Virus record (IMG/VR): IMGVR_UViG_3300050013_000065
Span: 11,484-75,483 of that record
DNA length: 64,000 bases
Reading direction: 5' to 3' (one strand)
Source: a virus
Shown here: one piece after another, positions 1-64,000 of the stretch
Layout: each line of letters opens with the position of its first letter
Numbering within the stretch: the first letter of the stretch is position 1
Translations under genes and position numbers: made by a program
Notes under the pieces: generated by a model
Told to the model about the DNA's origin: nothing
Seen by the model: the letters and a program-made list of their open reading frames with translations, nothing else
Databases searched by the model: none

Positions 1-2
1 TA

Positions 3-1283
3 AGGAAGCGACCGGGTGGCTTCGCCCGGCAGTTTGGCATGGAGACTGTTCTCTACGGGATCGAGGATATTGATCCTTTTGAGCCTATTTATCTAGTGTC
101 CGGAGAGTTCGACCGGGCAGTAATGAAACAAGCCGGGTTTCGTGCGGTCAGCCTAGCCTCAGATACGCATAAACCAACTCCCGAACAAAAAGACCAGTTG
201 ATGACTGCGAGTATGATAATCCTTGCCGGGGATACTGACACCGTCGGTTCCCAGACTATGGATCGTTTGTGGAAAGAGTTTGGAAACCACTCGTACAAAC
301 TAACTTGGCCAGACGGCTCCAAAGATGCCAACGATGTGTTTCTCAACGCCTGCGGACGCGACCTTTCAAAATTCAAGAATCTTGTAGACGAGTTAACGAG
401 TAAGGCTAAGTCACAGCCGATGCCTTCTGTATATTCCTTGCAGGAAACTATGCGGTCCGGAGATGACGCGGTTCTCTCTGATCACCCAGATAGAATGCGC
501 GCTCCGTGGCACGACGTGGACACAATGGTGAATATCATGCCGGGGGACGTGGTCGGAATCAATGCCACGAATAGTGGTATGGGCAAGAGCACTTTTGTGT
601 TACAATGGACTTTGTATAATGCCAGGAAGTACGGTCGGTCGTTTGTAAACTTCCAAGCCGAAATGCGTCCTGCTGAGATTGCTACAATGGTAACAGCGCA
701 GGTTCTCAGGAAAGATAGAAATTTTCTGACCGGCTCTGATAAGAAACAGGCCGCGAATGAGTTGGAAGGCGTGGAATATTACGTGGGGTTTGATCCAGTT
801 TTGAATGGCATCAACGCGGTCCTTGATCTACTTGAGGCTGCTATTAAACGTTTGTCGCCATATGGGGTCGTGTTGGATCACTTCCACCACCTGACCACGG
901 GAATGAACAACGAGACGCAGGTGCAGACAGCGGCAATGACCCGGATCAAGCAGATAGCTGAGACCTACAAGGTTGTGTTCTTTAACGTGGGTCAGCCCCG
1001 GAAGGCAACGCAGCAGACAAAGGGTAAGCAGATTCATCTGACAGATGCAAAAGGTTCCGGAGCTTGGGCGGACGCCTCAAACTCAGTGGTTACGATTCAC
1101 CGAGAACTAAACAAAGCAGACGACCCCACGATGACTAAGGGCGTATACGAAGATCGTACGCTCGTCAAGTTACTGAAAGGTAGATCAATGGGAACCGGAA
1201 ACTCGGCTTGCTATCTGACATCGTTTGGTGAGTTCGCCAGCTTTGAGCAAATCGATACAAACCACGAAAGTTACGAAGAATAA
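3..1283 (+). CDS. DNA primase-helicase (TOPRIM + SF4/DnaB-type helicase, T7 gp4/Twinkle-like), 5'-partial
   Basis: TOPRIM motifs (GEFD, LAGDTD, KDAND), Walker A GMGKST, Walker B VVLDHF, and KGSG. The frame is open to the window edge upstream of ATG 39. Confidence 0.88.
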   Translation, partial: RKRPGGFARQFGMETVLYGIEDIDPFEPIYLVSGEFDRAVMKQAGFRAVSLASDTHKPTPEQKDQLMTASMIILAGDTDTVGSQTMDRLWKEFGNHSYKLTWPDGSKDANDVFLNACGRDLSKFKNLVDELTSKAKSQPMPSVYSLQETMRSGDDAVLSDHPDRMRAPWHDVDTMVNIMPGDVVGINATNSGMGKSTFVLQWTLYNARKYGRSFVNFQAEMRPAEIATMVTAQVLRKDRNFLTGSDKKQAANELEGVEYYVGFDPVLNGINAVLDLLEAAIKRLSPYGVVLDHFHHLTTGMNNETQVQTAAMTRIKQIAETYKVVFFNVGQPRKATQQTKGKQIHLTDAKGSGAWADASNSVVTIHRELNKADDPTMTKGVYEDRTLVKLLKGRSMGTGNSACYLTSFGEFASFEQIDTNHESYEE

Positions 1284-2161
1284 TGACTAAAATTTGTTCG
1301 CTATGCCGCAAGGAAAAATCTCTAGAGGATTTTCACCGGGACAGTCAAGGCAAGTACGGAAGAAAGTCTAAATGCAAGGACTGCATCGCACAATACATGC
1401 TGAGCAGAAAGAATATCCCCGGAGTGCGCGAGTCCATATATCGCAATAGCAGAGCATACGACCGCAGAAACCCAGAAGCTAGAATGGCAAATTCGGCAAG
1501 AGAAAGATCAAAAAGGAACGGTACTCTTTGTACTATAGCTAAAAACGAAATAGTAATTCCTGACTTGTGCCCGATATTGGGCATTCCTCTCAAACGTGGA
1601 AATCGATCTTCACACGATGACGCTCCTAGTTTGGATAGAATTATTCCCGAGGAGGGGTACGTAGCAGGCAACGTGAACGTAGTATCCTACCGGGCCAATC
1701 GTCTGAAAAATAATGGAACGCCAGAGGAGCACCGTCTTATTGCCGCTTGGATGTCAAATTCAGGGTTTACAAGTCCAACCAAAAGTGAACAGATTTTAGA
1801 AAACTCCCAAAAGGAGATGTTTAACGCCTCCCGACAACGGGCAAGGAGACTGGGTCTTAATTTTGGAATACAAATAGGAGACATAAAAATCCCACGCGTA
1901 TGTCCTATATTAGGAATTCCACTAGAACCAGGAAAGGGTAGAGGTAGCAGACACGAGGGATCTCCAACACTAGACAGGACTGATCCAACAAAGGGATACA
2001 TTCAAGGAAACATTTCTGTTATTTCTTATCGGGCTAATCGCATCAAAAACGACGGCACCGCCGAGGAGCATTTAAAGATTGCGGATTGGATGGACAGTAT
2101 GTTACAATCCAAAGTGTTGGATATGAACCATGAAGAGGAGGACCCAAATGGGTTTGAATGA
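1283..2161 (+). CDS. Free-standing HNH-type homing endonuclease with N-terminal Zn finger and two tandem nuclease-like domains
   Basis: CxxC...CxxC N-terminus and two copies of CPILGIPL...P(S/T)LDR..P..GY..GN...(V/I)SYRAN..K. Paralog of 47850-48944. Confidence 0.8.
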   Translation: MTKICSLCRKEKSLEDFHRDSQGKYGRKSKCKDCIAQYMLSRKNIPGVRESIYRNSRAYDRRNPEARMANSARERSKRNGTLCTIAKNEIVIPDLCPILGIPLKRGNRSSHDDAPSLDRIIPEEGYVAGNVNVVSYRANRLKNNGTPEEHRLIAAWMSNSGFTSPTKSEQILENSQKEMFNASRQRARRLGLNFGIQIGDIKIPRVCPILGIPLEPGKGRGSRHEGSPTLDRTDPTKGYIQGNISVISYRANRIKNDGTAEEHLKIADWMDSMLQSKVLDMNHEEEDPNGFE

Positions 2162-3077
2162 GGATTTAGGAGATCGAGAAAACGTGGGCAACGCCTCTCT
2201 GTCTGCTCCGAAGATTGCTACGAAGACGGATGAACCCACGTATGAAGACCTTGTTGGGGAAGAAGTAGCACACGACGAGGACCTGGAGGAAGATGCAAAA
2301 CTCAAGGCCCACGACCTATTCCTCCGCCTTCAGAGTTCCTTTTCTGCCCCGAACTATATCACTCTGGAGGAGGTTCGAGACGCCACCGGGTTCGACGGAC
2401 AAAGAACAGCCGACGCAATGGCTATCTCGCTATACCGGAGTCGGGGAAAAGCTCTATGGGGGTTCGAATTCAAGGTGTCTCGGTCTGATTGGTTGCACGA
2501 GCTGAAGCAGCCAGAGAAGTCGGAATCGATTCTCAGGTTCTGCGACTACTGGGCGCTCGTAGTTCCAAATAAGGACCTCGTAAAGGTCGGGGAACTCCCC
2601 CCAACGTGGGGGATGTATGTGGCACAGAAGAACCGTTTGAAATGCGTTGTTCCTTGTCCGAAGCTAGATCCTGTCCCTCTAGATCGGATAATGCTTACCG
2701 CTTTGGCCTACGCAATTGACCGTCGTCAGGCTAAAGTGGACAAAGTAGCTTTGGATGCCGCCAGAGACGAAGGGTATAAACAAGGAGTATCCCGGTCCGG
2801 GTCCGACTACTACGAAAAGTCCTACAGAACTCTCTTGGGGAAAGTAGAAGAGTATGAAAAGGCGTCGGGACTCGACATTCGGTACGGATGGACTTCTCCG
2901 GACAAGATAGGGGGCATAGTTTCTCAGATTCTGTCCGGGGATAAAAACTTGAAGTCAATCCTGCACGATGTCCATTTCTCACTCAAAAGCAACGAAAGAC
3001 TCAAGACTCTGTTAGAGGAACAAGCAAAAGAACTAGAAGCGTTTTTGGGAAGAAAGTCAGAGGAGGAAACAGAATGA
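2148..3077 (+). CDS. PD-(D/E)XK fold nuclease-like protein (MmcB-like)
   Basis: ADAMA...GFEFKVSRSDWLHELKQPEK motif; GAGGAG RBS before ATG 2148. Confidence 0.65.
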   Translation: MGLNEDLGDRENVGNASLSAPKIATKTDEPTYEDLVGEEVAHDEDLEEDAKLKAHDLFLRLQSSFSAPNYITLEEVRDATGFDGQRTADAMAISLYRSRGKALWGFEFKVSRSDWLHELKQPEKSESILRFCDYWALVVPNKDLVKVGELPPTWGMYVAQKNRLKCVVPCPKLDPVPLDRIMLTALAYAIDRRQAKVDKVALDAARDEGYKQGVSRSGSDYYEKSYRTLLGKVEEYEKASGLDIRYGWTSPDKIGGIVSQILSGDKNLKSILHDVHFSLKSNERLKTLLEEQAKELEAFLGRKSEEETE

Positions 3078-3253
3078 CATCAGCTCGAATTATTAAAGCC
3101 TCAGACACAGCGAATGAGTACACCCGTTTGGAAGATATTAAGGCCGACTCCACCCGCGTTGGCCTCAAGATTTACGGGTGGGCGAATGGCAGGTTTTACG
3201 AGGTTTTCCCGGGCGGTCGCACCATTGAGTACACAGACTTGAGGGAGGAATAA
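3074..3253 (+). CDS. Small hypothetical protein (59 aa)
   Basis: AGGAGG RBS, ATGA overlap with the upstream stop, and it fills the gap to the next gene. Confidence 0.6.
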   Translation: MTSARIIKASDTANEYTRLEDIKADSTRVGLKIYGWANGRFYEVFPGGRTIEYTDLREE

Positions 3254-4333
3254 TTGAACATCGCAGCCACAGAACTAAAGAAAGCTCTTCGGGTTTTTGC
3301 GCCAGTTCGAACCGAGTTCTACCAAATCGGGGAGCACGGAATTTCTGCCCAGGACTCCGACATCTGGGTAGTATCCGAAAGTCCATTATCCGGACTAGGG
3401 GGAATTTTCTCGGTCAACGGTAAGAAGCTGTCCCAAGTCGTAGGTCGAATGTCCGGGCAAGTTGAGATCACCAAAGAGGAGAAGCTCCTGTCTCTGAAGT
3501 CGGCGCGCGCGAAGATCGAGTTGGAAATCCAGGACATCAAGCCTCTCAAGATCCCCGATCCCCCCGCCAAGGTCCTGGAACTGGCTTCTGTCGATCTCAA
3601 GAAAGCTTTGTCGATAGCTGTTGCTTCGGCCTCCCCCAATAAGGCTTCAGCGTTCGGGGGTGTTGTCCTGCTCCAGAGCCTGCCTTTGGGAATCGAGGAG
3701 GGGTCTCCATCCGGCTATCGAATTGTGGGGACAGACGCGAACGTTCTCACCGTAGCCACCGTGGGAAACTCAGTCCAGTTTGAGTTCAAGATGACGTTGA
3801 ACCTTCCGGCGGCTGCGATAGTCCAGATAATGGACGGTACGATCTCCCTCGGAGAATCAAATACGCATCTGTACGCTCAGTCGGGGGGAATCCGTGTGTT
3901 CGCCTCCAAGCCGACCCAGACGTTCCCGAATTTTGACAGCCTTTTGTCCGTTCCTTCGAAGCTGAAGTTCGGATTCAAGACCGAGGAGTGGGTATCAGCT
4001 CTCCGCACAGTCGAGACTCTGATCGAAGAATCTGTCGATCAAGGAGGAATCGATTTACAATTCGCCGAAGGTGTGGTACAATGGAACAATACTGGAGTAG
4101 GGTCAACAGCGTCAGACGAAGCGCCCTACGAACAGATTGACCCAGACCCGCTATTTCAGCCGGTAACTGTTTCGAATCTTAGGGTTAAGGCCAAGTACCT
4201 GTCCGGATTCTTGGCGAAGGCTGGGGAAGAATCTACTTTGGGGCTGGTAGACAAGAATAAACCGATCCGACTGGAATCCGGAAATATGACTACTTTGGTA
4301 ATGCCTATGGCAGGGAAGAAGGAGACGAAGTAA
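3254..4333 (+). CDS. dnaN: DNA polymerase III beta-type sliding clamp
   Basis: 359 aa; IVGTDANVL (ATDGHRL-like), FPNF and C-terminal LVMPM are typical of beta clamps. TTG start after GGAGG. Confidence 0.78.
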   Translation: MNIAATELKKALRVFAPVRTEFYQIGEHGISAQDSDIWVVSESPLSGLGGIFSVNGKKLSQVVGRMSGQVEITKEEKLLSLKSARAKIELEIQDIKPLKIPDPPAKVLELASVDLKKALSIAVASASPNKASAFGGVVLLQSLPLGIEEGSPSGYRIVGTDANVLTVATVGNSVQFEFKMTLNLPAAAIVQIMDGTISLGESNTHLYAQSGGIRVFASKPTQTFPNFDSLLSVPSKLKFGFKTEEWVSALRTVETLIEESVDQGGIDLQFAEGVVQWNNTGVGSTASDEAPYEQIDPDPLFQPVTVSNLRVKAKYLSGFLAKAGEESTLGLVDKNKPIRLESGNMTTLVMPMAGKKETK

Positions 4334-5052
4334 TGGACGAAATCCAGACAACACCTTCCTACCTGCCCCCTCTAAACCAAGAGGATGCTCTCGTAAAAGG
4401 CAAGGAAATTGACGCACTCATTGGGCAAATCTGCTCCCACGAGGAGAGGCTTTCCCATTCCTACGCGCGCCTCGGGTCCCTACTCCGGGAGGTAAAGCTC
4501 CAGCAGTACTGGATTGCGTACGGTTTTGACCGATTTTCTTCCTACTTGGAGACGGTTCGTGAAAAAATAGATAGACGCCGGTCACAATTGTATGCTATAC
4601 TGTCTGTAGCTGAAGTTTTGCTTCCGCATATTTCTGAGTCCAAGTTGGAAGAGATTGGAATCACTAAAGCTCATGAATTGAGACGGTTGGTTCAGAACGA
4701 TGGAAATGTGCACGCGGAAGTTTTGGACCCGGATAACCAGACAGAAGATACCTGCGGGACTGTCCGGATAATGGACTACGCTCTACGCCCCAAGGTAACA
4801 GCAGCACAACTTCGGGTTAAGGTAAACGAGCTTCTTCATATTCACGAACTTCCGTCCGGGCTCTGGCTGGAGCTTCCCGGGTTCTACGCTACGCCAGACG
4901 AGAGAAAAGAAATCGATGAGTTCTGGAAGTTGGGGAAACAAGTTTTGGAGATCACGTCCGAGTCAGAACACGAAGTTCACAAAGAGGTGTTCTTGGCAGC
5001 TATTCGCGAGTGTGTAAGTTCGTGGATTCCTTTACTACAGGAAGAAAAATGA
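4333..5052 (+). CDS. Hypothetical protein, possibly DNA-binding
   Basis: 239-aa ORF with TAATG coupling to dnaN. Confidence 0.7.
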   Translation: MDEIQTTPSYLPPLNQEDALVKGKEIDALIGQICSHEERLSHSYARLGSLLREVKLQQYWIAYGFDRFSSYLETVREKIDRRRSQLYAILSVAEVLLPHISESKLEEIGITKAHELRRLVQNDGNVHAEVLDPDNQTEDTCGTVRIMDYALRPKVTAAQLRVKVNELLHIHELPSGLWLELPGFYATPDERKEIDEFWKLGKQVLEITSESEHEVHKEVFLAAIRECVSSWIPLLQEEK

Positions 5053-5255
5053 TTATTTTGGAAAAGCGGTGTCACAAATGTGGGGATACCAAAGATGCCT
5101 CGTTTTTTAACAAAGATAAAAGCTCTAAGGACGCCCTGAGCCGAGAATTTCCTCCGGACTACCAACTACTGTGCTGCAATTGCAATCGCTCAAAACACTG
5201 GGGAAATGGTATTTGTATTCACCAGCGAGAAGAAAAGGAGTCTAATGCCGAGTAA
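5049..5255 (+). pseudogene. Internally deleted HNH endonuclease remnant
   Basis: The N-terminal Zn-finger half (KRCHKCGDTK...FNKDKSSKD) is fused directly to a C-terminal FP..YQLLCCNCNRSK..G.C.HQ, with the middle missing. Confidence 0.5.
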
Positions 5256-5610
5256 AACAGTCCGCGTAGAACTCGGAGAAACCGGTCTCCCGATCCGCAT
5301 ATTCCGGGATAAGCAATGGTTAAACTACCCTACGGTAGAAATGACCAAGGCCAAAGCGGTGGGGGGAATTCGAAAGCAAGTATTTCGTAGATGTTGGAAT
5401 CCATTATCTGGAAACTTCGAATGCGAAAAGTGTGGACGAACAATCACTTGGACTTCTGGAGAAATGAACGAGAAAATCGCGAAGGGTTCTGGTGGGGAAG
5501 TAAGTTTGAGCAACTGTGAAGCGTTATGTCACAGTTGTCACACAGGAAGTCCGGATTCCGCTCACGGAGACCGGAGATGGCAAACAGCAAAATTGAGTCC
5601 GAAGGAATAA
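5245..5610 (+). CDS. HNH-family nuclease-like protein
   Basis: CEKCG...GSGGEVSLSNCEALCHSCH. The usual first His position reads NE. Confidence 0.65.
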   Translation: MPSKTVRVELGETGLPIRIFRDKQWLNYPTVEMTKAKAVGGIRKQVFRRCWNPLSGNFECEKCGRTITWTSGEMNEKIAKGSGGEVSLSNCEALCHSCHTGSPDSAHGDRRWQTAKLSPKE

Positions 5611-5612
5611 CA

Positions 5613-6131
5613 ATGGACGTTCTTAAATACAAATCGGTAATCAAGCAGGTTTTGTCCGAGCTTAAAATCCCCGCAGATCAGAGGGAAGACATGAGCCAGG
5701 AGTGTTACGTAGCCTTGCTTGAAAAGCAGTCTCACATTGAAAAACGGATTGAAGCCAAAGAGGACTACAAATATGTAGCCCAAATCTGTCGGAGAAAGAT
5801 CATGTATCTTTGGAGGACGGGGCAACACCCTCAGAGGACCAAGGAAAACCCGGGGCCGAGGTTGGTGTCTCTTTCTTTGCCCAAGATCATGCACCAAGTA
5901 GAAAAGATACCTCAACCGACCGCCGAAGTTTCGGACGAGGAGCTATACGGAGCGATTGATAGCCTTCCCCTGGATGAATACCGAGTAATTTACAACGTGT
6001 TTGTGGATGGGAAATCACAGCGAGAGACCGCCGGAGATTTTGGAATCAGCCGCCGACAGGTGGCAAATTTAGCGGATCGCGGGATCAAAAATCTGAAGAA
6101 GTATTTTGAGGTAGAAGATGGCCAAGATTGA
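5613..6131 (+). CDS. Sigma-70 family (ECF-like) RNA polymerase sigma factor
   Basis: Region 2-like REDMSQECYVALL and region 4 HTH AIDSLP..EYRVI...FVDGKSQRETA..FGISRRQV...RGIKNLK. Confidence 0.75.
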   Translation: MDVLKYKSVIKQVLSELKIPADQREDMSQECYVALLEKQSHIEKRIEAKEDYKYVAQICRRKIMYLWRTGQHPQRTKENPGPRLVSLSLPKIMHQVEKIPQPTAEVSDEELYGAIDSLPLDEYRVIYNVFVDGKSQRETAGDFGISRRQVANLADRGIKNLKKYFEVEDGQD

Positions 6132-6390
6132 AGGTAGAGGAACTCTAAAAGCCGAAGTGGTCCTAGTTCTGTCTGAGGAAGAGGCGGGAGCCTTGGACGC
6201 CTTAGCGGGATACGGAGACGATTCGTTCATCGAATGCTTTTACAAACACATGGGGAGGGTATATCTAGAGCCCTACGAGAGGGGCCTACGCAGTCTGCTC
6301 AAGTCGGTCAGAACCGGAGAGGGATGTGTATCTTCTATTTTAGGCCGGGCTCAAAAGGCTAGGCGTATATTCTATGGGGAGGAAAAGTAA
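6118..6390 (+). CDS. Hypothetical protein
   Basis: GAGG RBS; packed within the operon. Confidence 0.65.
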   Translation: MAKIEGRGTLKAEVVLVLSEEEAGALDALAGYGDDSFIECFYKHMGRVYLEPYERGLRSLLKSVRTGEGCVSSILGRAQKARRIFYGEEK

Positions 6391-6710
6391 TGGGAATCCG
6401 AAACACAGTCGAAATTATTTGTGATTATCCCGAATGTAAAGCTGGACAAAACGGCAAACCCGTGGTATACTCTTGGTGTAAGGATGATGTTGAGAGCGGA
6501 AAAGCACAAGCCCCTCCCGAAGCTCAGTATTTAGTAATCTTCAACCAGGGAGGAGTTACGAAGTCCTTCTGCTGTCAGTTACACGCTGCGAGGTATTTTC
6601 TGCCGCCTGGGTACGATATCAAGCAGACCCCGGTGGTGGACATTTCAACGCGAAAGCCCGTCGAACCTTGGACGGAACCAATTCCAGATAATGGACAGGA
6701 GGGCCAGTGA
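6390..6710 (+). CDS. Hypothetical Cys-rich protein
   Basis: CDYPEC...FCCQLH; TAATG coupling. Confidence 0.65.
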   Translation: MGIRNTVEIICDYPECKAGQNGKPVVYSWCKDDVESGKAQAPPEAQYLVIFNQGGVTKSFCCQLHAARYFLPPGYDIKQTPVVDISTRKPVEPWTEPIPDNGQEGQ

Positions 6711-7078
6711 CCGGAACAGACTTTAAACAAAGCCAAGTAGCCCTTGCTTGTTGGCGCGCGGCCAAGACAGAACTCCACCAGACAATGCTGGCGGTCTGTC
6801 AGGTGTTCATGAATCGAGCAGCCGCCGGATGGTATGACGGAGACCTATACGAAAACTGCTGTATGTGGCTATCTGAGAATCCCGGCGAGTACCCGGACCC
6901 ACGCGACCCTCAATTTCAACAACTGCTGTCCCGGATTGAATCAGTAACTTCAAAGCTGGTGTCAGATGTGACGGGAGGGGCTATCTACTTTACCCCCAAA
7001 TCCGAACTAGACGAGGAGACTCTGCCCAAACGGTACAGCATAACTACTACCATTGGAAATATGGTATTCATCAAGTAG
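6707..7078 (+). CDS. Cell wall hydrolase (SleB/Hydrolase_2)-like protein, probably lacking the catalytic Glu
   Basis: ALACWRAAKTE..MLAVCQVFMNR, DVTGGAIYF and IGNMVFIK match the SleB pattern, but EARGE reads AAKTE. Confidence 0.6.
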   Translation: MTGTDFKQSQVALACWRAAKTELHQTMLAVCQVFMNRAAAGWYDGDLYENCCMWLSENPGEYPDPRDPQFQQLLSRIESVTSKLVSDVTGGAIYFTPKSELDEETLPKRYSITTTIGNMVFIK

Positions 7079-7086
7079 GAGGTAAC

Positions 7087-7248
7087 ATGACCAGGAAAAG
7101 ACTGACTGTCAAAGAGCTGTATGAAAAGATGGAGGAGATTCACTCCGCTTTGGACTCCTCCGAAGTTTACCACTTTGGATTGTGGGAGGCGATTGCCGGA
7201 CTTATGGTAGGACTCTCAATTGGGTATACTCTTGCGAGGATATTCTAG
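7087..7248 (+). CDS. Small membrane protein (53 aa)
   Basis: AGGAGG RBS; hydrophobic C-terminus. Confidence 0.55.
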   Translation: MTRKRLTVKELYEKMEEIHSALDSSEVYHFGLWEAIAGLMVGLSIGYTLARIF

Positions 7249-7415
7249 TGAGCCCCGTATACAATTACCAGTGCGTAGAGTGCGGGGAGAAGTTCGAGAA
7301 GCTGGTCAAGAAGGACACCAAACCTCCCCGATGTCCAACTTGCGACAAACCGACTCAGCAGATTTGGAGTGTACCGGCGGTCGCGGTTTGGAAATGCAGT
7401 AAGGGAAGTTTATGA
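7248..7415 (+). CDS. FmdB-family zinc ribbon protein
   Basis: PVYNYQCVECGEKFEKL...CPTCD; GTG start after GAGG. Confidence 0.7.
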   Translation: MSPVYNYQCVECGEKFEKLVKKDTKPPRCPTCDKPTQQIWSVPAVAVWKCSKGSL

Positions 7416-7882
7416 CACGAAAAGCAAAGCCGAAGACTAAAGTGCAGCTTGACAAAGCCGCCGACCAGAGACTCCAAAAGACGTATAATATCACTCTTCG
7501 AGAGTACGAGGAGATGGCCAAGAGGAACAATAGATGCTGCTGGGTGAGTGGGAAACCGGCAGGAACCCGTCGTCTGCACGTCGATCACGATCATGCGTGG
7601 AAGAAGGTCAAGATCGAGACCGTCAAGGTAAACGGATTGTGGGCGGCGGCGGCTCTCTACAACGAGAGAGAGTATGTTGGTGTAAATTCCAAAAAGTCTT
7701 TGGCGGTTCTCCAAGTGAAACGTCAACTGCTGCGCGCCAGTGTCCGGGGGTTGCTTTCATATCAAATCAATGCCGGGTTACAAAAATTCGCGGATGATCC
7801 GATTCTACTGAGGGCGGCTGCTGACTACCTCGAAAACTTTCAGAAAGGAAGTCCATTATCTGGACAGGAGAAAAATGACTAA
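7412..7882 (+). CDS. Endonuclease VII-like protein (atypical)
   Basis: YNITLREYEEM...LHVDHDH...VRGLL...N.GL..F.DDP..LRAAADYL, with several Zn-ligand Cys replaced. Confidence 0.7.
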   Translation: MTRKAKPKTKVQLDKAADQRLQKTYNITLREYEEMAKRNNRCCWVSGKPAGTRRLHVDHDHAWKKVKIETVKVNGLWAAAALYNEREYVGVNSKKSLAVLQVKRQLLRASVRGLLSYQINAGLQKFADDPILLRAAADYLENFQKGSPLSGQEKND

Positions 7883-8027
7883 ACCGGTTTCAGAATATGC
7901 AACACCTCGCAAGTGCTCCGTTTGCCAGCAACCAGCAACCGTCTGGAGTTTCAAGTCGGACAAAAAGGGAGGTATCAATCTATCCTCTCGTTCCGCTCGG
8001 TGCGAAGAGCACAAGGAGACAGCATGA
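7875..8027 (+). CDS. Small hypothetical protein (50 aa)
   Basis: AGGAG RBS; CSVC...CEEH. Confidence 0.5.
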   Translation: MTKPVSEYATPRKCSVCQQPATVWSFKSDKKGGINLSSRSARCEEHKETA

Positions 8028-8233
8028 GCAACGTAACAGTAAATTCTTACCGAGGAATGGGTCTCGGCGGATGGCTTACCCTGATCTTCGTTACTCTCAA
8101 GCTGGTGGGGTTTATTACGTGGAGTTGGTGGTGGGTACTAATCCCCCTCTGGATCGGGGCGGGCATCTTCCTCGCTGTTTTCCTCTTCATTCTTCTGCTG
8201 GCGTTTGTCGTTTCCTTTGCGGAGATCCTATGA
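8024..8233 (+). CDS. Small phage membrane protein
   Basis: LTLIFVTLKLVGFITWSWWWVLIPLW, a common phage transmembrane motif; AAGGAG RBS. Confidence 0.7.
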   Translation: MSNVTVNSYRGMGLGGWLTLIFVTLKLVGFITWSWWWVLIPLWIGAGIFLAVFLFILLLAFVVSFAEIL

Positions 8234-8409
8234 CACACGAAATCAAACTCGAACGCCGAACGGTAGAAGCCATCCTGGCCTCTGTATTTGGGGCGGCGGC
8301 GGTAGAAGCCTTTATCCAACGTTCTTGGCTGCTGGGCGGGTTCTCCGCGCTAGTAGGCGTAGCTCTCTTGATTACTGAGAAGGCTGATATTGAAGAGGAG
8401 GAAGCATGA
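8230..8409 (+). CDS. Small membrane protein
   Basis: Two hydrophobic segments; ATGA overlap. Confidence 0.5.
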   Translation: MTHEIKLERRTVEAILASVFGAAAVEAFIQRSWLLGGFSALVGVALLITEKADIEEEEA

Positions 8410-8855
8410 GTTGGTTCAAACCTGCCCCACCCAAACCCGATCCAGAGGTAACCTACCGAATTGGATTTGCCTGCGCTAACGGGCATGTTCAATCTGTTTC
8501 ATGGAAACAATCTATCGAGTCCGAGAAAGAAGAGGTGTGTTTGACTTGCGGACTGCGCTCTGCTGTGGCCGTCATTAAAAGGACATTCGAACCTTATTTG
8601 GTAGGTTTCTTTGCAGAGCGTTGGATCACAAGCTCCTGGTTGAGCATGACCGATGAATTTGTCCATTATCTGGACGAAGACTCTAACGTAAAACTCTCGG
8701 AAGAAATACTCACCAAGCTCAAAGTTCGAGCGGCCCGAGATATGACTCGACAAATTTCCACTGAAGAGCTTCATACATACTCTTTGGGGCTACAAGACGG
8801 GGAGACAATGACCGCTTTATGGCTGCTGGGCGAGATTCAAAAGGAGACTAAGTAA
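8406..8855 (+). CDS. Hypothetical protein
   Basis: GAGGAGG RBS; CxxGH and CxxC motifs. Confidence 0.65.
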   Translation: MSWFKPAPPKPDPEVTYRIGFACANGHVQSVSWKQSIESEKEEVCLTCGLRSAVAVIKRTFEPYLVGFFAERWITSSWLSMTDEFVHYLDEDSNVKLSEEILTKLKVRAARDMTRQISTEELHTYSLGLQDGETMTALWLLGEIQKETK

Positions 8856-10345
8856 TGCCTAAGACAACACCGGTTCCAGAAGAACTCAAGACTCGGGTAC
8901 ACGAGTGCGCCGATCTTAATCCAGAAGCGTCTCATCGATGGATTGCCAAGCAGTTCGGTCTCCACCACAAGACGGTAGATCGAATTCTCGGACAGATTCG
9001 TCACCTAAGCTACGAGGTTCTTCCGAAGGATGCGAGACCAGAAAAGACCTCTGAAGTCGAGGATATGTCCACTCCTGTAGAAAAGGAGGAGCCTGATGGA
9101 GACTGGGTACAACGGGATCGCTACGTTTACAACGGCCAAACTGACTCGTATATTACATTCCTCAAGTGCCGCCCGAAACCTCTGGTCATCAACGGTGTCA
9201 AGTTCCGGTCGATGAAAAAGGCGTATTCTGATTGGGACGGAAAACCCTCCACAATCAACGAAATTTGCCGAAGGTTTGCAATCCCCCGCGATCAGTTTCA
9301 AGAACTTAAAGCAGTACACGGCTGGACCCACGAATCTGAGCCATTTACCCGCGAGGAGATACTATCTCGGGAAGTGGACGATCTCGCTGACGACGCCTTC
9401 CAACAGAGACGGCAGGCTGTATGGGAAGGGTTCGAGAAGAAGCGCTGGCACCAGACAAAGATCGACGCTGAAAAGTGGAATGATCTTGAGCAGAACTTTA
9501 TCGTTCCGTTGCAGGACCACTTGTCTACGCTTATCCCTGCGTATACTCCCCCTGTGTTCAATTTGAAGTCTCCTCGAAATCCCTTTGCAGTAGTCACCAG
9601 CGCGGGAGAACTTCACTATGGAGGTTCGGGTTGGGAAGTCGAGACCGGAGAAAACTTCAGCCGCAAAGAAGCAGAGGAGCGTCTTGTCTACGCCAGGACG
9701 AAACTTTTGGAGGACGTGGCGGACAAGGGAAGGCCGGATAAGTTTTTCTATACCTCTGGTAATGATTTCTTCACGATAGACAATGACCAAGGTGGGACGA
9801 CTCGCGGAACTCCACAGGAACTGGACGGAACTGCCGCACAGATTTTCTCAGAAGGCGTGGACCTTGCGTTCCGAGATGTTGACATGCTTCGAAGTGTGGC
9901 CCCAGTCCTGATACTTTTTGTCCCCGGCAATCATGATCGGCTGCTGAGCTTAGCCTTGCTGAAATGCCTCCAGGTCAAGTATCAATCGGACCCCGCAGTG
10001 GAAGTTGTGTTCTCTGCCAAGACTCGGGCATACGCTTGCTACGGAGACACCCTAATGGGGTTTGCCCACGGAGACGGGGCGCTCAAACCTCCGCAGTACA
10101 TGGCAACAATGGCGAAGGAAGAACCGAGGTTGTGGTCCGAGACGATCTACCGTGCTTTCTTCACCGGACATCTGCACCACGAGGTTGTTCAAGAGTTGGT
10201 CGGGGGGACTCACTACCAGATGTCCTCTTTAAGGGGAGCTGACCGATTCCATGAGAGGAATGCGTACTTGGCAGATGCCGCTTTGTCCAGCTACATAGTT
10301 GACAGACACCGGGGTGTTACTGGTACAATTCAGACGAGGGTTTAG
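8855..10345 (+). CDS. HTH + calcineurin-like metallophosphoesterase
   Basis: GELHYG, GNDFF, PGNHD, FAHGD and GHLHH motifs, with N-terminal HTH-like segments. Confidence 0.8.
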   Translation: MPKTTPVPEELKTRVHECADLNPEASHRWIAKQFGLHHKTVDRILGQIRHLSYEVLPKDARPEKTSEVEDMSTPVEKEEPDGDWVQRDRYVYNGQTDSYITFLKCRPKPLVINGVKFRSMKKAYSDWDGKPSTINEICRRFAIPRDQFQELKAVHGWTHESEPFTREEILSREVDDLADDAFQQRRQAVWEGFEKKRWHQTKIDAEKWNDLEQNFIVPLQDHLSTLIPAYTPPVFNLKSPRNPFAVVTSAGELHYGGSGWEVETGENFSRKEAEERLVYARTKLLEDVADKGRPDKFFYTSGNDFFTIDNDQGGTTRGTPQELDGTAAQIFSEGVDLAFRDVDMLRSVAPVLILFVPGNHDRLLSLALLKCLQVKYQSDPAVEVVFSAKTRAYACYGDTLMGFAHGDGALKPPQYMATMAKEEPRLWSETIYRAFFTGHLHHEVVQELVGGTHYQMSSLRGADRFHERNAYLADAALSSYIVDRHRGVTGTIQTRV

Positions 10346-10372
10346 TCCAGATAATGGACAAAGGAGACCTGT

Positions 10373-10786
10373 ATGAAGGTTTATCTAGCTGCTAGGTACT
10401 CTCGAAAGAAGGAAATCAAGTCTTTGGTGCCGATTCTTCTTGAGCATAATATCGAAGTGACAAGTAGGTGGCTCGAAGAAACCGGGTCAGATACGGCCCA
10501 TCTCCACGAGTTCACTCCAAAGTTCTGCCGCCAAACTGCTTACATCGATTTAGAGGACATCGATAAAGCGGACACGTTTGTGTTCTTCTCCGAAGACCCA
10601 ACTATCGGTATCCCTCGCGGTGGTCGCCACACCGAATTTGGGTATGCTCTGGGTACCGGTAAACGACTTATAGTGATTGGTGGAGAAGAAAATATCTTCC
10701 ACTACCTGCCTCAAGTTGTCCATTATCCGGACTTAAACTCCTTCTTAGAAGGGGAAAGGATAGACGATGTCATTGCTTCCGACTGA
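10373..10786 (+). CDS. Nucleoside 2-deoxyribosyltransferase / dNMP N-glycosidase-like protein
   Basis: MKVYLAARY...DLEDIDKAD...GGRHTEFGYA. Confidence 0.75.
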   Translation: MKVYLAARYSRKKEIKSLVPILLEHNIEVTSRWLEETGSDTAHLHEFTPKFCRQTAYIDLEDIDKADTFVFFSEDPTIGIPRGGRHTEFGYALGTGKRLIVIGGEENIFHYLPQVVHYPDLNSFLEGERIDDVIASD

Positions 10787-11081
10787 CCCGCAGGAGAGGA
10801 AGAAGATTCCTCTGTGGTCGGGGTTGCTACAATATTTTCCCGATGCTTTGGCCGATGTTGCGCATTTATCTTACGTCGGAAACGATCAGCACAACCCTGG
10901 AGAAAGCCTACACTGGGCGCGCGAAAAATCTACCGACCAAGAAGATACCCTTCTTCGACATTTGATGGAGAAGGGAACCCTAGATACGGACGGAATTCGG
11001 CACAGTGCAAAAGTGGCGTGGAGAGCCCTAGCCATGCTACAATTGGAAATCGAAGGAGAAAAATGTCAGAAAACTTTTTGA
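10767..11081 (+). CDS. dATP/dGTP diphosphohydrolase-like (DUF5664) protein
   Basis: YFPDALADVAHLSYVG...W...LLRHL...HSAKVAWRALAMLQ. Confidence 0.7.
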   Translation: MSLLPTDPQERKKIPLWSGLLQYFPDALADVAHLSYVGNDQHNPGESLHWAREKSTDQEDTLLRHLMEKGTLDTDGIRHSAKVAWRALAMLQLEIEGEKCQKTF

Positions 11082-11524
11082 TGAACCGTTTGTTCAGTGC
11101 TACTAATCCCTATCAAGGCAAGTACAAGAAGGTCCTCTGTGTTTGCTCTGCTGGGATTCTTCGGTCGCCCACAGCAGCTCTAGTCTTGGCCCAGGAGCCA
11201 TACAATTTCAATACAAGGGCGGTAGGATTGACCGCAGAGTTTGCTTTAGTTCCGGTAGATGAAGTTCTGTTGCACTGGTGTGATGAGTTGGTTTGTATGG
11301 ATCACCGGCAGGAGCGTCAGTTGAAAAAGATGCTGAAGGAACCCAAGCCAATTGTGGTCCTCAACATTCCAGACAACTACGAATACCGAGACCCAGATTT
11401 GATGAAGGCTATCAAGACCGCTTATGACGAGGCCGATCCGAGTTATAAGGCAAAACAACCTCCTCCTCCTATTACGATTGGACAGTATGAATTCACAATC
11501 AACGATGACAAAACCACCCAGTAG
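11063..11524 (+). CDS. Low-molecular-weight protein tyrosine phosphatase-like protein
   Basis: P-loop VLCVCSAGILRSPTA and LNIPDNY; AAGGAG RBS. Confidence 0.8.
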   Translation: MSENFLMNRLFSATNPYQGKYKKVLCVCSAGILRSPTAALVLAQEPYNFNTRAVGLTAEFALVPVDEVLLHWCDELVCMDHRQERQLKKMLKEPKPIVVLNIPDNYEYRDPDLMKAIKTAYDEADPSYKAKQPPPPITIGQYEFTINDDKTTQ

Positions 11525-11555
11525 TGGTCCAGATAATGGACAGAGAGGAGGTATT

Positions 11556-11729
11556 GTGGAAGATTCCGATGGTACAGTAATCGAGAGACAGCAAGCGGAG
11601 AGTTTGATTAGTTTGATAACCTCACAAAATATTCAAAGCAGGCTGAGAGAGGAAGGACTCATGGTTAATCCTGGTGCAATAGTAGATGCCCTGTCTGGCT
11701 TGTATCAATCTAAGCCTATCAACGGCTAG
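11556..11729 (+). CDS. Small hypothetical protein
   Basis: AGGAGG RBS before GTG. Confidence 0.45.
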   Translation: MEDSDGTVIERQQAESLISLITSQNIQSRLREEGLMVNPGAIVDALSGLYQSKPING

Positions 11730-11772
11730 TTTATACAGAGTTGTCCCAAATAATGGACAGAATCGAGACGAA

Positions 11773-12012
11773 ATGAAACAAACAGTTAGAAAATACGTGG
11801 GCGTGTGGGTTGGATACGATAATCCCGACGAACTGAAGTTTGGGGCGTTGCCAGAGTTGCTTGAGACGGATTTTGGAGGGAACGGAACCATTCCAGCCTC
11901 AAGGGCTGCTGTGAAATACTACCCCATTGACATTGTAGTAGACCCCTCTGAATTGAACGGCTTTGATAGTTTAGAAGCTGCTCGGGGCGCGCTCAACCAC
12001 AAAAACAAGTAG
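11773..12012 (+). CDS. Small hypothetical protein
   Basis: 79-aa ORF ending just before the terminator. Confidence 0.5.
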   Translation: MKQTVRKYVGVWVGYDNPDELKFGALPELLETDFGGNGTIPASRAAVKYYPIDIVVDPSELNGFDSLEAARGALNHKNK

Positions 12013-12027
12013 TCCAGATAATGGACA

Positions 12028-12071
12028 CAGAAAAGCCCCCGAATCCGCAAAGGACCGGGGGCTTCTGTTTT
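12028..12071 (+). terminator. Intrinsic terminator ending the + strand block
   Basis: AAGCCCCCG...CGGGGGCTT stem followed by CTGTTTT. Confidence 0.7.
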
Positions 12072-12196
12072 CCACAGATTTATTGTGTTTTACACAAGAT
12101 TTCCACAAATATATTTGTCACGCTAACGATATATTATGCCGATTACCCTCTTTTTATGCTACTATTTAGTAGCGAACAAATTCAAAAGGAGCCGCT

Positions 12197-13189
12197 GTGG
12201 AACAACGGAAAGAACAACAGAAGAAATATTTTGTTTACCTAATCACGAACCAGATAAACAAAAAAGTATACGTGGGATTTACCTCGAATTGGAAGAAGAG
12301 GTGGAAGGAGCATAATTTAGAGTCCCAGCGAAATCGAAATGATCAGAGGAATCGGCATCTGTACCATGCTATGCGGATGTATGGTCGCGAGAATTTTTCG
12401 TTTTGTCTTCTCTGTTCTGTAGATGATGAAAAGGAGGCTCTACGTTTAGAACAATACTATATTGAACAGTACGGTTCTAAAAATCCGGACAAGGGGTACA
12501 ACATGACAGCGGGCGGGGACGGGGTGCGCGTACTGAGAGGAGATAGCCTAGAGAGAATGAGAAAAGCTGTTTCAGAGAGGATGTCTGTCCCTGAAAATAC
12601 TCCGAATTACCGAGAAGATATTTCGACAGAAGAGATTGTGGAATTGTATGTTATAGAGGGGTTGAACACCGTGGCTATCGGAAAGAAACTTGGAATATAT
12701 CCGGGTCTAGTTAGTTCCCGTTTAAAAAGGAAAGGAGTAAAAAGAAGAGGACGCCGGATAGAAATAAATGTTGCTGAAGTGCTCCGCCTTTACGAGATTA
12801 AGAAGACGGCGGCGGAAATAGGAGAAATATTTGGAGTTAGTAAATACAAAATATTATCTGTCCTAAAAGAACAGGGGATAGACAGGAGGAGGTCCGGGGC
12901 CAGAAAAACTACGGAGGGGAGAAAGGAGAAAAGATGCCCGGGGTGCCAAAACATAAAACTTCTCTCCTTCTTCAATAAGAACAAAAGCTCGCACGATGGG
13001 TATTCGAGTTTGTGTAAGCAGTGTATTTCAGACAGAAACAAGATGAAGTTACGGACTAAAAAGGAGATTGCTCCGGAGCCATGTTCAAGTACCGGAGGAA
13101 CGTTGGGTCCTTCAGACGTTCTTGGGGCTGAAGATTCTTCATCGCCTTCGCTATGTACTTCTTTCTCGTCTGAAGGGTCAGAGGCATAA
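12197..13189 (+). CDS. Free-standing GIY-YIG homing endonuclease with HTH repeats and C-terminal Zn finger
   Basis: VYLITNQINKKVYVGFT..W..RWKEH, LEQYYI, GYNMTAGGDG; CxxC...CxxC; AT-rich. Confidence 0.88.
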   Translation: MEQRKEQQKKYFVYLITNQINKKVYVGFTSNWKKRWKEHNLESQRNRNDQRNRHLYHAMRMYGRENFSFCLLCSVDDEKEALRLEQYYIEQYGSKNPDKGYNMTAGGDGVRVLRGDSLERMRKAVSERMSVPENTPNYREDISTEEIVELYVIEGLNTVAIGKKLGIYPGLVSSRLKRKGVKRRGRRIEINVAEVLRLYEIKKTAAEIGEIFGVSKYKILSVLKEQGIDRRRSGARKTTEGRKEKRCPGCQNIKLLSFFNKNKSSHDGYSSLCKQCISDRNKMKLRTKKEIAPEPCSSTGGTLGPSDVLGAEDSSSPSLCTSFSSEGSEA

Positions 13190-16100
13190 GGGCTGTTTTT
13201 TCCGTTGGATTCATTTGGTCATAAAGACGAAGGTATTCCTCTCCCGGCAGTCTGGAAGCTCTAGTGTAGAGAGACGCTAGACTAGAATCCATTCCTTGTG
13301 TTTTCTTTATGTTTTCGGTTATTTTCTTCAGATCATCTTGGTGCAAGTCTCCCGAAGCATACATTTTGTAAACGTCAGGCATGGTCATTTCTCCTGAGCG
13401 TACCTTGTCCTCAAAACCCATGATTACTCTGTGTCTGGCCATTTGCGCCGGGTCTAACGCCCCGTCTGGATTATGGGAGGCGGCAAGCTCAGAGGCTAAC
13501 TTCTGAGCCGGGGTTGCGTACGTCTGCGCAGTACCGCCGACAGATTTCCACACCTGTCCAGGATTGCCGACAGAAGGTCCCGTTCCGGAAACCATCTGTC
13601 CGATAGTTTGTGCAGGAATCGGGGCCATGTTTCTAAAAACATCACTCCAAAGCTCATCGGGTTGTAGCTTTCTTCCAAACTGGTCACGTTGGGACAGGAG
13701 TTCTTCTCCCGTGCGCATGGTCGGTGATAGTCTCCCCTTGATGAATCCCACTGGATCGGATGCTGCGTGGAGTAGATCGGTAGGCAGGGTCCTGATTCCG
13801 AAGACGGTTTCTTTACCCTCTTTGTTCTTTACAGCAAGACCGAAGGGGGCTTCATTGTGGAAGTTTCCTGTCGAAGCGTAGTTGAGCACACGAGCTATTC
13901 CCCACAAACCTAGAGCCATCTTGGCAACTTGGGCGCGACCTAACCCGCCCTCATCTTTGTTAAACAGATTAGCTCCGGAGCGCATTTCTGCCTCTAGCCA
14001 GTCCGGAGCGAGTAGTAACAAACGGCCCCAATCTTGATTGGTAGCTGACCGTCCCATCTGTCTCCAAGGAATTCCTCCGAATGTATTATTTGCGTGGGTG
14101 GCCGCAGCTTTTGCAACATGATCGTCTGACCAATCTGGATGGGCCTCTCGGTATCGGTCAAACATAAGTTCGTAACCACGCGCTTTAAGGGCAGGGATAT
14201 AGCGTTTGAACAAGAACGATTGGTACCAGTCCATAGCATTAGACAGAGGTTTCCCGACTCCAGGGATGAGACGAAGAATTCCGCCACCCGCAGCGACACC
14301 TTCAGAATGGTCCTGCAAGGATTTGTAATCTACTCCTAGTTGGAGGTTATTGCGAACCCCTACATTTATCTTTGTGGGTGAATTAGGGTCGAGCGGGTCT
14401 ACTTTGGCTCCAGTTAGAATGTCCGGCCCAGTAATGTGGAAAGGGTTAACCCCGACCATGACTCCGCGTAGTGCTTCTTGGACCATGTGGAACGGAGATA
14501 GAGACAGCAACGTCTCCTTCATTTTAGTCCCCACGCCGAGCAAAGCTTTCCCCACAGCGCTACTTGCGACAGCAGACGGTTCCAGACCCAAACGGTTCTT
14601 CAGATACTCGGCAAACTCCGGGTGAACGCGGATATCTGACCGTACTAGAATGTTATGTCCGGCAGAGTCGTTAGTTACGAAGTTCCAACCCTTCATTGCG
14701 TTATTGTTCAGGCTGATGTAGTCTTGTGGGTCCCACGCATAAATCTTCTTCTGGGCCTCGTTAAACTCCTTGAGCCCCGAGAAGTCCTTATTGTTTGCCA
14801 TCGACTTCAGATACATGATGTCGGTCGAGAGTTTATTGTTCCCAACTTCGTCGTACTGAGCTTCTTTTCTGGTGGCTTGCTCTTCCAGTTTTTCGATAGC
14901 CGCTTGGATATTCGATGGATGGACATAGGGAGTCAGGTCCTTGATGGTTCCTTCGTCCAGAAATCTTTGAAGGTCTCCTGATTTGTCCAGTTGCTGGACT
15001 ACTGAATCTGCTATGTTGATTTTACGAACCCGATTTGGGTCGATGAAGGTCTTTGGGTCCTCGCCGTTTTGTCCGGACACAACTTGGCCTTGTCCTGAGA
15101 GCACTACCGCAGGGCGACCATCTGACCCACGAGTAAAGGAGTCTCGGAGAGTATCAATTAGCTGCTTGTTGGCCGCCGCTTTGATGAGTTCTCCGCGACC
15201 TTTGGCCGTTACAGAAACGGGATCAAAATCAATCGGCTTCGGAGATTTCAAAAGCGCTGTCAAGTGAGAGTCGTACACACGTTGACGAGCCATCGTAACC
15301 TCTGTAGCGAACTTGCCCTGCTTGGCTTCAGACGCAACAACCTTGCCCAAAGGATTTAGGTCCTTGTAGGTACGGGTCATATAGTCTTTGACGAACGAGT
15401 GCAACAGGTCGTTGGACGACCCGATTTGGAAATTACGCGCTTGTTCTTCTCTCAGAACTTTGGCCGCGTCGAGTTCGCGGTCTGACAGTTCTCCGTTGGC
15501 AACTCTCTTCAAGGATTCAAGAACGGTGTTCTGATAGGAAGTAGGAAGGTCTTTGAGTTTGTTATCGGCAATCATCTGGGGAAGATTATCGGGAAGTCCA
15601 TTATTTGGACTAACCGGCCCAACATCTAGTCTATCTTCTTTTCCAAGACTCTCGGCCACGGCGTTGTACCACTGCGCGGCCTTGATTTTATCCCCACCCG
15701 TAACCACCTGATGAAACACAGAAGCGAGTTCAAGTTCTTTCTGTGCTTTTACGTCGGCTTTTGGGCCAAACACCTTCTCCATAAATCCAGGAGTTTCGTG
15801 TCCGAGAATTCCCCGAACGCGGTTGTCTAGGTTGATGGATTCTTGTTCGCCAATTGCATGTTGAACTTCTCTTTCTTTGTTGGCTCGGTCCAGTGCCAAA
15901 AACTCGTCGTTAGGCCGGAACTTGTCCGTCTCAAGAAGAGGCTTGAACAACTCGCCTGCTGAGTGCAGGGCGTGAGGCATTCCCAAAATTCCCAAAGCCC
16001 CGCCCGCAAAGGCTTCCGTTCCGTATTCCCACGCTTTGTCGGTATCTCCTTCTTTCAGAGCGTCGAGGAATCGAGGAGACATAGCCGCTGCTGTTTCAAA

Positions 16101-17042
16101 CTGCTGGAGGGTAAACCCAGCATTCAAAACAGCGTTCGCAGTCTTGGCCATTCGGGCAGTAGCCGCGACGGGTAGATCGGGAATCGTGTGACGCAGGACT
16201 TGGAACGCCCCGTTTTCGAGCATGTTCTTGGATAGCAAATCTTGCTCGGTCAGACCGTTGTCGTATAACGCTTTCTGAGCGCGCTTCCAAGTATCGACAT
16301 CTGCTCCTGTTTCGCGTACGGCGTCCTCGACCGGATGAAATCCAGCTTTGGCTCCGGCAACTGTGTCACTGGTTTTGCCCAGAGCTTCGAGTTCTTCGGG
16401 GGTGAATTTTCCAGATTCCTTCAGGGCGTTTTGGATCGCGGGCGTACCAAACTCTGCGTCTCGGTTGAGCGGAGACACGAGTTTTCTAGCCCTGTCCAGA
16501 AGGCCCATATCGTGGCCTCCTGCTTCCAGAGCTTGTTGGATGACTGGGTCTACTGACTTTGCTTCCTTGAGAGCACCTAGAGCCGCTTGCGAGCCTTTGA
16601 CAGCGTCGGCGATCTCAGTGGCAGACAGTCCGGCTTCTTTGAGAGCAGTAGCCCCCGCACTTTCGATCAAACCACCCGTTCCGAAGGTAGCCGCTGTTAA
16701 AGCTAGACTATAGGGCGCTGTAAATCCAGACGCGATATGCTCAACAGCGCGCTCGAATCCACCAGCTCCCTGACGTTCTTCGGGAATCCCAAACAAACTT
16801 TCTGTAAGCGGGGTTGAAAAGAAATCATGGGCGCGTTTGTACCACGGCTGGGAGGAGTCTTGGTAGATGTGTTGAGCGGGTTCGGATGGTTGAGAAGTTT
16901 GTCCAGATAATGGACCAGAAATTGATCTTCCCCCAAAAGCGGCAAACGGATCAGAGGAAGAAGCGGGAGTCGTCTCATTTTCCGTGTTTTCGGGAGCAGA
17001 AATCATTCGACCGCCGAATTGTGCAAAAGGATCGTTAGTCAT
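13056..17042 (-). CDS. Large internal virion / DNA-ejection protein (1328 aa)
   Basis: Largest and last gene of the virion block; DPFA.FGG N-terminal repeats; position matches podovirus ejection proteins. Confidence 0.6.
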   Translation of the reverse strand: MTNDPFAQFGGRMISAPENTENETTPASSSDPFAAFGGRSISGPLSGQTSQPSEPAQHIYQDSSQPWYKRAHDFFSTPLTESLFGIPEERQGAGGFERAVEHIASGFTAPYSLALTAATFGTGGLIESAGATALKEAGLSATEIADAVKGSQAALGALKEAKSVDPVIQQALEAGGHDMGLLDRARKLVSPLNRDAEFGTPAIQNALKESGKFTPEELEALGKTSDTVAGAKAGFHPVEDAVRETGADVDTWKRAQKALYDNGLTEQDLLSKNMLENGAFQVLRHTIPDLPVAATARMAKTANAVLNAGFTLQQFETAAAMSPRFLDALKEGDTDKAWEYGTEAFAGGALGILGMPHALHSAGELFKPLLETDKFRPNDEFLALDRANKEREVQHAIGEQESINLDNRVRGILGHETPGFMEKVFGPKADVKAQKELELASVFHQVVTGGDKIKAAQWYNAVAESLGKEDRLDVGPVSPNNGLPDNLPQMIADNKLKDLPTSYQNTVLESLKRVANGELSDRELDAAKVLREEQARNFQIGSSNDLLHSFVKDYMTRTYKDLNPLGKVVASEAKQGKFATEVTMARQRVYDSHLTALLKSPKPIDFDPVSVTAKGRGELIKAAANKQLIDTLRDSFTRGSDGRPAVVLSGQGQVVSGQNGEDPKTFIDPNRVRKINIADSVVQQLDKSGDLQRFLDEGTIKDLTPYVHPSNIQAAIEKLEEQATRKEAQYDEVGNNKLSTDIMYLKSMANNKDFSGLKEFNEAQKKIYAWDPQDYISLNNNAMKGWNFVTNDSAGHNILVRSDIRVHPEFAEYLKNRLGLEPSAVASSAVGKALLGVGTKMKETLLSLSPFHMVQEALRGVMVGVNPFHITGPDILTGAKVDPLDPNSPTKINVGVRNNLQLGVDYKSLQDHSEGVAAGGGILRLIPGVGKPLSNAMDWYQSFLFKRYIPALKARGYELMFDRYREAHPDWSDDHVAKAAATHANNTFGGIPWRQMGRSATNQDWGRLLLLAPDWLEAEMRSGANLFNKDEGGLGRAQVAKMALGLWGIARVLNYASTGNFHNEAPFGLAVKNKEGKETVFGIRTLPTDLLHAASDPVGFIKGRLSPTMRTGEELLSQRDQFGRKLQPDELWSDVFRNMAPIPAQTIGQMVSGTGPSVGNPGQVWKSVGGTAQTYATPAQKLASELAASHNPDGALDPAQMARHRVIMGFEDKVRSGEMTMPDVYKMYASGDLHQDDLKKITENIKKTQGMDSSLASLYTRASRLPGEEYLRLYDQMNPTEKTALMPLTLQTRKKYIAKAMKNLQPQERLKDPTFLRYLNMAPEQSPF

Positions 17043-17062
17043 TCCCTATTCTTTCTTTTATA

Positions 17063-18856
17063 CTACTTTGCTCTTTTGATTCCCTGACGAATAGCATTGG
17101 CTTCGTCGGGATCTACGTCTAGCTTAGCTATATCTTTCTCCACATCTTCGGGAGACTTTTTCTTCAAGCGGGTGATGGCTCTTTGCACCATCAAGTTGTT
17201 ATTGTATTTAGAAAGGTTTGGAGGGTCTATATTCAATTGTTGACGAATATTGTCTTCTTGCGTGAGAGAAATAGAAGGGTTGGATAAAGTCTTCTCTCTC
17301 TCGGTGGGAGACATTTCTCTGAGTTTGTTTATGTCAGGACCCACCGAAGTCTGAGTTGTTCCTCCCAAGGTATTTCCCGAAGAAACTACCGTAGATCCTG
17401 GGTTTTGCTGCATAAATGCCGACAAATTTTCGGGTGGAACTTCTCCTATTGATCCGTTTGCTAGACGAACCGAAGTAACCTGTGTGGCTGGGTTGACTTG
17501 CGAAAGAACACTGTTCGGGTAAAGTTTTTCGCGGATTCCTTGATACTCTTTGCGGGTCTTTTCGAGTTGGTCACTTAGAACTTTTTGTTGCGCGGGGTCC
17601 GACACCGTTTTGAGTTGGCTTTCGTAGCTACGCATAGTGCTGCCGAGTTGGTCTGCCGCCGCTTTCATCTCCGCCTTTTTTCCGCTATCTATTTCCATTT
17701 TGATACGTTGGGTTTCGTTTGCAATATGAACTCCATCAAGGTAGAGTTGCTTAGTTTCCATTTTAAGTTTACCAAGTTCGGCGGCGTCCTTCATGCCGTT
17801 TCCGTACATAGCAACTTTGTCGGCGGGAGCTACCATATAATCTTTATCGGGGTCAAACATGTTAACTCCCTTGGGAAGTTGCATGATACTATTCAACGCA
17901 CTTCCCTTGGTGGGCGTTTTTACAAACATGTTTTGGATTGGAACATCAATTACTTTTATGGAAGTTTGATCCGTCATATTAACAGGCTCGCCTGACGAGT
18001 CTATCCAATGTAAGCCGTTGAAACTAAGTTCTGAATGGTCATGGAGATCAATAAAGTGACGGGTATAAGTTTTTCCATCTCCAACTTGCCGAATTGAAGG
18101 GTCTTTTTGATACGCCTCAACGAGTTGGTTAGCCGTCAAATCTCCCGGCAATTTTCCATCGACGGGTGCAGTCCCTCCTATTTTGGGATCAGTGAGACCA
18201 TCAATCATCGCTTGTGCTGCTTTATTGTGGCCGTCAATAGAATCTTGGGTCCGAAAATCTAAATCAGCGTGTTTCGCAGCGGTTGTTGCTTGCACATCTG
18301 CTAAGTTAGCTTTCATCATCTGAACCCGAAGAGGTTCTTCCTCTTGTTCTCGTTTCTCTTTATTTGCGGTCAGTTGGTCTTGCCACTGTTGACGGGCTTG
18401 TTGCTGAGATTTCTGCTGCTCGGCTTGCTGATTTTGCATACCCGCTTTCGCCCCGGGCATCAAACCGCTAGCAAAACCTCCGTAAGGATTCTGGTTATGA
18501 GCTTCTTGTCCAGCGGCTCCTCCCATAATGGCCCCAGCTAAAATACTACGGAATAGCTGACCCGGTTTGTCTTTAACTTGGGTCGGGACAGGAGGTCCGT
18601 TTGGGTTGCTAGTATTTGGTCCCCAAACCGTATGCTCAGGCATGAGGGCATTCCACATCATTCCCAGTTTGGAGTGGTGGACCGCTTGGGCCTGCGCGGG
18701 CGTAGGTAAAGACTGCGCAGGAATATTCATTTGCTGCGGCGGCTGAGAGTCTAGTTGTGGGGCTCCGGAGTCGGGAGACGGACTCAAAGGAATCGGCGGG
18801 GTCGGTCCGGGGGTTACTACTGCGGAAACTGCGGAATTCGGAAGAGTATCAGGCAT
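17063..18856 (-). CDS. Internal virion / ejection protein (597 aa)
   Basis: Q/P-rich with Gly-rich hydrophobic segments and coiled coil; synteny. Confidence 0.55.
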   Translation of the reverse strand: MPDTLPNSAVSAVVTPGPTPPIPLSPSPDSGAPQLDSQPPQQMNIPAQSLPTPAQAQAVHHSKLGMMWNALMPEHTVWGPNTSNPNGPPVPTQVKDKPGQLFRSILAGAIMGGAAGQEAHNQNPYGGFASGLMPGAKAGMQNQQAEQQKSQQQARQQWQDQLTANKEKREQEEEPLRVQMMKANLADVQATTAAKHADLDFRTQDSIDGHNKAAQAMIDGLTDPKIGGTAPVDGKLPGDLTANQLVEAYQKDPSIRQVGDGKTYTRHFIDLHDHSELSFNGLHWIDSSGEPVNMTDQTSIKVIDVPIQNMFVKTPTKGSALNSIMQLPKGVNMFDPDKDYMVAPADKVAMYGNGMKDAAELGKLKMETKQLYLDGVHIANETQRIKMEIDSGKKAEMKAAADQLGSTMRSYESQLKTVSDPAQQKVLSDQLEKTRKEYQGIREKLYPNSVLSQVNPATQVTSVRLANGSIGEVPPENLSAFMQQNPGSTVVSSGNTLGGTTQTSVGPDINKLREMSPTEREKTLSNPSISLTQEDNIRQQLNIDPPNLSKYNNNLMVQRAITRLKKKSPEDVEKDIAKLDVDPDEANAIRQGIKRAK

Positions 18857-18871
18857 TGTGATCCTTTTGGG

Positions 18872-18899
18872 TTGACAAATGGAAAATCTGTGATATACT
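18872..18899 (+). promoter_or_regulatory. Sigma70-type promoter
   Basis: TTGACA-16 bp-TATACT with TGn extension, upstream of an AAGGAG RBS. Confidence 0.7.
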
Positions 18900-18928
18900 G
18901 ATTCTAGAGGTTAGAAAGGAGATCAACA

Positions 18929-19438
18929 TTGTTGACCCTAGAGGAAATTGAGAGTCTAAAGAAGATGTACGAATCGGAAACCAAAGTCGAGGGTGTTCCT
19001 CAATGGCTAATTCCGGCACGATCTCAAAGAACGGTTGAAGCTCTAGAGGAACTGATTGCTTGGAGAGATGCCTCGGGAAATAAACCACCCCTAGCTCTGA
19101 AATTTGACAAAGATGGTAAGATGGAAACTGTAATTCCTGGGGGAAAAAGCGTAATCACTGTGCAAAATCTCAAACCACCGAAGGCTCGCCCCTCTCGAAA
19201 ATCAGCGTCCCAACGGCAACTAGAGAACGCCCGCAGCGCGACTCGCGTAGCGCGCGGCGCTACGAGAAACCCTCACGAACTTTTTCGTGTGGTAGGGATA
19301 CACCCCGAACCTAGAAAGTATAACGGAGTACAACTCGTCCAGATAATGGACAAAGGAGAAAGTAATGGAGAAATTCTACCGCACATCAGAGATAAAAGAA
19401 GATCCGGAAATCAAAATTGCTACCAAAGTAAGCATTGA
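18929..19438 (+). CDS. Hypothetical protein (counter-oriented cassette)
   Basis: AAGGAG RBS, TTG start, own promoter. Confidence 0.6.
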   Translation: MLTLEEIESLKKMYESETKVEGVPQWLIPARSQRTVEALEELIAWRDASGNKPPLALKFDKDGKMETVIPGGKSVITVQNLKPPKARPSRKSASQRQLENARSATRVARGATRNPHELFRVVGIHPEPRKYNGVQLVQIMDKGESNGEILPHIRDKRRSGNQNCYQSKH

Positions 19439-19712
19439 TTTTCCAGAGAGACATTGGATTCCCGGAAACCCATATCCGGCGACCTACGATAATGTAGTTG
19501 CCCACTTTTTGGGCGTTGTGGTTCGCAAAGAAAATGGGGAATACGAATCAAAACTGGAGTATGGTCTGGATGTCGGACGCGCTCCCAAAAATCCAGAATC
19601 GCAGAATATAGGGGATGCCGTGGAAAAAATAGTCCCATTTCTCAACAGAACTGCCGAGGAATTTCGGGAACAAACAGCGCGCCTAAACTCTGTTTTGCCT
19701 CGAAGTTCTTAA
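19365..19712 (+). CDS. Hypothetical protein (counter-oriented cassette)
   Basis: AAGGAG RBS directly after a 15-bp motif copy. Confidence 0.65.
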   Translation: MEKFYRTSEIKEDPEIKIATKVSIDFPERHWIPGNPYPATYDNVVAHFLGVVVRKENGEYESKLEYGLDVGRAPKNPESQNIGDAVEKIVPFLNRTAEEFREQTARLNSVLPRSS

Positions 19713-19755
19713 CCACGCCTACAGAAAATAAGCAGTCCAGATAGTGGACAAAAAC

Positions 19756-19828
19756 GGGGCCACCCGGGGGATTCTTCTGGAATGCCAAGGTCCAGAACAC
19801 GTTGGTTCGATTCCAACGGGCCTCACCA
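19756..19828 (+). ncRNA. tRNA-like RNA with collapsed D-arm and 9-nt anticodon loop
   Basis: Acceptor GGGGCC/GGCCTC, T-arm GTTGG-TTCGATT-CCAAC, 3' ACCA, and a 7-bp stem TTCTGGA/TCCAGAA with loop ATGCCAAGG. Confidence 0.6.
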
Positions 19829-19880
19829 ACTTATACCGTCCAGATTCTCGGAGTGCCGGGAGTCGTCTGATGCTAAAATC

Positions 19881-20267
19881 TTAGCTTTCGACAAAATATG
19901 CCAAGGGAATCTTAGTGGTCAAACTCGGGTCTTTGAGCGCGCGCTTCAGGAATTTAACTATCTGGTCTTGGCCTAGCTTCTCAGTTATTCCTAAGACGCG
20001 CAATAGATTTTCGAGCAGGTCGGTAGGCTTGAGATTGGCGCGAGACTCTCCCTTGCATTTGATCGTTAGATCAAACACAGCCGCTCGATACCCGGCGAGA
20101 AAAGTCTTGAACACTCTTCGGCCAACACTGTCTATCTCATTTTTTCCTGGACGGGAAAAGCTCATAGTACCAATCGGGTTTCGAATCTGGTACAAATCAG
20201 AGTCCGGATTAGTGGACGAACCCCGCAAGTGGGAAATAGCATCAACCAGGGCTTCGATTCTATCCAT
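19881..20267 (-). CDS. Hypothetical virion-associated protein
   Basis: 128 aa; TAATG coupling. Confidence 0.6.
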   Translation of the reverse strand: MDRIEALVDAISHLRGSSTNPDSDLYQIRNPIGTMSFSRPGKNEIDSVGRRVFKTFLAGYRAAVFDLTIKCKGESRANLKPTDLLENLLRVLGITEKLGQDQIVKFLKRALKDPSLTTKIPLAYFVES

Positions 20268-21031
20268 TACAATCCTCCCAAGAAGTTCATTCCTTGTTCA
20301 CCAAGAGAGGAACCTCCGGTGGTGTCGAGATTTCCAAAACCACCCATAATAGAACCCGCCATTCCTCCCAACATACCCAGCGGACTGGCCGCGTTGTTTG
20401 CTTGAGAAACAGCGTTCGCCTCTGAGTTGGCAGTAGACCCGGCGCTATTAGCAGCAGTAGCCGTTCCGTTCGGGTCGTACATACCAGCTACTCCTCCTAG
20501 TTGTCCGATAGCCGACTCGTAGTCATTATGGCCCTGCTGATACCCAGATTGTTGAATTCCAAGAAGCTGGCTTGAGGCTTGGTTGGCCGCAGAAGAAGCA
20601 AGTCCGGCTTGCTGCTGAGAAGATACTCCAGACGGAAGTAAAGAATTCCCACCTCCCTGCGCCGCTTGGTTAGCCCTCAGAGACTTGCTAGCGTTTGCAT
20701 ACTGCTGCCCGGTTCCTTGAATAGCCTGCGAATTTAGATTATTGGTTTCAGCCGCGTTGTATCCGAATTGATTTTTACCGGCAGAAATGATCGGATTCAG
20801 GGAGTTTTTGAGCGTCGAAAGTATGGAATTTTTATTAGCAAACTGCGTGCTGTAATCGGACGAAAGGGTGTTGTAGAAATTCTGTTGGCTGTCCACCAAA
20901 CTAGTCTGTTGGCTCGACGCACCCTTGCATAACAAGATCGGTCCCGTCCAGAAAATGGACTTTCTTTTTACCAACAGATACTTAGATTGTTTATCGCTCC
21001 AAGTAAATTCAGCTTTTTGGGTGATCCACAT
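20267..21031 (-). CDS. Small DNA-transfer/ejection protein-like
   Basis: Q/S/A/G-rich with a Gly-rich hydrophobic C-terminus; GGAGG RBS; synteny. Confidence 0.55.
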   Translation of the reverse strand: MWITQKAEFTWSDKQSKYLLVKRKSIFWTGPILLCKGASSQQTSLVDSQQNFYNTLSSDYSTQFANKNSILSTLKNSLNPIISAGKNQFGYNAAETNNLNSQAIQGTGQQYANASKSLRANQAAQGGGNSLLPSGVSSQQQAGLASSAANQASSQLLGIQQSGYQQGHNDYESAIGQLGGVAGMYDPNGTATAANSAGSTANSEANAVSQANNAASPLGMLGGMAGSIMGGFGNLDTTGGSSLGEQGMNFLGGL

Positions 21032-21443
21032 TTTTTCCCTCCAAATCCGCTAGCTTAGTTCTGTAAATCTTCATGGGTACTTCCTCGAAAATATGATTGG
21101 AGGCGAATTCGGCGGTATCCGTATCGCTCGCCAAAAAATAGATTTCTCCAGAACCCCGGACGTGCGCTAAAGTGATGGCGTTCTGAGTTAACTCCCTTAG
21201 ACAGCAGGCAGTTTGTGCAGAAGATAACCCAGGACGCAGGGCTAGAGATTCCAGCATAATTGGTTGCTGAAGGGTCTGATAAGCGAGAGGGCCGTCTTTG
21301 TCGTAGGCGCACCATGTGGTCGATGATGAAAATAAGGCTACCGCAGGGTCAAATTCGTTTTTATCCTTGTTTTCAATCGCCCAGCTAAAGTACGTCTGGA
21401 CTTCTTCAGGAAGTGCGGGTCGAACATAAACTCGGTTTGGCAT
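21009..21443 (-). CDS. GNAT-fold-like virion assembly protein
   Basis: VYVRPALPEE start; located between nozzle and ejection genes, like T7 gp13-type proteins. Confidence 0.45.
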   Translation of the reverse strand: MPNRVYVRPALPEEVQTYFSWAIENKDKNEFDPAVALFSSSTTWCAYDKDGPLAYQTLQQPIMLESLALRPGLSSAQTACCLRELTQNAITLAHVRGSGEIYFLASDTDTAEFASNHIFEEVPMKIYRTKLADLEGKNVDHPKS

Positions 21444-21446
21444 AGT

Positions 21447-21752
21447 TCAAGGCATCCTGGCTAAGACGAGCCGGAGATCATCTCTCATGTTCCCCAGCCC
21501 CTCTTTTAAATCGTCGCGTAGTCCGGCGATGTTCAGGTTTACTTTGACAAGTTCTTCCTGCACGTGGGGGAGATGGCTTGTTTTGATTGTTTCCATGTCC
21601 GTTCGAAGTTCGGTGATGGCGGTTCCGTAAGAAGCGAAACGATTAACCACGATATATCCTTTATACAAGAATAGGCCGATGGATATCCAGCCAACTAGAT
21701 ATATCCAGTTTTGGGCGATCCACGCTGCGGGGTTCCAACTAAAAGGGGGCAT
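21447..21752 (-). CDS. Membrane protein with coiled coil
   Basis: N-terminal transmembrane segment followed by a heptad pattern. Confidence 0.55.
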   Translation of the reverse strand: MPPFSWNPAAWIAQNWIYLVGWISIGLFLYKGYIVVNRFASYGTAITELRTDMETIKTSHLPHVQEELVKVNLNIAGLRDDLKEGLGNMRDDLRLVLARMP

Positions 21753-21760
21753 TATTTTAC

Positions 21761-22015
21761 CTAACGAAGAGAGTTTGGGGGATTGATTCTGTATTGTGGG
21801 ATAACCCCTCCGGCGTAATGCTGGCGGAGGTTGTCGGGATTGACAATATTTCCCGACGTTGGTAAAGGACAGCGAAGAGTTGTATTGACGATTGGGGTTG
21901 GATTTGATCCCCAAATTCCCGTTGGAAGAGGGGGGCGAGCCATAATCGGAGCTACAGTAGACGTTCCGGAATAAGACGACGAGGGAGAGACTATTCTAGA
22001 AGCTATGCTCGGCAT
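21761..22015 (-). CDS. Hypothetical protein
   Basis: AAGGA RBS; fills the gap. Confidence 0.5.
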   Translation of the reverse strand: MPSIASRIVSPSSSYSGTSTVAPIMARPPLPTGIWGSNPTPIVNTTLRCPLPTSGNIVNPDNLRQHYAGGVIPQYRINPPNSLR

Positions 22016-22023
22016 GTAAGTCC

Positions 22024-25000
22024 TTATTTTTCTTGACTAAAAGACCCAAATAGCGTGGTGGACAACAACTCATTTCTGACAGTATCAGTGCCCCAGTCAA
22101 ATTGAATCTGAAGATGTCTGCATACTGCTGGTTGTTGTGTTTGAGATAAGTAGAATCTCTGAGCATAAACTGACAAACTGGGAGAAAGCTGTGTCGGGTC
22201 CGGGGTGTATAAAGTAAGAGGTTCAAAATACGTACCGGTTTGTCCGTACGGAATCCTCTGAATTTCGTCGAGCTGAACTGCTAGAGAAATTGGAGTTCCA
22301 ATTGCCACAGAGTCGGTCGTAAAACTCTCTACTTCTGCCAACTGCCCAGGTTGGGCCAGAACCATGCTTCCTAAAACAGCAAAAGAGTTGTATGCTGATC
22401 CGTTGTCGGAATAAACCCCATAGTCTCTCTTGAGAATGGGTCCTCCTGCGGAAGGAGGACCAACCAATAGATTATAGGTTCCGGGTACCACCTCAACAGA
22501 TTGTACCGCCGAAAATCCTGAAGCTATCTGGGCCTTGGGACTCCATGTTGTTCCGGACTCGGGGGAAGGGGTTGGGCACATTCTCCACCATGTTCCTTGA
22601 TAATCCGAAACGTACAAACCTTTATCTTGAGAACCGGCAACATGCCAAGTTACTCTTGTACTGGTAGGAGTAAAAGTTCCTGTTCCGTTATTTGGACCGA
22701 ATTGATCTCCGATTGGAAAACCAACCTCGGAGACTCCGGAACTAGGATCGAGACTAAGAAGTTGATTATCCGACGTATACATGTATACAATGCTTCCGTT
22801 AACCGCAAAAGCATCATAAGAGAGTAGTCCAACGTGTCGAAGAAAAGGAGAGGAGTACAACGAAGAAGAGGAGGTATTGGTTCCTTGAATAATATAAATA
22901 TCAGAGGAGGTGAAAACCAAAAGACCGGAGGTGGTTGGAAACATGACTGTTACTGAAGACGGAAAGACAAACACATTGCTCGGACTCCACGCCGTGTTTC
23001 CGTTTCCCGAAGTGACCAAGGGGCCGTCGGAATATCTGACAGAGTTTCCGAGTGCCGCCCAAACACACCCCAAGTGGTACGAGAGCGCCGTAATACCCAC
23101 GGGAGGGGGATCGTTTTCGTTATTAATTGGAGCTTCAATCAACTCATTAAGATAGGTGTCGGGGATATAGTCTGTAAATGTCCAATTAGAGGCAGTTCCT
23201 GGGGTTGGATTTGCTATCGAAGAGTCAAAGAATAGAGTTGACGAAGAACCCCCTTGAACCGATCTCCAAATCCAAACCGAAGTTATTTGTTGATCTGCTG
23301 GAAAACTTCCGGATATGATAGCTCTAGGATTGTTAGAAGGACCTAGAACGTAAGACCCATAATTTTGCGCGGCAAAGGGGGCGGAAGTACTTATGCTTCC
23401 GTCAGTTCCGACCCAACTGTATGCGTAGTACACGTTTCCAGTAATTATTACCGATCCCGTTCCAACGCAAGTCCATGTTATGGTTCCGTCCGATGTGGTA
23501 GACCCTACGGTCGAAGACCAAGAAGGAGCAGAAGTTCCCGTGTGAGACCCACTGCCAGCGCCGTTAGTCGCGATCTGAAGATTCCCGTTGGTGTCTAAAA
23601 CACACATAAAAGTTTGATACGCAGTACTAGCTGACCACACCAGGATAGGCCCACAATTTTGCCAAACCACTCCGTTGTCAAGAGTCTGACCGCCTGCCCC
23701 GTTTGTCAAAGAGGGTTCTGTGGCGTTCCAAGTAGGTGAAATAGCTCCAGTAATGTATCCTATTCCTGAGACGTAATTTATGGCCACTTCTACGTCGTTG
23801 TTTTTGTCAAGAACAGAATACCACTCATATAAGGTAGTGTTAGCAACCCATTGACGATTTCCAGAAGCAGGAGTTACAGTCGGAGCAAGAGTAGGCGCAG
23901 CTATTCCCCAGTTATAGAGAGGAACACCAAAATTCTGCCAAGTCAGTTGATTGTCGAGGGTATATCCTCCGAGAGAGCTGTTCCATGTGGGAGAAGAAGT
24001 GCTGCTCAACCCCGACCCTGTGGAAGACGTAGAGGTCGCTGTTCCTGTATCGGCAGCAGGGCCATAAACAGACGTGGCCGCTGTTGTAAAATACGCAACA
24101 TTAGAATAGGGGGGAAGATAGTTGTTGTTAACAACCACGGTTTGTGATTGTGAGTTAATCGAGGTATAAGTGGTTACGCCAGAAAAACTGACTTGCGTAC
24201 CTTGCGTCCAGAATACACTAGAGTCAAAGGTGACTTGTAGAAAATAGCCGATCGGGCCTAGAGGTAAACCAAGGCTTGAACTAACTATTTGTATTTGAGT
24301 AACATTCGCTGTGCCCGTTCCCTGAACTATTTGTAGATTTCCGTTGGGATCTAGAATTTGATCGCCGTCGTTAAAAGTCTGGCCGGGTGCCCAGACAAGA
24401 CTCGGGGTTATTAGTTTCTTCTGATCCGCGCCGTCTGTAAAATACAGAGAATTTCCCACGGATTGGAAATAAGTACTACCCGCCCCGACGGATTTAGTAA
24501 AAAGTGTTTTGTTAGTTGAAGGTCTCGTCACGTCTCGGATGGTCCCCCCAACCAGAGGAAAAACCCCAGTAACTGCTGATGTTCCTGTATCCGAGGCGGG
24601 GCCGTATAGAGCCGAACCAAACAGAAAGGTTGCCACATTTCCTGTTACAGATACAGAGCCTCCAGGAATTACTTGTCCATTTAAAGAGGTATAGTTTGTT
24701 ATGCCGGAAAAAGACCAAGTCTGACCAACCGCCGGTTCCGGCGGTGTTGTTGTAAAAGTAACATTGGCAAAATACTCATATACAATAGGACCCGGAGGGA
24801 ACGTTCTCTGTTGTCGAGTGACCTGTATGGAGGAAATATTATACGTCTGGGTGGAAGGACCCGATGCGCTTACGTCCGCGATTACGTTTATGTTTTCTGT
24901 AGCCGCCGTTTGAGAAGCATTATAAACCGTTGTTCTATTTTCGTAAAATCGTTTTATGGCTGGAAATGTTTGACTATTGTAGACAGAGGTTCCTGGTCTT

Positions 25001-25218
25001 CTGATGAACGTAAGAGACGGACTGATTTCGCAGTTCAAACCATCGATCAGCGCATCTCCGCGCGCCCCATAAAACTCTTCTTCTATTCTCGTAGAAGCGG
25101 CATCACGAAGAGGAGACCTTTGGGTCCATATTCCGGTCGCAAAACGATTTGACCAAAGAACTCCATACCTTACCGGTTTAGAAGATTGTGCTCCGAATTT
25201 AGATAGCCAGTTACTCAT
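22024..25218 (-). CDS. Tail nozzle / tubular protein B-like (P22 gp10-like) with inserted carbohydrate-binding-like repeats
   Basis: N-terminal NCEI...IRRPG, beta-propeller-like C-terminus, and internal W...T.Y...D.NG...P.W...T.D...W repeats. Confidence 0.6.
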   Translation of the reverse strand: MSNWLSKFGAQSSKPVRYGVLWSNRFATGIWTQRSPLRDAASTRIEEEFYGARGDALIDGLNCEISPSLTFIRRPGTSVYNSQTFPAIKRFYENRTTVYNASQTAATENINVIADVSASGPSTQTYNISSIQVTRQQRTFPPGPIVYEYFANVTFTTTPPEPAVGQTWSFSGITNYTSLNGQVIPGGSVSVTGNVATFLFGSALYGPASDTGTSAVTGVFPLVGGTIRDVTRPSTNKTLFTKSVGAGSTYFQSVGNSLYFTDGADQKKLITPSLVWAPGQTFNDGDQILDPNGNLQIVQGTGTANVTQIQIVSSSLGLPLGPIGYFLQVTFDSSVFWTQGTQVSFSGVTTYTSINSQSQTVVVNNNYLPPYSNVAYFTTAATSVYGPAADTGTATSTSSTGSGLSSTSSPTWNSSLGGYTLDNQLTWQNFGVPLYNWGIAAPTLAPTVTPASGNRQWVANTTLYEWYSVLDKNNDVEVAINYVSGIGYITGAISPTWNATEPSLTNGAGGQTLDNGVVWQNCGPILVWSASTAYQTFMCVLDTNGNLQIATNGAGSGSHTGTSAPSWSSTVGSTTSDGTITWTCVGTGSVIITGNVYYAYSWVGTDGSISTSAPFAAQNYGSYVLGPSNNPRAIISGSFPADQQITSVWIWRSVQGGSSSTLFFDSSIANPTPGTASNWTFTDYIPDTYLNELIEAPINNENDPPPVGITALSYHLGCVWAALGNSVRYSDGPLVTSGNGNTAWSPSNVFVFPSSVTVMFPTTSGLLVFTSSDIYIIQGTNTSSSSLYSSPFLRHVGLLSYDAFAVNGSIVYMYTSDNQLLSLDPSSGVSEVGFPIGDQFGPNNGTGTFTPTSTRVTWHVAGSQDKGLYVSDYQGTWWRMCPTPSPESGTTWSPKAQIASGFSAVQSVEVVPGTYNLLVGPPSAGGPILKRDYGVYSDNGSAYNSFAVLGSMVLAQPGQLAEVESFTTDSVAIGTPISLAVQLDEIQRIPYGQTGTYFEPLTLYTPDPTQLSPSLSVYAQRFYLSQTQQPAVCRHLQIQFDWGTDTVRNELLSTTLFGSFSQEK

Positions 25219-25584
25219 TCAGCTTCCTTGTTTTGTTTTCTTGATCTCTTTGCTGGGGTGTTCGGGAGAGGAGTATATCGTATATAGTTTCAAAGTAGAG
25301 GTCTTGGACTTGTTGATTACGTTGTGGTAGGAACCACCGGGGACTACTACAGAATCTCCATCTCGGGCAATGAATACATCTTCCTTGTTCAAAACGAAGA
25401 TTGCGGTACCTTGCTCAACGCGGAAGAACTGATCGGAGGGGTGTTTCTCTTCGCCAATTTCTTCTTCTGGCTTCAGAGACATCAGAACCAGTTGGAGCTT
25501 TCCCGTGAATAGTACCTTTCGATAGGCAGAATTGTCGCGGGTCTTGTCTTCGATATTTCCATAGAAAGGTTTCATTTTGTCCAT
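25219..25584 (-). CDS. Cupin domain protein
   Basis: QLVLMSL.P.EEIGEE.H..DQFFRVEQG...VVVPGG..HNVIN...LKLYTIYS.PEH. Confidence 0.88.
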   Translation of the reverse strand: MDKMKPFYGNIEDKTRDNSAYRKVLFTGKLQLVLMSLKPEEEIGEEKHPSDQFFRVEQGTAIFVLNKEDVFIARDGDSVVVPGGSYHNVINKSKTSTLKLYTIYSSPEHPSKEIKKTKQGS

Positions 25585-25600
25585 TATCTGGATTTTTCGG

Positions 25601-25630
25601 TTGACAGAAAGAGGGGAGAAGTGGTAAAAT
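25601..25630 (+). promoter_or_regulatory. Sigma70-type promoter, probably giving a leaderless mRNA
   Basis: TTGACA-18 bp-TAAAAT with TGn; the ATG follows 6 nt after the -10 box, with no RBS. Confidence 0.65.
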
Positions 25631-25636
25631 GTTTCT

Positions 25637-26365
25637 ATGAGAGAAATAACAGAAGAAAGATCAAAAGAACTTCAAACCGCAATACACGAGTATGTCGATG
25701 GCTTATCTTCGGCTAAGGTGTGCAAAAAGTACAAAATAGACCACAAAACTTTGGCGAAGATGGTCGTTGAATCCGGACACCACGTTCGAAGTCGTGCAGA
25801 AGTGGTTCAGCTCATGTATGGGGTTAACCACGCGACGCAAAAGGATGACAGCACTTGGGTAAAAGTGTGTAAAGAGTGTGGGCAAGAAAAATCGGTAGAA
25901 GTTTTTCATCCCGACAAGGAGTATGCAGACGGAAGAGGAAGTATTTGTTACGATTGTAAAAATGCCAAAAGAAGACCTCGCGAACGAACTCGGTACCAAA
26001 ACGATCCGGAGTACCGAGATAAAGCCATCGCGGAGTCCAAAAAATACTACGCGGAGCATCCAGAAACTATCAAAGCATATCACATAAAAAGTACGTATGG
26101 CTTGGAGTTTGAGGACTATACGAAAAAGTTAGAAGAACAAGGAAATTGTTGTGCGGCTTGCGGTGCTACATCTCCTGGAGTAGTGGGGAGAACTTGGCAT
26201 GTAGATCATGACCATTCTTGTTGTTCTGGAAAAAAGAAAGCTTGCGGAAAGTGCGTACGAGGTTTGTTGTGTCAACCCTGTAACTTGATACTGGGCATGG
26301 CAAAGGATAGTCCTGAAACTCTCCGGAGCCTAATTTCTTACTTAGAAAAATACAAGAGAGGCTAA
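25637..26365 (+). CDS. Free-standing endonuclease VII-type homing endonuclease
   Basis: YGL..EDY...QGNCCAACG...WHVDHDHSCC...CGKCVRGLLCQPCN; counter-oriented in the virion block. Confidence 0.85.
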   Translation: MREITEERSKELQTAIHEYVDGLSSAKVCKKYKIDHKTLAKMVVESGHHVRSRAEVVQLMYGVNHATQKDDSTWVKVCKECGQEKSVEVFHPDKEYADGRGSICYDCKNAKRRPRERTRYQNDPEYRDKAIAESKKYYAEHPETIKAYHIKSTYGLEFEDYTKKLEEQGNCCAACGATSPGVVGRTWHVDHDHSCCSGKKKACGKCVRGLLCQPCNLILGMAKDSPETLRSLISYLEKYKRG

Positions 26366-27462
26366 CTTCCATACCCTGGCGAGAAAAATGCAGAACCAAA
26401 AGGCTGAGCTGCCCCGATACCAGCCGCTCCGTAAGGAAATCCATTTCCCCCGAGGATCGTGCTGGAAGGGGTGAGCACATTATTTTCCTGCTGACGATCC
26501 GCGCCATTGAGGCTTTTGCGTAAAACTTCTTCCCACTCTGCATACGCTTGCGCGCCTTTTGGGTTACCATTAAACATTTGTAACTGCGCGCGAACACCGG
26601 CCCTAAAGAGGTAACTCATAGAGAGCGGAATCGGGTCAATCGTCTGCTGCATTGTCAGCAAAGTTGGAGGTAACTGCTGATATTGCCCGCCAATATACCA
26701 ACAGAGCCCGTTCAGAGCAGGCAGCGGAGCAACTCTCCAGCAAATGCCGTTGGGGTCTGCAACTGTCCAAATCACCGATCCATCTTGAACCAAAGTCCCA
26801 GGTGTTGCGTCAGGGTCGGCGGCAGGTTGTACACTTCCAGAAACACCATAAGGAGAAGTGGACGGGAGAGGAATCGTAGTTCCTGTGTATCCGGGGGACT
26901 CAATAGTAATCCCTAACTGAGTTGAATCGATGAACAGGATGTTCCCATTCTCGTCTTGGAATTGCTGGATCGGAGACTTGGGAAGCTGAGCTACCCCGTA
27001 TCCGCAACCGTACGCCGTGTTCGCCTGCCACTGCCCCATGTAAGCTTGGTAGTTATACACAAAAGCTATCTGGAATGGCACGTTTTGGACTGATGTACTG
27101 ACAAGGTCACGGACTGTCTCCATCGGACGAATTGGCTTAGGAGCCCCGTTAGAATTGGACGTAGAGTTGTTGATGTCTACAATCCAGCAGGCTTCGAGCC
27201 AGCTTACGTCGGTCAAGTTAGTACAGTAGTCTTGCTGGAGAGATACCGTCAAGAAAGGAGGGATAACCTTGCGGTTCCACTTCCAGGGCATACTCTCGTC
27301 CAGAATCCGGCACATGACATCGTTGCAGGCCGTCAGCAACGGTTCCGTCGAATACCCAGCAGTGCCCCCGAGAACGTTGTAGAACTCGGGGTTCACTTTC
27401 ATCTGCTTACTAAGGTCCGCTACTGTGATCGAAGTAGATTGATTGCCCGGTACTATTGGCAT
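26362..27462 (-). CDS. Head-tail adaptor / tubular protein A-like
   Basis: CNDVMCRIL...PWKWNR; paralog of 33016-33726; upstream of the nozzle gene. Confidence 0.55.
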   Translation of the reverse strand: MPIVPGNQSTSITVADLSKQMKVNPEFYNVLGGTAGYSTEPLLTACNDVMCRILDESMPWKWNRKVIPPFLTVSLQQDYCTNLTDVSWLEACWIVDINNSTSNSNGAPKPIRPMETVRDLVSTSVQNVPFQIAFVYNYQAYMGQWQANTAYGCGYGVAQLPKSPIQQFQDENGNILFIDSTQLGITIESPGYTGTTIPLPSTSPYGVSGSVQPAADPDATPGTLVQDGSVIWTVADPNGICWRVAPLPALNGLCWYIGGQYQQLPPTLLTMQQTIDPIPLSMSYLFRAGVRAQLQMFNGNPKGAQAYAEWEEVLRKSLNGADRQQENNVLTPSSTILGGNGFPYGAAGIGAAQPFGSAFFSPGYGS

Positions 27463-27504
27463 ATCTTCTCCTGGTCAAAACTCATTCTGATCCCTTTCAT
27501 GCTT

Positions 27505-27972
27505 CTACCGTACAACAGATCGAAGCGATGCCACCTGAGTTCCTGTATCCGGAACGGCTACGCTGGCAGTGGTAGTGCTTTTTGCCCCGGTTACCGAGGT
27601 TGGGGCAACTGGATTTGCAGGAACCACGTAAGGCCCTGCTGTTGCGCTGGCGACTGAATATGCCCCGCCCAAATCAGTTTGAGCCACATAGCATACCGTT
27701 AAACCTGCTGCGGTCTTGTCCGTGTAGGCAACTGTACTAGTCTCAGCACCGCTGTTGAGGGAAGCATACGTACCCGTGGTTGCCACAGGACAGGTCACAG
27801 CCCCTGATGTCACCGCGATGCGGCTGAATAGGTAGGTGCAAGAGTTTCCTGTGCAGATGGATGGGGCTGTCCCATTTATAGCTACCACATGTGTAGTAGC
27901 AGGAACCTGTGCATGGCATCCAATAGAAACTAGTAGAAATGCCAGAGTCATGAGAAAAGAAATTCGTTTCAT
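27505..27972 (-). CDS. Signal-peptide-bearing FN3/Ig-like protein
   Basis: MKRISFLMTLAFLLVSIGCHA-Q; YTD...G.T.CYV...S..S pattern. Confidence 0.6.
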   Translation of the reverse strand: MKRISFLMTLAFLLVSIGCHAQVPATTHVVAINGTAPSICTGNSCTYLFSRIAVTSGAVTCPVATTGTYASLNSGAETSTVAYTDKTAAGLTVCYVAQTDLGGAYSVASATAGPYVVPANPVAPTSVTGAKSTTTASVAVPDTGTQVASLRSVVR

Positions 27973-27984
27973 TTTACCCTCTTT

Positions 27985-30222
27985 TTAGTTGATTGTGAAG
28001 TTTCCAGAGATGACCACATTGCCAGTAATTTGTGGTGGCATTAGGGACGCTGATGAATAGCAGGTTGCCGCGTTAAACGAGATTGGAGATCCCGCACCGC
28101 CGTAGCTGCCACCCGATGTGCCCAGATAGCAAGCCTGTGCCGGAATGGATGTCGTCTCCGAAACGTGCCCGCCGGGTCCGCTCCCTCCGGTAACGTCCGG
28201 GCCAATAGCTGGGTACGGAAGCGATCCCCACCACGAAGGTTTGGCGCTTAAATAAAAAGACGCCGGAAGGGTGTGCGTCAGGCCAGTGGTCCAATAGACG
28301 GAGTTGGAGATGTCGCCGTAGTTTCCGTGCAGCAGCGAAGTGGAATAAGCCAGCGTTGAATCCAACGCCCAGGTGCCGTCGTCTCCGGCCTCTCCGTAGC
28401 CGAAGGCGTAATCGTACATGATGGAGTCGTAGGATCGAGAGCCGGGCCACTGGAGAACATCAGTTTGTGGAGAGCCAGAGTTGTAGACTGTTACTCCCTC
28501 CCCCCCATAACCGAGGTTATTGATTTGCCAAGCGCTTCCTACTACGTTACCAAGCAGGTTGGTCCCAAGCGTAAGATACGAGATGTTGACTGCTCGCCCG
28601 CCTTGGAACTGGTAGCAGGACTTTCCGCTTGTTATGCCGGTGCAAGGAACCGCCGCCCCTCCCGCGCTGACCGCGTTCCGGCCTGCGGCAATGGGATTGT
28701 TGACCGCCATAGACCCTGTTGTCCAGTTCCGATAATAGGTCGAGTGAATCGAGGTTCCCCAAATTGAATCTGGCTGGAACTCTTGCAGGATGTTCCCCTC
28801 AAACAAGTTGAACTCAGGATGCGCGCCGTGGAACTCAATTGCCCCAGTCACGAAATCAACGCTCCCCACATCGAAGGGAGCTTGGATGAAGTTGTAGGAA
28901 ACCACATTTCCAGATGCACCTTTTTCAAGGTTGATACCTATGTGCAACCGCTCCAATATGTTGTTGTCGAAGAGAAGTAGCGATGTCTTGGAGTCAATTT
29001 GGACGCAGGAATCGTAAGTTCCAGAAGTGTGCAAGATCGCGTTCGAGAAATAACTTTGTGTGATTTCGCCGCCGTAATCCCAACTTGCCAGAACGTGATC
29101 CGCGTCTGTGTAGTTGTCTTCGACGCCGGAAACAAAGCAATACTCGCACTGATTGATTGAGATATTCGGGCCAACAAGGGTATCCGTCCCACCGTTCACA
29201 GTGTAAAGTTGCAGGTTCTTCACGCCCGCTTCGACGGTTGGCGTGAAGGGAGTAGCCAGAGGGCTGGTCGTGGTGCCTGCGCCGAGGTCAAGCCAGTTAC
29301 AGGTTCCGTCTGTGAACTGACTTCCATTTGTGGGGAAGCTGGACGCGGATGTTCCGCTCACGCAGTTATAGTTCGCGGTGCCGTAATTCGCTCCGCTGCC
29401 TGGACTGATGACGTTGAAGTAGATGTGTCCCTTCGTCGTGACATTCTGGCCTTCATAGTAGGTCGTGCTCGCCACCCACGAGGGCAGTGTCGTTCCATAA
29501 GTCCAGTACAGACCGGGCGAGATTGTGACGGTTGTCCCGCTCACATTCGTGACCTTGACCGTCTGACCGCTTGACCTGCTACCGTTGTAGTTGTCGCAGA
29601 AGTTGCAGAATCCCTCCGAGCCGGTCGAGTTGACGTTGTTTGACGCGCTGTTCAACTCCGAGATGGAGAGCAGAGAGCCTACAGAAATATGCGCAGCACT
29701 GGCTACTGCGATGCTCGTAGACCCTGCCGACAGTCCGCCAGTAATTGCCGTATCGTTCGCTGTAGACGGAGCAGCCGGAGAGCCGCCCGACATTGGCGCG
29801 CCAAGATTGATCTCGCCGTTCCCACTGGTACTGGTGAATTGCAGGATGGTAGAGTTCGCGCCCTGGCCGTTCAGGTAGCAATAGCTGGAGGGAATGAGTG
29901 GACCGGATAGGACAAACGTTCCTGCCGCCAAGTTGACGTACTTGACTGCTCCGGAAGATCCGCCGCAAGCCGCCAGTGCCGCATTGATCGCGGAGGTCTG
30001 GTCTGAGCCAGTAGCCGCGATTGTGCTGCCCGTCTGCGTACCTGTGGGGACGCCACCCGGGATGCCCGACCCGCTCCAGTCCACCGCACATCCGGACGGT
30101 GTAGCTCCCGTGCAGGTTCCCGAGCCAGGCGGGTAAAGCAATCCGCTCCACAACTGTGAAAAGCAGGGCTTCGCAGAGACCGCAGAGAGGGAGAGAAGAA
30201 GGAAAAAGAGAAATTTCTTCAT
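27985..30222 (-). CDS. Pectin-lyase-like beta-helix protein with signal peptide (putative depolymerase/RBP)
   Basis: MKKFLFFLLLSLSAVSA; DQTSAINAAL...VNLAAGTF...L.GQGANSTIL; Asn-ladder repeats. Confidence 0.7.
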   Translation of the reverse strand: MKKFLFFLLLSLSAVSAKPCFSQLWSGLLYPPGSGTCTGATPSGCAVDWSGSGIPGGVPTGTQTGSTIAATGSDQTSAINAALAACGGSSGAVKYVNLAAGTFVLSGPLIPSSYCYLNGQGANSTILQFTSTSGNGEINLGAPMSGGSPAAPSTANDTAITGGLSAGSTSIAVASAAHISVGSLLSISELNSASNNVNSTGSEGFCNFCDNYNGSRSSGQTVKVTNVSGTTVTISPGLYWTYGTTLPSWVASTTYYEGQNVTTKGHIYFNVISPGSGANYGTANYNCVSGTSASSFPTNGSQFTDGTCNWLDLGAGTTTSPLATPFTPTVEAGVKNLQLYTVNGGTDTLVGPNISINQCEYCFVSGVEDNYTDADHVLASWDYGGEITQSYFSNAILHTSGTYDSCVQIDSKTSLLLFDNNILERLHIGINLEKGASGNVVSYNFIQAPFDVGSVDFVTGAIEFHGAHPEFNLFEGNILQEFQPDSIWGTSIHSTYYRNWTTGSMAVNNPIAAGRNAVSAGGAAVPCTGITSGKSCYQFQGGRAVNISYLTLGTNLLGNVVGSAWQINNLGYGGEGVTVYNSGSPQTDVLQWPGSRSYDSIMYDYAFGYGEAGDDGTWALDSTLAYSTSLLHGNYGDISNSVYWTTGLTHTLPASFYLSAKPSWWGSLPYPAIGPDVTGGSGPGGHVSETTSIPAQACYLGTSGGSYGGAGSPISFNAATCYSSASLMPPQITGNVVISGNFTIN

Positions 30223-33014
30223 TTCACCACCCACGCGCTTCCGTTGCAAAAGGCTGGCTCAGTGTACCCTCCGCCACCTGGAGAGATAGCGGCACCCCAA
30301 GTATCAGTCGGCGCATCGTTGACGCTTGCACGCATTCCAGTATAGGTGGAACTGCACGGATAAGCCGCATTCAGGGTGGAATAGCTGACTACGGGGAGTT
30401 GGATTGTAGCGGTCCCGCTTCCAGTGCCTTTGTACCCAGGAGCCGCAATCGTCTCTGTTGAGGTAATCGTGCTTACTGTAGTCACACCATCATCAATATG
30501 ACTGGTGCCCCAGGCACTTGACCCCGCATATAGCGGATAGTAGTTGGTTTGCGTTGGCCACGTCATGCCGCTGCACGCTGCCCACGATCTTATGCCTGAG
30601 CCGTTGTCGTATAAACAGCCCGGTGTACCTGTAGCTGAAGGCGCAAGCTGCACATACCCCGTTGCTGGACCCTGATTGCCAAGTGCCGTCGAGGGAATGA
30701 CCGTGCCATTGGCGTTGGTGTAGTTTGAAAACAGCACATTTGGCGGCGTGGATGAGGCCGTTTGATTCCCGCTGAGATACGGATTCGTCGCGCTCCCGCT
30801 ATTGATCGGCGTCGTCACCCCAGACCACAAAACGTTATCGACAATCTGAGGCCGCGTTCCCTCTGTAAGTATGCCTGTGCCACTGTTGGTGATCGTGTTG
30901 GCCCGGAATATCTGGTCGGTGCCTCGATCAGAGATTCCGTATAGGCTCACTCCTTTGATCTTGTTAGCGGTGAAGCTGCTGTTCGCTCCCAGCGCTATAA
31001 TGCCAAAATTCATCCCTGAAACCGTGCTGCCGTCTCCATAGCCATCTATGCTGACGCCGGTCACATTGACGTTATTCGTATTGACCCCAAAGTAAATACC
31101 CGAATTACCGCCAGTTAAAGACGGAGCATAGACAGAGCCTCCCGTGATATTGATGTCAGCGTCATAGCCTTGGAAGTAGTACCCTAAACCGGTCGGAGAC
31201 ATCCAAATATCGTTGTTCCCGAAGGTGCATTTGTAGCAGTTAGAGACTGAGGTTCCCGTGTCACCGATGCCTGAATGCCCGGCATTCCTTATCGTGTTCC
31301 CGGTCACGTTGATGTGCTCCGCACCCTTGAGATTGATCCCGTTTCCGTAGCCACCAGTAAGGTTTTCAAAGGTGTTTCCAGTAATCGATGTAGAGTACAC
31401 CCCCGCCAGTGAAACCCCGTCGCTGATTGGGTTTCCACTACAAACATTCCCTGTTATAGTGCCTCCCCACACAGCGGACAGCCCAATGCAGGATTGCGGC
31501 AAAGAAGATGCCGATAGGTTCTGATCGCACTGCGAAAGGGTGTTGTGTTCGACGGTGGGAGTCGCAACGCCCTGCAAATAAATGCATCCTCCCGCCGTAT
31601 TGGTTATAATGTTTCCAATAATCTGCGGAGAGGAGATCGCGTGCTTCAAACTTGCGTTCGGCGAAGAGATGGAGTCATCCGGCGCGGTTTGTGCCCAGGT
31701 GAAGGTTGTTCCGGTCACGCCTGTAAGTGTGAATACTCCGTTGAAATCCGTTCCGTTCGGTCCAAACTGACTCTGCGTAACTAGGACCTGCATCCCGCTT
31801 GTGAAAGTGAACGATGGGGCGCTAGGCAGTATCGCCGTGACCACATTCGATGTGCGCGAGATGCTGGATAGCACGTCGGTTCCACTGATCTCGTAGTACA
31901 CGATCCCATAGCCCTGCCCGACTCCATCGGCAGAGTTATACATATCGTTCTGGTCGATAACGTTGTTTTCAGCATCGCATTCGGTACAGTTATAAAGTCC
32001 GAAGGAAATCCCAGTGTTTGATGAGAACACTCGATTGTTGCGAAGGTGCAGCCGGGTTGTAAATTTGTTGTCGTAATTGGTCCAAACGTCATATCCTTGC
32101 GGATTTGTCCCGCCGGTCGGACCTACGCCGTTTGCTGTGAAAATGTTGCGCTCTACCCACAAATCCGATGATCCATTCCCAATTATAAGGGCACCAGAAT
32201 AGCCACTGCCGACACCTACTTGAGTTCCCGCTTGCGTGATAGTGTTGTCGTGAAAGCGGAATTGGCTTACCCCGTAGGCTTGCACTGTAAATCTTCCAGT
32301 CGTTCCCTCAAACGTGATCCCATCCACTTCCACGTTTGAACCAGTGAACGTGATTCCGTTCGTATTGCTGAACTGGATGAACGCGCAATCCCTTCCTGCG
32401 CCATGCAGATGCATGTTGGTACTAGATAATGACCTTGCTGTCAAGGTCCACGTACCGCACGGTAGGTTGATGGTAATGTTTGAACCAAGCGCTAGGTCGG
32501 CGGCAAGCTCTGCGGATGTGGTTGGGGTGTAGGTAATGTTGGTTTGAGCACTGACCGAAACGCCAGCCACGAGGGTGCCTGAGAACGATGCGCTGGTGCC
32601 GTTGACTACGTTTGGGGTTGTGCTGCCCAAAACAGGCGGGGTGGCAAACAGGGCAACGGAGGACCCCGTGTTCTCACAAATGTTGGTGGTGGTATACGAC
32701 CCGGCTCCGGGGGAAGATACTGTTTCATCTACGCAGTAGTTCAAGGGAATATAGTAGTCGTAATTTCCGTTTGCGTCCGATGTTACAGATCCTGATGCGA
32801 TTTGGGAGGTAAGCAGCGGGTCTCTGTAAATAGTAGCTAAAAGTCCCGTCGCCGCGCTGGTAACATGGATAGTTCCACGCGGGACTATTTGAGCGTAGGC
32901 CCCCGAGGTTCCTCGCTGGAGAAGCTGGTTAACTCTATGATATCCGGTAGTGACTTGGCCAAACGCGCAAGTAGTCCAGATAATGGACAAAATGATGGTA
33001 AGGGTTTTCTGCAC
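30219..33014 (-). CDS. Tailspike-like right-handed beta-helix protein with signal peptide
   Basis: MQKTLTIILSIIWTTCAFG-Q; head domain shared with 53369-56074; many ITGN.. beta-helix repeats. Confidence 0.72.
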   Translation of the reverse strand: MQKTLTIILSIIWTTCAFGQVTTGYHRVNQLLQRGTSGAYAQIVPRGTIHVTSAATGLLATIYRDPLLTSQIASGSVTSDANGNYDYYIPLNYCVDETVSSPGAGSYTTTNICENTGSSVALFATPPVLGSTTPNVVNGTSASFSGTLVAGVSVSAQTNITYTPTTSAELAADLALGSNITINLPCGTWTLTARSLSSTNMHLHGAGRDCAFIQFSNTNGITFTGSNVEVDGITFEGTTGRFTVQAYGVSQFRFHDNTITQAGTQVGVGSGYSGALIIGNGSSDLWVERNIFTANGVGPTGGTNPQGYDVWTNYDNKFTTRLHLRNNRVFSSNTGISFGLYNCTECDAENNVIDQNDMYNSADGVGQGYGIVYYEISGTDVLSSISRTSNVVTAILPSAPSFTFTSGMQVLVTQSQFGPNGTDFNGVFTLTGVTGTTFTWAQTAPDDSISSPNASLKHAISSPQIIGNIITNTAGGCIYLQGVATPTVEHNTLSQCDQNLSASSLPQSCIGLSAVWGGTITGNVCSGNPISDGVSLAGVYSTSITGNTFENLTGGYGNGINLKGAEHINVTGNTIRNAGHSGIGDTGTSVSNCYKCTFGNNDIWMSPTGLGYYFQGYDADINITGGSVYAPSLTGGNSGIYFGVNTNNVNVTGVSIDGYGDGSTVSGMNFGIIALGANSSFTANKIKGVSLYGISDRGTDQIFRANTITNSGTGILTEGTRPQIVDNVLWSGVTTPINSGSATNPYLSGNQTASSTPPNVLFSNYTNANGTVIPSTALGNQGPATGYVQLAPSATGTPGCLYDNGSGIRSWAACSGMTWPTQTNYYPLYAGSSAWGTSHIDDGVTTVSTITSTETIAAPGYKGTGSGTATIQLPVVSYSTLNAAYPCSSTYTGMRASVNDAPTDTWGAAISPGGGGYTEPAFCNGSAWVVK

Positions 33015-33015
33015 T

Positions 33016-33726
33016 TTATCGTCCTTGTTGAACCTTGTTCATTTCTCTGATACTGTTGACGCGGTCTTGAAGCCAGATGTTCTTTTGACTCTCAGTCAGC
33101 CCCTCGGATACGTTTGCTAACTCTGTGTAAAACAGTTGCATTGTTCCTTGAAATCGAGGATCATTCATGTACTGGAAAGACAAGGCGTCGAATCCCATGT
33201 TATATATGTATGACATATAGTCGGGGATCGGTGCCCACGTTTGAGTTGCCACTGTAAATAGGGGCGCAGCTTTCTGCCACTCCACTACAATGTTATACTC
33301 ATCATCAGGAGGCGGAAACAGTCGGAATACAATGTTTCCCGAGTCGTCATCATACTGGGCAGCAATACGTGCCGGTTCGTTTTGGAGGGACTCCCCACCG
33401 GAGACTAGGCCGACCTGTAGCTCAAAGGCTCGGAAGCCATCGGCCACATCGTATCCAACCGCTTTCTCGATCCATCCAAAGTTGGGGAGTGAAACCGGGT
33501 AATCAGAAACTCCTGGGGTAGTTGTAAACGTCGGGGCCGTAGGAGTTGCCGTAGAGTTCCTGTTCCATCTCCACGCGAATGGAGGCGCTAGTATTGTCTG
33601 CATAACCCAGTCTGCGTTTGAGAACGCGGGATCGTTCGCCGTATTAGACGCAAACGTCAAAGGAGCCAGTCTAATAAACTGGCTACTTCTGTTTATCGTC
33701 CTTTGAAGCTGAATTGTACTTGCCAT
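33016..33726 (-). CDS. Head-tail adaptor-like protein
   Basis: ADWVMQTIL..PFAWRWNR...FRLFPPPD..Y...PIPD; paralog of 26362-27462. Confidence 0.55.
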   Translation of the reverse strand: MASTIQLQRTINRSSQFIRLAPLTFASNTANDPAFSNADWVMQTILAPPFAWRWNRNSTATPTAPTFTTTPGVSDYPVSLPNFGWIEKAVGYDVADGFRAFELQVGLVSGGESLQNEPARIAAQYDDDSGNIVFRLFPPPDDEYNIVVEWQKAAPLFTVATQTWAPIPDYMSYIYNMGFDALSFQYMNDPRFQGTMQLFYTELANVSEGLTESQKNIWLQDRVNSIREMNKVQQGR

Positions 33727-34138
33727 GTTTTACCTTGGGAAAAGGAGGGATAATATCTTCGGGGAGGGTCTTCAGAAACGCCATCGTCAGCTTTTGGGTT
33801 TGCTGTTCGAGTGTTCTCATGAATAGAGGAGTTGTTGTGCTCGATAGATAGGGTTCCATACAGTCCTGAAAAGGGTCAAGAAAAATGTGAACCAATTCGT
33901 GAACAATCGACATTACGAGAAGATTACCTTCTCCCTCTTCGAAATCTATCTTCGACTGCTGGTAGAGAGTAATAGTCGAAAACTGGTAAGGAGAATTTAT
34001 GTTGTTGTCCGCGTAGCACCCGCTCTTGGATTCCTCGTTTCTGAATTCAACGTGGATGGTCCACCCGGCGAGGTCAAAATACTCGGACACATTCTTTACG
34101 AACTGAGTTACCCAACTTTCGTAAGACAGGTTTTTCAC
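33683..34138 (-). CDS. Putative zinc metallopeptidase-like protein
   Basis: IVHELVH (HExxH) motif. Confidence 0.5.
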   Translation of the reverse strand: MKNLSYESWVTQFVKNVSEYFDLAGWTIHVEFRNEESKSGCYADNNINSPYQFSTITLYQQSKIDFEEGEGNLLVMSIVHELVHIFLDPFQDCMEPYLSSTTTPLFMRTLEQQTQKLTMAFLKTLPEDIIPPFPKVKHGKYNSASKDDKQK

Positions 34139-34159
34139 TCGGGCCTCGTTTAGATGGGA

Positions 34160-34768
34160 TTAATCGTCGTCTCGTAAAAAGGAATCATGCGCCGCTTGCA
34201 CTGGGTTACTGAACCGACGTTCTGTTCCGGCGGTAGACAGCTTATTGATGGAAGCTTTTCTGCGCCAATACACGTAGTCGTGACCTTGCGCGTCAACTGG
34301 GTCTTCTGGGTGGAACAACCTGCCACAAGTAGTGCAAATACCAACATCTATTCCAATGTCTGTTCTGTGCCAAACAATACAAGTCTTTCCATGAACTTCC
34401 GGAACTTCTCCCAGACTTCCAGCAACGTGGTCGCACAAATTCTGCCCACGTTTCTTGGTTTCTTTCTGTCGCCGGGACAGTTCCCTCGCCTGCTCGTAGA
34501 ACATTCTATCGTTCTCTTCCCGGGCTAGTTGTTCTTTTGACTTCAGAACTTCACGAGGCTTAGTAGTCTCCAAAATAGCTTCAGCGAGTTTAGCATTTGC
34601 TTCTGCGGCGGCGGTTTGGGAGGCGAGCAACTGCTGTTGCATCGAGGCGATTAGCGTGAACAGAGCGTCTGTAGAAATAGGTGTTACGCGGCTATTGAAA
34701 GTCTGAGGGGTTTCCTCAACGGCTTCGGTTTCTTCATTTTGGTTCTTGGGTGGTCTTCCTGCGGGCAT
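34160..34768 (-). CDS. Hypothetical protein with Cys/His Zn-binding domain
   Basis: CDHVAG...IVWH..D.G...GICTTC.R; AGGAG RBS; domain shared with 47093-47878. Confidence 0.7.
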   Translation of the reverse strand: MPAGRPPKNQNEETEAVEETPQTFNSRVTPISTDALFTLIASMQQQLLASQTAAAEANAKLAEAILETTKPREVLKSKEQLAREENDRMFYEQARELSRRQKETKKRGQNLCDHVAGSLGEVPEVHGKTCIVWHRTDIGIDVGICTTCGRLFHPEDPVDAQGHDYVYWRRKASINKLSTAGTERRFSNPVQAAHDSFLRDDD

Positions 34769-35369
34769 ACATTCTCCTATGGCTAATCCAAGCCAAACGG
34801 GTTGTCCATTAATCGGACTGGTTAAGCAATTTTCTTTGCGTTACGGTGGTTGTTCAGTTTCTTGTACCAAAGCGAATTGACGCCACCCGAAGGGGGTCCG
34901 AATTCCTTTTCACACTGTTCTTCTGTTAGGAACAAAGAACATTCTATCGTTCTCTTCCCGGGCTAGTTGTTCTTTTGACTTCAGAACTTCACGAGGCTTA
35001 GTAGTCTCCAAAATAGCTTCAGCGAGTTTAGCATTTGCTTCTGCGGCGGCGGTTTGGGAGGCGAGCAACTGCTGTTGCATCGAGGCGATTAGCGTGAACA
35101 GAGCGTCTGTAGAAATAGGTGTTACGCGGCTATTGAAAGTCTGAGGGGTTTCCTCAACGGCTTCGGTTTCTTCATTTTGGTTCTTGGGTGGTCTTCCTGC
35201 GGGCATACATTCTCCTATGGCTAATCCAAGCCAAACGGGTTGTCCATTAATCGGACTGGTTAAGCAATTTTCTTTGCGTTACGGTGGTTGTTCAGTTTCT
35301 TGTACCAAAGCGAATTGACGCCACCCGAAGGGGGTCCGAATTCCTTTTCACACTGTTCTTCTGTTAGGA
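34498..35369. repeat. 434-bp direct tandem duplication (34498-34931 = 34936-35369)
   Basis: Apparently identical copies at offset 438; they generate the truncated duplicate ORF 34910-35206. Confidence 0.9.
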
Positions 35370-35952
35370 TGTTGTTTTCAATGAACCTGAGAAGCACAGA
35401 TCGCCAACCAATATCGATACAACGAATCATCACATCTCGTTCGTTGAATTCGTATCTTGAATACTCGGGCCGAACGCCCAAAGTGATGTACCCAAGATAC
35501 TTGAAGCTGTTATTGGACCACTCTGGCTTATTAATTCCTGAGGTTGCATAGAGCGCTAGATCGACAACCACACCATTTATCATTACACCGCCTTGCGCCA
35601 CGTACAATTGTGGGTAGACGTGTAACAGTTTCTGTAGGAACAAAGAACATTCTATCGGTCTTCCGGGCCGGTCGTCAATGATGTCAAGAGTATCTGCGTG
35701 TCTCTGCCGTCTCGTCCCCTCGGAATTATAGTTCATCTCTTGGAGTCGGGCCGTATGCTCTTTAATGCTCAGCTTCGGTTGTTTCAGGCAGTTATAGCAC
35801 TGGGGACCATATCCGGATTTATAGGTCGAGTTCTTCGGAAAGAACCCACCCGAAAATGTCAGCAATCTGTGGCATGACGCACACTCAGCTCCGAGAATGT
35901 CATCAGAAACTCCAGCATCGTAATCTATGACATCAAACTCGTCTATGATCAT
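35260..35952 (-). CDS. Hypothetical protein with N-terminal Zn finger
   Basis: CASC...CYNC; ATGA overlap with the upstream gene. Confidence 0.7.
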   Translation of the reverse strand: MIIDEFDVIDYDAGVSDDILGAECASCHRLLTFSGGFFPKNSTYKSGYGPQCYNCLKQPKLSIKEHTARLQEMNYNSEGTRRQRHADTLDIIDDRPGRPIECSLFLQKLLHVYPQLYVAQGGVMINGVVVDLALYATSGINKPEWSNNSFKYLGYITLGVRPEYSRYEFNERDVMIRCIDIGWRSVLLRFIENNILTEEQCEKEFGPPSGGVNSLWYKKLNNHRNAKKIA

Positions 35953-36212
35953 TGGTTTGGCACCCACAACTTACTAGGCTCTGGTTTGTTTGGATCGGGG
36001 AAAGCTTCGTTCAACTTAGCTTCGATGGTTTTAACCACGGACTCGGCTAACTGGTTGTCCTCGAAGTTGTCGGCGTGAGCTGCAATCTCTCGTTCCAATG
36101 AGATTTCCCCCGAGGGTTGCCGAACGACTGCGGCAATTACATAACCGATGACGTTTTCGAAACCTCCGATGGGGTCTTCTTGTGCTCTTAGAACCGCGAT
36201 AGCAACTGACAT
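35949..36212 (-). CDS. Hypothetical protein
   Basis: AAGGA RBS before ATG 36212. Confidence 0.55.
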   Translation of the reverse strand: MSVAIAVLRAQEDPIGGFENVIGYVIAAVVRQPSGEISLEREIAAHADNFEDNQLAESVVKTIEAKLNEAFPDPNKPEPSKLWVPNQ

Positions 36213-36344
36213 TTGATTCCTTAGTCCATTATTCGGACAAGTTGTTGCGGGTGTTCTCGATATCTCACGTTTGGTTTTACTGAGAGACCCCGAGACCCGT
36301 GTACCCGCTCTGCGCATTACTACGTAGAGACACCCGCACGTCGT

Positions 36345-37037
36345 TTAGAACTGCGACAAGTTGAGTTCCACCGGAGTGATTGTGTTGGCCGCGCCTGTAT
36401 TGAACTTCACAGATTGGAAGAAGAACAAGTCAGTCGGAGAAGCGATTGTGATTGGAGTAAGGGCGGTACGCACCGTATAAGTTCCACCTACTGTTGCCTC
36501 AGCCCACCCATTCAGCAAGTGAGAAACAGCGTCCCAAACCAAATTGACCTGGATCAAGTAGTTGTAACTACCCGCCGCTAGGGTAGCAGAAGATAGAGCC
36601 GAGAAAATTGTATTCTTGGTAGTTAGCTGGGCACCGTTCGCGGCGGTAGCTTGGTACAAATTAATAGCGTGAGCGGTGGCCGAGTCAACTGCTGACGTAG
36701 TGAAATACCCAGACGCCTGCAAACAGAAAGGACGACCATTAAAGCTATTCGAGTTAAAGTACGGGCGCGCGCCTCGGTAATCCTGCCCAGGACGGCCTAG
36801 ATTGCCGCCCATGCTGCTCCCGTTTTCATTCTGATCTAGAGGAGCATTGCTCCCGATGATATCAGTCTGAAGGGGGGCGCGAACAAACGCGGCTACCCCC
36901 GTTGTAAGGGAGGAATCCGTGGCCATATTGACTACGGTCTCAGTGGTTCCTAGACCAGTTAGGGGAAGAAGATTGTTACGGTAGGTTGGGTTGCCCGTTA
37001 GGACGCCGGAAAGTCCGGCAAAGGTATCGCTATTCAT
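36345..37037 (-). CDS. Putative virion structural protein
   Basis: T/S/A/G-rich, beta-type composition; AAGGAG RBS; similar to 62023-62670. Confidence 0.55.
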   Translation of the reverse strand: MNSDTFAGLSGVLTGNPTYRNNLLPLTGLGTTETVVNMATDSSLTTGVAAFVRAPLQTDIIGSNAPLDQNENGSSMGGNLGRPGQDYRGARPYFNSNSFNGRPFCLQASGYFTTSAVDSATAHAINLYQATAANGAQLTTKNTIFSALSSATLAAGSYNYLIQVNLVWDAVSHLLNGWAEATVGGTYTVRTALTPITIASPTDLFFFQSVKFNTGAANTITPVELNLSQF

Positions 37038-37086
37038 GTAAAACTCCTTAGAGGTAGTTGGTTGATTATCTTTGCCACTACGGGCA

Positions 37087-37905
37087 CTAGGTTATCGTTT
37101 CTGCGTGTGTGCCAGAAATAAGAAGAGGTTTGAAGATTTGTTCCGCATTAAAATCTGGGTATTTATCTCCTTTGGCAAGATTATCCCCAGACCAAAGCGG
37201 CTGAAGATTCAGGTAGTAGCAAGCCAAAACAACATGTTGACGCTCCCCCAAGTCATAGGCGGACAAGGGAATTATGTGGTCTATGTTCCATCGATCCTCC
37301 CCTATTCCCCAGTTCTCCCAAGTCATTCCAGTTTGGAATTTAGATTCAAGGTGCGCCTTTAGTTCTTCTATAGAGCATCCTAAGTCTCGAACAGCCGATC
37401 CAGTCTTCGTGTTCGATTTAATTGCTTGGTTAAGGCGAGTACGTAAATCACAAGCGAGTTTATAGTTGAGGTCTTCTTCCTTCTTTTGTTTCTCAAACTC
37501 ATTCCTATGTCTACGATATTCGGGACTTTTACTCTTCTCTCTTTTATTAGCTTTATGCTCTTCGCTGGTATATCGTTTTCTACTTTTTTCTTTAGATTCA
37601 GGAAGATTTCGATACGCGGTATTTCTAGCAGATATTTCTGGTTTTAGTTGAATATATCTGTTTGCGTGGTACTCAGAAATTCGTTGTTTATGGATTTCGT
37701 AATACTCGTGATTCTTCTGCGAAAATCTTGAGAAATATTCCGGGTCTTGTTTCTTTTCTCGACGAGTTTGGTTACGGCAATCTTTACACCAAGAGTCTAA
37801 GCCGTTTTTCTTATTTTTATTTGCCCCAAAACAATCTCTACTTTTTCTCTCTTTGCACTTAGAGCAGAGCGCCGAGGTAGCTATTTCCAAGAATTCTGTT
37901 TCCAT
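37087..37905 (-). CDS. Free-standing HNH homing endonuclease
   Basis: LGCSIEELKAHLESKF..GMTWENWG...W.IDHIIPL...NLQPLW..DNL.KG; N-terminal Zn finger. Confidence 0.85.
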   Translation of the reverse strand: METEFLEIATSALCSKCKERKSRDCFGANKNKKNGLDSWCKDCRNQTRREKKQDPEYFSRFSQKNHEYYEIHKQRISEYHANRYIQLKPEISARNTAYRNLPESKEKSRKRYTSEEHKANKREKSKSPEYRRHRNEFEKQKKEEDLNYKLACDLRTRLNQAIKSNTKTGSAVRDLGCSIEELKAHLESKFQTGMTWENWGIGEDRWNIDHIIPLSAYDLGERQHVVLACYYLNLQPLWSGDNLAKGDKYPDFNAEQIFKPLLISGTHAETIT

Positions 37906-37928
37906 TATTCCTCTGAAAAATGAATATT

Positions 37929-38564
37929 TTACGAGATTGTTTCCGACCTCGTTCCCGGGGGTGTATTGGTCGGCCTGAAAATTGGATCTGCCACTACTTT
38001 TCCATTATTCAGGTAAATAGCAACGATTCCCCCCGGCTCTACCAAAATACTCTTGTGGTCGTTATACAGCATACTTCCAACTTCATGGACTATGCTACTA
38101 TGGGCAACCACAATAGTAGGAACTCCACATTTTAGAGCTATATCCACGGCCTCTGTGATGCAGGGCCTAATCCTACTTTTGAAGTTATTCAGCGATTCCC
38201 CGCCGGGTATATCTGTTGACGGGTGATCTATGAATACCTGTAATGCGGCTTCTGACTCTTTTGTTCTTAGTTTTCCGGAAAAATCCCCCACGTCAAGAGC
38301 GCGCAAACTTTCTGACCTATGTATGGGTAGTTTTGCCGATTTTCCTATCTCCTCAGCAGTTGTAGTGGCCCGGAGTCGGTCGGAACAAAATATATGGGAT
38401 ATTTCTACGGGTTCTAGAAGTTTGGCCACCATTTCCGCCTGTCGAATGCCGACACTATCTAAAGGCGGATTGCTATTGCCTCTAAAACATCCATCTGCAT
38501 TGAGCGTAGTCCTCCCGTGCCTAACGACGTAACACAGAACATTTGTTTTATCCGCTAGTTGCAT
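37929..38564 (-). CDS. Histidine phosphatase (phosphoglycerate mutase family)
   Basis: VVRHGRT..N...G, SDRLRA..TA, PGGES, VAHS. Confidence 0.88.
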   Translation of the reverse strand: MQLADKTNVLCYVVRHGRTTLNADGCFRGNSNPPLDSVGIRQAEMVAKLLEPVEISHIFCSDRLRATTTAEEIGKSAKLPIHRSESLRALDVGDFSGKLRTKESEAALQVFIDHPSTDIPGGESLNNFKSRIRPCITEAVDIALKCGVPTIVVAHSSIVHEVGSMLYNDHKSILVEPGGIVAIYLNNGKVVADPIFRPTNTPPGTRSETIS

Positions 38565-38889
38565 TGCTGTCTCCAGAATTTACTGTCACGTCGGGACCAA
38601 ACATAGTCTTCGTTGTTACTCCGGCTGTAAAAGGACCCGGGCCTTGCTCTACTTCTGGGACTGGAAATTCGAACGAGATTCCCTCGTATTCGGCTTCCAA
38701 CTCCTGGACAAATTCTCGGAGATCCGTGTGCTTGACGTAGGGAGATTTGCGGACCCACAGAAGCTCCACAGCAAATTTACGATAGTCTCTGGGGGCAGCG
38801 TCATTGCGAGCTAAGTCGCGGAGGGTAGAGTCGGGGAGGGGGTTAAGATGGCGGTACCCATCTGAAAAAGGATCGGCTATTTTTGGCAT
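38548..38889 (-). CDS. Hypothetical protein
   Basis: GAGGA RBS before ATG 38889. Confidence 0.6.
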   Translation of the reverse strand: MPKIADPFSDGYRHLNPLPDSTLRDLARNDAAPRDYRKFAVELLWVRKSPYVKHTDLREFVQELEAEYEGISFEFPVPEVEQGPGPFTAGVTTKTMFGPDVTVNSGDSNATSG

Positions 38890-38913
38890 TGTTCCTCTGG
38901 GTAGATACAAATC

Positions 38914-39190
38914 GCAGACCGTAGTAGAAAGTTAAGATCGGACGTTGCCCGGTTGGAGTCGTAATCTGACTACGATAGTAGAGGTCATCTAAAATCTTGT
39001 CGGAGCGACCCAACCTGCCCAACCTGCCTCCTCGCTCATTCAGGGCTAGTGAACGATTGGATTGGCTGGTTCTCTTGCGGTCTGCATACGTCCATTATCT
39101 GGACAAACTTGGGAGGCCGGGACAGTTGAAAGGAGGAAGAAAGAACTGTCCCGGCAGGCTGTCCTATATTTATGAAGGAGGCGGACAGCC
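38914..39190 (-). ncRNA. Candidate structured non-coding RNA
   Basis: Intergenic. Two GC-rich hairpins with CCTCCTT loops, a 15-bp motif hairpin, and a branched domain closed by GCAGACCG/CGGTCTGC. Confidence 0.5.
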
Positions 39191-39193
39191 GAT

Positions 39194-39415
39194 CTAACGA
39201 ACTCTGGTGTTCTTGTGTGCGTTACGAATGTGTTGGTGGAAATACGACCCGGGACTATCCGCTTGTTCAAGTCCGTCTATAAGTTCTTGCGGCACTTGGT
39301 GGTAGGCCACAGTTGCACCATTCAGAACGGTAGTCAAGCGTTCTGTATCCGGGTCGTAGGTCGATCCTTCGTGAATCTGACTGCTCTTCTTCTTGAGTTT
39401 TAATGGGCGGTCCAT
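39194..39415 (-). CDS. KTSC domain protein
   Basis: YDPDTERL...Y.QVP.E...L..ADSPGSYF...IRN. Confidence 0.8.
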   Translation of the reverse strand: MDRPLKLKKKSSQIHEGSTYDPDTERLTTVLNGATVAYHQVPQELIDGLEQADSPGSYFHQHIRNAHKNTRVR

Positions 39416-39588
39416 TACTTGCCTTTTGCGATCTTCTTCATGTTTTGGGCAAAGACGGCTTTCTTGGCCTCAGCGCCTCCGGCTTTCTTACCAGCCGCAA
39501 TCTTCTTTCCGGTGGCCTTGCCGAAGGACCCTATCGTGCCCTTCTTCTCCATTTTCTTCGTAGCGTTCTGAATCCATTTTTCGGCCAT
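39415..39588 (-). CDS. Small Lys-rich protein (57 aa)
   Basis: MAEKWIQNATKK...KKAVFAQNMKK; AAGGAG RBS; promoter upstream. Confidence 0.65.
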   Translation of the reverse strand: MAEKWIQNATKKMEKKGTIGSFGKATGKKIAAGKKAGGAEAKKAVFAQNMKKIAKGK

Positions 39589-39611
39589 GTTGTCTCCTTT
39601 GATTTAAGAAC

Positions 39612-39640
39612 ATTGTACTACAGTTTGGTGGGTTTGTCAA
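39612..39640 (-). promoter_or_regulatory. Sigma70-type promoter
   Basis: TTGACA-17 bp-TACAAT. Confidence 0.7.
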
Positions 39641-39750
39641 CACTTTTACGGAATTTTTATCCAAAAACCAGGAGAGTACTCATAGACAACCCCTCGGTGT
39701 GCTAGGAGCGGTCGAAAATCATCAGGAAACCTAACCAACTTGTCCATGAA

Positions 39751-39957
39751 TTATTTCAACTTCCAAAAGAGATTAGCTACGTGCATCAAGCCGGGCTCCC
39801 CAAATCCAGACCATGTTTCTTTCGCAAAATCCGAACCGTTCATTCGAAATAGCACAAACTCGGCCAGAGTGTTTTCAGGAGGAGGAGACTTCCAATATTT
39901 AGTTAGTCCCTCTAAGTTTGGGGGAAACTCTGATTTTTCAACCACGTGTTTGTCCAT
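39751..39957 (-). CDS. Small hypothetical protein
   Basis: AAGGAG RBS; the ATG is supplied by a 15-bp motif variant. Confidence 0.5.
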   Translation of the reverse strand: MDKHVVEKSEFPPNLEGLTKYWKSPPPENTLAEFVLFRMNGSDFAKETWSGFGEPGLMHVANLFWKLK

Positions 39958-40093
39958 TATTCGGACTCCTTCTTCGGAGTGATATTCCAGACCCATCCAG
40001 AATTGCAAGCAGCCAAGTGCTCCAAAGGAATCTGGTTGGGCGGGTAGATCACACCCTCTTTGTAGATTCTCGGAACTCCATCAGTTAGCCGCT

Positions 40094-40207
40094 TCATTTC
40101 TTCTTGGTCTTCTTTGCTTTCTTGGGCTTGGGTTTAGGTTTGGCTCCGTAGTACGTCGCGGTCGTGCTGGGCATTGATGGGCCGGTGGTTACTGAGGCGT
40201 TAGGCAT
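40094..40207 (-). CDS. Small basic peptide (37 aa)
   Basis: GAGGA RBS; poly-Lys/Pro tail; promoter-like TTGCAA-16-TATAAT at 40321-40294. Confidence 0.45.
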   Translation of the reverse strand: MPNASVTTGPSMPSTTATYYGAKPKPKPKKAKKTKKK

Positions 40208-40338
40208 TGGCGAAATCCTCACATGAGAGTTTGGGCTTCCGGGGACCGCGGTGAGGCGCGGCCCCCTTCAACCGTTTGTTCGAACATAGTAGTATTATAT
40301 CACACTTTCGTGCAATTGCAACAACTATTTTCGAATTT

Positions 40339-43300
40339 TTACGATGACGACGTTTCTGACTGCAAACGCTGCTTGTTGCGTCCATTATCTGGACGGGTCG
40401 ATCATTTCTGTCGGCCTCATACGGTTTCGTTTTCCGTATGGTCGGACTGTTGCATACTCTTTCGAGTCTTCTTCGCTCAGTCTCTCACGGTCTCTTTCGA
40501 GTTCCGCCTCGTCACCATTTCAGGGTTCGAGTCAATCAGAAGAAGTTTAGGCTCCGCCGCTGCTTTAACGGAGTGTCATCGTGCTTCCCGGCACATGTTA
40601 CTCATTCTAAACATCTTAGAACGGAGTAGATCGTTTCCGTCTACTTCATACGGTTTTTGTTTCCCGTATGCTCGGACTATTGCATGTCCATTATCTGGAC
40701 CCGCTTCGCTTAGTCTCTCAGCCTGCTTTCGCTTGGCCCTCCTTGGCATTTCAGCGTCGGAGTCAATCAGAAGTGGTTTATACTGCGCCCGTATGTTAAC
40801 GCAGTGTGTTGGTGTAGCGCACATTGTAAGAAACCCATCCGCCAATTTGGCGAGCTGGATCGCTCACGCTTCCCTGCTCAGGAGCACTCTGAATAAACAG
40901 CTTATAGTTCTTCGAGCCGTCATTCGGGTTCTTCCCGCGTATGTTACTCATTCTAAACATCTTAGAACGGAGTAGATCGTTTCCGTCTACTTCATGCAGT
41001 TACTATTTCTGCATGTCCAGACTATTGCATCGTCCATTATCTGGACGCCACTTCGCTTAGTCGTTCACGGTCTCTTTCGAGTTCCGCCTCGTCACCATTT
41101 CAGGGTTCGAGTCAATCAGAAGTGGTTTTCCTACGCAGATTACGCTGCGAGGTCCCCGGAGTTAAGGAACACAGAGAAGATAGCATCGTCGCCGAAAATG
41201 TAACTATTGTAATACGTATTGCCTGAAATAGTCACAGTGGGGGCAGTGGATGTCTGTTTGAAAGTAACACCCGCGAACGAGATGGTATCCTCATTCTTAG
41301 GCAGTTCAAACAGCATGTTGCGCATCTCGTCGCTTCTCTTGATGATGTCCGACAATCCGTTGAAGGAGGTGTCGTTCAAAACATCTCTGACAACATTAGG
41401 TAATTTTGTTAATCGGAGTTTTTACTTCCATCCGTGGTGTTCCGAGATTAGAACGCAGGGTGTTGCCTCGTTCAATAAATCCCCGGTCTCCCATGGGTGA
41501 CCCACTCCGTACAGGTCAGTCACCTGATCTGTTTTCTTACAGTCGCCTGTAAGTTCGGACTCTATCTTCGCCGTCCATTTTTCGGACGGGTCCGGCGTAT
41601 TAGTCTCTACGGGTTTGCCTTTGCGATTCAATTCTTTACAAAGAGAAATAATCTCATCTCTGCGCTCCATGCTTCCGAATCTATTCAGTTGCACATATTC
41701 TAACAACAGAGCCGCTTGTCTTTGTTTTATCTTCAGATGAGGTATTATGCCCTTCAACAGAACTTCTTTGCTTTCGTTTCCGAGAGCAACCCAGGTCCAT
41801 TGGTTCTTCCACTTTTTCTTAGCCATAGGTCTGAAATAAACGGTACCCCCAAATTTCTCCAATAACCAATCTAGAGGTTCTTTGGTGGTAAGACTCATGG
41901 ATATTCGGGAGTCCCGGTGTATGTAGGGCTTTCCCTTTGTGGATATAGAACGACCGCGAGATTTTGTTTTGTGAGACGTGGCCGCTATGTGGCCTTCTCC
42001 GTCTATTAGTCCCGCTGCGTACGCAAAATCTACTTCTGAAATAATTGAATCAGGCATCTTCCCTCGGTATTGTCTGGAATTTCACTACAACAAGTCTATC
42101 ACAAACGACAGAAATTGTCAACCAGAGATTCACCGATTTAGCCAGATTTTATATCCACCCTATATACGGCTTACGCCGCTTGGTGATAGTTTTGATAATG
42201 GATAATTCCACCAAATTTGTTGTCCACGAGAGGACGAGCGTTGACGCTTACCAGCGACTGAGCAGCAGACCGGATGTTATTCGCGGTCAGATACGAGCCG
42301 TTCGCAAGCTGGATGTTGACCAAGCTATCGACCGCAACAGCCGAGTCAGCGGTAAGCTGGACCAAGGAGTTGAGGGTGAGGGCTAGGCGGTAGTTTAGTT
42401 CGTTCCTTTTTGTTACCGTCCAGATAACGGGCGGGGCTGGTCATTTCTGCCAGCCTCTATACATCGCTGCATAGAGCGGACTATCGCATCACCCCGAAGG
42501 GCGTCCTCTTGTTTAGTCTCTACTGCTGCCCAGCCGAAGCCTGCTTGCAGTCTGTTGTCTCCTTGCGGAGAGTTCCAGCTTAATTAAAGAGGATTTATAC
42601 TGGCCCATTGGGTTAAGCCAGATTCTGCAATAAACCCGGGTCATCTATCGCGACATCCAACGCTAGGTCAGATGAATTGATGAAGTCGGCATATTGCCCG
42701 CAATGTGTTTAGGCAACCAACATCACTGTTGGTGCGCTCTCGCAGTCGCCTACGAGGTCAGACTCTATCATCTGTCCGTTATCCGGACAGGCAACCGTAT
42801 TAGTCGTTAGGGATATTCCGCGATGATTTAGTACTCGAAATTTTTTGATAACTTCTCGGGTCTCATCATCAGAAAGATTTCTTCGGTTTCGAAACCAGTC
42901 AAGTAGGAGAATAGCTTGCTCTCGTTTAGTAACCATATAAGGCAAAATAGCTAAGAGAGTAGTTTCCAAGAATCGGGTCGGTAGTACCCAATTTCCTAGT
43001 TCACGATGTTCTCTTTTGGAAGAGCTTACGCTGCCGCCAAACTTTTCAAGAAGGAAATCGAACACTCTCATGTCCGTATTGGGAAGCTGAATCTTGGGGT
43101 CGAAAGAACGTTTTGATTCATACAAACTCAAAGTTCCTTCGGCGTCTAAAATTCCGGCTAAATATTGATAGTCGTCCTTGCTCGCTGTAACTTCTTCTAC
43201 ATCTCTGTGCATTCTTTTTACTGGCTCAAAAAATCCGTTCCTAAAAGAAACGTAATCAGACAGTTCTTTTCTAGCATCAGAATTGTGGTAGCTTCTCCCC

Positions 43301-45011
43301 CCCAATCCAATAAATTGAACTATCGTTTCTCCTTGTCTCCGTTTCAACTTCAGAAGAGGGGAAACCATTTTCAATAGATTAAGTTGGTGTTCAGAATTAC
43401 TCACATACCAATGATGATTTGGTTTACGATTTGGACGCTTATCCTGTGTCGTGTAAAATTGTCCTCCGAAAGTATCGGATAGCCATTTTACCGTAGGCAG
43501 GTGCGTGGTCGCTACTTCTACCGTTGCATCATAGTTAATGTAGTTTTGTTCGTGCGGGTGGACTGCTATTCCCAAAGAACCATCGCCGTCTATTAAACCG
43601 GCTAGGTAGTTCCATCTTGCGGGGCTTATTTTTGTCTTATCTTTCAAACGGGTTTCCTCGGTATTGTCTACTCCAACTACTATACTACTACACCAAGTAG
43701 TATTTTGTCAAGCAGATGTTCACCGATTTAGGCTGCTTTTTCGACCACCGATATATTCATGGTCGCTACGATCTTGTTGCTGGACTCGCTGATGGGCGAT
43801 CCAACGGTTCCCTCAGCAGCCTGATTTAGGTTTGCTGCGAGCAGAGCGTAGGTGAAGACTTTTGTGTTTAGGCCGTCAGTATCTCTACTGGGGCGCTCTC
43901 ATCGTCGCCGATGAGAACAGGCTGTATCTTCGGTAGGTTGAGATAACGAATTACATCGCACAACTTCTTGCGGAGTTCCCTATTCGGAGAACTAGGAAGA
44001 CGAACAAGCTCCAAAGCGATCTTGGCTTGCGGTCTCTTGATTCTTAGGTAGGGAAGAACTTGGAGGAGGAATTGTTCCCGCCTTTCTTTTCCCGTCAACT
44101 CCCAAGTATAAAACTCCTCGGTGTTGTCGTGGGCCTTTGTCGTATGAAACCAACCTCCGTAGAGATCGAGAAACATTTGGACAAGGGGGCGGTAGTTGTT
44201 TCCCATCCGAATTCGTAGCATCGGTTTATTGTCTGGGGTGAAGGCGGCAGATACGCAACCTTCTCCGTCCATAATTCCGGCTATATACGCATGTGTTAGT
44301 TTATCTTCAACTTTTCCGTCTAGCGTCTCAGTCGTTAGGCATTCCCTGTTCTTCATTCCGCGAATCGTTTCCATAAGCTCTTGGCGTCTGGAAGGATTCT
44401 GTGCGTCTCCCAAGCTATAGAACTCCTGAAGTACGAGAGCCTCAGCTTTTTTGATGCGAAGATACGGAAGAATGTATGAGAGGAATTCGGGGGCAAACTT
44501 TTTGCCGTTGAGGTTCCACTGGTACCAAACCTGCCCTTTCTTAGGGGTGTGTTTGGTAAAGAAGCCACCGAAAGTTCTAACCAGCCATTTGACTATCGGC
44601 AGATTAGTATTACTCAAAACAATGCGTGGTTGGTAGTTGGTGCAGGGGCCGTTCGGTTTAACTGTTGGTTTGTAAATCGAAAAGCAACCCTCGGCGTCCA
44701 TCAGTCCGGCTACGTATGCTTTTGTTCGTTCTCTCATAGGGTCTTTGCTCGGTATTGTCTAGTTGACAAGATAAGAATACCACACCAGCATTCTATTGTC
44801 AATAGGGTTCCACCGATATAGCTAGATTTTAATTCAGCACTATTCAATACTGAATCTGGTTTCCCTGACGGAGCGGCAGCGGACGCTGCTTCGTCATGCT
44901 AAGGAAGGGTGTTTGTGCCTTCAGGTTAGGAATTGCTTCACGTTCATAGTGAATAGCTACGAGGTTGGGCAAAGCGCCCGAAGTCACAATTGATGCAGGT
45001 GAGTAACTCAT
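40339..45011 (-). CDS. Major capsid protein (N4-gp56 family-like), 8 exons: 45011-44849, 43858-43759, 42700-42616, 42404-42198, 41400-41165, 40937-40799, 40591-40568, 40368-40339
   Basis: AAGGAG RBS; exons sum to 984 nt (327 aa + stop). Motifs RPLP..QG..IQFF.Y, AEG, IGQYADF...SD, GIIHP, DP..QIGGW. Lies directly downstream of the scaffold gene. Confidence 0.88.
40369..40567 (-). mobile_element. Group I intron 7 of capsid gene (199 nt, no ORF)
   Basis: P1 CUCCGU/GCGGAG with U.G at the 5' site; P7 GACUG/CAGUC; ends in G. An alternative in-frame 3' site 3 nt earlier is possible. Confidence 0.85.
40592..40798 (-). mobile_element. Group I intron 6 of capsid gene (207 nt, no ORF)
   Basis: P1 CUGCGU/GCGCAG; P10 CCG/CGG; P7 GACUA/UAGUC; ends in G. 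Confidence 0.87.
40938..41164 (-). mobile_element. Group I intron 5 of capsid gene (227 nt, no ORF)
   Basis: P1 GUUCCU/GGGGAC; P3 CCACUUC/GAAGUGG; P7 GACUA/UAGUC; ends in G; the CT|C junction restores Leu. Confidence 0.87.
41422..42057 (-). CDS. Single-motif LAGLIDADG homing endonuclease (intron 4)
   Basis: YAAGLIDGEG; IIPHLKIKQRQA. Confidence 0.9.
   Translation of the reverse strand: MPDSIISEVDFAYAAGLIDGEGHIAATSHKTKSRGRSISTKGKPYIHRDSRISMSLTTKEPLDWLLEKFGGTVYFRPMAKKKWKNQWTWVALGNESKEVLLKGIIPHLKIKQRQAALLLEYVQLNRFGSMERRDEIISLCKELNRKGKPVETNTPDPSEKWTAKIESELTGDCKKTDQVTDLYGVGHPWETGDLLNEATPCVLISEHHGWK
42093..42121 (-). promoter_or_regulatory. Intron-internal sigma70 promoter for the intron 4 endonuclease
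   Basis: TTGACA-17 bp-TAGACT with TGn, between the P and Q core elements. Confidence 0.65.
42405..42615 (-). mobile_element. Group I intron 3 of capsid gene (211 nt, no ORF)
   Basis: P1 CUGGCU/GGCCAG; P3 UCCUCUU/AAGAGGA; P7 GACUA/UAGUC; ends in G. Confidence 0.87.
42701..43758 (-). mobile_element. Group I intron 2 of capsid gene (1058 nt) with LAGLIDADG ORF
   Basis: P1 CGACCAU/GUGGUCG; P3 GCAGCC/GGUUGC; ends in G; the AT|C junction restores Ile. Confidence 0.87.
42709..43647 (-). CDS. Double-motif LAGLIDADG homing endonuclease (intron 2)
   Basis: YLAGLIDGDG and YLAGILDAEG. Confidence 0.92.
   Translation of the reverse strand: MKDKTKISPARWNYLAGLIDGDGSLGIAVHPHEQNYINYDATVEVATTHLPTVKWLSDTFGGQFYTTQDKRPNRKPNHHWYVSNSEHQLNLLKMVSPLLKLKRRQGETIVQFIGLGGRSYHNSDARKELSDYVSFRNGFFEPVKRMHRDVEEVTASKDDYQYLAGILDAEGTLSLYESKRSFDPKIQLPNTDMRVFDFLLEKFGGSVSSSKREHRELGNWVLPTRFLETTLLAILPYMVTKREQAILLLDWFRNRRNLSDDETREVIKKFRVLNHRGISLTTNTVACPDNGQMIESDLVGDCESAPTVMLVA
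43868..44737 (-). CDS. Double-motif LAGLIDADG homing endonuclease (intron 1)
   Basis: YVAGLMDAEG and YIAGIMDGEG. Confidence 0.92.
   Translation of the reverse strand: MRERTKAYVAGLMDAEGCFSIYKPTVKPNGPCTNYQPRIVLSNTNLPIVKWLVRTFGGFFTKHTPKKGQVWYQWNLNGKKFAPEFLSYILPYLRIKKAEALVLQEFYSLGDAQNPSRRQELMETIRGMKNRECLTTETLDGKVEDKLTHAYIAGIMDGEGCVSAAFTPDNKPMLRIRMGNNYRPLVQMFLDLYGGWFHTTKAHDNTEEFYTWELTGKERREQFLLQVLPYLRIKRPQAKIALELVRLPSSPNRELRKKLCDVIRYLNLPKIQPVLIGDDESAPVEILTA
44774..44802 (-). promoter_or_regulatory. Intron-internal sigma70 promoter for the intron 1 endonuclease
   Basis: TTGACA-17 bp-TATTCT with TGn, inside the P5 hairpin. Confidence 0.65.
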
Positions 45012-45038
45012 TTAGAGATACTCCTTTGTTGTTAGTTT

Positions 45039-46214
45039 TTAGCGCCGACTTTGAGCACGTGCCCGACGAATAGCATTGAGGGTGTTCGCAACTTCTTCGT
45101 CTGTCATGTTCTCAAAATCCTCGGCTGAGGGTGCGTTCGGAGACTCCGGAGGTTTGACGGGTGTTACGTCATTCCTGCCAATTCCTAGTGCCGCTCTCGG
45201 GCGCGTAACCTGACTTACAATCCGTGAGTCGGGACGCGGCGCAGGTGCCGGTTCGTGTTGAACCGCTACCGGCGGAGGGGGTTCCACCGTTTCCGGTGAA
45301 GGTGTTTTGGGTTGCCTTGGTGCCTGAATCATCAAACCATCGTTGTTCAGGTCTTGGAAGGCTTCCTCAAGATTTTCGGCTGTGTAGTTTCCGGTGGAGA
45401 GTAGATTATTGAATACCGCTTCTTCATCTCCCTTTCGGATTGATTCACCGAGTTTGAACTTCGCTAGCCACTGAAGTAGCAGGTTGAAGTTCTGAAAATT
45501 TGTGTCCGCATAATAGTCGGGGTTATTCGCCAAGAAGGTTTTATTTGCCTGCTCGGCAGTAAGCTGATTGGCCGCGTACGATCCTTGCTTTGCTCCCTGC
45601 TGGGCGAGGTTCAGGACTTGGTCCATAGTCACCCCGCGAGTTTTTTGGAGTAAGAAGTCGTTGGCGGCTGCTGGATCTGACTCCCACAAAGTCCGGTATT
45701 CAAAAATCTCGTCTGCGGTGAGTTGCCGGACAGGAGACGGCTGAGGGGTCTGTGTTTGTGCTACTGGCTTCGCGGGAATAGCTCCGAACTTGATCTTGGC
45801 ATTCTGCTCCCGAATCTTCTTGGTAGCATTTGCCTGAGCCTTTAGAACTTCCAGAATCAACTTGTTCTTGGTAGCTCCTTTGTAGACTTGGGCGCTTCCC
45901 GCGCAACCTACGACCGAACCAACCCACACTCCTTTGTCTTTACTCAGGACTAGTTGGGTACCATCTTCGAGGTCCATTGTTTCTGGTTCTTCTGGTTCCT
46001 CGGGGGGTGGGGGCGGACCTGCTACAGGAGGAGTCTCGATAATTTCCGGGTCTAGGTTTTCCTGAGATGTGAGAACTGGATCTTGGTCATTAATATCTTC
46101 GTCGAGGTTGGGAAGATCGGGCATATTCCAATCTACGTTGTTTGCGAATGGGTCGGGGCTTCCGTCAGAGTTCAGGAGCCAGGGGTCAGATACAGGCTTA
46201 CTCATGTTGTTCAT
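45039..46214 (-). CDS. Capsid scaffolding protein (putative)
   Basis: Acidic, Pro-rich N-terminus and FENMTDEE... C-terminus; immediately upstream of the capsid gene. Confidence 0.65.
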   Translation of the reverse strand: MNNMSKPVSDPWLLNSDGSPDPFANNVDWNMPDLPNLDEDINDQDPVLTSQENLDPEIIETPPVAGPPPPPEEPEEPETMDLEDGTQLVLSKDKGVWVGSVVGCAGSAQVYKGATKNKLILEVLKAQANATKKIREQNAKIKFGAIPAKPVAQTQTPQPSPVRQLTADEIFEYRTLWESDPAAANDFLLQKTRGVTMDQVLNLAQQGAKQGSYAANQLTAEQANKTFLANNPDYYADTNFQNFNLLLQWLAKFKLGESIRKGDEEAVFNNLLSTGNYTAENLEEAFQDLNNDGLMIQAPRQPKTPSPETVEPPPPVAVQHEPAPAPRPDSRIVSQVTRPRAALGIGRNDVTPVKPPESPNAPSAEDFENMTDEEVANTLNAIRRARAQSRR

Positions 46215-46303
46215 TCCTCTTGATATAATCCAATATCAACGGGTAGGTGTTTAAGGAAAAAGTATACGTTATTTCTTAGTGGAATTGTCCATTATTCGGA
46301 CTT

Positions 46304-46546
46304 TCAGCCAATGTTTGTGGAAGTACGAGTTATCCAAGCTTGGCCGGTGGCCCAGGACCAATCACCAACGTACGGCTGCGGGTATCCGGGCCAAGGCTGA
46401 ATATACGGAGAGGATAGTGGGTTCTTTCTACCACAACATGGGCAATACCCACAATTGGGGCAAACGTGTTGCGTCTGCTGATTAGGTTCCCCTCCGCACG
46501 AAAGTTGTGTATATGTGCTTGCTTGTCCTACGAGATTCTCGTCCAC
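46304..46546 (-). CDS. Small Cys-rich hypothetical protein
   Basis: CPNCGYCPCCG; GGAGG RBS. Confidence 0.5.
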   Translation of the reverse strand: MDENLVGQASTYTQLSCGGEPNQQTQHVCPNCGYCPCCGRKNPLSSPYIQPWPGYPQPYVGDWSWATGQAWITRTSTNIG

Positions 46547-46887
46547 TACGCCTCCTGCTGTTTCAAAACATCAAGTTTATCTCGGAACCCACTTAAGTAC
46601 GCCGTGAACTCCGTATCTGGGTGTAGTGCGAATTCCATTGCATTTTCGAGGTCCTGCTTGAAGAAAGTCTCGAATTGACTCAGGACAGAAAGTCCGGCAT
46701 GGGAGGCTACTACTGCGGGGTCTCCCGGCGGAAGAGATCGATGCGCTTGGTCAGTACCATCTACGTAGCTGTGGACAGTATCAAAGATGATCTCCCAGGC
46801 TTGGTCTGGTACTGTTCGTAGAATCCGTCCCCGTTCGTACACATCAATCTTGCCTTCTAGTTCATCGGGGTAGATAATGTCGGTCAC
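46546..46887 (-). CDS. Hypothetical protein
   Basis: GGAGG RBS; packed within the operon. Confidence 0.65.
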   Translation of the reverse strand: MTDIIYPDELEGKIDVYERGRILRTVPDQAWEIIFDTVHSYVDGTDQAHRSLPPGDPAVVASHAGLSVLSQFETFFKQDLENAMEFALHPDTEFTAYLSGFRDKLDVLKQQEA

Positions 46888-47093
46888 GACTGCCCTCCGT
46901 ACCGCTTAATAAGCCCGTCGATGTCTACATACCCTTTTTGAGGGGGAGGAGGTGCGGCGGATACTCGGCCCATACGTCCTGTTTTGACTTGGTGGGCTTG
47001 GTTGATTAGGTTCTGAATCTCGGCGTCCGACATTCGATCATAATCGGTGGCGGGGATAGCGTTGTCTTTAGTACTAAAATTTGGTTGAGTCAT
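46884..47093 (-). CDS. Small hypothetical protein
   Basis: TAATG coupling. Confidence 0.55.
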   Translation of the reverse strand: MTQPNFSTKDNAIPATDYDRMSDAEIQNLINQAHQVKTGRMGRVSAAPPPPQKGYVDIDGLIKRYGGQS

Positions 47094-47878
47094 TAGTAGT
47101 CGTCATCCCTCCAATCGTCGTAGTCGTACTCTGGCTCGTTTTCTTCCTCTAGTTTTTCCGGAGGGATGATGTCGGTTCTCACACTCCACTCCGGCCCAGA
47201 AAAGATTTTCTCTAACGCTTTCTCAGGGTTCTTGAGGGCTTTGCGGTATTCCCGAACGCCCACAAAAAGTTTATTGATCTGGTCGTCTGAGAGAGCGTCC
47301 AGACCTTCCGCCGGGTACGCGTAGCCCCCGATAGACTTTCTTTCGTCCTCTACCTTTTGGTAAAGTTCTTCTTGTGTATAGGAGGGGGTGAACTCTTCTT
47401 CCGAGTTTTGGGATGTGGGAAATTGCGTTATTCTCCCGTCCGGCCAGAATCTTGTGCCCGCAGAAGACCATCTATTAAACGAAGGCTTTGCGCGCCATTC
47501 CGCGTAATCTTTGTCTTCCGGGAGGAAAATTCTTTGGCAGACAGTACAGATTCCAACAGCCGCACCCGTATCCAAAGTGTGCCAGACGATGCTCGTCCTT
47601 CCAAAGGTATCTTGCATTTCGCTTAGAGGATTACAGCCAGCAACGTGGGGGCAGTTGTCTTGCTCGTCTTTCTTGTAACGCTCTTGTCTTTCTCGTAATT
47701 CTTTCGCTAGTTTTCTAAACGTAGATTCACGAGTTTCTTCTTCCAGGAGCGCCTGCGCTTTTCTCTTGAATTCTTTCAGAAAATCCTCTAGTGCGGAAAG
47801 AAGAGGCTGTAACAAATCTTCTAACTTTTGGGCCATCGTGTCTCCTGCATCAATCCGATGCCTCGGGGGTTTGTCCAT
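47093..47878 (-). CDS. Hypothetical protein with Cys/His Zn-binding domain
   Basis: CPHVAG...IVWH..D.G...GICTVC.R; paralog of 34160-34768. Confidence 0.7.
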   Translation of the reverse strand: MDKPPRHRIDAGDTMAQKLEDLLQPLLSALEDFLKEFKRKAQALLEEETRESTFRKLAKELRERQERYKKDEQDNCPHVAGCNPLSEMQDTFGRTSIVWHTLDTGAAVGICTVCQRIFLPEDKDYAEWRAKPSFNRWSSAGTRFWPDGRITQFPTSQNSEEEFTPSYTQEELYQKVEDERKSIGGYAYPAEGLDALSDDQINKLFVGVREYRKALKNPEKALEKIFSGPEWSVRTDIIPPEKLEEENEPEYDYDDWRDDDY

Positions 47879-48944
47879 TATCTGGACGGTTTAGTTGGGT
47901 GTCTATCCAATCGGCTATTTGGCGGTGTTCGGCGGCGGTGCCCACGTTCTTGATTCTGTTTGCTCGCCAACTGATTACCGCAACATTTCCGGGAACGTAT
48001 CCGAGTTCGGGGATGATCTTGTCTAGAGTCGGCGAACTGTCTTGCATCTTTCCAAGACCGGGCCTGATAGGTATTCCGAGAATGGGACAAATACTGGGAA
48101 TGAGAAAATCCTCTTTTGTGATAGAGAACGGAAATCCACCTCTCTTTGCCCGCCCTTTCGCGCTAGCGGTAAGCCGGTACAAATGCTTTTTAACAGCCGG
48201 AGTTGTCTCAAATACAAAAGAAGAAATACCTTCGATCCAGTTGGCAATCAGCCGGTGTTCTTTAGCCGTCCCGTCAGTCTTTAAAGTATTCGCCCGGTAG
48301 CTTATTACTGCGACATTTTCCCGAATGTATCCCAACTCAGGAACAATTCTATCCAAACTTGGAGATTCATCGTGATGAACTCCGGTCCCCCGTTCTAACG
48401 GTATCCCCAGAATAGGGCACAAGCGGGGAATGACCACATCTTCCTCCACCAAAGAAAAGGGTATATTATTCTCTTTGGCGCGGTTTTTAGCGGCATAAAA
48501 AATAGAGTACGAGGGTCTCTTCCGTCGCTTATCTTTCTGTTCTTCTAGAATGCGAGGCTTATTTTCCTCGTAAAAATCTTTACTTCTCGCAATATTTTTA
48601 TCTCGGTTTATGACGTGACGAGATCGACGATATTGCTTTATTTCTTCTGAGTGGGTTTCGTTATACGCTTTTTCTGCTTTGCGAATAGAGTCTCTATTTT
48701 TTAGATTATATTCTCGATTTTTAGCGAGTATTTCTTCTTTGTTCTCCGCGTAGTACTCTCTTCTTCTCCGGGAAAAGCAGGATTTACAGTCGTTTCGAAA
48801 CCCATCTTTCTTGCTTAAGTCTTTGTAAAACTCTGTTAACGGTTTAACTTCGCCGCACTTAGAGCAGCGTTTCATCATGGCTTCTTCTGTCATTTGGCTC
48901 ATCCTGAATATGAGGTAGGGCTTTGGGGACGATGATTCAGGCAC
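47850..48944 (-). CDS. Free-standing HNH-type homing endonuclease with tandem nuclease-like domains
   Basis: Zn finger plus two CPILGIP...SP.LD.I.PELGY...NVAVIS.RAN..K domains. Confidence 0.8.
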   Translation of the reverse strand: MPESSSPKPYLIFRMSQMTEEAMMKRCSKCGEVKPLTEFYKDLSKKDGFRNDCKSCFSRRRREYYAENKEEILAKNREYNLKNRDSIRKAEKAYNETHSEEIKQYRRSRHVINRDKNIARSKDFYEENKPRILEEQKDKRRKRPSYSIFYAAKNRAKENNIPFSLVEEDVVIPRLCPILGIPLERGTGVHHDESPSLDRIVPELGYIRENVAVISYRANTLKTDGTAKEHRLIANWIEGISSFVFETTPAVKKHLYRLTASAKGRAKRGGFPFSITKEDFLIPSICPILGIPIRPGLGKMQDSSPTLDKIIPELGYVPGNVAVISWRANRIKNVGTAAEHRQIADWIDTQLNRPDNGQTPEASD

Positions 48945-48976
48945 CGACCCCTCTGCCGTTAGTTCGAACTAAAGAT

Positions 48977-49005
48977 AGTATACCACATCCTTTACAAAAA
49001 GTCAA
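48977..49005 (-). promoter_or_regulatory. Sigma70-type promoter for the free-standing endonuclease
   Basis: TTGACT-17 bp-TATACT with TGn. Confidence 0.65.
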
Positions 49006-49013
49006 CTGTTTTC

Positions 49014-51092
49014 TTATAGATTCCCGCCGAATCCGGAACTACCTGTGTTTGGCTGGCCTGTTAATACATCTGGCTCAACGGCTCGTTTGAATGATTCGCG
49101 CAGCACGTCACGCGCGCTCCGGGCAATATTTTCGCTGTCTGCTTGTTCGGCTTGTAGTTGTGCCTTCTGCGCCAACAGAGCCTGTTGCTGCTGGAACTTG
49201 ACTTGCATTGCCCCACTTTGACTCTTCTGCTGTTGGCGTTGTAGGTCTTCTGGGGTCATATCGACGATTACATCGTTCTGGTTACGGAACTCAGAGGCTT
49301 CGAACCACATCCTACAGATTTCGTTTACGTCTATCTTTTTACCTTCCATAGCTAGCTGTTCCACCACGGAGGGATTGGCCAAGAATTGACTTAGGAGAGG
49401 AAGACCCTGTGACATGTTTCTCCTCGTAGTCATTTTGCTCCCGGCCAATACGGCGAACTTCACCTTGGCATTGAGGACCGAAACAAGATCGCCCCCATTT
49501 TGCACGTACTCGTGTTTTAGTTCATCCGAAAGGATAAATTCCAACTGCGAATAGGGCAACATCATCTGGTTCATTTCAGAAACGTCATACAAATAAGGCA
49601 CCAGCACCTGATTAGCCAGTTTATCGATACAATCGGAGATGATATTTGACGCGCCCTGTCCGAGTAGTGAAGCTCCGGCGGAGGATCGGGCGAGGTTAGA
49701 GTGCCCAGCCGACCCAGCATTTCCCTGAGAGGTAATTGGGTTAGCGCCCGACACAGAATCCACCCTCTGCTGAGACATGGCAAAGAGCTGGTTGGCTTCT
49801 TGTACTGGATCTCCGAACTTCAGAGGTTGTAGATCGCCTTGGGCGTCCACTTCGATCATTTTGTTGGGGCCGATGCGGATGCTTTGTGTCGGGACCGACT
49901 TTCCTTTTACACGAACCATAGGAGCGTTCAACTTCAGGTTCGCGATGTTCATCATCAGGTTTGTAATACCGGCTTGGACACGCTGTTCTGTGCCGATCAG
50001 CCGACCAAGACCGATAGACCAGAAAGCTCCGGGCTGGTCCCACCAACCGATACTCAGGAACGGGATTTTACCGTAGGCGTTCTGTCCGTTGTAGATGACC
50101 ACCTTTTTCTGGATCACTACGATTAGGGTTTTGTTGTCCCACCGTTCGAGGACTTCCAGAGGTTGCTGGAAAGGATCGACCGTGGTAGCTTCCCACGGAG
50201 ATTCCGCGCGCGCGTCCCACAAAGGATTGCGTCCGCCTTCTTGCTGGGGATTGGATTCGACGGGTTCCTTCGGGGGGAGAAACAACTCAAGCATCTTCTC
50301 GCGAGATGGAATATCGTAGCCTTCACGGTCGCGCAGCTTGTCAATATCGTCCCAGGTCATATACCGGCGGCGGACAATATATTTAGCTTTGCGGATGTCT
50401 GGGACTTCGAGACCTGGGTCCACCAGAATTTCCCGAAGATTGACTATGTGCTCAAAAGTAGGTCTGTCGATTACTTCTTCGATCTCTTCTACTTCGAGTT
50501 CGTCATCAGATATTGAGGTCTCAGGAGCGCCGGGAATAGTGCTTGGAATTTTGACAACTGGATTCTTCCGCTTGACGATCTTTCGAGTCTTGGTGTATTT
50601 TTCCCACCCTTCGGCGAAAATGGCTGTTCCGAACAGTAGACAGTTCATCAAACCAAGACGGAGTTCTTCTCGGAAGTTGATGTCTTCCAGTTGATAGCCG
50701 AGAAGGGCCGACACGGCGCGCGCACACTGCGCTGAGGTTCCGCTCCGTTCTTGAACCATAAAAGGGGGATTTTCGTAGAACAATCCGGCCAAAAGCTGGG
50801 GGTTGATGCCGTTGACCGCCGTAGCCACCGTGAAGAAATTTACCGAAGAAGCTTCAATTGAGGTACCCGGCCAGAAGTTCGGGGCATAAATCGAAGTATA
50901 GAGGTCTCGGGAAGAAACCCAGGCCATTATCCAGCTTTTTCTCTGCTCATCGGATTCTGCCCTCTCCGTATCTTGGACTACGAGAGCAAGAGACGCGGGG
51001 TCTCCGAAAGTCCCGGTATGCAGAAACTCTAACGCTTCGTCTTTTGTTATGTCCTGGTGCGGGTCGCGGACTGGTTCTGGAAGCTGGCTCAT
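49014..51092 (-). CDS. Portal protein (P22/podovirus-like)
   Basis: 692 aa; LLFGTA, ILVDP, YGKIPF, FWSIGLG...Q...N, Q-rich C-terminal barrel; synteny. Confidence 0.82.
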   Translation of the reverse strand: MSQLPEPVRDPHQDITKDEALEFLHTGTFGDPASLALVVQDTERAESDEQRKSWIMAWVSSRDLYTSIYAPNFWPGTSIEASSVNFFTVATAVNGINPQLLAGLFYENPPFMVQERSGTSAQCARAVSALLGYQLEDINFREELRLGLMNCLLFGTAIFAEGWEKYTKTRKIVKRKNPVVKIPSTIPGAPETSISDDELEVEEIEEVIDRPTFEHIVNLREILVDPGLEVPDIRKAKYIVRRRYMTWDDIDKLRDREGYDIPSREKMLELFLPPKEPVESNPQQEGGRNPLWDARAESPWEATTVDPFQQPLEVLERWDNKTLIVVIQKKVVIYNGQNAYGKIPFLSIGWWDQPGAFWSIGLGRLIGTEQRVQAGITNLMMNIANLKLNAPMVRVKGKSVPTQSIRIGPNKMIEVDAQGDLQPLKFGDPVQEANQLFAMSQQRVDSVSGANPITSQGNAGSAGHSNLARSSAGASLLGQGASNIISDCIDKLANQVLVPYLYDVSEMNQMMLPYSQLEFILSDELKHEYVQNGGDLVSVLNAKVKFAVLAGSKMTTRRNMSQGLPLLSQFLANPSVVEQLAMEGKKIDVNEICRMWFEASEFRNQNDVIVDMTPEDLQRQQQKSQSGAMQVKFQQQQALLAQKAQLQAEQADSENIARSARDVLRESFKRAVEPDVLTGQPNTGSSGFGGNL

Positions 51093-51220
51093 TTATTCTC
51101 TCGTTAGGCCAAGGGCCTTTATTTTGTTAGAAACAGTGTGGTGATCAGACCTAGTCGTTTTCCGATTTCTCGTAACGATATTGATACCGTTCAATGCGCC
51201 GATGATTGCCATGCGACCCC

Positions 51221-51448
51221 TTAGATTGAAACCTTATTGAGTACCGCCGCTGGCAGTCCGGAAAGCAACACACGGGCTGTCTGAACTCCCAACTCATAGC
51301 CGGACTTGAAGTCCTCGGAGGCATTAGGTACGGCGGAATGCAGCTCTTTCCGCTGATCCGGCAAAACCCACGCCTCCGCGCTGAAAGCTGTAGGCGATTG
51401 CAATTGGTCAATCGCCGCTTCGATCATCATCGCCGCTGGTACAATCAT
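51221..51448 (-). CDS. Hypothetical protein
   Basis: GGGAGG RBS before ATG 51448. Confidence 0.55.
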   Translation of the reverse strand: MIVPAAMMIEAAIDQLQSPTAFSAEAWVLPDQRKELHSAVPNASEDFKSGYELGVQTARVLLSGLPAAVLNKVSI

Positions 51449-51486
51449 TTCTCGCCTCCCTGGAGCCTCGCCGGGCGTACAAATCC

Positions 51487-51972
51487 CTAACTGCACCCCG
51501 TGATAGTAACCGACCCAGTCCCACTTATCGTGATTTTTCCTGTAGTGCCTACTGTGATGGTGCAGGAACTGGAAGGTGTGGTGATCGTGTACAGCGCCGA
51601 GCTAACCGCACTGTTGGTGTATCCGGATTTCACTGCCAGCGCCTTGACGGTCGTGGTCGTCACAATCGAGAACGGCGCAGCATAGAGAGTCGAAGAGGTC
51701 GTGGGATTGGTGCCATTTGTAGTGTAGTAAATCGCCGCGCCGCTGGTGCTGCTGGCGAGGGCTACTGACTGAGCTACGGTGTACGTACCTGCCACGGGAC
51801 TGAACGTGGGAGTTGCGGCGGTTGGAGGCGTGGTGGTGATGGTGTACGCGGCGGAGCCAACTGTCGAGTTGGTGTATCCGGACTCGGTTGCGATCGCATA
51901 GAGCGTTTGCGTTGATGCCACGGTCACCGCACCCGTCGCCTGAGTCGCGCCGGTGCAGGAGGCACCATGTTT
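51487..51972 (-). pseudogene. 5'-truncated chitobiase/FN3-associated domain protein
   Basis: One full ATPTFSP.AGTY...IYYTTNG..PT..STLY domain preceded by a half domain that runs back to an in-frame TAA; no RBS or proper start. Confidence 0.55.
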
Positions 51973-52051
51973 TTATTCCAAGCACCGCAGTGCCATCATT
52001 ATCGTTGCCTGACTCCCACCTGACGATTAGGCACCGTTCAGATGTATTCAG

Positions 52052-53359
52052 CTACGGCCTTGGCTTCAGCGAGTAGACGATCACCGCATTCCCCGGTGCT
52101 CCGCCTAAAGTGCTGGTCAGCGTGACGGTACCGGAACAGGTGGCAGTGCCACTCGTGCATGTGGCCGTAGTGGGTGCGGCTGTGCAGCTTTGCCCTCGCG
52201 AGGTGATTGTGATCGCTCCGGCCACTCCGCTTGTGACTGCCATTGTTGCCGTAGCTGTGCAGGCAGCATTGAAAGTCCCCAGTGATACGTTTCCTGTCCC
52301 GCTAAGCGGGAGGCTGCTCACATACGTTGCTGTTGCCACGCCTGTGGCTATAAATCCTATCTCAGGCTGTAAGTTTTTCGTTGTCGTTGAACTGACAGTT
52401 ATCGGTGAATATGTATTTTCTGCGGCTACCAGGGATGCGCTGGAAAAGTTCCCCGACATAAACTCCGATACGCTAAGGACGGATGGAGAGAGAGCGACAA
52501 TGTTGTAATTGATTTCTCCTACAGATCCTGCTGAACTTCCACTCCACGTTGCAAAGCCCTGTGGCGTGTAAATGTTAGTCGTGCCATAAAAAAGTTTATA
52601 AGATGCGCTTGGGGGAGCACTGCTGGAATACACGCCAATCTGCATCTTCAGCTCGTAGGTTGACTTTGCAGCAATGGTGTTGGCAGGAACGGAGTAGTTG
52701 TTGGAGGTCGAGTACAGAGTAGTACTGAGCGCATCTGTCGTCTGGTTGCTGCACCACAGATACAGGCTCCCGCCGCTCGACCATGTGCAACCCAAAGGTG
52801 TGGATGGATCGACGGTGATGAGATTAGGAATGGCAGACAGTACCTTGAATGGACCGGCGTTAAAGCTCCCGCTGGTGCATGTAGCTGATGCTGTGATGCC
52901 GAAAAGCTGGCCCGGAGCAACGTATGCGGCAGGTAGGGACGTGCCCGTGATCGTGGTCGAAGTCCCCGCCGTGATCGCGTTTGCCCCGATGCTTTGATCT
53001 GCCGCCATCGCGCAGGCGCACTCTGGAGTGACAGACGGCGGAGGTGATGCCAACTGGGCACCAATAGTGTTCGCACTAATGGTTAGGGGCGTAGACCCAT
53101 TGAAAACAGCGCCGGGGGCTGCTCCCGCATTGCTATTGTTAATGGTTAAATTGGCGGGCGTGCCCTGGTTGCAGGCTTGCCCTACGTCATACAACAAGGG
53201 CGGATTGACGGAGAACCATCCGGCGCAATCTCCAGGTGTTATTGTTCCGTACACTGTAGGTACGCCGGTAAGAGTACCGTTCGGAGCTACGGTCCATGAG
53301 TTCTGAGCCGCCGCTGTCATAGTGAAAATCAGAGCAAACAAAAAGGTAATTGTCTTCAT
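52052..53359 (-). CDS. Signal-peptide-bearing tail fiber/RBP-like protein
   Basis: MKTITFLFALIFTMTAAA-Q; T/S/G-rich; GGAGG RBS. Confidence 0.6.
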   Translation of the reverse strand: MKTITFLFALIFTMTAAAQNSWTVAPNGTLTGVPTVYGTITPGDCAGWFSVNPPLLYDVGQACNQGTPANLTINNSNAGAAPGAVFNGSTPLTISANTIGAQLASPPPSVTPECACAMAADQSIGANAITAGTSTTITGTSLPAAYVAPGQLFGITASATCTSGSFNAGPFKVLSAIPNLITVDPSTPLGCTWSSGGSLYLWCSNQTTDALSTTLYSTSNNYSVPANTIAAKSTYELKMQIGVYSSSAPPSASYKLFYGTTNIYTPQGFATWSGSSAGSVGEINYNIVALSPSVLSVSEFMSGNFSSASLVAAENTYSPITVSSTTTKNLQPEIGFIATGVATATYVSSLPLSGTGNVSLGTFNAACTATATMAVTSGVAGAITITSRGQSCTAAPTTATCTSGTATCSGTVTLTSTLGGAPGNAVIVYSLKPRP

Positions 53360-53368
53360 TGCGTCCTC

Positions 53369-56074
53369 CTAGTTTCCGCCAGCGTAAATGCTGGCCACGC
53401 GTGACGCATCGAACATTTCAGGATAAACTCGCAAGTCCCACACATAACCGTGCAGGTAGTTTGATCCTCCAGAGAATCCAGCACCAACGTACAGGTGGTT
53501 GAACTGGTAAGCCCCATTATTTACGCCTGTAAATGTTCCTGACAGCACGCCATTGACGTAAATATAGGTGTTCACCGCGTCAGTTGTTACCACGATATAA
53601 TAGGGAGTTCCAGTGTTCAATGCCGTTGTGGAGAGTTGGTAGCTATTCCCCAACCAGTAAGCCAACACCTTGTTCGCGCCACTAACTTTGATCTCCAGTA
53701 GGCGGGCGGCATTGCCATCTGTCGGCGAGGTGCCTACACTCCACACCGGATCGTTAGCATTTAGCTGGTCAAACTGCACCCAAAAGCTGAAAGCCATCTC
53801 ATTGCCAAGTATGGTGCGCAAATCCATCACTTGATGCAACGCGGCCAGCGCAGTAGTATTTGTGCTTATGAGTGCGGGCTGGCTGGCCGCCCCACTCAAC
53901 GCAGTATATATGGCGGTAATGACAGAACCTGTCTCCAGCGCATGTGACGACTTAGTTACGTCCATCATCGGCACAGTAGGCGTATCCAGGTATGCCATAT
54001 CGTAGGTTTGGTCATTAACAGCGGCATAACCGAGAAACGTCCGCGAAGCTGCTGTAAAATATGGAGTGGTAGAGCGCCAGAGTTTTAGCCCGTGATCATA
54101 CAGCGCCGAGCCGGGAGCGGCATCAAAAGGAACCATCATATAATATAGGTTTCCTTCCATCCAAACCGATGCACAATAACTATCCGTATCGGTAAAGATA
54201 GGGCTGTTAGCAGCGGCAGTCATGGCTCCGCTAAATGTCTGGTCTTGCGTGGTGTAGACGTATTGGTTTCCGTGCTGTAGTTTCCCATTTGTGTATAAGT
54301 AATATGTTGCCGATGAAGGACTGTAGATCACCGCAGTAGGATCGAAGTTGGTAGATGCTGGATTAAATAAACCAGGAGCGGCGCCGCTGTTAATACGGGT
54401 AAACGTGATGCCGTCAGTCGCAGTCGCCTCGCCCAGTTGATTTGTGGCATTTACCGCGCTATTAGACCCTCGGTACAACATAATCCAAACACCATCCGAA
54501 ACGCGCTGGAAGACGCTGCTTGTTTGGAGCGACGCATCCCACGGACCACACGCAATAACGTCTCCGCTAGACGGTTCAGTGGTGGGTGTTGTAGTAACAA
54601 CGATGGTTGTTCCGGTCGAGGATACGACATAATTACCCGCTTGAATGTATCCGGGATTTGTCTGGTCGTATACCAGCATCCCACTTGTACAGGAAGCTCC
54701 TCCAGATACCACGTTAATTGTGGTTGTAGATGAACCTGCCGCTGCCGTGACAGTAGTTCCCATTCCTAAACTTGCTAAAGCTATGGTAGGATTGCTCCAA
54801 TTCACCAGATTGGAGCTTTCAAAGCGGTTAATATTTGAAGCCCCACTTTGTCCATTCGATAGATAGTAGTACCAACCACCAGCCGGATTTCTTGTTACTT
54901 GGCCATAAATGTTTTCAGAACCCGGCCCATTAATCACAGGATTGCCTGCATACTTTGTCCAGAGATTCTGGAGCGACCCAGTCTCCATCAAAGGCACCGT
55001 GATGTCAACATACTGTCCGGAAGTTGTAAAGTGGAAAGCGGGAACTGTGCCGAGCGGCCCGGTGATTGTTGTTGCAACTGTCGAAGTATTGCCACTGACA
55101 AGCACTCCGTTTAGGGTTGTACCGTCTATGGACGGGACGGATGTAGCAGTGACCGTTGTAGAGGCAGCATTGTCACTGAACGCCCACCCAAGATAGGTGT
55201 TGGCAGTAAACTTTGAAAAAGGTGCCGCCGTCGCCTGACTAGTGCCGTCAGGAAAGATGACGCCGGTCGAACCGATTGTTGTAGGTGTCGTAGTGCCAGC
55301 CGCGACGGTTCCTGAAAAGTTTCCGTTTGTGCCATTGACTACGTTCGGAGTTGTGCTGCCCAATACGGGAGGAGAAGCAAAATTTACGACTGGAACGTTG
55401 GCAAGAACAAAAGCATCCGTAGCTACTTTGGCGGTGTTGTCCCCGGTGGTTTGGGTTGTAGCGGTGATTCCATTTGGAAGAGAACTAGTTGGTTGGACTG
55501 TAGTTCCATTTGCGGCATAATACGGGACTTGTCCCGCAGTACCAGAGCCAACAGTTGGAACGTTGGCAAGAACAAAAGCATCCGTAGCTACTTTGGCGGT
55601 GTTGTCCCCGGTGGTTTGGGTTGTAGCGGTGATTCCATTTGGAAGAGAACTAGTTGGTTGGACTGTAGTTCCATTTGCGGCATAATACGGGACTTGTCCC
55701 GCAGTACCAGAGCCAACAGTCCCCGAACCTCCTCCTCCATTTATGCAGATATTCTCGGTAGTATAACTTCCTTGACCGGGAGCAGAAACAGTTTCATTGA
55801 CGCAGTAATTAAGTGGGATATAGTAGTCGTAGTTGCCGTTTTTATCCGAGGTAACCAATCCCGAAGTGATCTGACTAGATAAACCGGGGTCCGAATAAAT
55901 AGTTGCGGTCGCTCCCGTAACCGTGTTGGTCACGTAGATAGAGCCGTTCGGCACAATTTGCGCAGTAACGCCAGAAGTTCCCCGGGCCAATAGTTGGTTG
56001 ACCCGGTGGTACCCCGTGGTGGCTTGGCCAAAAGCAAGAATCGGAATGAGAAGCAGCAAGAAAAGTTTATTCAT
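53369..56074 (-). CDS. Tailspike-like protein with signal peptide, five-bladed beta-propeller glycoside-hydrolase-like domain and LamG-like domain
   Basis: MNKLFLLLLIPILAFG-Q; WTKYAGNPVI, W.MLYRG..A.ATDGITF; C-terminal IYVNG...L.VG...G.VWDLRVY. Confidence 0.68.
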   Translation of the reverse strand: MNKLFLLLLIPILAFGQATTGYHRVNQLLARGTSGVTAQIVPNGSIYVTNTVTGATATIYSDPGLSSQITSGLVTSDKNGNYDYYIPLNYCVNETVSAPGQGSYTTENICINGGGGSGTVGSGTAGQVPYYAANGTTVQPTSSLPNGITATTQTTGDNTAKVATDAFVLANVPTVGSGTAGQVPYYAANGTTVQPTSSLPNGITATTQTTGDNTAKVATDAFVLANVPVVNFASPPVLGSTTPNVVNGTNGNFSGTVAAGTTTPTTIGSTGVIFPDGTSQATAAPFSKFTANTYLGWAFSDNAASTTVTATSVPSIDGTTLNGVLVSGNTSTVATTITGPLGTVPAFHFTTSGQYVDITVPLMETGSLQNLWTKYAGNPVINGPGSENIYGQVTRNPAGGWYYYLSNGQSGASNINRFESSNLVNWSNPTIALASLGMGTTVTAAAGSSTTTINVVSGGASCTSGMLVYDQTNPGYIQAGNYVVSSTGTTIVVTTTPTTEPSSGDVIACGPWDASLQTSSVFQRVSDGVWIMLYRGSNSAVNATNQLGEATATDGITFTRINSGAAPGLFNPASTNFDPTAVIYSPSSATYYLYTNGKLQHGNQYVYTTQDQTFSGAMTAAANSPIFTDTDSYCASVWMEGNLYYMMVPFDAAPGSALYDHGLKLWRSTTPYFTAASRTFLGYAAVNDQTYDMAYLDTPTVPMMDVTKSSHALETGSVITAIYTALSGAASQPALISTNTTALAALHQVMDLRTILGNEMAFSFWVQFDQLNANDPVWSVGTSPTDGNAARLLEIKVSGANKVLAYWLGNSYQLSTTALNTGTPYYIVVTTDAVNTYIYVNGVLSGTFTGVNNGAYQFNHLYVGAGFSGGSNYLHGYVWDLRVYPEMFDASRVASIYAGGN
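55391..55720. repeat. 165-bp tandem duplication (55-aa repeat) in tailspike stalk
   Basis: 55391-55555 matches 55556-55720. Confidence 0.9.
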
Positions 56075-56102
56075 CGGGCCTCGTCCAGATAATGGAGCGC
56101 TG

Positions 56103-56399
56103 TTAGCACGTATGTTCGCCAGTTTCAAAATCTACAGAGTAAGGAACGGAGATCGAAGTGCTTCCTTCGCTGGCTGTTCCTACTTTCCAGTCGGCCTTGC
56201 CCCACTTTGCGGGAGTATGTTCTCCATCGTCTTGAGCGTGCTGCGGACCTTCTTGTTCTGTGGTAAGGGAAACGAGTTGTCCTGCTCCCTTAGCTTCGCC
56301 TTCGGGGCCAGAAGGGCCGACAGCGGAGTAGTCAGATGGTTTTGAGTTGCGCGGAGATTCGAGATTTCCGCCGAGCACAACGAGATTACCTACGGTCAT
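56103..56399 (-). CDS. Hypothetical protein
   Basis: GAGGA RBS. Confidence 0.5.
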   Translation of the reverse strand: MTVGNLVVLGGNLESPRNSKPSDYSAVGPSGPEGEAKGAGQLVSLTTEQEGPQHAQDDGEHTPAKWGKADWKVGTASEGSTSISVPYSVDFETGEHTC

Positions 56400-56400
56400 A

Positions 56401-56811
56401 TTATCCTCTTGATATTGCCGCAGGCGGGAAACCCGGTGCGGGATTTTGTTTTGGTGCAGAATTCAGAGCAGACTTGCTCCACGGGAAGGATGGTTTAGGA
56501 GAAGGTTTGTAACTGGGGAGGCCAGCGGGAGAACTGTCCGGAGGGGGAGCGGACCACCCGTTTGGGCGATCTACTCGGAGGTGTGGCTGGAAAGTAATAC
56601 CGAATAATTCGTACGTACCGTTATTTACAACGTCAGACGACTGCTGTGGCATCTTTCCAATAAATTTCTGACCCGTCGGTGCGTTCCATCGATTCGGCTG
56701 GCAAGGGTCGCAAGAGTACTCATCAAGGACCTCGCCGTCATCGTCCGTTATCTGGACAAATAGTTTCACGCTACCCCCAAAATCCGGCCCCAAGGACGTT
56801 TGGCAGCCCAT
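56401..56811 (-). CDS. Hypothetical protein (start uncertain)
   Basis: Fills the gap after the terminase gene. Confidence 0.5.
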   Translation of the reverse strand: MGCQTSLGPDFGGSVKLFVQITDDDGEVLDEYSCDPCQPNRWNAPTGQKFIGKMPQQSSDVVNNGTYELFGITFQPHLRVDRPNGWSAPPPDSSPAGLPSYKPSPKPSFPWSKSALNSAPKQNPAPGFPPAAISRG

Positions 56812-58867
56812 ACGGCGTCTGAGTTGATGCTTCTGGTTCTGGTTGGAATAGATCGGCTGTTGGCATAATTGGCTGTTCGCTATTTATGATGTTTCCGTTA
56901 TCGTCCATCCATGATCCGTTCTGCGCCATATAGTCTTCGTTGAAGAGTTCGTTCCATCCTATTTGATCTATGCGGGAGAACATCTCTACGTTGTTTTCGA
57001 CTATGGCTTGGGTGGCGCGGGGGGCATACCGATTGGGCATCTGAGAGATGACATCGGGTATATCATCGTGGTGATGCGAGACCAAACATTTGGCCCATTC
57101 ACTATAAAAGACTTCCAGATTAGGTTCTTTGGGGGCCATGCAGGCATTCAAGAATTTTAGACGTCCCTCGGAAATCCAAGGGTACATCGACCGCATTCGG
57201 ACGCGCTTGGCATCTATTTGATTGTCGGGAGTTACCCAGTCAATATGAGAGCACAACTCAATTACGCGCGCGTCTCTTGTTCTGAGCGCTGTCGAAATAA
57301 TCGTAGGCTCCAAGAAACGAGACCCGGCGGCATCTTCAATTCCAATAACAAATGGATGCTCTTCTACGGCTAGATCAACTACGGCTTGGGCGAGGGTGGA
57401 GTGATTGAAGCGGTCCCGAACAATCTTGCGAACGTATCCGACCGTTTTCTTGTTGCCGGTCTTCTCTCCCTTGGAAGTAAGTTCATCTTCTTCTGTCCAG
57501 ATAATGGACGCGCCAGTCGAGTAGTCTCTACCTTTTTTCTGGCTGAAAGCAAAATCCCAAAACTGGCAGCAAGGTCCTTCTCGGGGAAGCATCTGATACG
57601 GAACAGTAGCCCGGAGCATCATCATTCGGTCAAACTCTACGTCACTCGTAGTCTGGGGGTTCTGGTTAAGCTGCCCCTCTGTGACTCTCTCGTTCTTGGT
57701 AAACTTTCCGACGAAGAACGAGTACGTAATGAGGTTGGGAACAAGCAGGGAGCAACCCTCTTCCCCTGCTTCTTGGTACGTTACAGGGCGACCCTCTCTA
57801 GACAGCTTATCAATTATTTCCGGCTTAATCTGACAGGCTCTACCAATAACAATGTCAACATTGAAGGTCTTGTTGTGCAGCTTCTTCCAGTTTGGACCTT
57901 CTTGGACTACTTCAATTTCTCCGTTGTTTTGGAACTTGTCTACTAATTTTCCGTAGTGATCCATTTCGTGGTATCTAGTACCAACGAATTGCAGAAAATA
58001 CCCATCCCCGCCGGGGACTAGCAGGTTTTCTACTAGGTCTAACTTTTCGGAAACACTTTGACACTGCGTTTCAGTTTCTGTGTTTTTATCAGAGACTGCG
58101 TCATCCGCTTTGATGACCTCGTAGTGTTGTCCGGATTTTGTTTTTCCCACGGACGACGCCGTTACTGTCGCCTCTTTGCGTTTTACCTTTTTGCGGGACC
58201 ACACTGGGCAGGTAAAGACATTTCCTTTGCGCATATCCTTTTCTGGGCAGCAGTATTCTGGCCAGAATAGATTCATCAGAGTAGGTTCATCTTCTCTTAG
58301 AACAAAGAATGCTTTTACCTCTGATACGAAGCCAGAAGACAAGCTGGCCTCGGCTGTTAGGTACAGAAGTCGTATGTGGGGGTACGCCAATACCCATTGA
58401 ACCGTGTCAATATGATCCGACCAGCTCTTGGCGCATCCGCGAGGCCACAGCAATACTCTTGTTTTAACTTTGCTGAGTTTGTGGATGGGAGTCTTGGGGT
58501 CCTTTTGGACATACATATCGAAAACAACGTCATAGGTCGGGTCGAGAAAAATATTATCTGCGACGGGTTTAATTTCTCCCGTTGTGCTGAGAGAAATGAT
58601 GTCCCATAAGAAGTATTTAGCCAACCACTTGATATCAAAAATACACCGCCGACGAACTTCTTTCCCCGCCCGCGAGTTGGGTACGTGATCTACTCCCAAC
58701 TTCATCTCATTCTCAAGATCGGGTCGTATTTCTTGCAGAAAGTTGTACAGGTCTTCGTTTGATATCAGGGAAGCTCCTGAATAAAATTCCTCTGGGCGGC
58801 TGTCGAGCAGGTTCGGATCTGTCCCATTCTTTATGATGAGTTCGTCAAACCGGTCTAAATTGTCCAT
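56771..58867 (-). CDS. terL: Terminase large subunit
   Basis: LWPRGCAKS (Walker A-like), HYEVIKADD (Walker B), VGTRYH..D.YG, and nuclease motifs FWDFAFS and HDDIPD. Confidence 0.85.
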   Translation of the reverse strand: MDNLDRFDELIIKNGTDPNLLDSRPEEFYSGASLISNEDLYNFLQEIRPDLENEMKLGVDHVPNSRAGKEVRRRCIFDIKWLAKYFLWDIISLSTTGEIKPVADNIFLDPTYDVVFDMYVQKDPKTPIHKLSKVKTRVLLWPRGCAKSWSDHIDTVQWVLAYPHIRLLYLTAEASLSSGFVSEVKAFFVLREDEPTLMNLFWPEYCCPEKDMRKGNVFTCPVWSRKKVKRKEATVTASSVGKTKSGQHYEVIKADDAVSDKNTETETQCQSVSEKLDLVENLLVPGGDGYFLQFVGTRYHEMDHYGKLVDKFQNNGEIEVVQEGPNWKKLHNKTFNVDIVIGRACQIKPEIIDKLSREGRPVTYQEAGEEGCSLLVPNLITYSFFVGKFTKNERVTEGQLNQNPQTTSDVEFDRMMMLRATVPYQMLPREGPCCQFWDFAFSQKKGRDYSTGASIIWTEEDELTSKGEKTGNKKTVGYVRKIVRDRFNHSTLAQAVVDLAVEEHPFVIGIEDAAGSRFLEPTIISTALRTRDARVIELCSHIDWVTPDNQIDAKRVRMRSMYPWISEGRLKFLNACMAPKEPNLEVFYSEWAKCLVSHHHDDIPDVISQMPNRYAPRATQAIVENNVEMFSRIDQIGWNELFNEDYMAQNGSWMDDNGNIINSEQPIMPTADLFQPEPEASTQTPYGLPNVLGAGFWG

Positions 58868-58875
58868 TATTTGGA

Positions 58876-59058
58876 TTACTTCTTTCCTTTGCGACTTTGC
58901 CCGGACTCAGATAACGCCACAGCGATTGCCTGTTTTGGGTTCGTGATCTTGGGTCCTTTCTTGGACCCTGAGTGCAGTTTTCCTGCTTTAAATTCTTCCA
59001 TCACGCCCGTAACGGCTTTCTGCTTTCCAACTTTAGTAGTTGGTTTTCGGGTTGGCAT
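58876..59058 (-). CDS. DUF6496-like small basic protein
   Basis: VMEEFKAGKLHSGS..GPKITNPKQAIAVALSE. Confidence 0.75.
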   Translation of the reverse strand: MPTRKPTTKVGKQKAVTGVMEEFKAGKLHSGSKKGPKITNPKQAIAVALSESGQSRKGKK

Positions 59059-59239
59059 AACCAGTTCCTTTTTCGTTCCTTAAATCTTGAAGAATTGCCG
59101 CAGCGAATGCCGCTTCGTTCTGATGCTCAAGTGCTACTGATTTATACCCGTTAAGCTGGGCGTTTCGAGCGGCCACCAGCGATTTTTGCCGGTGTCCACC
59201 CACAAACAATCTGAGTCTTTCCAGAACTTCGAAAGTCAT
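59033..59239 (-). CDS. Small hypothetical protein
   Basis: Fills the operon gap. Confidence 0.45.
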   Translation of the reverse strand: MTFEVLERLRLFVGGHRQKSLVAARNAQLNGYKSVALEHQNEAAFAAAILQDLRNEKGTGYANPKTNY

Positions 59240-59243
59240 GTAT

Positions 59244-59900
59244 CTACCAAAGTCCGAGTGCTTTGTTCCCTACTTTAGCGCCTAGCTCCGCGAACGGACC
59301 CACTTTTTTGTACCAAGGTTCCGGCAGGAAGTAACGTCTAGTTAAGTCGTCGCTCACTCGCTGAGCGTCCCCGGCAATATTATCTCCACGGTCCAAGATA
59401 CCGGCTGCATGATCCAAAATCTGACCGATAGCTTTACGCTTGAGAAGCTCGTCTAGATCGTATCCAGCTTGGGAGTAATTAGATAGCAGGGGTTGTGCCG
59501 CTGCTATCGTTCGTTGGCCCTCGTTAAGAGTTCCGGTAGCGGCCTGCGCGGTTCCGGTAAGAGCATTAGCTGTTCCGGACAGGGAATCTGCGGTGCGGCT
59601 GAGGCGGGACGCTGCAAATCCAAACTGATCCATAGCGGCGTTTACGTGTGGAATTGCAGACCGTTCCTGAAGCTGAGTGGTTACAACAGCGTCCCCGATC
59701 TTCACCGCAACTTTGTTTATTTCGTGCAGAGTTCCTCGGGGTCCACTTATCGCGTCAAGCGTTGGTTTGAAATCGGGCGCTGAATTCCCCCACTTATCTA
59801 TCGCCACAATTAGGTGTTGAGTTAGTCCCACGCTTCCCCAAACAGAGAGACTAAGAAGGACTACCAGGACGAAGTAGAGAGAGGCAAGTTTGGGGGTCAT
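59244..59900 (-). CDS. Membrane-anchored coiled-coil protein (possible lysis accessory)
   Basis: N-terminal transmembrane segment and Ala-rich helices. Confidence 0.5.
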   Translation of the reverse strand: MTPKLASLYFVLVVLLSLSVWGSVGLTQHLIVAIDKWGNSAPDFKPTLDAISGPRGTLHEINKVAVKIGDAVVTTQLQERSAIPHVNAAMDQFGFAASRLSRTADSLSGTANALTGTAQAATGTLNEGQRTIAAAQPLLSNYSQAGYDLDELLKRKAIGQILDHAAGILDRGDNIAGDAQRVSDDLTRRYFLPEPWYKKVGPFAELGAKVGNKALGLW

Positions 59901-59946
59901 ATTTATCCCACAGAAATGGGCGCTCCCGAAGAAGCGCCCGTTGTTA

Positions 59947-60453
59947 TTAGGCAGCGGCGGTGCCATTCAGTGCGTTCAAGAACGACACAATACCATTTGC
60001 TGCGCTTTGAATTTCAGTTGCGGTAGGAACAGCCAGACCTGCGGACTTGGCGTAGGCCAACACCGAAGGTGTAACCGCAGCGGTAACAGCCGCCAACTTC
60101 TGAGTTCCGGTTCCGTTCTGCACAGCAGCACCCGCAGCGAGAGCCTCGGTCTTCAGAGCCTCTGTAATATACGTGTTTGCCAAATTGATGATGCCAGTCA
60201 GACCGGGATCGACAACCTCGACTACGGCCTCGCCGCTAGCGACAACTGCCTGACCCTTAGCGCTGCCTACCCACTCGAAAACCTTCTTGATGTCTCCACC
60301 AAACGTACTTAGAACGCTTTTAAAACCCATGTTAATCTCCTGTTTTGGTTGTGTTACATTACTTGCAACGGGATCCGCCACAGGCGTCCCGGTAGAAATT
60401 GCGGTCATCGTCACAGCGCTTGCGGACGGTGCCTTAGTCTTGAAGGGCCACAT
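59947..60453 (-). CDS. Hypothetical Ala-rich protein (alternative start at 60330)
   Basis: TAATG coupling; internal AGGAG RBS before ATG 60330. Confidence 0.6.
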   Translation of the reverse strand: MWPFKTKAPSASAVTMTAISTGTPVADPVASNVTQPKQEINMGFKSVLSTFGGDIKKVFEWVGSAKGQAVVASGEAVVEVVDPGLTGIINLANTYITEALKTEALAAGAAVQNGTGTQKLAAVTAAVTPSVLAYAKSAGLAVPTATEIQSAANGIVSFLNALNGTAAA

Positions 60454-60755
60454 TACTGCGCCTTCGCGGCGGTGGGGACTGGCCCGCTAGTCGATACATT
60501 GACTACAGCAGGATTGACTAAAGCGGGGATGTTGGGGTCTGCCTGGACGTAGTTCTGATTTGTTCCCAGCACGATGCGAACGATAGTCGTAGCGCAGACC
60601 ACGCCCGCTCCGAGAATCGTCCACAGCCAATTGTGCGCCGGGGCCTGCATCGCCACTACGGCCAGAAATCCTGTCAGCGCGGAAGAGACTGCTTGAGCCG
60701 ACCCAGCATACCCAGCGGCGGTAGAACGCCAATCATTGCCAATAAGAATATTCAT
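60453..60755 (-). CDS. Holin-like membrane protein
   Basis: DWRST..G N-terminus and two hydrophobic segments. Confidence 0.45.
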   Translation of the reverse strand: MNILIGNDWRSTAAGYAGSAQAVSSALTGFLAVVAMQAPAHNWLWTILGAGVVCATTIVRIVLGTNQNYVQADPNIPALVNPAVVNVSTSGPVPTAAKAQ

Positions 60756-60756
60756 G

Positions 60757-61071
60757 TTACATCCCCTGTGGGGCCGCAGTAGCAGGAGCCGGACCGGCGG
60801 GTGCTGCTTGAGGTGACACAGCGGGAGCAGCTTGTGCCGACCCGTTGTCGGGAATTGTGTTTTGTAGATTTGCCATGAGCGAGGCTTTGTCGGCCATCAT
60901 GTCGGGATCACCAGGAGTGACTGACCCGTCCTCGTTTTTGTAGTGGTGTGTTACTTCGTGCCCTCCGTGAGGGTAATGACGGATGTGGGTCTCATGAATG
61001 CGACCTGATTTCTTGCTAGATTTCTTTCCGGACTTTCCGCCCATTCCGGACTTAGCGCGCGACTCTGCCAT
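60757..61071 (-). CDS. Hypothetical protein
   Basis: AAGGA RBS following a 15-bp motif copy. Confidence 0.6.
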   Translation of the reverse strand: MAESRAKSGMGGKSGKKSSKKSGRIHETHIRHYPHGGHEVTHHYKNEDGSVTPGDPDMMADKASLMANLQNTIPDNGSAQAAPAVSPQAAPAGPAPATAAPQGM

Positions 61072-61106
61072 AATTATTCCTTTGTCCAGATAATGGACGG
61101 GTTATG

Positions 61107-61286
61107 TTACTTGATTGCTTTCTTCAGAGCGTTCTTTGCGCCTTCTGGAGTTGAACTTTTTACCTTGACTTTGATTTTGACGGAGCCGATTTTCTTCTCG
61201 GATTTCTCTTCGGCCTTAGCGGACTTCTTTGCGGACTTTTCCGCAGTTTTAGCGGACTTCTTTACATCCTTCATATCTTTTGCCAT
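61107..61286 (-). CDS. Small Lys-rich protein (59 aa)
   Basis: MAKDMKDVKKSAKTAEKSAKK...; AAGGA RBS. Confidence 0.6.
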   Translation of the reverse strand: MAKDMKDVKKSAKTAEKSAKKSAKAEEKSEKKIGSVKIKVKVKSSTPEGAKNALKKAIK

Positions 61287-61372
61287 GATTTTCCTTTGTA
61301 GGTTTTCGTTAGCGAATTCTACGAGCCGTGATGGTGCCGTACACCGTCTCAGTTCCCGCAGAGAATGTACCC

Positions 61373-61747
61373 TCAGCCGACCAGGACCCAGACGGTGGTC
61401 GCGGCTAGTCCGGTACCTGCGGATAGGCCAAAATGGAACAAGGCCCCACCCAAACCAGATACATTATATTGATTAGCAAATAGAGGGGCAGTATCTCCGG
61501 TCATCTGTCCAGTCAAAGCGAGAGGTAACGTTGTCTGCGCGGGGACTACAAACCAAGTCGCGCCATTATCAATGCTTCCTTCTAGAACCCAAGTAGGACC
61601 AGTTGCCGCTCCCCCGTTTCCTACGATGGTAACTTGACCCCGGTATGTTTGGGACATATCTGGAAGCCCAAAAACTACAGGGGTGTTCAATGCGGATATT
61701 GATCCAACATTTTGTGCTACACGATCTTTGACGACAAAAGTTGCCAT
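61373..61747 (-). CDS. Putative virion structural protein
   Basis: LEGSIDNG.TW motif, common in phage beta-sandwich virion proteins; GAGGA RBS. Confidence 0.55.
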   Translation of the reverse strand: MATFVVKDRVAQNVGSISALNTPVVFGLPDMSQTYRGQVTIVGNGGAATGPTWVLEGSIDNGATWFVVPAQTTLPLALTGQMTGDTAPLFANQYNVSGLGGALFHFGLSAGTGLAATTVWVLVG

Positions 61748-61755
61748 GCGATCCT

Positions 61756-61977
61756 CTACAACTTAAAATGTTTTCTAATAAGTGCTTTGATAGCACTTAC
61801 TTGCGCTTGGTAGTGTACTCGGACAGAATCCTCGGCCACATCACGAGCAGCCAGAGAATCGCCCAAAAAGTTGTTCAAGTCGGTCTCGATTTCCTTGATC
61901 CAAAGACTCCGATCAACCGCGAACAGAACCGCTAGAACAAATAGAACGCCACATACTGCTTCGATGAGAGTGTCCAT
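61756..61977 (-). CDS. Small membrane protein
   Basis: N-terminal transmembrane segment; GGAG RBS. Confidence 0.55.
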   Translation of the reverse strand: MDTLIEAVCGVLFVLAVLFAVDRSLWIKEIETDLNNFLGDSLAARDVAEDSVRVHYQAQVSAIKALIRKHFKL

Positions 61978-62022
61978 TTGGTCTCCGTGCGGGGGTCCGA
62001 AGACCCCCGTGGGTTTGATTGG

Positions 62023-62670
62023 TTAGACGCGGTCGATGCTCAACTCTGTAACCACAAAGGACGTGGGAACGGTAGTAGCAAACGTGAACGACGGATAAAA
62101 GTTCAGATCGTTCTGGTTCAAGCTGGCCACGGTTGCAGCCGTATTTGCCGTGGAAATGCTGACACCCTTCTGATAGGTGGTAGCTGCGTTCGCAATAGCC
62201 AACTGTTTGGAAACAGAGTCCCAAACATACTGTGCGGACAAGATAATGGTTCCAGAGGTGCTGTTAGCAGCCGTCGAGGTTCCGGTAATCATCTTGGTAA
62301 CGCCGGTTCCGGTCAGGGCTGTAACCACGCTGTATGCAGACGAAGTAGGTCCGCCCGCAAGAACCGCATTGGTTGCCTGATACAAGTTCACTAGAATGCT
62401 GGTGTTAACCGAAGCAGCCGTGGTGAACTTGAGGGCCAACTTGATCTCAAACGGGTGGCCGTCATACACAGACCCAGCAATATCAGGAGAGGGAGTAACA
62501 TACATCACGCTGGGGTAAGTAGACGTGGATAGGGGGAAAACGGGAGAAGGCAGTCCGGGATAAACTCCGGAAGCAGTAGGGGCGATGAGCGCCTGTTCGG
62601 TACCGGCAACATACGAAGTTACAGTAAGAGGATAGTTCTGGAAGCCGACTGATGTGTCTTGACGAGCCAT
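62023..62670 (-). CDS. Putative virion structural protein
   Basis: T/S/A-rich; shares G.PF, NLYQAT and VWD.VS..L with 36345-37037. Confidence 0.55.
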   Translation of the reverse strand: MARQDTSVGFQNYPLTVTSYVAGTEQALIAPTASGVYPGLPSPVFPLSTSTYPSVMYVTPSPDIAGSVYDGHPFEIKLALKFTTAASVNTSILVNLYQATNAVLAGGPTSSAYSVVTALTGTGVTKMITGTSTAANSTSGTIILSAQYVWDSVSKQLAIANAATTYQKGVSISTANTAATVASLNQNDLNFYPSFTFATTVPTSFVVTELSIDRV

Positions 62671-62810
62671 TGTATTGATTCCTTTGGATATAGGTTGGGG
62701 ATGGTAGTACTTTAGGACCTAGTGGCCCCGGCGCAGTTTCGTACTGCCCTTACCTTGGCCGCATGAAAACAACTCATGGCCGAGATATTTGTCCATTATC
62801 CGGACTAAAA

Positions 62811-62884
62811 TGGAGCGGAGTAGGGGAGTTCGACCCCTTTCTCTGGTTTGGAAGACCAGGGCACAAGCGATATACCAACCCCGC
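62811..62884 (-). tRNA. tRNA-Gly(TCC)
   Basis: Anticodon arm CTGGT-CTTCCAA-ACCAG; encoded CCA. Confidence 0.85.
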
Positions 62885-62890
62885 AAATTG

Positions 62891-63004
62891 ATTGTTTGTG
62901 GAGAATTCGAATCTCCGAGTGGGTCCACTCATTTATAGTGTCCTGAGCGACCGCGCACCCACTTTAGCATCAGATCAGGGATAAGCCTCTACCCGAACAA
63001 ACAA
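62891..63004 (-). ncRNA. tRNA-like RNA with 8-bp acceptor/5-bp T-stem and no normal anticodon arm
   Basis: TTGTTTGT/ACAAACAA, 6-bp D-like stem, GGAGA-TTCGAAT-TCTCC. Confidence 0.5.
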
Positions 63005-63007
63005 ACT

Positions 63008-63085
63008 TGGTCCCCGAAGACGGACTTGAACCGCCCACCTATCTCCTATCAAGAGATTGCTCTTCTCAGGATGAGCTATTCGGGG
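63008..63085 (-). tRNA. tRNA-Ile(GAT)
   Basis: ATCTC-TTGATAG-GAGAT; CCA end. Confidence 0.85.
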
Positions 63086-63086
63086 A

Positions 63087-63162
63087 TGGTACGGACGGCA
63101 GGACTCGAACCTGCGGTGAACTGGGTGTAGACCAGCCGATTTAGCCTCTAATCTACGTCCGC
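63087..63162 (-). tRNA. tRNA-Val(TAC)
   Basis: GCTGG-TCTACAC-CCAGT; CCA end; C at position 33. Confidence 0.8.
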
Positions 63163-63168
63163 AAAACT

Positions 63169-63242
63169 TGGTACCCCGCCAGAGAATCGAACTCTGTCCA
63201 AACTGGGTAAAAGCCAGTTATGCACCATCACACTCACGAGGC
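63169..63242 (-). tRNA. tRNA-Lys(TTT)
   Basis: ACTGG-CTTTTAC-CCAGT; CCA end. Confidence 0.75.
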
Positions 63243-63289
63243 GTCTTTTGTCACTCTCGGATTTCTGGTTCATAACGTTCTCCTAAGAT

Positions 63290-63364
63290 TGGTGGGTTGC
63301 CCGAGAGTCGAACTCGGTTCTCTCGATTAAGAGTCGAGTGCTTCGCCGTCTAAGCTTGCAACCC
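63290..63364 (-). tRNA. tRNA-Lys(CTT)
   Basis: CTCGA-CTCTTAA-TCGAG; CCA end. Confidence 0.88.
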
Positions 63365-63365
63365 G

Positions 63366-63456
63366 TGGTAGGCGATGAGGGAGTCGAACCCGTCCCGGCA
63401 CTCTAATCTGGAGTTCAGGGTTTATAAGGCCCCGCCGCACGCCGATGCTATCGCCC
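63366..63456 (-). tRNA. Atypical tRNA, anticodon TAT, with long variable arm
   Basis: Acceptor GGGCGAT/ATCGCCT, loop CTTATAA, variable arm ACTC-CAGATTA-GAGT, bulged T-stem, CCA end. Confidence 0.6.
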
Positions 63457-63462
63457 AAAACT

Positions 63463-63538
63463 TGGTGCCAGCGGCTGGACTCAAACCAGCTACGACGGCG
63501 TTATGAGTGCCGCGACTATTCTCTTCGTCCTCGCTGAC
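63463..63538 (-). tRNA. tRNA with CAT anticodon (Met or Ile2)
   Basis: CGGCA-CTCATAA-CGCCG; CCA end. Confidence 0.75.
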
Positions 63539-63565
63539 TTGTTCTCAAAATGAGTACGTTCAAAC

Positions 63566-63636
63566 TGGCAGGGGATAGGAGAATCGAACTCCTCACGGCT
63601 AGATTTGGAGGCTGGCCTAATCCCAGATCATCCCCT
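63566..63636 (-). tRNA. tRNA-Trp(CCA), short D-arm
   Basis: Loop CTCCAAA, G discriminator, CCA end; the anticodon stem has mismatches. Confidence 0.7.
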
Positions 63637-63637
63637 G

Positions 63638-63714
63638 TGGAACCCTTGTCCGAACTCAAATCGGAATCTGACAAGTTCGTAGCTTGCCGCTTTATTCAGT
63701 TAAGCTACAGGGGC
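63638..63714 (-). tRNA. tRNA-Arg(ACG)
   Basis: GCAAG-CTACGAA-CTTGT; CCA end. Confidence 0.8.
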
Positions 63715-63720
63715 GTAAAA

Positions 63721-63797
63721 TGGTCTGGAGGGTGAGAATCGAACTCACTTGATAGCTCGCTTCCAGAGCGAGAGGCTAACCTTTTGCCCACCCCCAG
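63721..63797 (-). tRNA. tRNA-Pro(TGG)
   Basis: CTCGC-TCTGGAA-GCGAG; CCA end. Confidence 0.8.
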
Positions 63798-63803
63798 ATA
63801 AAT

Positions 63804-63881
63804 TGGTCAGTGCGGCTGGATTCTAACCAGCGACCCCTCGTATCCGAAACGAGAACTCTGAACAGACTGAGCTACGGCCCG
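63804..63881 (-). tRNA. tRNA-Pro(CGG), acceptor stem with mismatches
   Basis: CTCGT-TTCGGAT-ACGAG; T-loop TTAGAAT; CCA end. Confidence 0.7.
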
Positions 63882-64000
63882 CTTAAAAATCTTTCCGGAC
63901 CCTAGATAATCATCCATAGGGTCCGTAGTTTTGTGGACACCAATATAATAGCGACCGTTGGTCTTATTGTCCGTACGGTAAATCGTGTAAAGAGTGTCCA

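Follow-up and report, generated by a model that had tools for sequence, protein, structure and literature searches.

A 15-Base Near-Palindrome Dispersed through an Uncultured Phage from Peat Soil and Related Phages Is Selected as Nucleic Acid and May Be a Duplex-DNA Recognition Site

RESULTS

A 15-base near-palindrome with the refined consensus GTCC-R-R-N-TAATGGAC is scattered through the genome of an uncultured peat-soil phage (a 75-kb record, ∼70% complete) and its relatives at about one copy per 1.5 kb, and the evidence supports a real word that is selected as nucleic acid rather than for protein. This follows from the use of all open frames, the dependence on synonymous codons, the origin of copies by substitution in the aligned cases, and their retention despite diverged flanks, and it agrees with the earlier note on this DNA. 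Our leading interpretation, held tentatively, is that the word may be a duplex-DNA recognition site for a putative protein encoded by the phage clade.

The window, the whole 64,000-nucleotide stretch analyzed here, contains 16 exact copies of GTCCAGATAATGGAC, and 100 dinucleotide-preserving shuffles contain none; 34 copies have no more than two mismatches compared with 0.12 expected from the shuffles, and three others recognized by the refined consensus (34804, 35242, and 41573) bring the total to 37. The earlier note's claims of at least 16 exact copies, of both orientations, and of a frequency above chance are thus upheld, and its estimate of about 22 near-exact copies is right as to their presence but not their number (18 within two mismatches). 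The 75-kb record has 20 exact copies and 45 family copies. Background does not explain these numbers: a fifth-order Markov model predicts 0.02 exact copies even though its training genome retained them, and a synonymous-codon shuffle that keeps the proteins reduces the total from 44 to ∼24, with most of the remainder lying outside the shuffled codons. An assembly artifact is ruled out, as window positions 3000 to 12500 are found in at least 15 peat or permafrost runs contributed by many different studies, and dozens of IMG/VR contigs also carry the word. Four related IMG/VR phages (70 to 110 kb) carry 30 to 65 copies each and no copy of the reversed control word. Among 401 Terriglobia genomes the word is no more frequent than the control, and a HIP1-like iterated palindrome, one of the roles proposed earlier, is rejected because there is no enrichment in the bacteria searched.

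Across 253 copies in five genomes, TCC, GGA, and A9 are invariant, and the GTCC and GGAC arms are set about one helical turn apart. The description as a quasi-palindrome holds for the arms, but the word is not a full palindrome: positions 5 to 7 are lineage variable, the TAAT opposite them does not vary, and sense copies predominate 2:1. A purine, A or G, occupies position 5 regardless of the transcribed strand. The flanks have mirror-image preferences (Y W ... W R) that are not complementary within a single site, the pair at positions 0 and 16 being formed 52 times versus 76 expected. Copies are spaced near randomly (CV 0.76 to 1.0), which argues against an architectural lattice.

The dominant center differs by lineage, being AGA in G000 and G001, GAA in G002, and AGG, GGG, or GGT in G004. 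Orthologous sites hold each lineage's own variant, as at 4762..4776 (+), where GTCCGGATAATGGAC lies in sense within gene 4333-5052, and this is as expected if the sites track a trans-acting reader. Copies are retained at orthologous places in 60 of 91 comparisons, with flanks averaging 70% identity, and they persist among relatives with 45 to 50% protein identity in a clade whose protein identity spans 45 to 70%. The ortholog comparison that the note had proposed shows that coding copies, in the aligned cases, originated by point substitution from similar sequence rather than by insertion. The copy at 10718..10732 (-) (GTCCGGATAATGGAC, antisense, in the 3′ part of gene 10373-10786) is missing without an indel from the orthologous place in three distant relatives, and distant relatives have similar codons, again without an indel, at 57495..57509 (+), an exact antisense copy within terL that reads VHYLD.

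Copies occupy intergenic positions, intron hairpins, and gene interiors. More than half lie in the space from a stop codon to the following ribosome-binding site or themselves provide the TAATG stop and start, and about one third are deep in coding sequence, in all five open (stop-free) frames and far from any start. The clamp-like gene (3254-4333) has GTCCGGATAATGGAC at 3381..3395 (-), antisense to the gene and the same in L050, and an exact sense copy at 3821..3835 (+) that is retained in L050 and L084. Exact antisense copies lie deep within gene 8406-8855 (8661..8675, -), in the 5′ part of open reading frame 13056-17042 or upstream of its true start (16901..16915, +), and among the opening codons of the tailspike-like gene 30219-33014, which encodes 931 aa (32974..32988, +). 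GTCCAAATAATGGAC is in sense within the gene for a 1328-aa LPD-like protein (15596..15610, -), GTCCAGAAAATGGAC (T8>A) is antisense near the 5′ end of gene 20267-21031 (20946..20960, +), ATCCAGATAATGGAC is at the start of gene 25219-25584 (25579..25593, -; the same in L042), and GTCCAGATAACGGAC is in the first codons of gene 56401-56769 (56743..56757, -). A weak copy with two mismatches, TTCCAGATAATGGAT, is at 5399..5413 (-).

Gene junctions are enriched 3.5-fold for copies, and 73 of the 253 are associated with starts, 18 with the start codon in the 3′ arm and 55 between a stop codon and the Shine-Dalgarno sequence (SD). TAATG supplies stop or start codons at 12012..12026 (+), an exact copy whose first base is the last of the upstream stop codon and whose ATG (12021) is the next start; at 39952..39966 (-), where GTCCGAATAATGGAC is the stop and start of neighboring small genes; and at 58862..58876 (-), where the ATG of ATCCAAATAATGGAC is the terL start codon. 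TTCCAGATAATGGAC at 6682..6696 (+) forms a stop-motif-SD-start junction with the start (6707) 11 nt on, and exact copies are followed by AGGAG and start 7897 at the 3′ end of endonuclease VII gene 7412-7882 (7851..7865, -, antisense), by an SD and start 10373 where one overlaps the stop of exonuclease gene 8855-10345 (10345..10359, +), and by AAAGGAG and start 19365 at 19337..19351 (+); another occupies the gap from stop 11524 to start 11556 (11527..11541, +). Starts also lie 12 nt on from GTCCGAATAATGGAC at 36224..36238 (-; gene 35949-36212), 9 nt on from the antisense, intergenic GTCCAGATAATGGAG at 56083..56097 (+; a 901-919-aa gene), and 13 nt on from an exact antisense, intergenic copy at 61084..61098 (+; gene 60757-61071) that is the same in three relatives. 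Some copies are 24 to 45 nt upstream of genes and are followed by a structured leader: GTCCGATTAATGGAC at 34804..34818 (-) is 36 nt upstream of start 34768, with a GGATT-loop hairpin and SD following, and recurs at 35242..35256 (-) in the duplicate of this leader that precedes paralogue 34910-35206, and an exact copy in the 3′ end of endonuclease gene 47850-48944 (47873..47887, -) is 37 nt upstream of the next start and precedes a leader hairpin. Other intergenic copies are GTCCAGATAGTGGAC in a convergent gap (19735..19749, +), an exact copy at 39090..39104 (-), GTCCGAATAATGGAC upstream of gene 45039-46214 (46287..46301, -), and GTCCGGATAATGGAC 6 nt from tRNA-Gly (62791..62805, -). We note that some small genes have copies on both flanks.

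Several copies are P8-type hairpins in capsid introns, where they take the place of GUCC-GAAA-GGAC tetraloop hairpins. Two of them are P8 in group I introns: GTCCGAAAAATGGAC at 41573..41587 (-) (Rfam RF00028, 27 bits, below the gathering score), within a stretch that the RNA contig skips, and GTCCGGATAACGGAC at 42774..42788 (-), with G-C at positions 5 and 11. An exact copy is an intron hairpin at 41032..41046 (-), where the paralogous introns of relatives have GTCC-GAAA-GGAC; another is in a noncoding part of the split capsid gene (40380..40394, -), and a third is within a 325-bp stretch, an optional intron (40686..40700, -), that is missing from strain DNA in runs X4 and X5 and that has a form 3 nt shorter in a strain of run X10. 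Weak copy GTCCAGATAACGGGC is in an intronic stretch (42418..42432, +).

The contexts named in the earlier note hold up. Copies lie in different frames, in the clamp-like, terL, and LPD-like genes, in the first codons of the tailspike-like gene, and beside a tRNA, and serve as TAATG stop and start codons. Its remark that the tailspike and endonuclease bodies are free of copies is descriptively correct but statistically weak (5 edge copies versus 9.6 expected; P = 0.08), and the accumulation in long-resident DNA that it proposed was not statistically established.

Sense copies outnumber antisense copies by 166 to 87 overall (P = 8e-7) and by 44 to 19 deep in confident coding sequence, compared with 0.9:1 for near-miss sequences; in one 35-kb block of a complete 110-kb relative, the ratio is 20:0. 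Copies at stop-motif-SD junctions are nearly orientation neutral (31:24). Antisense and sense copies are perfect at the 12 fixed positions in 68% and 67% of cases, respectively, and their orthologous retention (21/36 and 39/55) is not significantly different (P = 0.26). The sense bias of G5 copies is not greater than that of A5 copies (P = 0.23).

DISCUSSION

The invariance of TCC, GGA, and A9 without covariation of the arms points to base-specific reading and not stem maintenance, the G5 copies are contrary to what a requirement for a G.U pair would predict, and the mirror-image but unpaired flanks fit two half-site preferences rather than a longer stem. A site in duplex DNA is favored over an RNA hairpin because antisense copies are equally canonical, the arms do not covary, and the flanks do not lengthen the stem. 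Published repeats of matching layout, the Cluster O 17-bp repeat (PMC4351075) and the Cluster A stoperators (PMC9283540), also speak for such a site. The putative protein would touch both invariant arms, as a dimer or via two domains, and would also sense the A/T-rich, purine-biased center, whose three left-hand positions would have shifted jointly in each lineage. Sites may be placed where they cost least, in the bases from stop to SD and in dispensable intron hairpins, and otherwise within genes by the selection of suitable codons. Because copies align with transcription 2:1, the sites may interact directionally with transcribing RNA polymerase in the way that stoperators do. Protein binding, DNA rather than RNA as the target, and the downstream effects are what we infer from the observed enrichment, nucleic-acid selection, conservation, lineage variants, and orientation statistics; if correct, the word would be a genome-wide brake or organizer and not a promoter set.

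Several observations count against a duplex-DNA site. The center is strongly asymmetric (TAAT fixed, RRN variable), which a simple symmetric dimer does not explain; the sense bias shows that the transcribed strand matters, which an RNA role would explain too; RNA of the word would fold, and copies act as real intron P8 hairpins; and the spacing is near random. No cognate reader gene was found among the families searched, with ParB_N absent from all five genomes of the clade and HTH_3 and Y1_Tnp (Y1-transposase) from the genomes searched, which for ParB_N and HTH_3 include the complete 110-kb relative. The earlier note saw no evident cognate protein in the window, and this still stands; candidate readers are its ECF-like sigma factor (5577..6131, +) and the tyrosine recombinase of relatives. 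The gene for the latter lies in a part missing from the record.

Read as RNA, the word is a hairpin with a 5-bp stem and a G-N-U-A-A pentaloop, of the size and shape of boxB or an MS2-type operator, which a phage RNA-binding protein might read at gene junctions so as to govern translation, processing, or antitermination; hairpins abutting the SD or holding the AUG would be translational operators. We consider this unlikely, although the predicted fold (-5.5 kcal/mol at 37°C and -8.6 at 15°C), the start-associated copies, the sense bias with its 20:0 block, the purine always facing U11 from position 5 (A-U or G.U), the variable position 7 as the N of a GNRA-like loop, and the stand-ins for tetraloop hairpins at P8 are all in its favor. 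The antisense third, with the RNA loop UUAUC, is however equally exact and conserved, about one third of copies are deep in coding sequence, and the stop-motif-SD copies are near orientation neutral. Neither the arm covariation nor the G.U bias by strand that the note proposed to look for is present, with no covariation in 253 stems and G5 copies not sense enriched. Of the roles it listed, the RNA tag is thereby weakened, and the first, dispersed sites that a phage protein binds and that resemble stoperators in some features, is favored.

It is very improbable that RNA polymerase with the phage ECF-like sigma uses the TAATGGAC half as a single-element promoter, in the style of phiEco32-type podophages. 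The window's sigma matches region 4, its homologues also have region 2, an SU10-type adaptor is present, and a TAATG core is common to the promoters of phiEco32 gp36 (tAATGTAtA) and phage 7-11 (beginning GTAAtg) (PMC8948821); the sense bias and the structured leaders after copies 24 to 45 nt upstream of some genes also agree. Yet there are 45 to 65 copies per genome versus 6 to 8 promoters in phiEco32-type phages, a third of the copies are antisense and a third lie within genes, the GTCC dyad arm is left without explanation, starts 6 to 9 nt downstream at stop-motif-SD junctions would leave almost no leader, and a partner element sought within 45 nt was not found. Recombination joints, either tyrosine-recombinase sites or short identical exchange linkers persisting by gene-cassette shuffling, seem to us the least probable reading: homology breaks at 38% of motif-bearing and 40% of motif-less junctions (odds ratio 0.91; P = 0.70), active sites within essential genes would be destructive, and the arms are only 5 bp, far shorter than known tyrosine-recombinase core sites. 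On the other side, 99.6%-identical homology with contig G005 stops 4 nt beyond the 62791 copy, one run X5 DNA contig diverges exactly at the 39090 copy (another has extra letters there), copies flank some small genes, four of five relatives have a tyrosine recombinase, and events of this type are seen with Cluster O repeats and with PeSLs (PMC4351075, PMC2839356). We likewise give very little weight to a word without phage function, made and kept by biased repair, conversion, or nicking (molecular drive), perhaps tied to the genome's many homing-type endonucleases. The genome has at least nine genes of the HNH, EndoVII, GIY-YIG, or LAGLIDADG type, and the origin of aligned copies by point substitution and the lineage-particular variants are compatible with it, but the junction enrichment is strong, the orientation bias opposes the neutral supply of near-miss sites, and persistence at 45 to 50% protein identity needs the same drive conserved throughout. 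We know of no molecular-drive mechanism for a 15-mer.

Among known systems, the boxB of lambda and P22 is a hairpin of 15 nt whose 5-bp stem carries a purine-rich pentaloop beginning with G; a genome has about two, both in nut sites and in a single orientation. RNA of the word has the same form, but with 45 to 65 copies per genome, one third of them antisense. Like the start-associated sequences (SAS/ESAS) of Cluster K mycobacteriophages (PMC3203893), the word is a conserved short element directly upstream of many start codons, with inverted repeats and a consensus that varies between lineages, as that of SAS/ESAS does between subclusters; SAS, however, contains the ribosome-binding site and has a single orientation, whereas the word stands apart from the SD, is found in either orientation, and extends to places deep in genes. 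The SAS/ESAS authors found little support for mRNA hairpins (PMC3203893). With the stoperators of Cluster A mycobacteriophages, the L5 repressor sites (PMC9283540), the word shares dozens of short sites in short intergenic gaps and genes, an asymmetric sequence, transcription-correlated orientation, and a lineage-differing consensus. Stoperators lack dyad arms, their orientation is near absolute and functionally required (2:1 for the word, and 31:24 at stop-motif-SD junctions), and the cognate repressor and temperate lifestyle are established, whereas the word's clade offers only a tyrosine recombinase, in relatives, and no recognized repressor.

Dispersed phage repeats of such a kind, equally unexplained, are already known in other phages. 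Among published repeats, the nearest to the word is the Cluster O mycobacteriophage dyad of 17 bp, 5′-TGTTCGGNNNCCGAACA, which has 34 intergenic and coding copies with an orientation lean of 14:6 and for which neither function nor binding protein is established (Cresawn et al. 2015, PMC4351075). The word differs in its arms (5 bp versus 7), in a largely fixed, asymmetric spacer (TAAT invariant versus NNN), in lineage-specific variants over a clade of 45 to 70% protein identity rather than one tight cluster, in copies that double as intron P8 hairpins or as stop and start codons, and in its peat or permafrost source, in contrast to the Mycobacterium host of Cluster O. In common with the Cluster O repeat, it exceeds 30 copies in a phage genome of ∼70 kb and is not found in the host, is similarly divided among intergenic regions, gene 5′ ends, and coding sequence, has an A/T-rich center and both orientations with a ∼70:30 lean relative to transcription, and occupies sites that relatives mostly share, some indels having copies at their ends.

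A dispersed word that marks a phage clade

The 15-base near-palindrome GTCCAGATAATGGAC has 16 exact matches in the window and 34 with two or fewer mismatches, compared with 0 and 0.12, respectively, in shuffled sequences. The whole 75,483-bp record, of which the window covers bases 11484-75483 and which has a CheckV completeness of ~70%, has 20 exact copies and 45 members of the refined family, defined as GTCC-NNN-TAATGGAC with at most one mismatch across 12 fixed positions; a reversed control word has none. A fifth-order Markov model predicts 0.02 copies with the copies left in the training sequence, and synonymous-codon shuffling eliminates most coding copies, so that the frequency stands well above the codon-aware background with which the earlier note had proposed to compare it. 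An assembly or adapter artefact is ruled out, as window positions 3000-12500 are recovered in at least 15 peat and permafrost sequencing runs from many studies, and the word is present in dozens of IMG/VR contigs.

A scan of IMG/VR for the exact word returns many multi-copy contigs, nearly all of which have proteins 45 to 98% identical to those of this phage or its relatives and, judged by these sequence similarities, the word is the mark of a phage clade. Four long relatives have 61, 65, 30, and 52 family copies (0.4 to 0.75 per kb), and none has matches to the reversed control. Across the clade the consensus is GTCC-R-R-N-TAATGGAC, in which TCC, GGA, and A9 are invariant and position 5 is a purine in every copy. 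Positions 6-7 are lineage dependent, with AGA in this record and G001, GAA in the complete 110-kb G002, and AGG, GGG, or GGT in G004 (all three being long IMG/VR relatives), and one orthologous site bears whichever variant its lineage uses.

No close cultured phage was found, and the best protein match is to a Tunturiibacter jumbo phage at 43%, a similarity that does not identify the host. Each of 401 Terriglobia-class genomes has at most two matches to the word, the same as the control, although the host may be outside this set, which includes the unpublished genome G304 (a single chance-level match), on which the conclusion does not depend. Five whole acidobacterial genomes show no enrichment, and a GTDB-wide scan gives single matches only among the 120 matches listed. 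The HIP1-like role suggested in the earlier note, like that of a DUS/USS or Chi-type host word, is not supported, as no bacterial genome among those searched has multiple copies. We note that a Nitrosopumilaceae genome has nine same-strand near-copies (L164 2099-3997) 162 to 351 bp apart, although these resemble a repetitive coding region with no relation to the phage.

Genome content

The record codes for SSB, a split UvrD-like helicase, a PD-(D/E)XK nuclease, a primase-helicase, a clamp-like protein, a repair exonuclease, an ECF-like sigma factor, a MazZ-like hydrolase, portal, terminase, an SU10-type adaptor, and eight tRNAs. The sigma factor (window 5577-6131), whose homologues have regions 2 and 4, and the adaptor (33016-33726) hint at a distant phiEco32/SU10-like podophage link. 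Homing-type endonuclease genes number at least nine, which is unusually many for 75 kb, and include HNH/EndoVII family paralogues and a GIY-YIG enzyme with an HTH (window 1283-2161, 7412-7882, 12197-13189, 25637-26365, 37087-37905, 41422-42057, 43868-44737, and 47850-48944, and L225 1144-1653 in whole-genome coordinates). The UvrD-like helicase is coded by two open reading frames (ORFs), L225 3880-4914 (N-terminal domain) and 5599-6423 (C-terminal domain), separated by ~700 bp with small ORFs, and a motif copy at genome position 5590 provides a stop codon to the ORF before it as well as the start codon of the second half.

Proteins of 1328 and 597 aa (window 13056-18856) are without a match in Pfam or PHROG and without a significant one to PDB sequences, and atlas neighbours of the larger one bear LPD (polyvalent protein) domains. 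At 10373-11081, a MazZ-like dATP/dGTP diphosphohydrolase N-terminal domain adjoins a weak nucleoside 2-deoxyribosyltransferase-like match; PurZ is absent from the five genomes searched and a Z-genome is therefore not indicated, and some other DNA or nucleotide modification is possible. Strains also vary: in the sequencing run X5, the endonuclease-portal junction region (48053-49534) is swapped for 1428 other letters, and three runs have 10 letters in place of 172 bp of the tailspike-like gene (55555-55728). In relatives, the ~30% that this record lacks codes for a family A DNA polymerase and a tyrosine recombinase, embedded among a long series of tiny co-directional genes (G002:11535-16266, G001:88479-89603, G004:50660-51772, and, in a related contig, G005:321-758).

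Placement, orientation, and conservation of the copies

Placement was scored for 253 family copies pooled from five genomes, using our own crude gene calls, on which all such counts rest. Intergenic copies or those spanning gene ends number 139 (40 expected), 85 are deep inside genes (180 expected), and coding sequence houses about one third of the total. In 18 copies, including that at the start of terL, the ATG of the motif is the start codon, with a ribosome-binding site shortly before it, and the TAA within the motif can act as the stop codon of the preceding gene. A further 55 lie between a stop codon and the next Shine-Dalgarno sequence, ending 5 to 23 nt before the start, in both orientations (31:24). 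A few are 24 to 45 nt upstream of the start and are followed by a second conserved leader element located between the motif and the Shine-Dalgarno sequence, a hairpin of variable stem and GGATT(A/G/T) loop (window 34768-34804, 35206-35242, and 47836-47873), which in four relatives is also found ahead of homologous genes and of others. The coding copies occupy all five stop-free frames, and in the sixth a T8>A variant escapes the stop. The depletion noted earlier in tailspike and endonuclease genes is not significant (P = 0.08), and a regular lattice of sites is not supported (spacing CV, 0.76 to 1.0).

Of 91 orthologous site comparisons, 60 show the word retained in flanks averaging 70% identity. 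The terL copy and others originated by substitution without indels; insertion of a mobile 15-mer is ruled out for the aligned coding copies, settling in favor of substitution a comparison that the earlier note had proposed. Orientation is biased toward the sense strand (166:87; P = 8e-7), also deep in confident coding sequence, where the ratio is 44:19 compared with 0.9:1 for near-miss sequences. The sense share is 78% among A6 variants and 58% among G6 variants.

Copies within capsid gene introns

The capsid gene is split (window 40339-45011) and several copies are inside. The Rfam group I model (RF00028) fits two of these as P8 hairpins, at 41536-41696 (27 bits) and 42739-42902 (18 bits), both below the gathering score; at gathering thresholds Rfam reports tRNAs only. 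A contig of 818 nt from an RNA library (metatranscriptome), with a depth of ~90, joins 41400 to 42208, 42405 to 43765, and 43858 to 44849, none of which is seen in the DNA contigs of three other runs; therefore, at least three copies are in segments that the RNA lacks. This sequence pattern is consistent with spliced group I introns, although the joints could instead come from an intron-less relative. Relatives carry GTCC-GAAA-GGAC at the equivalent capsid-intron hairpin. The intervening sequences are polymorphic among strains, with a 325-bp stretch (40577-40901) missing from DNA contigs of the X4 and X5 runs and, in X5, an 803-bp stretch (41401-42202) carrying the HNH ORF at 41422-42057 swapped for ~272 nt.

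Candidate readers and modes of recognition

The best single reading, which we hold tentatively, is that a phage protein recognizes the word on duplex DNA. Antisense copies are as exact as sense copies (68% and 67%) and their retention is not significantly lower, copies with G5 are without sense bias, flank preferences are mirror-symmetric yet not complementary within sites, and the centre variants are lineage specific. Across 253 stems, both arms are invariant and show no covariation. The second reading, a doubtful one, is that an RNA hairpin is recognized; the folding energy is -5.5 kcal/mol, the loop is GNRA-like with its N at the variable position, copies are associated with gene starts and biased toward the sense strand, and some genuinely serve as intron P8. 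However, a structured hairpin of the boxB or operator type is at odds with the lack of compensatory changes and with the 34% of copies that are antisense and equally canonical, and neither stem extension nor covariation was found. The comparison of G.U with A.C changes by strand, proposed in the earlier note to separate RNA from DNA function, does not discriminate, as its 83 versus 49 mirrors the overall 2:1 bias.

It is conceivable but improbable that both forms are read, with a single phage protein (or a pair) recognizing DNA and the sense-strand RNA hairpin in a clade-wide network that would join transcription braking to translational control at ~70 gene starts, the reader and the site centre co-evolving like an immunity system. 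The setting would be a double-stranded DNA phage lineage that lacks both ParB and a classical repressor fold. More narrowly, a tailed phage may here use the sense copies as operators in an MS2-like network of translational repression.

Recognition of the word as a promoter by a phage sigma factor is very unlikely. The promoters of phiEco32 and phage 7-11 share a TAATG core (PMC8948821), which the word also contains, but there are 45 to 65 sites per genome, one third of them antisense and one third intragenic, rather than few, co-oriented sites upstream of gene blocks; no second element was found within 45 nt, and the dyad is left unexplained. A role as a recombination site is likewise very unlikely, for while two exact strain-level junctions are at copies, homology breaks at 38% of motif junctions and at 40% of others, and with breakpoints not concentrated at the repeats a PeSL-type shuffling cassette or recombination hotspot is not supported statistically.

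As to a reader for the favored duplex DNA site, ParB_N (PF02195) is absent from five genomes, one of them 100% complete, which speaks against ParB/KorB clamp docking sites. HTH_3 has no match above the cut-off in the five genomes, and the sole sub-threshold match is in this record. No integrase was found in this ~70%-complete record; a tyrosine recombinase is present in four of five relatives, among the tiny co-directional genes adjoining the family A DNA polymerase, and itself holds copies of the word. The ECF-like sigma factor is conserved in all three relatives holding that region and shares 82% identity with that of the AGA relative and 36 to 42% with those of the GAA-rich ones. Diverging most where the centre variant differs, it is a first candidate reader; this evidence is weak, because the same divergence also tracks overall relatedness.

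Relationship to known dispersed repeats

Several phage groups are already known to have dispersed short palindromes, and this case is unusually informative in that the clade is deep with lineage-specific variants, such that covariation could identify the reader, the strand bias is measurable, and the copies occupy three unlike settings, namely gene junctions, coding sequence, and intron hairpins. Peat and permafrost metagenomes, in which the phage is abundant, are environments where next to nothing is known of phage regulation, and a reader, if found, would open a way into the gene control of phages that infect uncultured soil bacteria and offer a compact, orthogonal protein-site pair.

The word differs from REP elements with RAYT, which are extragenic only, whereas here about one third of copies are coding and the record has no Y1_Tnp match. 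It differs also from the Cluster A stoperators (PMC9283540), whose orientation is strictly tied to transcription; here 66% of copies are sense overall, with 56% at the junctions where the motif lies between a stop codon and a Shine-Dalgarno sequence, and ~50% in G004. With regard to the repressor and temperate lifestyle of stoperator phages, the recombinase is the sole counterpart, with no HTH_3 protein and no prophage copy seen in the 401 genomes. Stoperators, SAS/ESAS (PMC3203893), and PeSLs (PMC2839356) each share some features with the word, which is a variant of a known, still unexplained class of dispersed phage repeat. Among published cases, the Cluster O 17-bp repeat comes closest; occasional repeat-bounded indels are described for it, and a function or reader is not given (PMC4351075). 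The two are alike in copy number, contexts, and orientation lean, and the word described here is likewise a short inverted repeat present in tens of copies per genome, far beyond chance, in gaps, at gene starts, and in coding sequence, in both orientations and at places conserved in relatives.

Follow-up and report, generated by a model that had tools for sequence, protein, structure and literature searches.

Introduction

Phage genes have long been known to harbour group I introns, the classical cases being td, nrdB and nrdD of phage T4 and orf142 of phage Twort, the last with three introns. These introns are ribozymes with or without homing-endonuclease ORFs that are optional among relatives; in the classical cases they number one to three per gene, and the enzymes they encode are mostly of the GIY-YIG or HNH type. 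Among fungi, the cox1 gene of Agaricus bisporus holds 19 introns.

Other phage cases extend this range. The capsid gene intron of Cluster J mycobacteriophages is a precedent for a capsid-gene location (PMC3706429), and about 1.2 introns per gene are reported for Bastillevirinae (PMC11878797). The capsid gene of crAss-like Zeta (OLRF01000054) is divided into five fragments by four inserts, three of which are known by their endonuclease domains, and Yutin et al. (2021) left open whether an adaptive role or a rampage of mobile elements is responsible (PMC7886860). Jug (jumbo gut) phages carry many ORF-less group I introns of ~206 nt in essential genes; these are distributed over many genes at ~18.5 per genome of 360–400 kb, terL is found in two to three pieces, and splicing is backed by metatranscriptome reads that map across junctions (PMC12880540).

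Here, we describe a locus in the 75.5-kb genome of a peat phage, of which a stretch of 64,000 nucleotides (hereafter ‘the window’) was analysed. The locus is, with high probability, a single functional major capsid gene of the HK97 fold, N4-gp56-like, that has been colonised by seven mobile group I introns. It shares with crAss-like Zeta a major capsid gene that is fragmented by group I introns and defeats gene callers (PMC7886860), but it belongs to an unrelated phage with an N4-type capsid, and its 984-nt coding sequence is distributed over eight exons by seven introns, four of them ORF-less; beyond the Zeta case, its RNA structures are documented by covariation and its relatives by a population survey (about 28 insertion sites). 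Like Jug phages, it has ORF-less group I introns of ~200 nt within an essential gene, whereas here all seven introns are concentrated in a single gene and the rest of the 75-kb genome has none. With the classical phage introns it has in common the group I ribozymes, the presence or absence of homing-endonuclease ORFs and the optional occurrence among relatives, but not the number of introns, the LAGLIDADG type of the ORFs, the exons of 24 and 30 nt or the intron share of 79%. Fungal mitochondrial cox1, e.g. that of A. bisporus (PMC2987802), is likewise one conserved, highly expressed gene that serves as a reservoir of LAGLIDADG group I introns, with exons that can be tiny and introns that are present or absent among strains; it differs in being organellar, in having mostly large introns with ORFs, and in a density per kb of coding sequence that is similar or lower.

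The density of introns is above that of any published phage gene found in our literature search, and a search on heavily interrupted phage capsid genes found nothing. A preliminary description of the locus, made from its letters and their open reading frames, had called the arrangement extreme, which holds in comparison with the published phage cases found (four introns in Zeta, ~1.2 per gene in Bastillevirinae) and does not hold in comparison with fungal cox1; relatives of this phage reach eight introns. The kind of arrangement is already known from the crAss-like Zeta capsid, Jug phages and fungal cox1. With seven introns in a coding sequence of 984 nt and ~28 sites in the population, the locus is a measure of the load of mobile ribozymes that an essential viral gene can bear.

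Exon map and coding sequence

The locus spans 4673 nt of the minus strand (45011–40339), of which 3689 nt (79%) are intron; the introns I1 to I7 measure 990, 1058, 211, 797, 227, 207 and 199 nt. A Shine–Dalgarno motif, AAGGAG (45021–45026, minus strand), precedes the ATG at 45011 by 9 nt. The eight exons, all on the minus strand, are exon 1 (44849–45011, 163 nt, CDS nt 1–163), exon 2 (43759–43858, 100 nt), exon 3 (42616–42700, 85 nt), exon 4 (42198–42404, 207 nt), exon 5 (41165–41400, 236 nt), exon 6 (40799–40937, 139 nt), exon 7 (40568–40591, 24 nt) and exon 8 (40339–40368, 30 nt including the stop codon). Joined, they form a stop-free reading frame of 984 nt that encodes 327 amino acids. In the protein, the seven junctions correspond to residues 54/55, 87/88, 116/117, 185/186, 263/264, 310/311 and 318/319. 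The preliminary description had proposed this joining, the ribosome-binding site and start codon, the intron share of about 79% and the two very short exons, and all of these were borne out, including on alignment to capsid homologs free of introns.

The evidence for individual exons comes from several sources. Translation and alignment to the intact homolog P0019 define all eight exons, with further protein alignments for exon 4; spliced alignment adds to exons 1, 2 and 3, and contigs from RNA libraries to exons 2, 3 and 5 and to exon 1, where they join 44849 to 43858. Residues 1–327 of the spliced product align without gaps to residues 1–327 of P0019 (95% identity), and the product aligns end to end with the major head protein of Tunturiibacter phage Tunturi_3 (39% identity, E=4e-65), gap-free at every exon junction. 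Exons below about 35 nt are missed by tblastn exon chaining, and nucleotide-level spliced alignment was used in its place; performed independently against an intact allele, it recovered the same seven insertions, although its boundary refinement is one nucleotide off at a few sites (e.g. nt 792 and 929 in the window versus the true 791 and 930). The 24-nt exon 7 recurs between introns at nt 930 and nt 954 in the relative L068, again by spliced alignment.

Inteins were considered as the nature of the inserts in the window and ruled out: only two of the seven lengths are divisible by three, and an in-frame stop opens several of the inserts.

Identity of the encoded protein

Capsid identity and fold were assessed with P0019, the homolog that shares 95% identity with the spliced product. 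This protein matches phrog_1357 (major head protein; E=1e-15) and, below the curated cut-off of 60, NCBIfam TIGR04387 (39.9 bits, E=3e-10); by its score it is a relative of that equivalog family, not one of its members. A Pfam search of P0019 found no family. The capsid family profile matches solved capsid proteins. An AF2 model of P0019 reached a pLDDT of 88.7, a value that depends on alignment depth (42.6 with a shallow alignment, 88.7 with a deeper one), and its best fold match in the PDB is the capsid of phage N4 (9e99; E=7e-15, TM 0.64), with hundreds of HK97-fold capsids ranking behind it, in agreement with the fold and family initially expected.

The split gene follows TerL, portal and a scaffold-like ORF (45039–46214). 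The preliminary description had placed the capsid gene behind a scaffold gene; the gene order stands, while the label ‘scaffold’ comes from position alone, as the ORF has no Pfam or PHROG match. Neither tblastn of the scaffold-like protein nor megablast of 12 kb returned a match in the phage collection. A second capsid copy, which would have spoken against the assignment, was searched for elsewhere in the genome and none was found. Among capsid alleles with 3–7 introns, dN/dS is 0.03–0.07; these substitution ratios mark strong purifying selection on the split alleles.

Group I structure of the introns

Two covariance models were used, R1 seeded from I5–I7 and R2 constructed exclusively with ORF-less introns from other contigs, and together they match all seven introns of the window. 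Within the 64 kb, the R2 matches are confined to both halves of I1, I2 and I4 and to I3, I5 and I6; outside the capsid gene, no group I match was found in the 75.5-kb genome. In relatives, R1 matches a further 70 sites, all of them on the coding strand and inside interrupted capsid genes, and R2 yields 130 matches in interrupted loci but does not match any intact locus. Across the 70 sites, 94.4% of the R1 pair cells are paired, compared with 36–41% in slid controls, and 46 of 49 pairs show changes on both sides; the P7 pseudoknot, which is absent from the R1 model, is 96.5% paired and includes one invariant G-C pair. In R2, 31 of 42 pairs are compensatory.

The general Rfam model behaves differently. 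At the gathering score (50), Rfam finds no group I match in the window, where RF00028 attains at best 27.1 bits (E=7e-4) in I4 and 17.7 bits in I2, because the general model has low sensitivity and not because introns are absent; in relatives, eight introns pass the same score (50.9–61.3 bits; two R2 seeds and six of the R1 family). The group I cores that had been noticed in every intron are thus recovered by R1 and R2, with the P3/P7 pseudoknot and covariation, though not by RF00028 at its gathering score in the window.

All seven introns have a gapless P1 of 6–8 bp (6–7 bp in the preliminary description) with the anticipated U.G pair at the junction, and in five of the seven the guide starts at intron nt 11. 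Six introns end in G, as first described, and I4 in A. The seven fall into two families, one comprising I3, I5, I6 and I7, which are ORF-less introns of ~200 nt with each guide matched to its own site, and the other comprising I1, I2 and I4, in which LAGLIDADG ORFs overlap or thread through the ribozyme core.

Within the first family, I3 (42405–42615, minus strand, 211 nt, after CDS nt 348; P1 6 bp, terminal G) lies outside the R1 seed and is matched by R1 with 56.7 bits (E=7e-15) and by R2 with 41.9 bits. The three members of the R1 seed are I5 (40938–41164, minus strand, 227 nt, after CDS nt 791; terminal G), which has an additional P2 hairpin and an R2 match of 22.9 bits (E=4e-6); I6 (40592–40798, minus strand, 207 nt, after CDS nt 930; P1 7 bp, terminal G), 83% identical to I5 and matched by R2 with 15.9 bits (E=7e-4); and I7 (40369–40567, minus strand, 199 nt, after CDS nt 954; P1 6 bp, terminal G), which is 73–78% identical to I5 and I6 and has orthologs at nt 954 in L056, L068 and L077. 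The small introns of the R1 family are without P2, and their P5 is only 2 bp, such that unaided self-splicing is not assured for them.

The second family is larger and more intricate. I1 (43859–44848, minus strand, 990 nt, after CDS nt 163; P1 8 bp, terminal G) is matched by R2 at 44661–44846 (32.1 bits, E=5e-9) and 43860–43969 (58.6 bits, E=1e-17). Covariation among seven orthologs is found in P3, P8, P9 and P9.1, with P3 and P8 being long-range: P7-5'/P3' lies in the middle of the ORF, and P8 encloses the second LAGLIDADG domain. I2 (42701–43758, minus strand, 1058 nt, after CDS nt 263; P1 7 bp, terminal G) is matched at 42701–42906 (96.6 bits, E=7e-30) and 43542–43756 (21.1 bits). I4 (41401–42197, minus strand, 797 nt, after CDS nt 555; P1 7 bp) is matched at 41493–41734 (60.6 bits, E=3e-18) and 41960–42166 (35.5 bits) and has its guide at intron nt 40–46; the three further alleles of its family, of which L078 and L081 occupy this site and L075 is placed at nt 558, likewise end in A.

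Each of these three introns carries a LAGLIDADG ORF, in line with the three first noticed, two recognisable by Pfam and one by homology. The I1 ORF (43868–44737, minus strand, 289 aa) and the I2 ORF (42709–43647, minus strand, 312 aa) encode putative two-domain LAGLIDADG endonucleases that match PF00961 (LAGLIDADG_1) with 35.3 and 25.4 bits, respectively (cut-off 23.1), and the 3' end of the I2 ORF overlaps P7–P9.1. The I4 ORF (41422–42057, minus strand, 211 aa) had no match in a Pfam search and is assigned as a one-domain, LAGLIDADG-type endonuclease by homology to both halves of the I1 ORF and of the I2 ORF (BLASTP E 1e-13 to 1e-19) and to phrog_5046 (E=2.5e-19). Endonuclease activity and homing are predicted from family membership and from intron polymorphism.

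RNA evidence for splicing

Metatranscriptome contigs from peat and permafrost join exons exactly at four predicted junctions, those of I1, I2, I3 and I4. For the first three the lengths skipped are exact (990, 1058 and 211 nt); I4 is skipped as well, the two sides being separated by ten variant letters. Metatranscriptome depth over exons is ~2–10 times that over introns. Junction-spanning RNA, which had been named at the outset as a check on splicing, is therefore available for four junctions in the form of contigs, but these contigs are strain variants (93–97% identical to the window, i.e. 3–7% different), so that splicing of the window's exact allele is supported, not proven. The joined contigs could stem from an intron-less allele that escaped sampling or from DNA present in the libraries. 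The exon 1 of the RNA contig is, however, identical at 159 of 163 positions to the L004 allele, versus 123–134 of 163 to intact alleles, and the DNA of L004 is interrupted by introns at nt 64 and nt 163, neither of which the RNA contig contains.

RNA cover was not seen at the I6 and I7 junctions nor, in X15 and X17, over most of 40000–40900, which is uninformative either way.

Intron polymorphism among relatives

Related contigs, with 80–95% protein identity, comprise ~45 loci with 1–8 introns and ~30 that are intron-free, with ~28 insertion sites in total; the intact alleles include L008–L011. Every site is filled in some alleles and empty in others. Among 128 introns of the population, 92% follow a U and 83% conform to U|...G.

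In addition, otherwise intact alleles of relatives have inserts of 40–59 nt that are reduced to the P1 and P10 guides plus a terminal G, one example being L076 8319–8364; these cannot be autonomous introns, and a literature search on group I mini-introns found nothing. For one of them (~46 nt, at nt ~890), two other readings were ruled out: it is not a protein loop, its length not being a multiple of three and its retention giving stops, and it is not a site of translational bypassing, since only joining of the RNA restores the Trp codon.

Mechanism and alternative explanations

The reading that we favour, a functional capsid gene colonised by mobile introns, is based on what was shown of the exon map, of covarying RNA structures, of the families of the endonucleases, of selection on the joined frame, of presence/absence polymorphism and of exon-joined contigs from RNA libraries. 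From these we infer the self-splicing chemistry, the endonuclease activity and the route of spread. A late transcript of ~4.7 kb would be produced, in which each intron would fold as a group I ribozyme (P1 with U.G, and a P3–P9 core with the P3/P7 pseudoknot) and be removed by two transesterifications, yielding the 984-nt mRNA and from it the 327-aa capsid protein. I1, I2 and I4 would have gained LAGLIDADG homing-endonuclease ORFs, the products of which most likely drive homing by cleaving the intron-less capsid alleles of relatives that co-infect; for the ORF-less introns, the most likely route of spread is co-conversion or reverse splicing into the very abundant capsid mRNA.

Some of the introns (candidates are I4, I3 and I5–I7) may no longer self-splice and may depend instead on a protein maturase, be it one of the LAGLIDADG type or one supplied by the host, or on the ribozyme of a sibling intron. 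Their cores are complete and covary strongly, and group I introns of Azoarcus size (~200 nt) self-splice well, both of which argue against such a dependence. We nonetheless entertain it as a tentative alternative in view of the terminal A of I4 and three alleles of its family, the missing P2 and the 2-bp P5 of the R1-family introns and the non-autonomous 40–59-nt inserts of relatives. The Bastillevirinae study also reports that four of eight spliced genes were spliced only in infected cells (PMC11878797).

According to the preliminary description, the introns could be a checkpoint, with seven of them delaying or gating capsid synthesis adaptively, e.g. by sensing GTP. The established chemistry is compatible with such a role, given that guanosine is needed for splicing and seven serial events must precede capsid protein, and the introns of this genome are confined to the capsid gene; but neither their number nor their position is conserved (0–8 introns at ~28 sites, ~30 loci intron-free), which argues for selfish homing and against a timing or GTP checkpoint, and three of them have homing endonucleases, a signature of selfish spread. 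We therefore deem a checkpoint improbable: the capsid gene is an extreme hot spot of selfish mobile introns and not a built-in switch. That the locus is a decaying pseudogene or an assembly chimera, as its invisibility to ORF callers and the lack of an Rfam gathering-score match in the window might suggest, is exceedingly improbable and already refuted by its status as the sole capsid gene, by eight stop-free exons in register, by the low dN/dS, by a probable source DNA run that has 97% of the sampled words with all bins covered, by 12 more DNA runs from separate studies that each have half or more of those words, and by the independent contig L004, where an intron 98% identical to I1 occupies the corresponding site.

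Given selfish colonisation, a possible benefit is suggested by PhiPA3, in which an intron endonuclease is reported to interfere with a co-infecting relative (PMC11620839); interference of this type would be only a lead as to why intron loads persist here. It is conceivable, if rather doubtful, that the capsid gene of this clade is home to a self-sustaining assemblage of group I introns, that its ORF-less family repeatedly retargets its guides by reverse splicing to new sites of the one very abundant mRNA, that the LAGLIDADG introns are weapons against intron-less co-infectors and that the mini-introns of relatives borrow the core of a sibling. If true, these mini-introns would be non-autonomous group I introns that are naturally spliced in trans. 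The core-less mini-introns make non-autonomous group I splicing in nature directly testable. The locus also offers examples of apparent retargeting of ORF-less introns, of ORFs threaded through ribozyme cores and of a bent boundary rule, namely the terminal A.

Consequences for virome surveys

The capsid gene is the gene most used to classify and count phages, and gene callers overlook it both here and in dozens of related phage contigs from peat and soil. Annotation of these viromes and capsid-based surveys of them will miss the split gene or truncate it; the protein database already contains many partial gene calls of 120–290 aa that match exon 4.

Structure and identity of the split capsid gene

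The capsid gene lies on the minus strand at 45011-40339, where eight exons of 163, 100, 85, 207, 236, 139, 24, and 30 nt (exons 1-8) total 984 nt and, when joined, translate into a stop-free protein of 327 aa. The seven introns (I1-I7, numbered 5' to 3') measure 990, 1058, 211, 797, 227, 207, and 199 nt, respectively, and make up 79% of the 4673-nt locus. A purpose-written nucleotide-level spliced alignment, using an intact allele as reference, recovered the same seven insertions. Translation and alignment therefore agree on the exon map put forward in the preliminary description, including its 24-nt and 30-nt exons and intron share of about 79%, and the ribosome-binding site placed before the ATG at 45011 is present as AAGGAG, 9 nt upstream.

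Exon 4 by itself matched a protein of Tunturiibacter phage Tunturi_3 that is annotated as major head protein; the joined product aligns to this protein over its full length (39% identity, E=4e-65) and without gaps at 7/7 junctions. A protein search with exon 4 as the query revealed a large family whose members are uninterrupted, ~327 aa long, and named by their sources 'N4-gp56 family major capsid protein'. Alignment to such intron-less homologs, which had been recommended earlier, showed that one of them (P0019) is 95% identical to the joined product, gapless across 327/327 residues, and that 38 others are 79-83% identical to it.

Capsid identity was tested on P0019. It has matches to phrog_1357 'major head protein' (E=1e-15) and TIGR04387 (E=3e-10, under the model's curated cut-off), and a profile of 69 diverse relatives recognises the sequences of phage major capsid proteins of solved structure. 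An AlphaFold2 model of P0019, run with the alignment of these relatives (pLDDT 88.7), has the phage N4 capsid as its top solved-structure match (9e99, E=7e-15, TM 0.64), with hundreds of HK97-fold capsids ranking after it; an HK97 fold of N4-gp56 type had been anticipated. The head module is normally arranged, with genes for the large terminase (56771-58867) and portal (49014-51092) and a putative scaffold-like ORF (45039-46214) preceding the split capsid gene. The intact capsid gene elsewhere in the genome that had been named as counter-evidence was not found, there being no second capsid copy in the 75,483-bp contig. The split gene, once joined, encodes a capsid protein and is the sole capsid gene of this genome.

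Two free-standing HNH/EndoVII-type endonuclease genes (47850-48944 and 37087-37905; both minus strand) lie on either side of the head genes and may be additional homing elements. The first of them has a duplicated domain (phrog_3322, E=2e-66; phrog_1035). Seven clustered tRNA genes, along with one tRNA-like match, occupy 62814-63881 on the minus strand.

Evidence for group I ribozymes

The general group I model of Rfam (RF00028) matches none of the window introns at its gathering score; with lax filters, it reaches 27.1 bits for I4, its best in the window, and 17.7 bits for I2. Two covariance models were built here. The first intron family comprises I3, I5, I6, and I7; I5, I6, and I7 are paralogs (73-83% identity), and their cores, from P3 to the 3' end, were used to build R1 (44 pairs, P7 pseudoknot left out). 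R1 found I3, which was outside its seed (56.7 bits, E=7e-15), and 70 more sites in related contigs, all on the coding strand and within interrupted capsid genes, with no matches in loci that have an intact capsid gene. Pairing holds in 94.4% of pair cells of the R1 alignment, as opposed to 36-41% with slid partners, and 46/49 pairs have double-sided changes. The P7 helix, absent from the model, is 96.5% paired and includes one invariant G-C pair.

The second family consists of I1, I2, and I4, whose 5' ends and 3' cores match ~200-nt ORF-less introns at other sites of other contigs. Thirteen of these ORF-less introns, which fold as P3, P4, P5, P6, P8, P9, and P9.1 with compensatory changes in 31/42 pairs, were used to build R2. 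This model matches both halves of I1, I2, and I4, as well as I3, I5, and I6 (E 7e-30 to 7e-4), has no matches in the 64-kb window outside these introns, and has 130 in relatives, on the coding strand only and in interrupted capsid genes only. Because eight introns of relatives (two R2 seeds and six R1-family members) pass the RF00028 gathering score (50.9-61.3 bits), both families are tied to bona fide group I introns. All seven intervening sequences are group I introns: the covariance-model scan suggested in the preliminary description bears this out through R1 and R2 matches and covariation, although RF00028 itself stays below its gathering score in the window.

In the 11.6 kb of the genome outside the window, the only intron-model match is a marginal, truncated one to R2 at the contig start (L086:1-72, minus strand; model positions 1-53, 10.8 bits, E=0.006), which may be due to chance or may be an intron fragment at an assembly break. 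The ~1.8 kb 3' of the capsid gene (38565-40338) holds short ORFs only and is not matched by the intron models.

Intron boundaries and intron-encoded proteins

A P1 helix with U.G at the splice site, as claimed for every 5' junction, is present in 7/7 window introns, where it is gapless and 6-8 bp long; its guide starts at intron nt 11 in five of them. Among population introns (n=128), 92% are preceded by U, and 83% combine this U with a terminal G. The last base of I4 (41401) is A instead of the near-universal G; this boundary is set by conserved His-Pro codons, and the terminal A is common to the I4 family (L078 and L081 at nt 555 and L075 at nt 558 of the joined coding sequence). The small introns are without P2 and have a P5 of 2 bp. 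Given these features of I4 and of the small introns, unaided splicing of every intron is uncertain.

The 15-bp quasi-palindrome GTCCAGATAATGGAC occurs in 27 copies in the window (3381 to 62805, at most one mismatch) where 0 are expected; copies include 40380-40394, 40686-40700, and 41032-41046, and some are within genes. It forms the P8 hairpin in I5 and I6 and the P9.2 hairpin in I7, with near-copies in I2, I3, and I4.

The three LAGLIDADG ORFs reported earlier are upheld, those of I1 (289 aa) and I2 (312 aa) by passing Pfam LAGLIDADG_1 and the single-domain ORF of I4 (211 aa) by homology to both halves of the I1 and of the I2 ORF. The ORFs of I2 and I4 overlap ribozyme P7-P9. In I1 (43859-44848), ORF and ribozyme core are interleaved, with domain 1 before P7 and domain 2 within the P8 loop; the 5' segment of P3 pairs with a conserved mid-ORF island (P7-5'/P3'), and P3 and P8 have compensatory changes among seven same-site orthologs.

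Function and splicing

Six other alleles (3-6 introns) likewise yield stop-free spliced coding sequences of exactly 984 nt, and dN/dS between split alleles is 0.03-0.07, with synonymous sites near saturation. The split gene is functional.

Metagenomes of 20 studies, from peat, permafrost, and freshwater, contain the window stretch, and three metatranscriptome runs contain 23-29% of its sampled words. RNA-library contigs, which are strain variants 93-97% identical to the window, join 43858 to 44849 (skipping the 990 nt of I1; two runs), 42700 to 43759 (the 1058 nt of I2), 42404 to 42616 (the 211 nt of I3), and 41400 to 42208 with ten variant letters in place of I4 (two runs). Exon depth in these libraries is ~2-10 times intron depth, and I1 sequence almost identical to that of the window is present at lower depth. 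The 28 differences listed for exon 1 are all synonymous. In exon 1, the RNA contig is identical to the related locus L004 at 159/163 positions, as against 123-134/163 for intact alleles, and L004 DNA is interrupted at nt 64 and nt 163 by introns absent from the RNA contig. Of the junction-spanning sequences sought by the preliminary description, RNA-library contigs provide those for I1-I4, in strain variants; the I6 and I7 junctions have no RNA-library cover. These contigs are good support for splicing in nature and fall short of proof for the exact window allele.

Variation among relatives and origin of the introns

Among 80 capsid loci from viral contigs, ~30 are uninterrupted and ~45 have 1-8 introns, at ~28 distinct insertion sites after refinement. 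L076 contains eight full introns, as against seven in the window; L007 and L069 have six apiece. At several sites, the intron is ~200 nt long in some loci and ~1 kb in others, the same ribozyme without or with the ORF, as would be expected if homing elements are cyclically gained and lost. Intron content also varies within one sample, since the probable source sample (DNA run X1) contains beside the window allele a variant with a different small intron at ~nt 548, ~7 nt 5' of the I4 site (41400 joined to 40379 by 19 other letters; depth 37 versus ~140).

The best explanation is that selfish mobile group I introns have colonised the capsid gene; splicing would be required for capsid protein and apparently takes place. 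The earlier proposal that the introns act as a timing or GTP-sensing checkpoint on capsid synthesis is chemically possible but unlikely because neither their number nor their position is conserved among close relatives. That the locus is a pseudogene or an assembly artefact is refuted by its status as sole capsid gene, the functional alleles, and the population data.

Comparable cases include the capsid gene of crAss-like Zeta phages, in five fragments (PMC7886860) as compared to eight exons here; Jug phages, whose genomes contain a mean of 18.5 small group I introns and for which metatranscriptomes support splicing (PMC12880540); and Cluster J mycobacteriophages, with an intron in the capsid gene (PMC3706429). 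An account of Bastillevirinae mentions 45 introns in 37 genes (PMC11878797). The intron load had been called extreme: we found no literature on seven or eight introns in a single phage gene, or on this peat-phage clade, but fungal cox1 has a greater absolute intron number (PMC2987802) than the seven introns here.

Mini-introns in relatives

At least 15 related loci have an insert of 40-59 nt, of at least eight sequence types, at the Gly297|Trp298 codons (e.g. L076:8319-8364, L049:5864-5909, L013:3681-3732, L058:6285-6324, and L085:5799-5854); the window has none. These mini-introns combine two guides, one for P1 (with U.G at the junction) and one for P10, with an intron-like tail whose last base is G, and are too short to fit a catalytic core. 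Their guides covary with the exons, and their retention would break the frame. A full-size intron follows each of them at a distance of 16-48 nt and may provide the ribozyme.

Follow-up and report, generated by a model that had tools for sequence, protein, structure and literature searches.

Six of the seven capsid introns of a peat-soil phage have outer hairpins rewritten as a genome-wide 15-base palindrome

Introduction

Genome-wide dyad repeats with no assigned function are already known in phages, e.g., in the Cluster O mycobacteriophages. According to the sections of the Cluster O report that describe the repeat, 34 copies of a 17-bp dyad, TGTTCGG-NNN-CCGAACA, are present in a genome of ~70 kb (PMC4351075). 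Some of these copies occupy short intergenic gaps or the vicinity of gene 5' ends, others are well within ORFs, and no clear orientation rule applies (PMC4351075). The same sections describe an A/T-rich, asymmetric centre, absence of the repeat outside the cluster, and loss of sites by single substitutions, and the authors take the repeat as the site for a suspected dimeric DNA-binding protein (PMC4351075).

Mycobacteriophage start-associated sequences (Cluster K) and stoperators (Cluster A) are short phage-specific repeats in many copies, and in many cases such a repeat is placed just a few bases 5' of a start codon or overlaps the stop codon upstream (PMC3203893). They are asymmetric, almost always in one orientation, and found at gene starts only, whereas the motif described here occurs in both orientations, with copies deep inside ORFs and in introns.

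Here we analyse a 64,000-nt stretch (hereafter the window) of the 75.5-kb genome of a peat-soil phage, which derives from metagenomes of peat and permafrost. Non-essential outer hairpins of six of its seven capsid introns have been rewritten as a 15-base palindrome that recurs throughout the genome, which shows that mobile group I introns adapt to a sequence signal of the host genome's own. What is new is that peripheral helices of two unrelated ribozyme families have repeatedly acquired such a repeat, and that these intron copies keep pace with changes elsewhere in the genome. A literature search on the motif sequence found no paper.

Results

The major capsid gene contains seven group I introns

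The major capsid gene (40339..45011, minus strand, as are all features of the gene given below) is composed of eight exons, which encode a 328-aa protein, and seven group I introns. Exon 1 matches phrog_1357, the major head protein. All seven junctions are fixed by tblastn comparison with the intron-less 328-aa capsid genes of the relatives L037, L046, and L047, together with views of the junctions. The joined exons match the proteins of these relatives, and the ORF is intact and conserved. In metatranscriptome contigs of related strains, exons are joined exactly at the predicted junctions, skipping 990, 1058, and 211 nt (introns 1, 2, and 3), and such contigs are indistinguishable from intron-less alleles. 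The RNA runs comprise assembled contigs of related strains only, which cannot reveal excised introns, RNA ends located at the motif, or splicing in the exact strain. A search of INPHARED phages by blastn or tblastn gave no match to the capsid region.

The introns belong to two unrelated families. Family A comprises intron 3 (42405..42615; 211 nt, without an ORF), intron 5 (40938..41164; 227 nt), intron 6 (40592..40798; 207 nt), and intron 7 (40369..40567; 199 nt). Family B comprises intron 1 (43859..44848; 990 nt), with a double-motif LAGLIDADG ORF (43868-44737); intron 2 (42701..43758; 1058 nt), with a LAGLIDADG ORF (42709-43647) that reads through the ribozyme core; and intron 4 (41401..42197; 797 nt), with a single-motif LAGLIDADG ORF (41422-42057) through the core.

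The seven introns are real. The last base of the 5' exon is U (T in the DNA) in all seven. By eye, P1, the pairing of this U and its neighbours with the internal guide sequence, in which U faces a G, is UAUCCAU/GUGGAUA in intron 4, with a compensatory C-G in L026, CUGCGU/GCGCAG in intron 6, and CUCCGU/GCGGAG in intron 7; the P3/P3' pairings were also identified by eye. The last intron base, at the omega G position, is G in six introns and A in intron 4 and its L007 and L026 orthologues; the intron 4 junction is still fixed by P10 (CCUA/UAGG) and conserved codons. The Rfam model Intron_gpI aligns introns 4 and 2 end to end with 27.1 and 17.7 bits, below its gathering score of 50; at the gathering threshold, Rfam yields four tRNAs and nothing else. 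In the RNAalifold consensus of 75 homologous family-A 3' halves, P7, P8, P9, and P9.1 are recovered, with compensatory changes in 17 of 23 pairs. Elsewhere in the genome, Rfam found nothing in the first 11.6 kb, so a recognisable intron does not account for the split in the UvrD-like helicase gene.

Six introns carry the motif as P8 or P9.2

The motif is a 15-bp dyad, GTCCA-GATAA-TGGAC. Introns 2-7 each contain exactly one copy (GTCCAGATAATGGAC in RNA sense). As the original prediction had it, the copy forms P8 in introns 2, 4, 5, and 6 and a P9-region hairpin in introns 3 and 7. We name the latter P9.2, i.e., the hairpin between P9.1 and the GUAACA tail, the last before the 3' splice site. 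The sub-threshold Rfam group I alignment places the copies of introns 2 and 4 in P8, directly 5' of J8/7; the RNAalifold consensus places those of introns 5 and 6 in the P8 columns; and those of introns 3 and 7 fall in P9.2. All six predicted coordinates are right, and the motif lies within P8 or P9.2 in the structure models.

In intron 2, the copy (42774..42788) forms CUGUCCG-GAUAA-CGGACAG, a 7-bp stem with a probability of 1.0. Its two mismatches are mutually compensatory (GTCCG/CGGAC), as had been noticed earlier, so that an A-U pair is replaced by G-C. In intron 4, the copy (41573..41587) has three mismatches and forms CCGUCCG-AAAAA-UGGACGG, with a G-U closing pair. The copies of intron 5 (41032..41046; pair probability 0.93-0.96), intron 6 (40686..40700; 0.89-0.92), and intron 7 (40380..40394; 0.97-1.0; 11 nt before the 3' splice site) are exact, and P8 of intron 7 is a plain ACUC-GAAA-GAGU hairpin. 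The copy of intron 3 (42418..42432; RNA GCCCGUUAUCUGGAC) is degenerate, with two mismatches, lies in the opposite orientation, and forms a hairpin 13 nt before the 3' splice site. In RNAfold, the motif stem has a probability of 0.9-1.0 in five introns, except for the loop-closing pair of intron 4, at 0.48. The motif bases of intron 3 pair one register slipped, because the motif register contains a C-A mismatch. Intron 1 has no copy; ~385 nt with the second LAGLIDADG domain occupy the expected position of P8, in agreement with the protein domain proposed there.

Flanking pairs extend the stem in five of the six intron copies vs 12 of 46 other copies. This contrast indicates that a stable hairpin is selected for in the introns only. 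In their 3' halves, introns 5 and 6 are almost duplicates of each other, and the P8 of introns 2 and 4 is one shared across the family; as these pairs are paralogous, the six copies represent fewer than six events.

The intron hairpins are clade-specific and track the variant of their own genome

The motif is found in none of 103 homologous family-A introns of unrelated viral contigs and in none of ~33 family-B matches outside the clade. In the 103 unrelated introns, P8 and P9.2 each consist of one hairpin, arbitrary in sequence and mostly capped by a tetraloop such as GAAA, and P8 of family B is likewise, indicating that any palindrome is tolerated at these positions. Within the clade of motif-bearing phages, 14 of 28 family-A and 14 of 15 family-B introns contain the motif. 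The clade extends to relatives with a portal identity of only ~59-64%. At up to two mismatches, the motif is absent from L036-L040 and L046-L048, and the introns of the motif-less L036 and L038 are without it.

The motif differs by phage lineage, with variants such as TTCCAGATAATGGAA, GTCCGAATAATGGAC, and GTCCAGAAAATGGAC. The centre may be GATAA, GAAAA, GTTAA, or GAATAA, and TTCC...GGAA arms also occur; loci with the motif include L009, L014, L041, and L042. Intron copies differ from the consensus of their own genome by 1.17 mismatches vs 2.25 from those of other lineages (0 of 5000 permutations as low, p<0.0002); non-intron copies differ from their own consensus by 0.96. A tree of family-A cores requires ~8 gains or losses of the motif. 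The earlier description of a phage-specific tag at structurally tolerant sites in at least two intron lineages thus holds, and its counter-case, the same P8 sequence in homologous introns of unrelated genomes, was not found.

In RNA, ~87% of the intron copies of the clade have a GAUAA-type loop. Flipped copies occur in intron 3, in P8 of L019/L020, and in P8 of L041, also at orthologous positions. In the structural modules of relatives, the GAUAA form is on the sense strand at 82:38, about 2:1, and G-U exceeds A-C as the loop-closing pair by 50:16; the lineage L014/L015/L024 has one orientation in 24 of 27 copies; the sites behind these biases are non-independent, and use of TAATG as stop/start explains some of them. 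A wobble test for RNA pairing gives G-U vs A-C of 15:8 in this genome and 56:32 in relatives overall, a suggestive excess confounded by shared ancestry and an asymmetric lineage variant.

The motif occurs throughout the genome, including coding DNA

At up to three mismatches, the window contains 42 motif matches vs 1.38 expected from shuffles, and the whole genome contains 53. Outside the capsid gene, 17 of 47 copies are exact. The density of the capsid intron stretch is 2.5 per kb vs a window average of 0.66 per kb, the several-fold enrichment noted originally; yet the introns (1.6 per kb overall, 3.2 per kb without the endonuclease ORFs) equal other non-coding DNA, as intergenic density is 1.5-2.3 per kb. 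Coding DNA has 0.35 per kb.

Among 44 copies, 23 lie inside ORFs, six over gene ends, and 15 in intergenic or intronic DNA. The sense strand has GAUAA in 25 and UUAUC in 19, with no orientation rule. At least 20 ORFs contain the motif, in three frames of one orientation and in both stop-free frames of the other. Copies in coding DNA divide 14:9 by orientation, which equals the 3:2 ratio predicted for neutral orientation with TAA closing one frame. In the early block of the genome, the orientations are near 1:1.

The copy in the terminase gene was made by point substitutions without an indel, one of which changed an amino acid (Gly to Thr). Ten relatives align at this site without a gap and do not have the motif. 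Where relatives are without a copy, the alignment is either ungapped, as in terminase, or shows another hairpin of similar size.

These observations do not support the original proposal that introns carry the site because codons cannot accommodate it, which fails on the ORF copies in every open frame, the terminase substitution, and motif-free gaps of 7-8 kb. The same gaps, 7.4 and 8.2 kb long, reject a model in which a copy is required every so many kb. Insertion as a mobile element is rejected because relatives show no indel polymorphism of the motif, and a promoter is rejected because both orientations occur within blocks transcribed one way. Overall, the original interpretation is partly supported.

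The genes near the portal gene that are confined to motif-bearing relatives include no DNA-binding family. Two candidate readers within 10 kb of the portal gene, a 69-aa protein (46884-47093) and an HNH/endonuclease VII-like gene (47850-48893), match no Pfam family that binds DNA or RNA and are patchily distributed. The phage sigma-70 region 4 protein (5577-6131) does not fit, as a sigma-dependent promoter has a fixed orientation.

Discussion

A proposed lineage-specific site, probably recognised on DNA

The six intron hairpins are true members of the genome-wide 15-bp dyad family. We hold with moderate confidence that the motif is a site recognised in a lineage-specific way, probably on DNA, and has been installed where a palindrome costs nothing. 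Its putative reader would most likely be a lineage-specific, probably dimeric, phage-encoded protein that recognizes double-stranded DNA, and the motif may be kept at many sites of the genome by selection or by homogenisation from copy to copy. A transcribed DNA palindrome is an RNA hairpin. Since P8 and P9.2 are unconstrained in sequence, the motif could be written there without coding or catalytic cost, and incoming mobile introns would gradually be naturalised to the motif variant of the resident genome. The ribozyme would then set only how the motif is written, i.e., with flanking pairs that lengthen the stem and with a preference for the orientation giving the GNRA-like GAUAA loop, and the motif would probably play no part in splicing. 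The flipped intron copies fit a reader that is indifferent to orientation. Counted against this explanation are the tight conservation of the central five bases, which exceeds what a mere half-site spacer would require, and the higher tagging of introns per unit (six of seven, vs ~17 of 42 intergenic gaps of at least 25 nt). The sense-strand bias of GAUAA, the G-U excess, and the one-way lineage among relatives also speak against reading on DNA and would suit reading on RNA.

Alternative explanations

A hairpin with a GAUAA loop could instead be bound as RNA by a phage protein that helps or times capsid splicing, as a cofactor or switch, and acts on translation or stability near ribosome-binding sites. 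The loop preference of the intron copies, the sense-strand bias and G-U excess in the late modules of relatives, and the presence of exactly one copy in each of six introns agree with this, as do the ~15 of 44 copies that contain a start codon or end 8-14 nt before one and the 5-bp stem with a GNNAA pentaloop, the shape of known protein-binding hairpins such as boxB. However, half of the family-A introns of the clade are without the motif despite interrupting the same essential gene, as is intron 1, and family-A introns elsewhere do without such a hairpin. Moreover, copies are flipped at orthologous positions, orientation in this genome shows no preference in coding DNA and is close to 1:1 across the early block, and outside introns the copies give no sign of selection for a stable stem. 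We therefore consider an RNA-level system unlikely. A more far-reaching version is distinctly unlikely: the hairpin as the RNA operator of a phage-encoded RNA-binding protein with a genome-wide post-transcriptional regulon. Having recruited the capsid introns, this protein would bind P8 or P9.2, gate or chaperone splicing in as many as six of them, and thereby set the timing of capsid production. If it were true, the lineage variants would reflect co-evolution of protein and operator.

Alternatively, the palindrome may have been spread and kept uniform by a mutational mechanism, without function for the phage, surviving where it does little harm, introns included. Candidate mechanisms are short-patch gene conversion between copies, quasi-palindrome templated repair, and an endonuclease-linked process. 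The very high identity of copies and their concerted change across a lineage, intron copies included, are expected from such a process; the genome has many homing endonucleases (three LAGLIDADG and several HNH or endonuclease VII genes), and hairpin-templated switching would produce flipped loops. Nevertheless, sites differ between relatives by substitutions and not by indels of the motif, the Gly to Thr change in terminase suggests positive pressure, and the motif persists between phages with no more than ~60% portal protein identity, so that we regard a functionless origin as somewhat unlikely. It is very improbable that the hairpins resemble the motif only through P8 and P9 sequences inherited within the intron families. 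Some family-B P8 hairpins elsewhere do have TCC...GGA arms and the 5-bp/5-nt geometry (e.g., ATTCC-GATCT-GGAAT in L038), and the paralogy of introns 5/6 and 2/4 reduces the number of events. Yet the homologue controls outside the clade, the involvement of two unrelated families and two different helices, the tracking of each genome's own variant, and the repeated gains or losses on the family-A tree leave coincidence or shared ancestry apparently close to refuted among the sequences compared.

If the motif is a recognition site, its variation among lineages points to a reader protein that co-evolves with it and that comparative genomics could identify. The locus also provides a natural experiment, as the same 15 bases are constrained by RNA structure in introns only, which can separate function at the DNA level from function at the RNA level. 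A reader acting on RNA would represent a new control of self-splicing introns in a virus.

Comparison with known systems

The boxB hairpins of lambda and P22, which have a 5-bp stem and a GNRA-like pentaloop and are bound by N protein, occur once or twice per operon in one orientation. The hairpin of the motif matches boxB in geometry. Group I splicing is assisted by proteins such as CYT-18, CBP2, and LAGLIDADG maturases, a precedent for binding to a peripheral element that promotes splicing. Unlike in these systems, half of the related introns here are without the hairpin.

In fungal mitochondria, GC clusters, PstI palindromes, and double-hairpin elements occur in intergenic DNA and in group I intron loops, and elements of this type are generally regarded as mobile insertions, polymorphic for presence/absence. 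The motif is similar in being a genome-specific short palindrome that also enters peripheral parts of group I introns; it differs in showing no insertion polymorphism and in having at least one copy of substitutional origin. The uptake signal sequences of Neisseria and Haemophilus (DUS/USS), which function in DNA uptake, form inverted pairs in terminator hairpins. They are single-orientation words used twice, in a cellular genome, and do not involve introns. The likeness is that a genome-wide DNA-level motif accumulates where an RNA hairpin is already needed, hence at low cost.

The repeat of the Cluster O phages, as described in the sections cited above, shares with the motif the presence of tens of near-identical, clade-confined copies, between and inside genes, with inverted arms around an asymmetric, A/T-rich centre and no orientation rule. 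The two differ in sequence and geometry (5+5+5 here vs 7+3+7 in Cluster O). Lineage-specific variants are found here, and none is reported in those sections for Cluster O (PMC4351075). The Cluster O phages, on the same account, have no introns, so that their repeat has no link to structured RNA, unlike the motif described here.

Intron organization of the capsid gene

The window belongs to a phage genome of 75,483 bp on a single contig, whose genes include a portal, a large terminase, those for DNA replication, and tRNAs, and near-identical DNA is present in peat and permafrost metagenomes of many studies. The genome also carries two endonuclease VII-like genes (7412–7882 and 47850–48893) and several HNH genes. 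Because a protein of 184 aa (5577–6131) contains a sigma-70 region 4 domain, the phage may be able to redirect the host RNA polymerase.

The major capsid gene, on the minus strand, is composed of eight exons and seven introns, whose limits were set by aligning to the window the 328-aa capsid gene of three relatives, which has no interruption (L037, L046, and L047; L-numbers denote loci or contigs of other viruses). Exon 1 (45011–44849) is followed by intron 1 (44848–43859; 990 nt), exon 2 (43858–43759), intron 2 (43758–42701; 1058 nt), exon 3 (42700–42616), intron 3 (42615–42405; 211 nt), exon 4 (42404–42198), intron 4 (42197–41401; 797 nt), exon 5 (41400–41165), intron 5 (41164–40938; 227 nt), exon 6 (40937–40799), intron 6 (40798–40592; 207 nt), exon 7 (40591–40568), intron 7 (40567–40369; 199 nt), and exon 8 (40368–40339, stop codon included). 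Exon 7, of only 24 nt (PGSTMTLR), is flanked by two paralogous family-A introns. Introns 1, 2, and 4 contain LAGLIDADG endonuclease ORFs.

The last base of the 5′ exon is U for all seven introns, and six of the seven end in G. Intron 4 ends in AAAAUUA (3′ end at 41401–41404), and its orthologues (L007:16700–16715 and L026:6965–6980) likewise end in UA. Its junction is fixed by P1, in which one pair is compensatory, by P10 (CCUA/UAGG), and by the codons that follow, which differ only synonymously. Intron 4 looks like a group I intron that lacks the usual G at its end. In three metatranscriptomic runs, contigs of related strains join exons, skipping exactly 990, 1058, and 211 nt, which agrees with the assigned junctions and would fit either spliced RNA or intron-less alleles. 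Over 40200–45100, related-strain contigs of the peat/permafrost metatranscriptome runs X15–X17 represent the capsid message without introns 1–5, and are deeper than contigs of the intron-encoded endonuclease regions.

Among loci L004–L043, well over a dozen sites of interruption occur in the 328-codon capsid gene (codons ~21, 30, 35, 39, 55, 76, 88, 116, 186, 249, 253, 265, ~278, ~299, 311, and 319), with a different subset in each phage. The capsid gene of these related phages is unusually intron-saturated for a phage gene.

Placement of the motif in P8 and P9.2

Introns 5, 6, and 7 can be aligned over their full length; together with intron 3 they make up one broad family (family A). Introns 1, 2, and 4 have a common core that differs from family A (family B), in which P7 (GACU) and P3′ are followed by a hairpin and then by J8/7–P7′ (GAUAGAGUC). 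The Rfam group I model gives the same order for introns 4 and 2, with the motif hairpin as P8, at 27.1 and 17.7 bits, below the gathering score of 50. Family-A 3′ halves were gathered from public viral contigs by core pattern; an RNAalifold consensus of 75 such halves contains P7, P8, P9, and P9.1, with compensatory changes in 17 of 23 pairs. The copies in introns 5 and 6 occupy the columns of P8. The P8 of intron 7 is a plain ACUC-GAAA-GAGU hairpin; its motif is P9.2, the last hairpin before the 3′ splice site, between P9.1 and the conserved GUAACA tail, 11 nt from that site. The intron 3 copy is also at P9.2, but is flipped and degenerate, with the pairing register slipped by one. When introns 2, 4, 5, 6, and 7 are folded as single sequences, the motif stem has a probability of 0.9–1.0 (0.48 for the loop-closing pair of intron 4). 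The placement in the original prediction, P8 in introns 2, 4, 5, and 6 and a P9-region hairpin in introns 3 and 7, therefore holds.

Homologous introns and lineage variants

On contigs without the motif, P8 and P9.2 of family-A introns carry it in 0 of 103 distinct introns, whereas in motif-bearing phages 14 of 28 do (four in P8, ten in P9.2, never both). For family B, 12 of 13 matches in motif-bearing relatives have the motif, in addition to introns 2 and 4, compared with none of ~33 matches elsewhere (~14 distinct sequences, including the motif-less relatives L036 and L038). In this comparison, the decisive control named in the original prediction, the tag is phage-specific, and the hairpin observation is confirmed and strengthened by the controls. 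On motif-free contigs, each of the two positions has one hairpin whose sequence is arbitrary, in most cases with a GNRA or UUCG tetraloop; the controls show that both helices accept any sequence. The only motif-like hairpin among the 103 controls, CGUCC-AGAAC-GGACG in a family-A P8 of an unrelated contig (L119), is two bases shorter than the motif, has no further copies in its contig, and is judged a chance likeness.

In a low-resolution tree of family-A cores from which the columns of P8 and P9.2 were left out, ~8 changes are needed to account for the motif state. The six intron copies of the window represent fewer than six events, because the 3′ halves of introns 5 and 6 are almost identical and introns 2 and 4 have the P8 of their family in common.

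Word counts in relatives yielded lineage consensus motifs: GTCCAGATAATGGAC in the window, L001, L002, L004, L005, and L009; GTCCAGAAAATGGAC in L007 and L041; GTCCAGTTAATGGAC in L010, L011, L016, and L026 (L025 one base off); GTCCGAATAATGGAC in L014, L015, and L024; TTCCAGATAATGGAA, with both outer bases changed, in L030, L031, L032, and L042; and GTCCGGAAAATGGAC in L043 and L045. L036–L040 and L046–L048 (portal identity 43–56%) have no repeat. The introns carry the variant of their own genome, as in P9.2 of L032 (UUCCACAUAAUGGAA), P8 of L024 (GUCCGAAUAAUGGAC), and P9.2 of L041 (GUCCAGAAAAUGGAC). With own-genome consensuses built only from copies outside the capsid gene, intron copies (n = 30) have on average 1.17 mismatches to their own consensus versus 2.25 to those of other lineages (0 of 5000 permutations as low); non-intron copies have 0.96. 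The tracking is imperfect: window intron 4 has a GAAAA-type loop, and L007 and L014 have one foreign-type copy each. Introns homing between lineages and then adapting would produce this pattern.

Copies outside the introns

Copies in the genome with at most two mismatches (n = 44) fall inside ORFs (23), across gene ends (6), or in intergenic or intronic DNA (15). Coding copies use three frames of one orientation (VHYLD, SPLSG, and SIIWT) and, in the other, the two frames free of stop codons (VQIMD and PDNG), at an orientation ratio of 14:9, the neutral expectation once the TAA-containing frame is removed. All six gene-end copies have the single orientation that permits stop/start use. Five (window 12012, 25579, 39952, and 58862; genome 5590) supply an overlapping stop and start through TAATG (GATAATGG), in which TAA and ATG share one A, and the sixth (window 10345) supplies the stop of the upstream gene only. 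About 15 copies contain a start codon or end 8–14 nt before one.

A UvrD-like helicase is split into two ORFs (L187:3880–6423, genome coordinates upstream of the window; N-terminal domains 3880–4914, C-terminal domain 5599–6423), and the beginning of the second lies under a motif copy. The ORFs are separated by 685 nt with three small ORFs, and no group I intron was detected between them.

The large terminase gene contains an exact copy (57495–57509) common only to the closest relatives (L002, L005, and L009). At this site ten more distant relatives align without gaps and encode S-V/I-M/I-W-G, and the copy arose from this ancestral stretch by point substitutions, including Gly-to-Thr. A search between relatives found no clean insertion polymorphism of the motif.

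Copy density is 1.6 per kb in introns (3.2 outside endonuclease ORFs), 1.5–2.3 in intergenic DNA, and 0.35 in coding DNA, so the raised local density, relative to the window average, is mostly an excess of non-coding over coding DNA. By units, six of seven introns are tagged, versus ~17 of 42 intergenic gaps of at least 25 nt. Both the coding copies and the motif-free gaps of 7–8 kb in large tail genes contradict the proposal that introns carry the site into a gene unable to encode it.

Possible readers of the repeat

In its behaviour the repeat resembles a recognition site on which a genome-wide and lineage-specific pressure acts, mostly indifferent to orientation and reading frame. This behaviour points to a putative reader of double-stranded DNA, probably a dimer. 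Because a DNA palindrome is also an RNA hairpin, P8 and P9.2 would offer room for the site that leaves both the codons and the catalytic core intact. The ribozyme would set the details, requiring a longer stem and favouring the orientation that gives a GAUAA, GAAAA, or similar loop. Flanking complementarity lengthens the stem in five of six intron copies, versus 12 of 46 outside introns (under the ~37% expected by chance). GAUAA- and GAAAA-type loops can fold like a GNRA tetraloop, as in boxB pentaloops, and GNRA tetraloops are among the usual loops at P8 and P9.2 of homologous introns. Taken whole, a dsDNA site of a dimeric reader, written in P8 and P9.2 with details set by the ribozyme, has in our view an even chance of being correct.

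Function-free homogenisation through gene conversion or hairpin-templated repair would account for the concerted lineage change and the loop flips, but leaves the amino-acid-changing origin of the terminase copy unexplained, and we regard it as rather unlikely. We consider it unlikely that an RNA-level reader helps or gates splicing: the strong preference of intron copies for one orientation (~87%), a sense-strand bias of 2:1, and an excess of G-U over A-C in late modules of relatives speak for such a reader, whereas half of the family-A introns of the clade lack the hairpin, flipped copies occur, and non-intron copies give no sign of selected stem stability. The regulatory interpretation of the original prediction, in which a motif-binding protein couples to capsid splicing, is unproven, and a more economical reading exists. 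Coincidence or an inherited P8 sequence is highly improbable, being essentially excluded by the homologous-intron controls, although some family-B P8 hairpins elsewhere (L038) have TCC...GGA arms and 5+5+5 geometry, which may have made conversion to the motif cheap.

Our literature search found no description of a repeat that was repeatedly installed in ribozyme peripheral helices and tracks lineage variants there. For the phage repeat itself, the closest case in the literature consulted comes from Cluster O mycobacteriophages, in which a 17-bp dyad repeat has 34 copies between and inside genes (PMC4351075). The centre of the Cluster O repeat is asymmetric and A/T-rich, its copies follow no rule of orientation, and a dimeric protein is suspected by the authors (PMC4351075). 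The repeat of the present genome is a fresh example of this known, unexplained kind.
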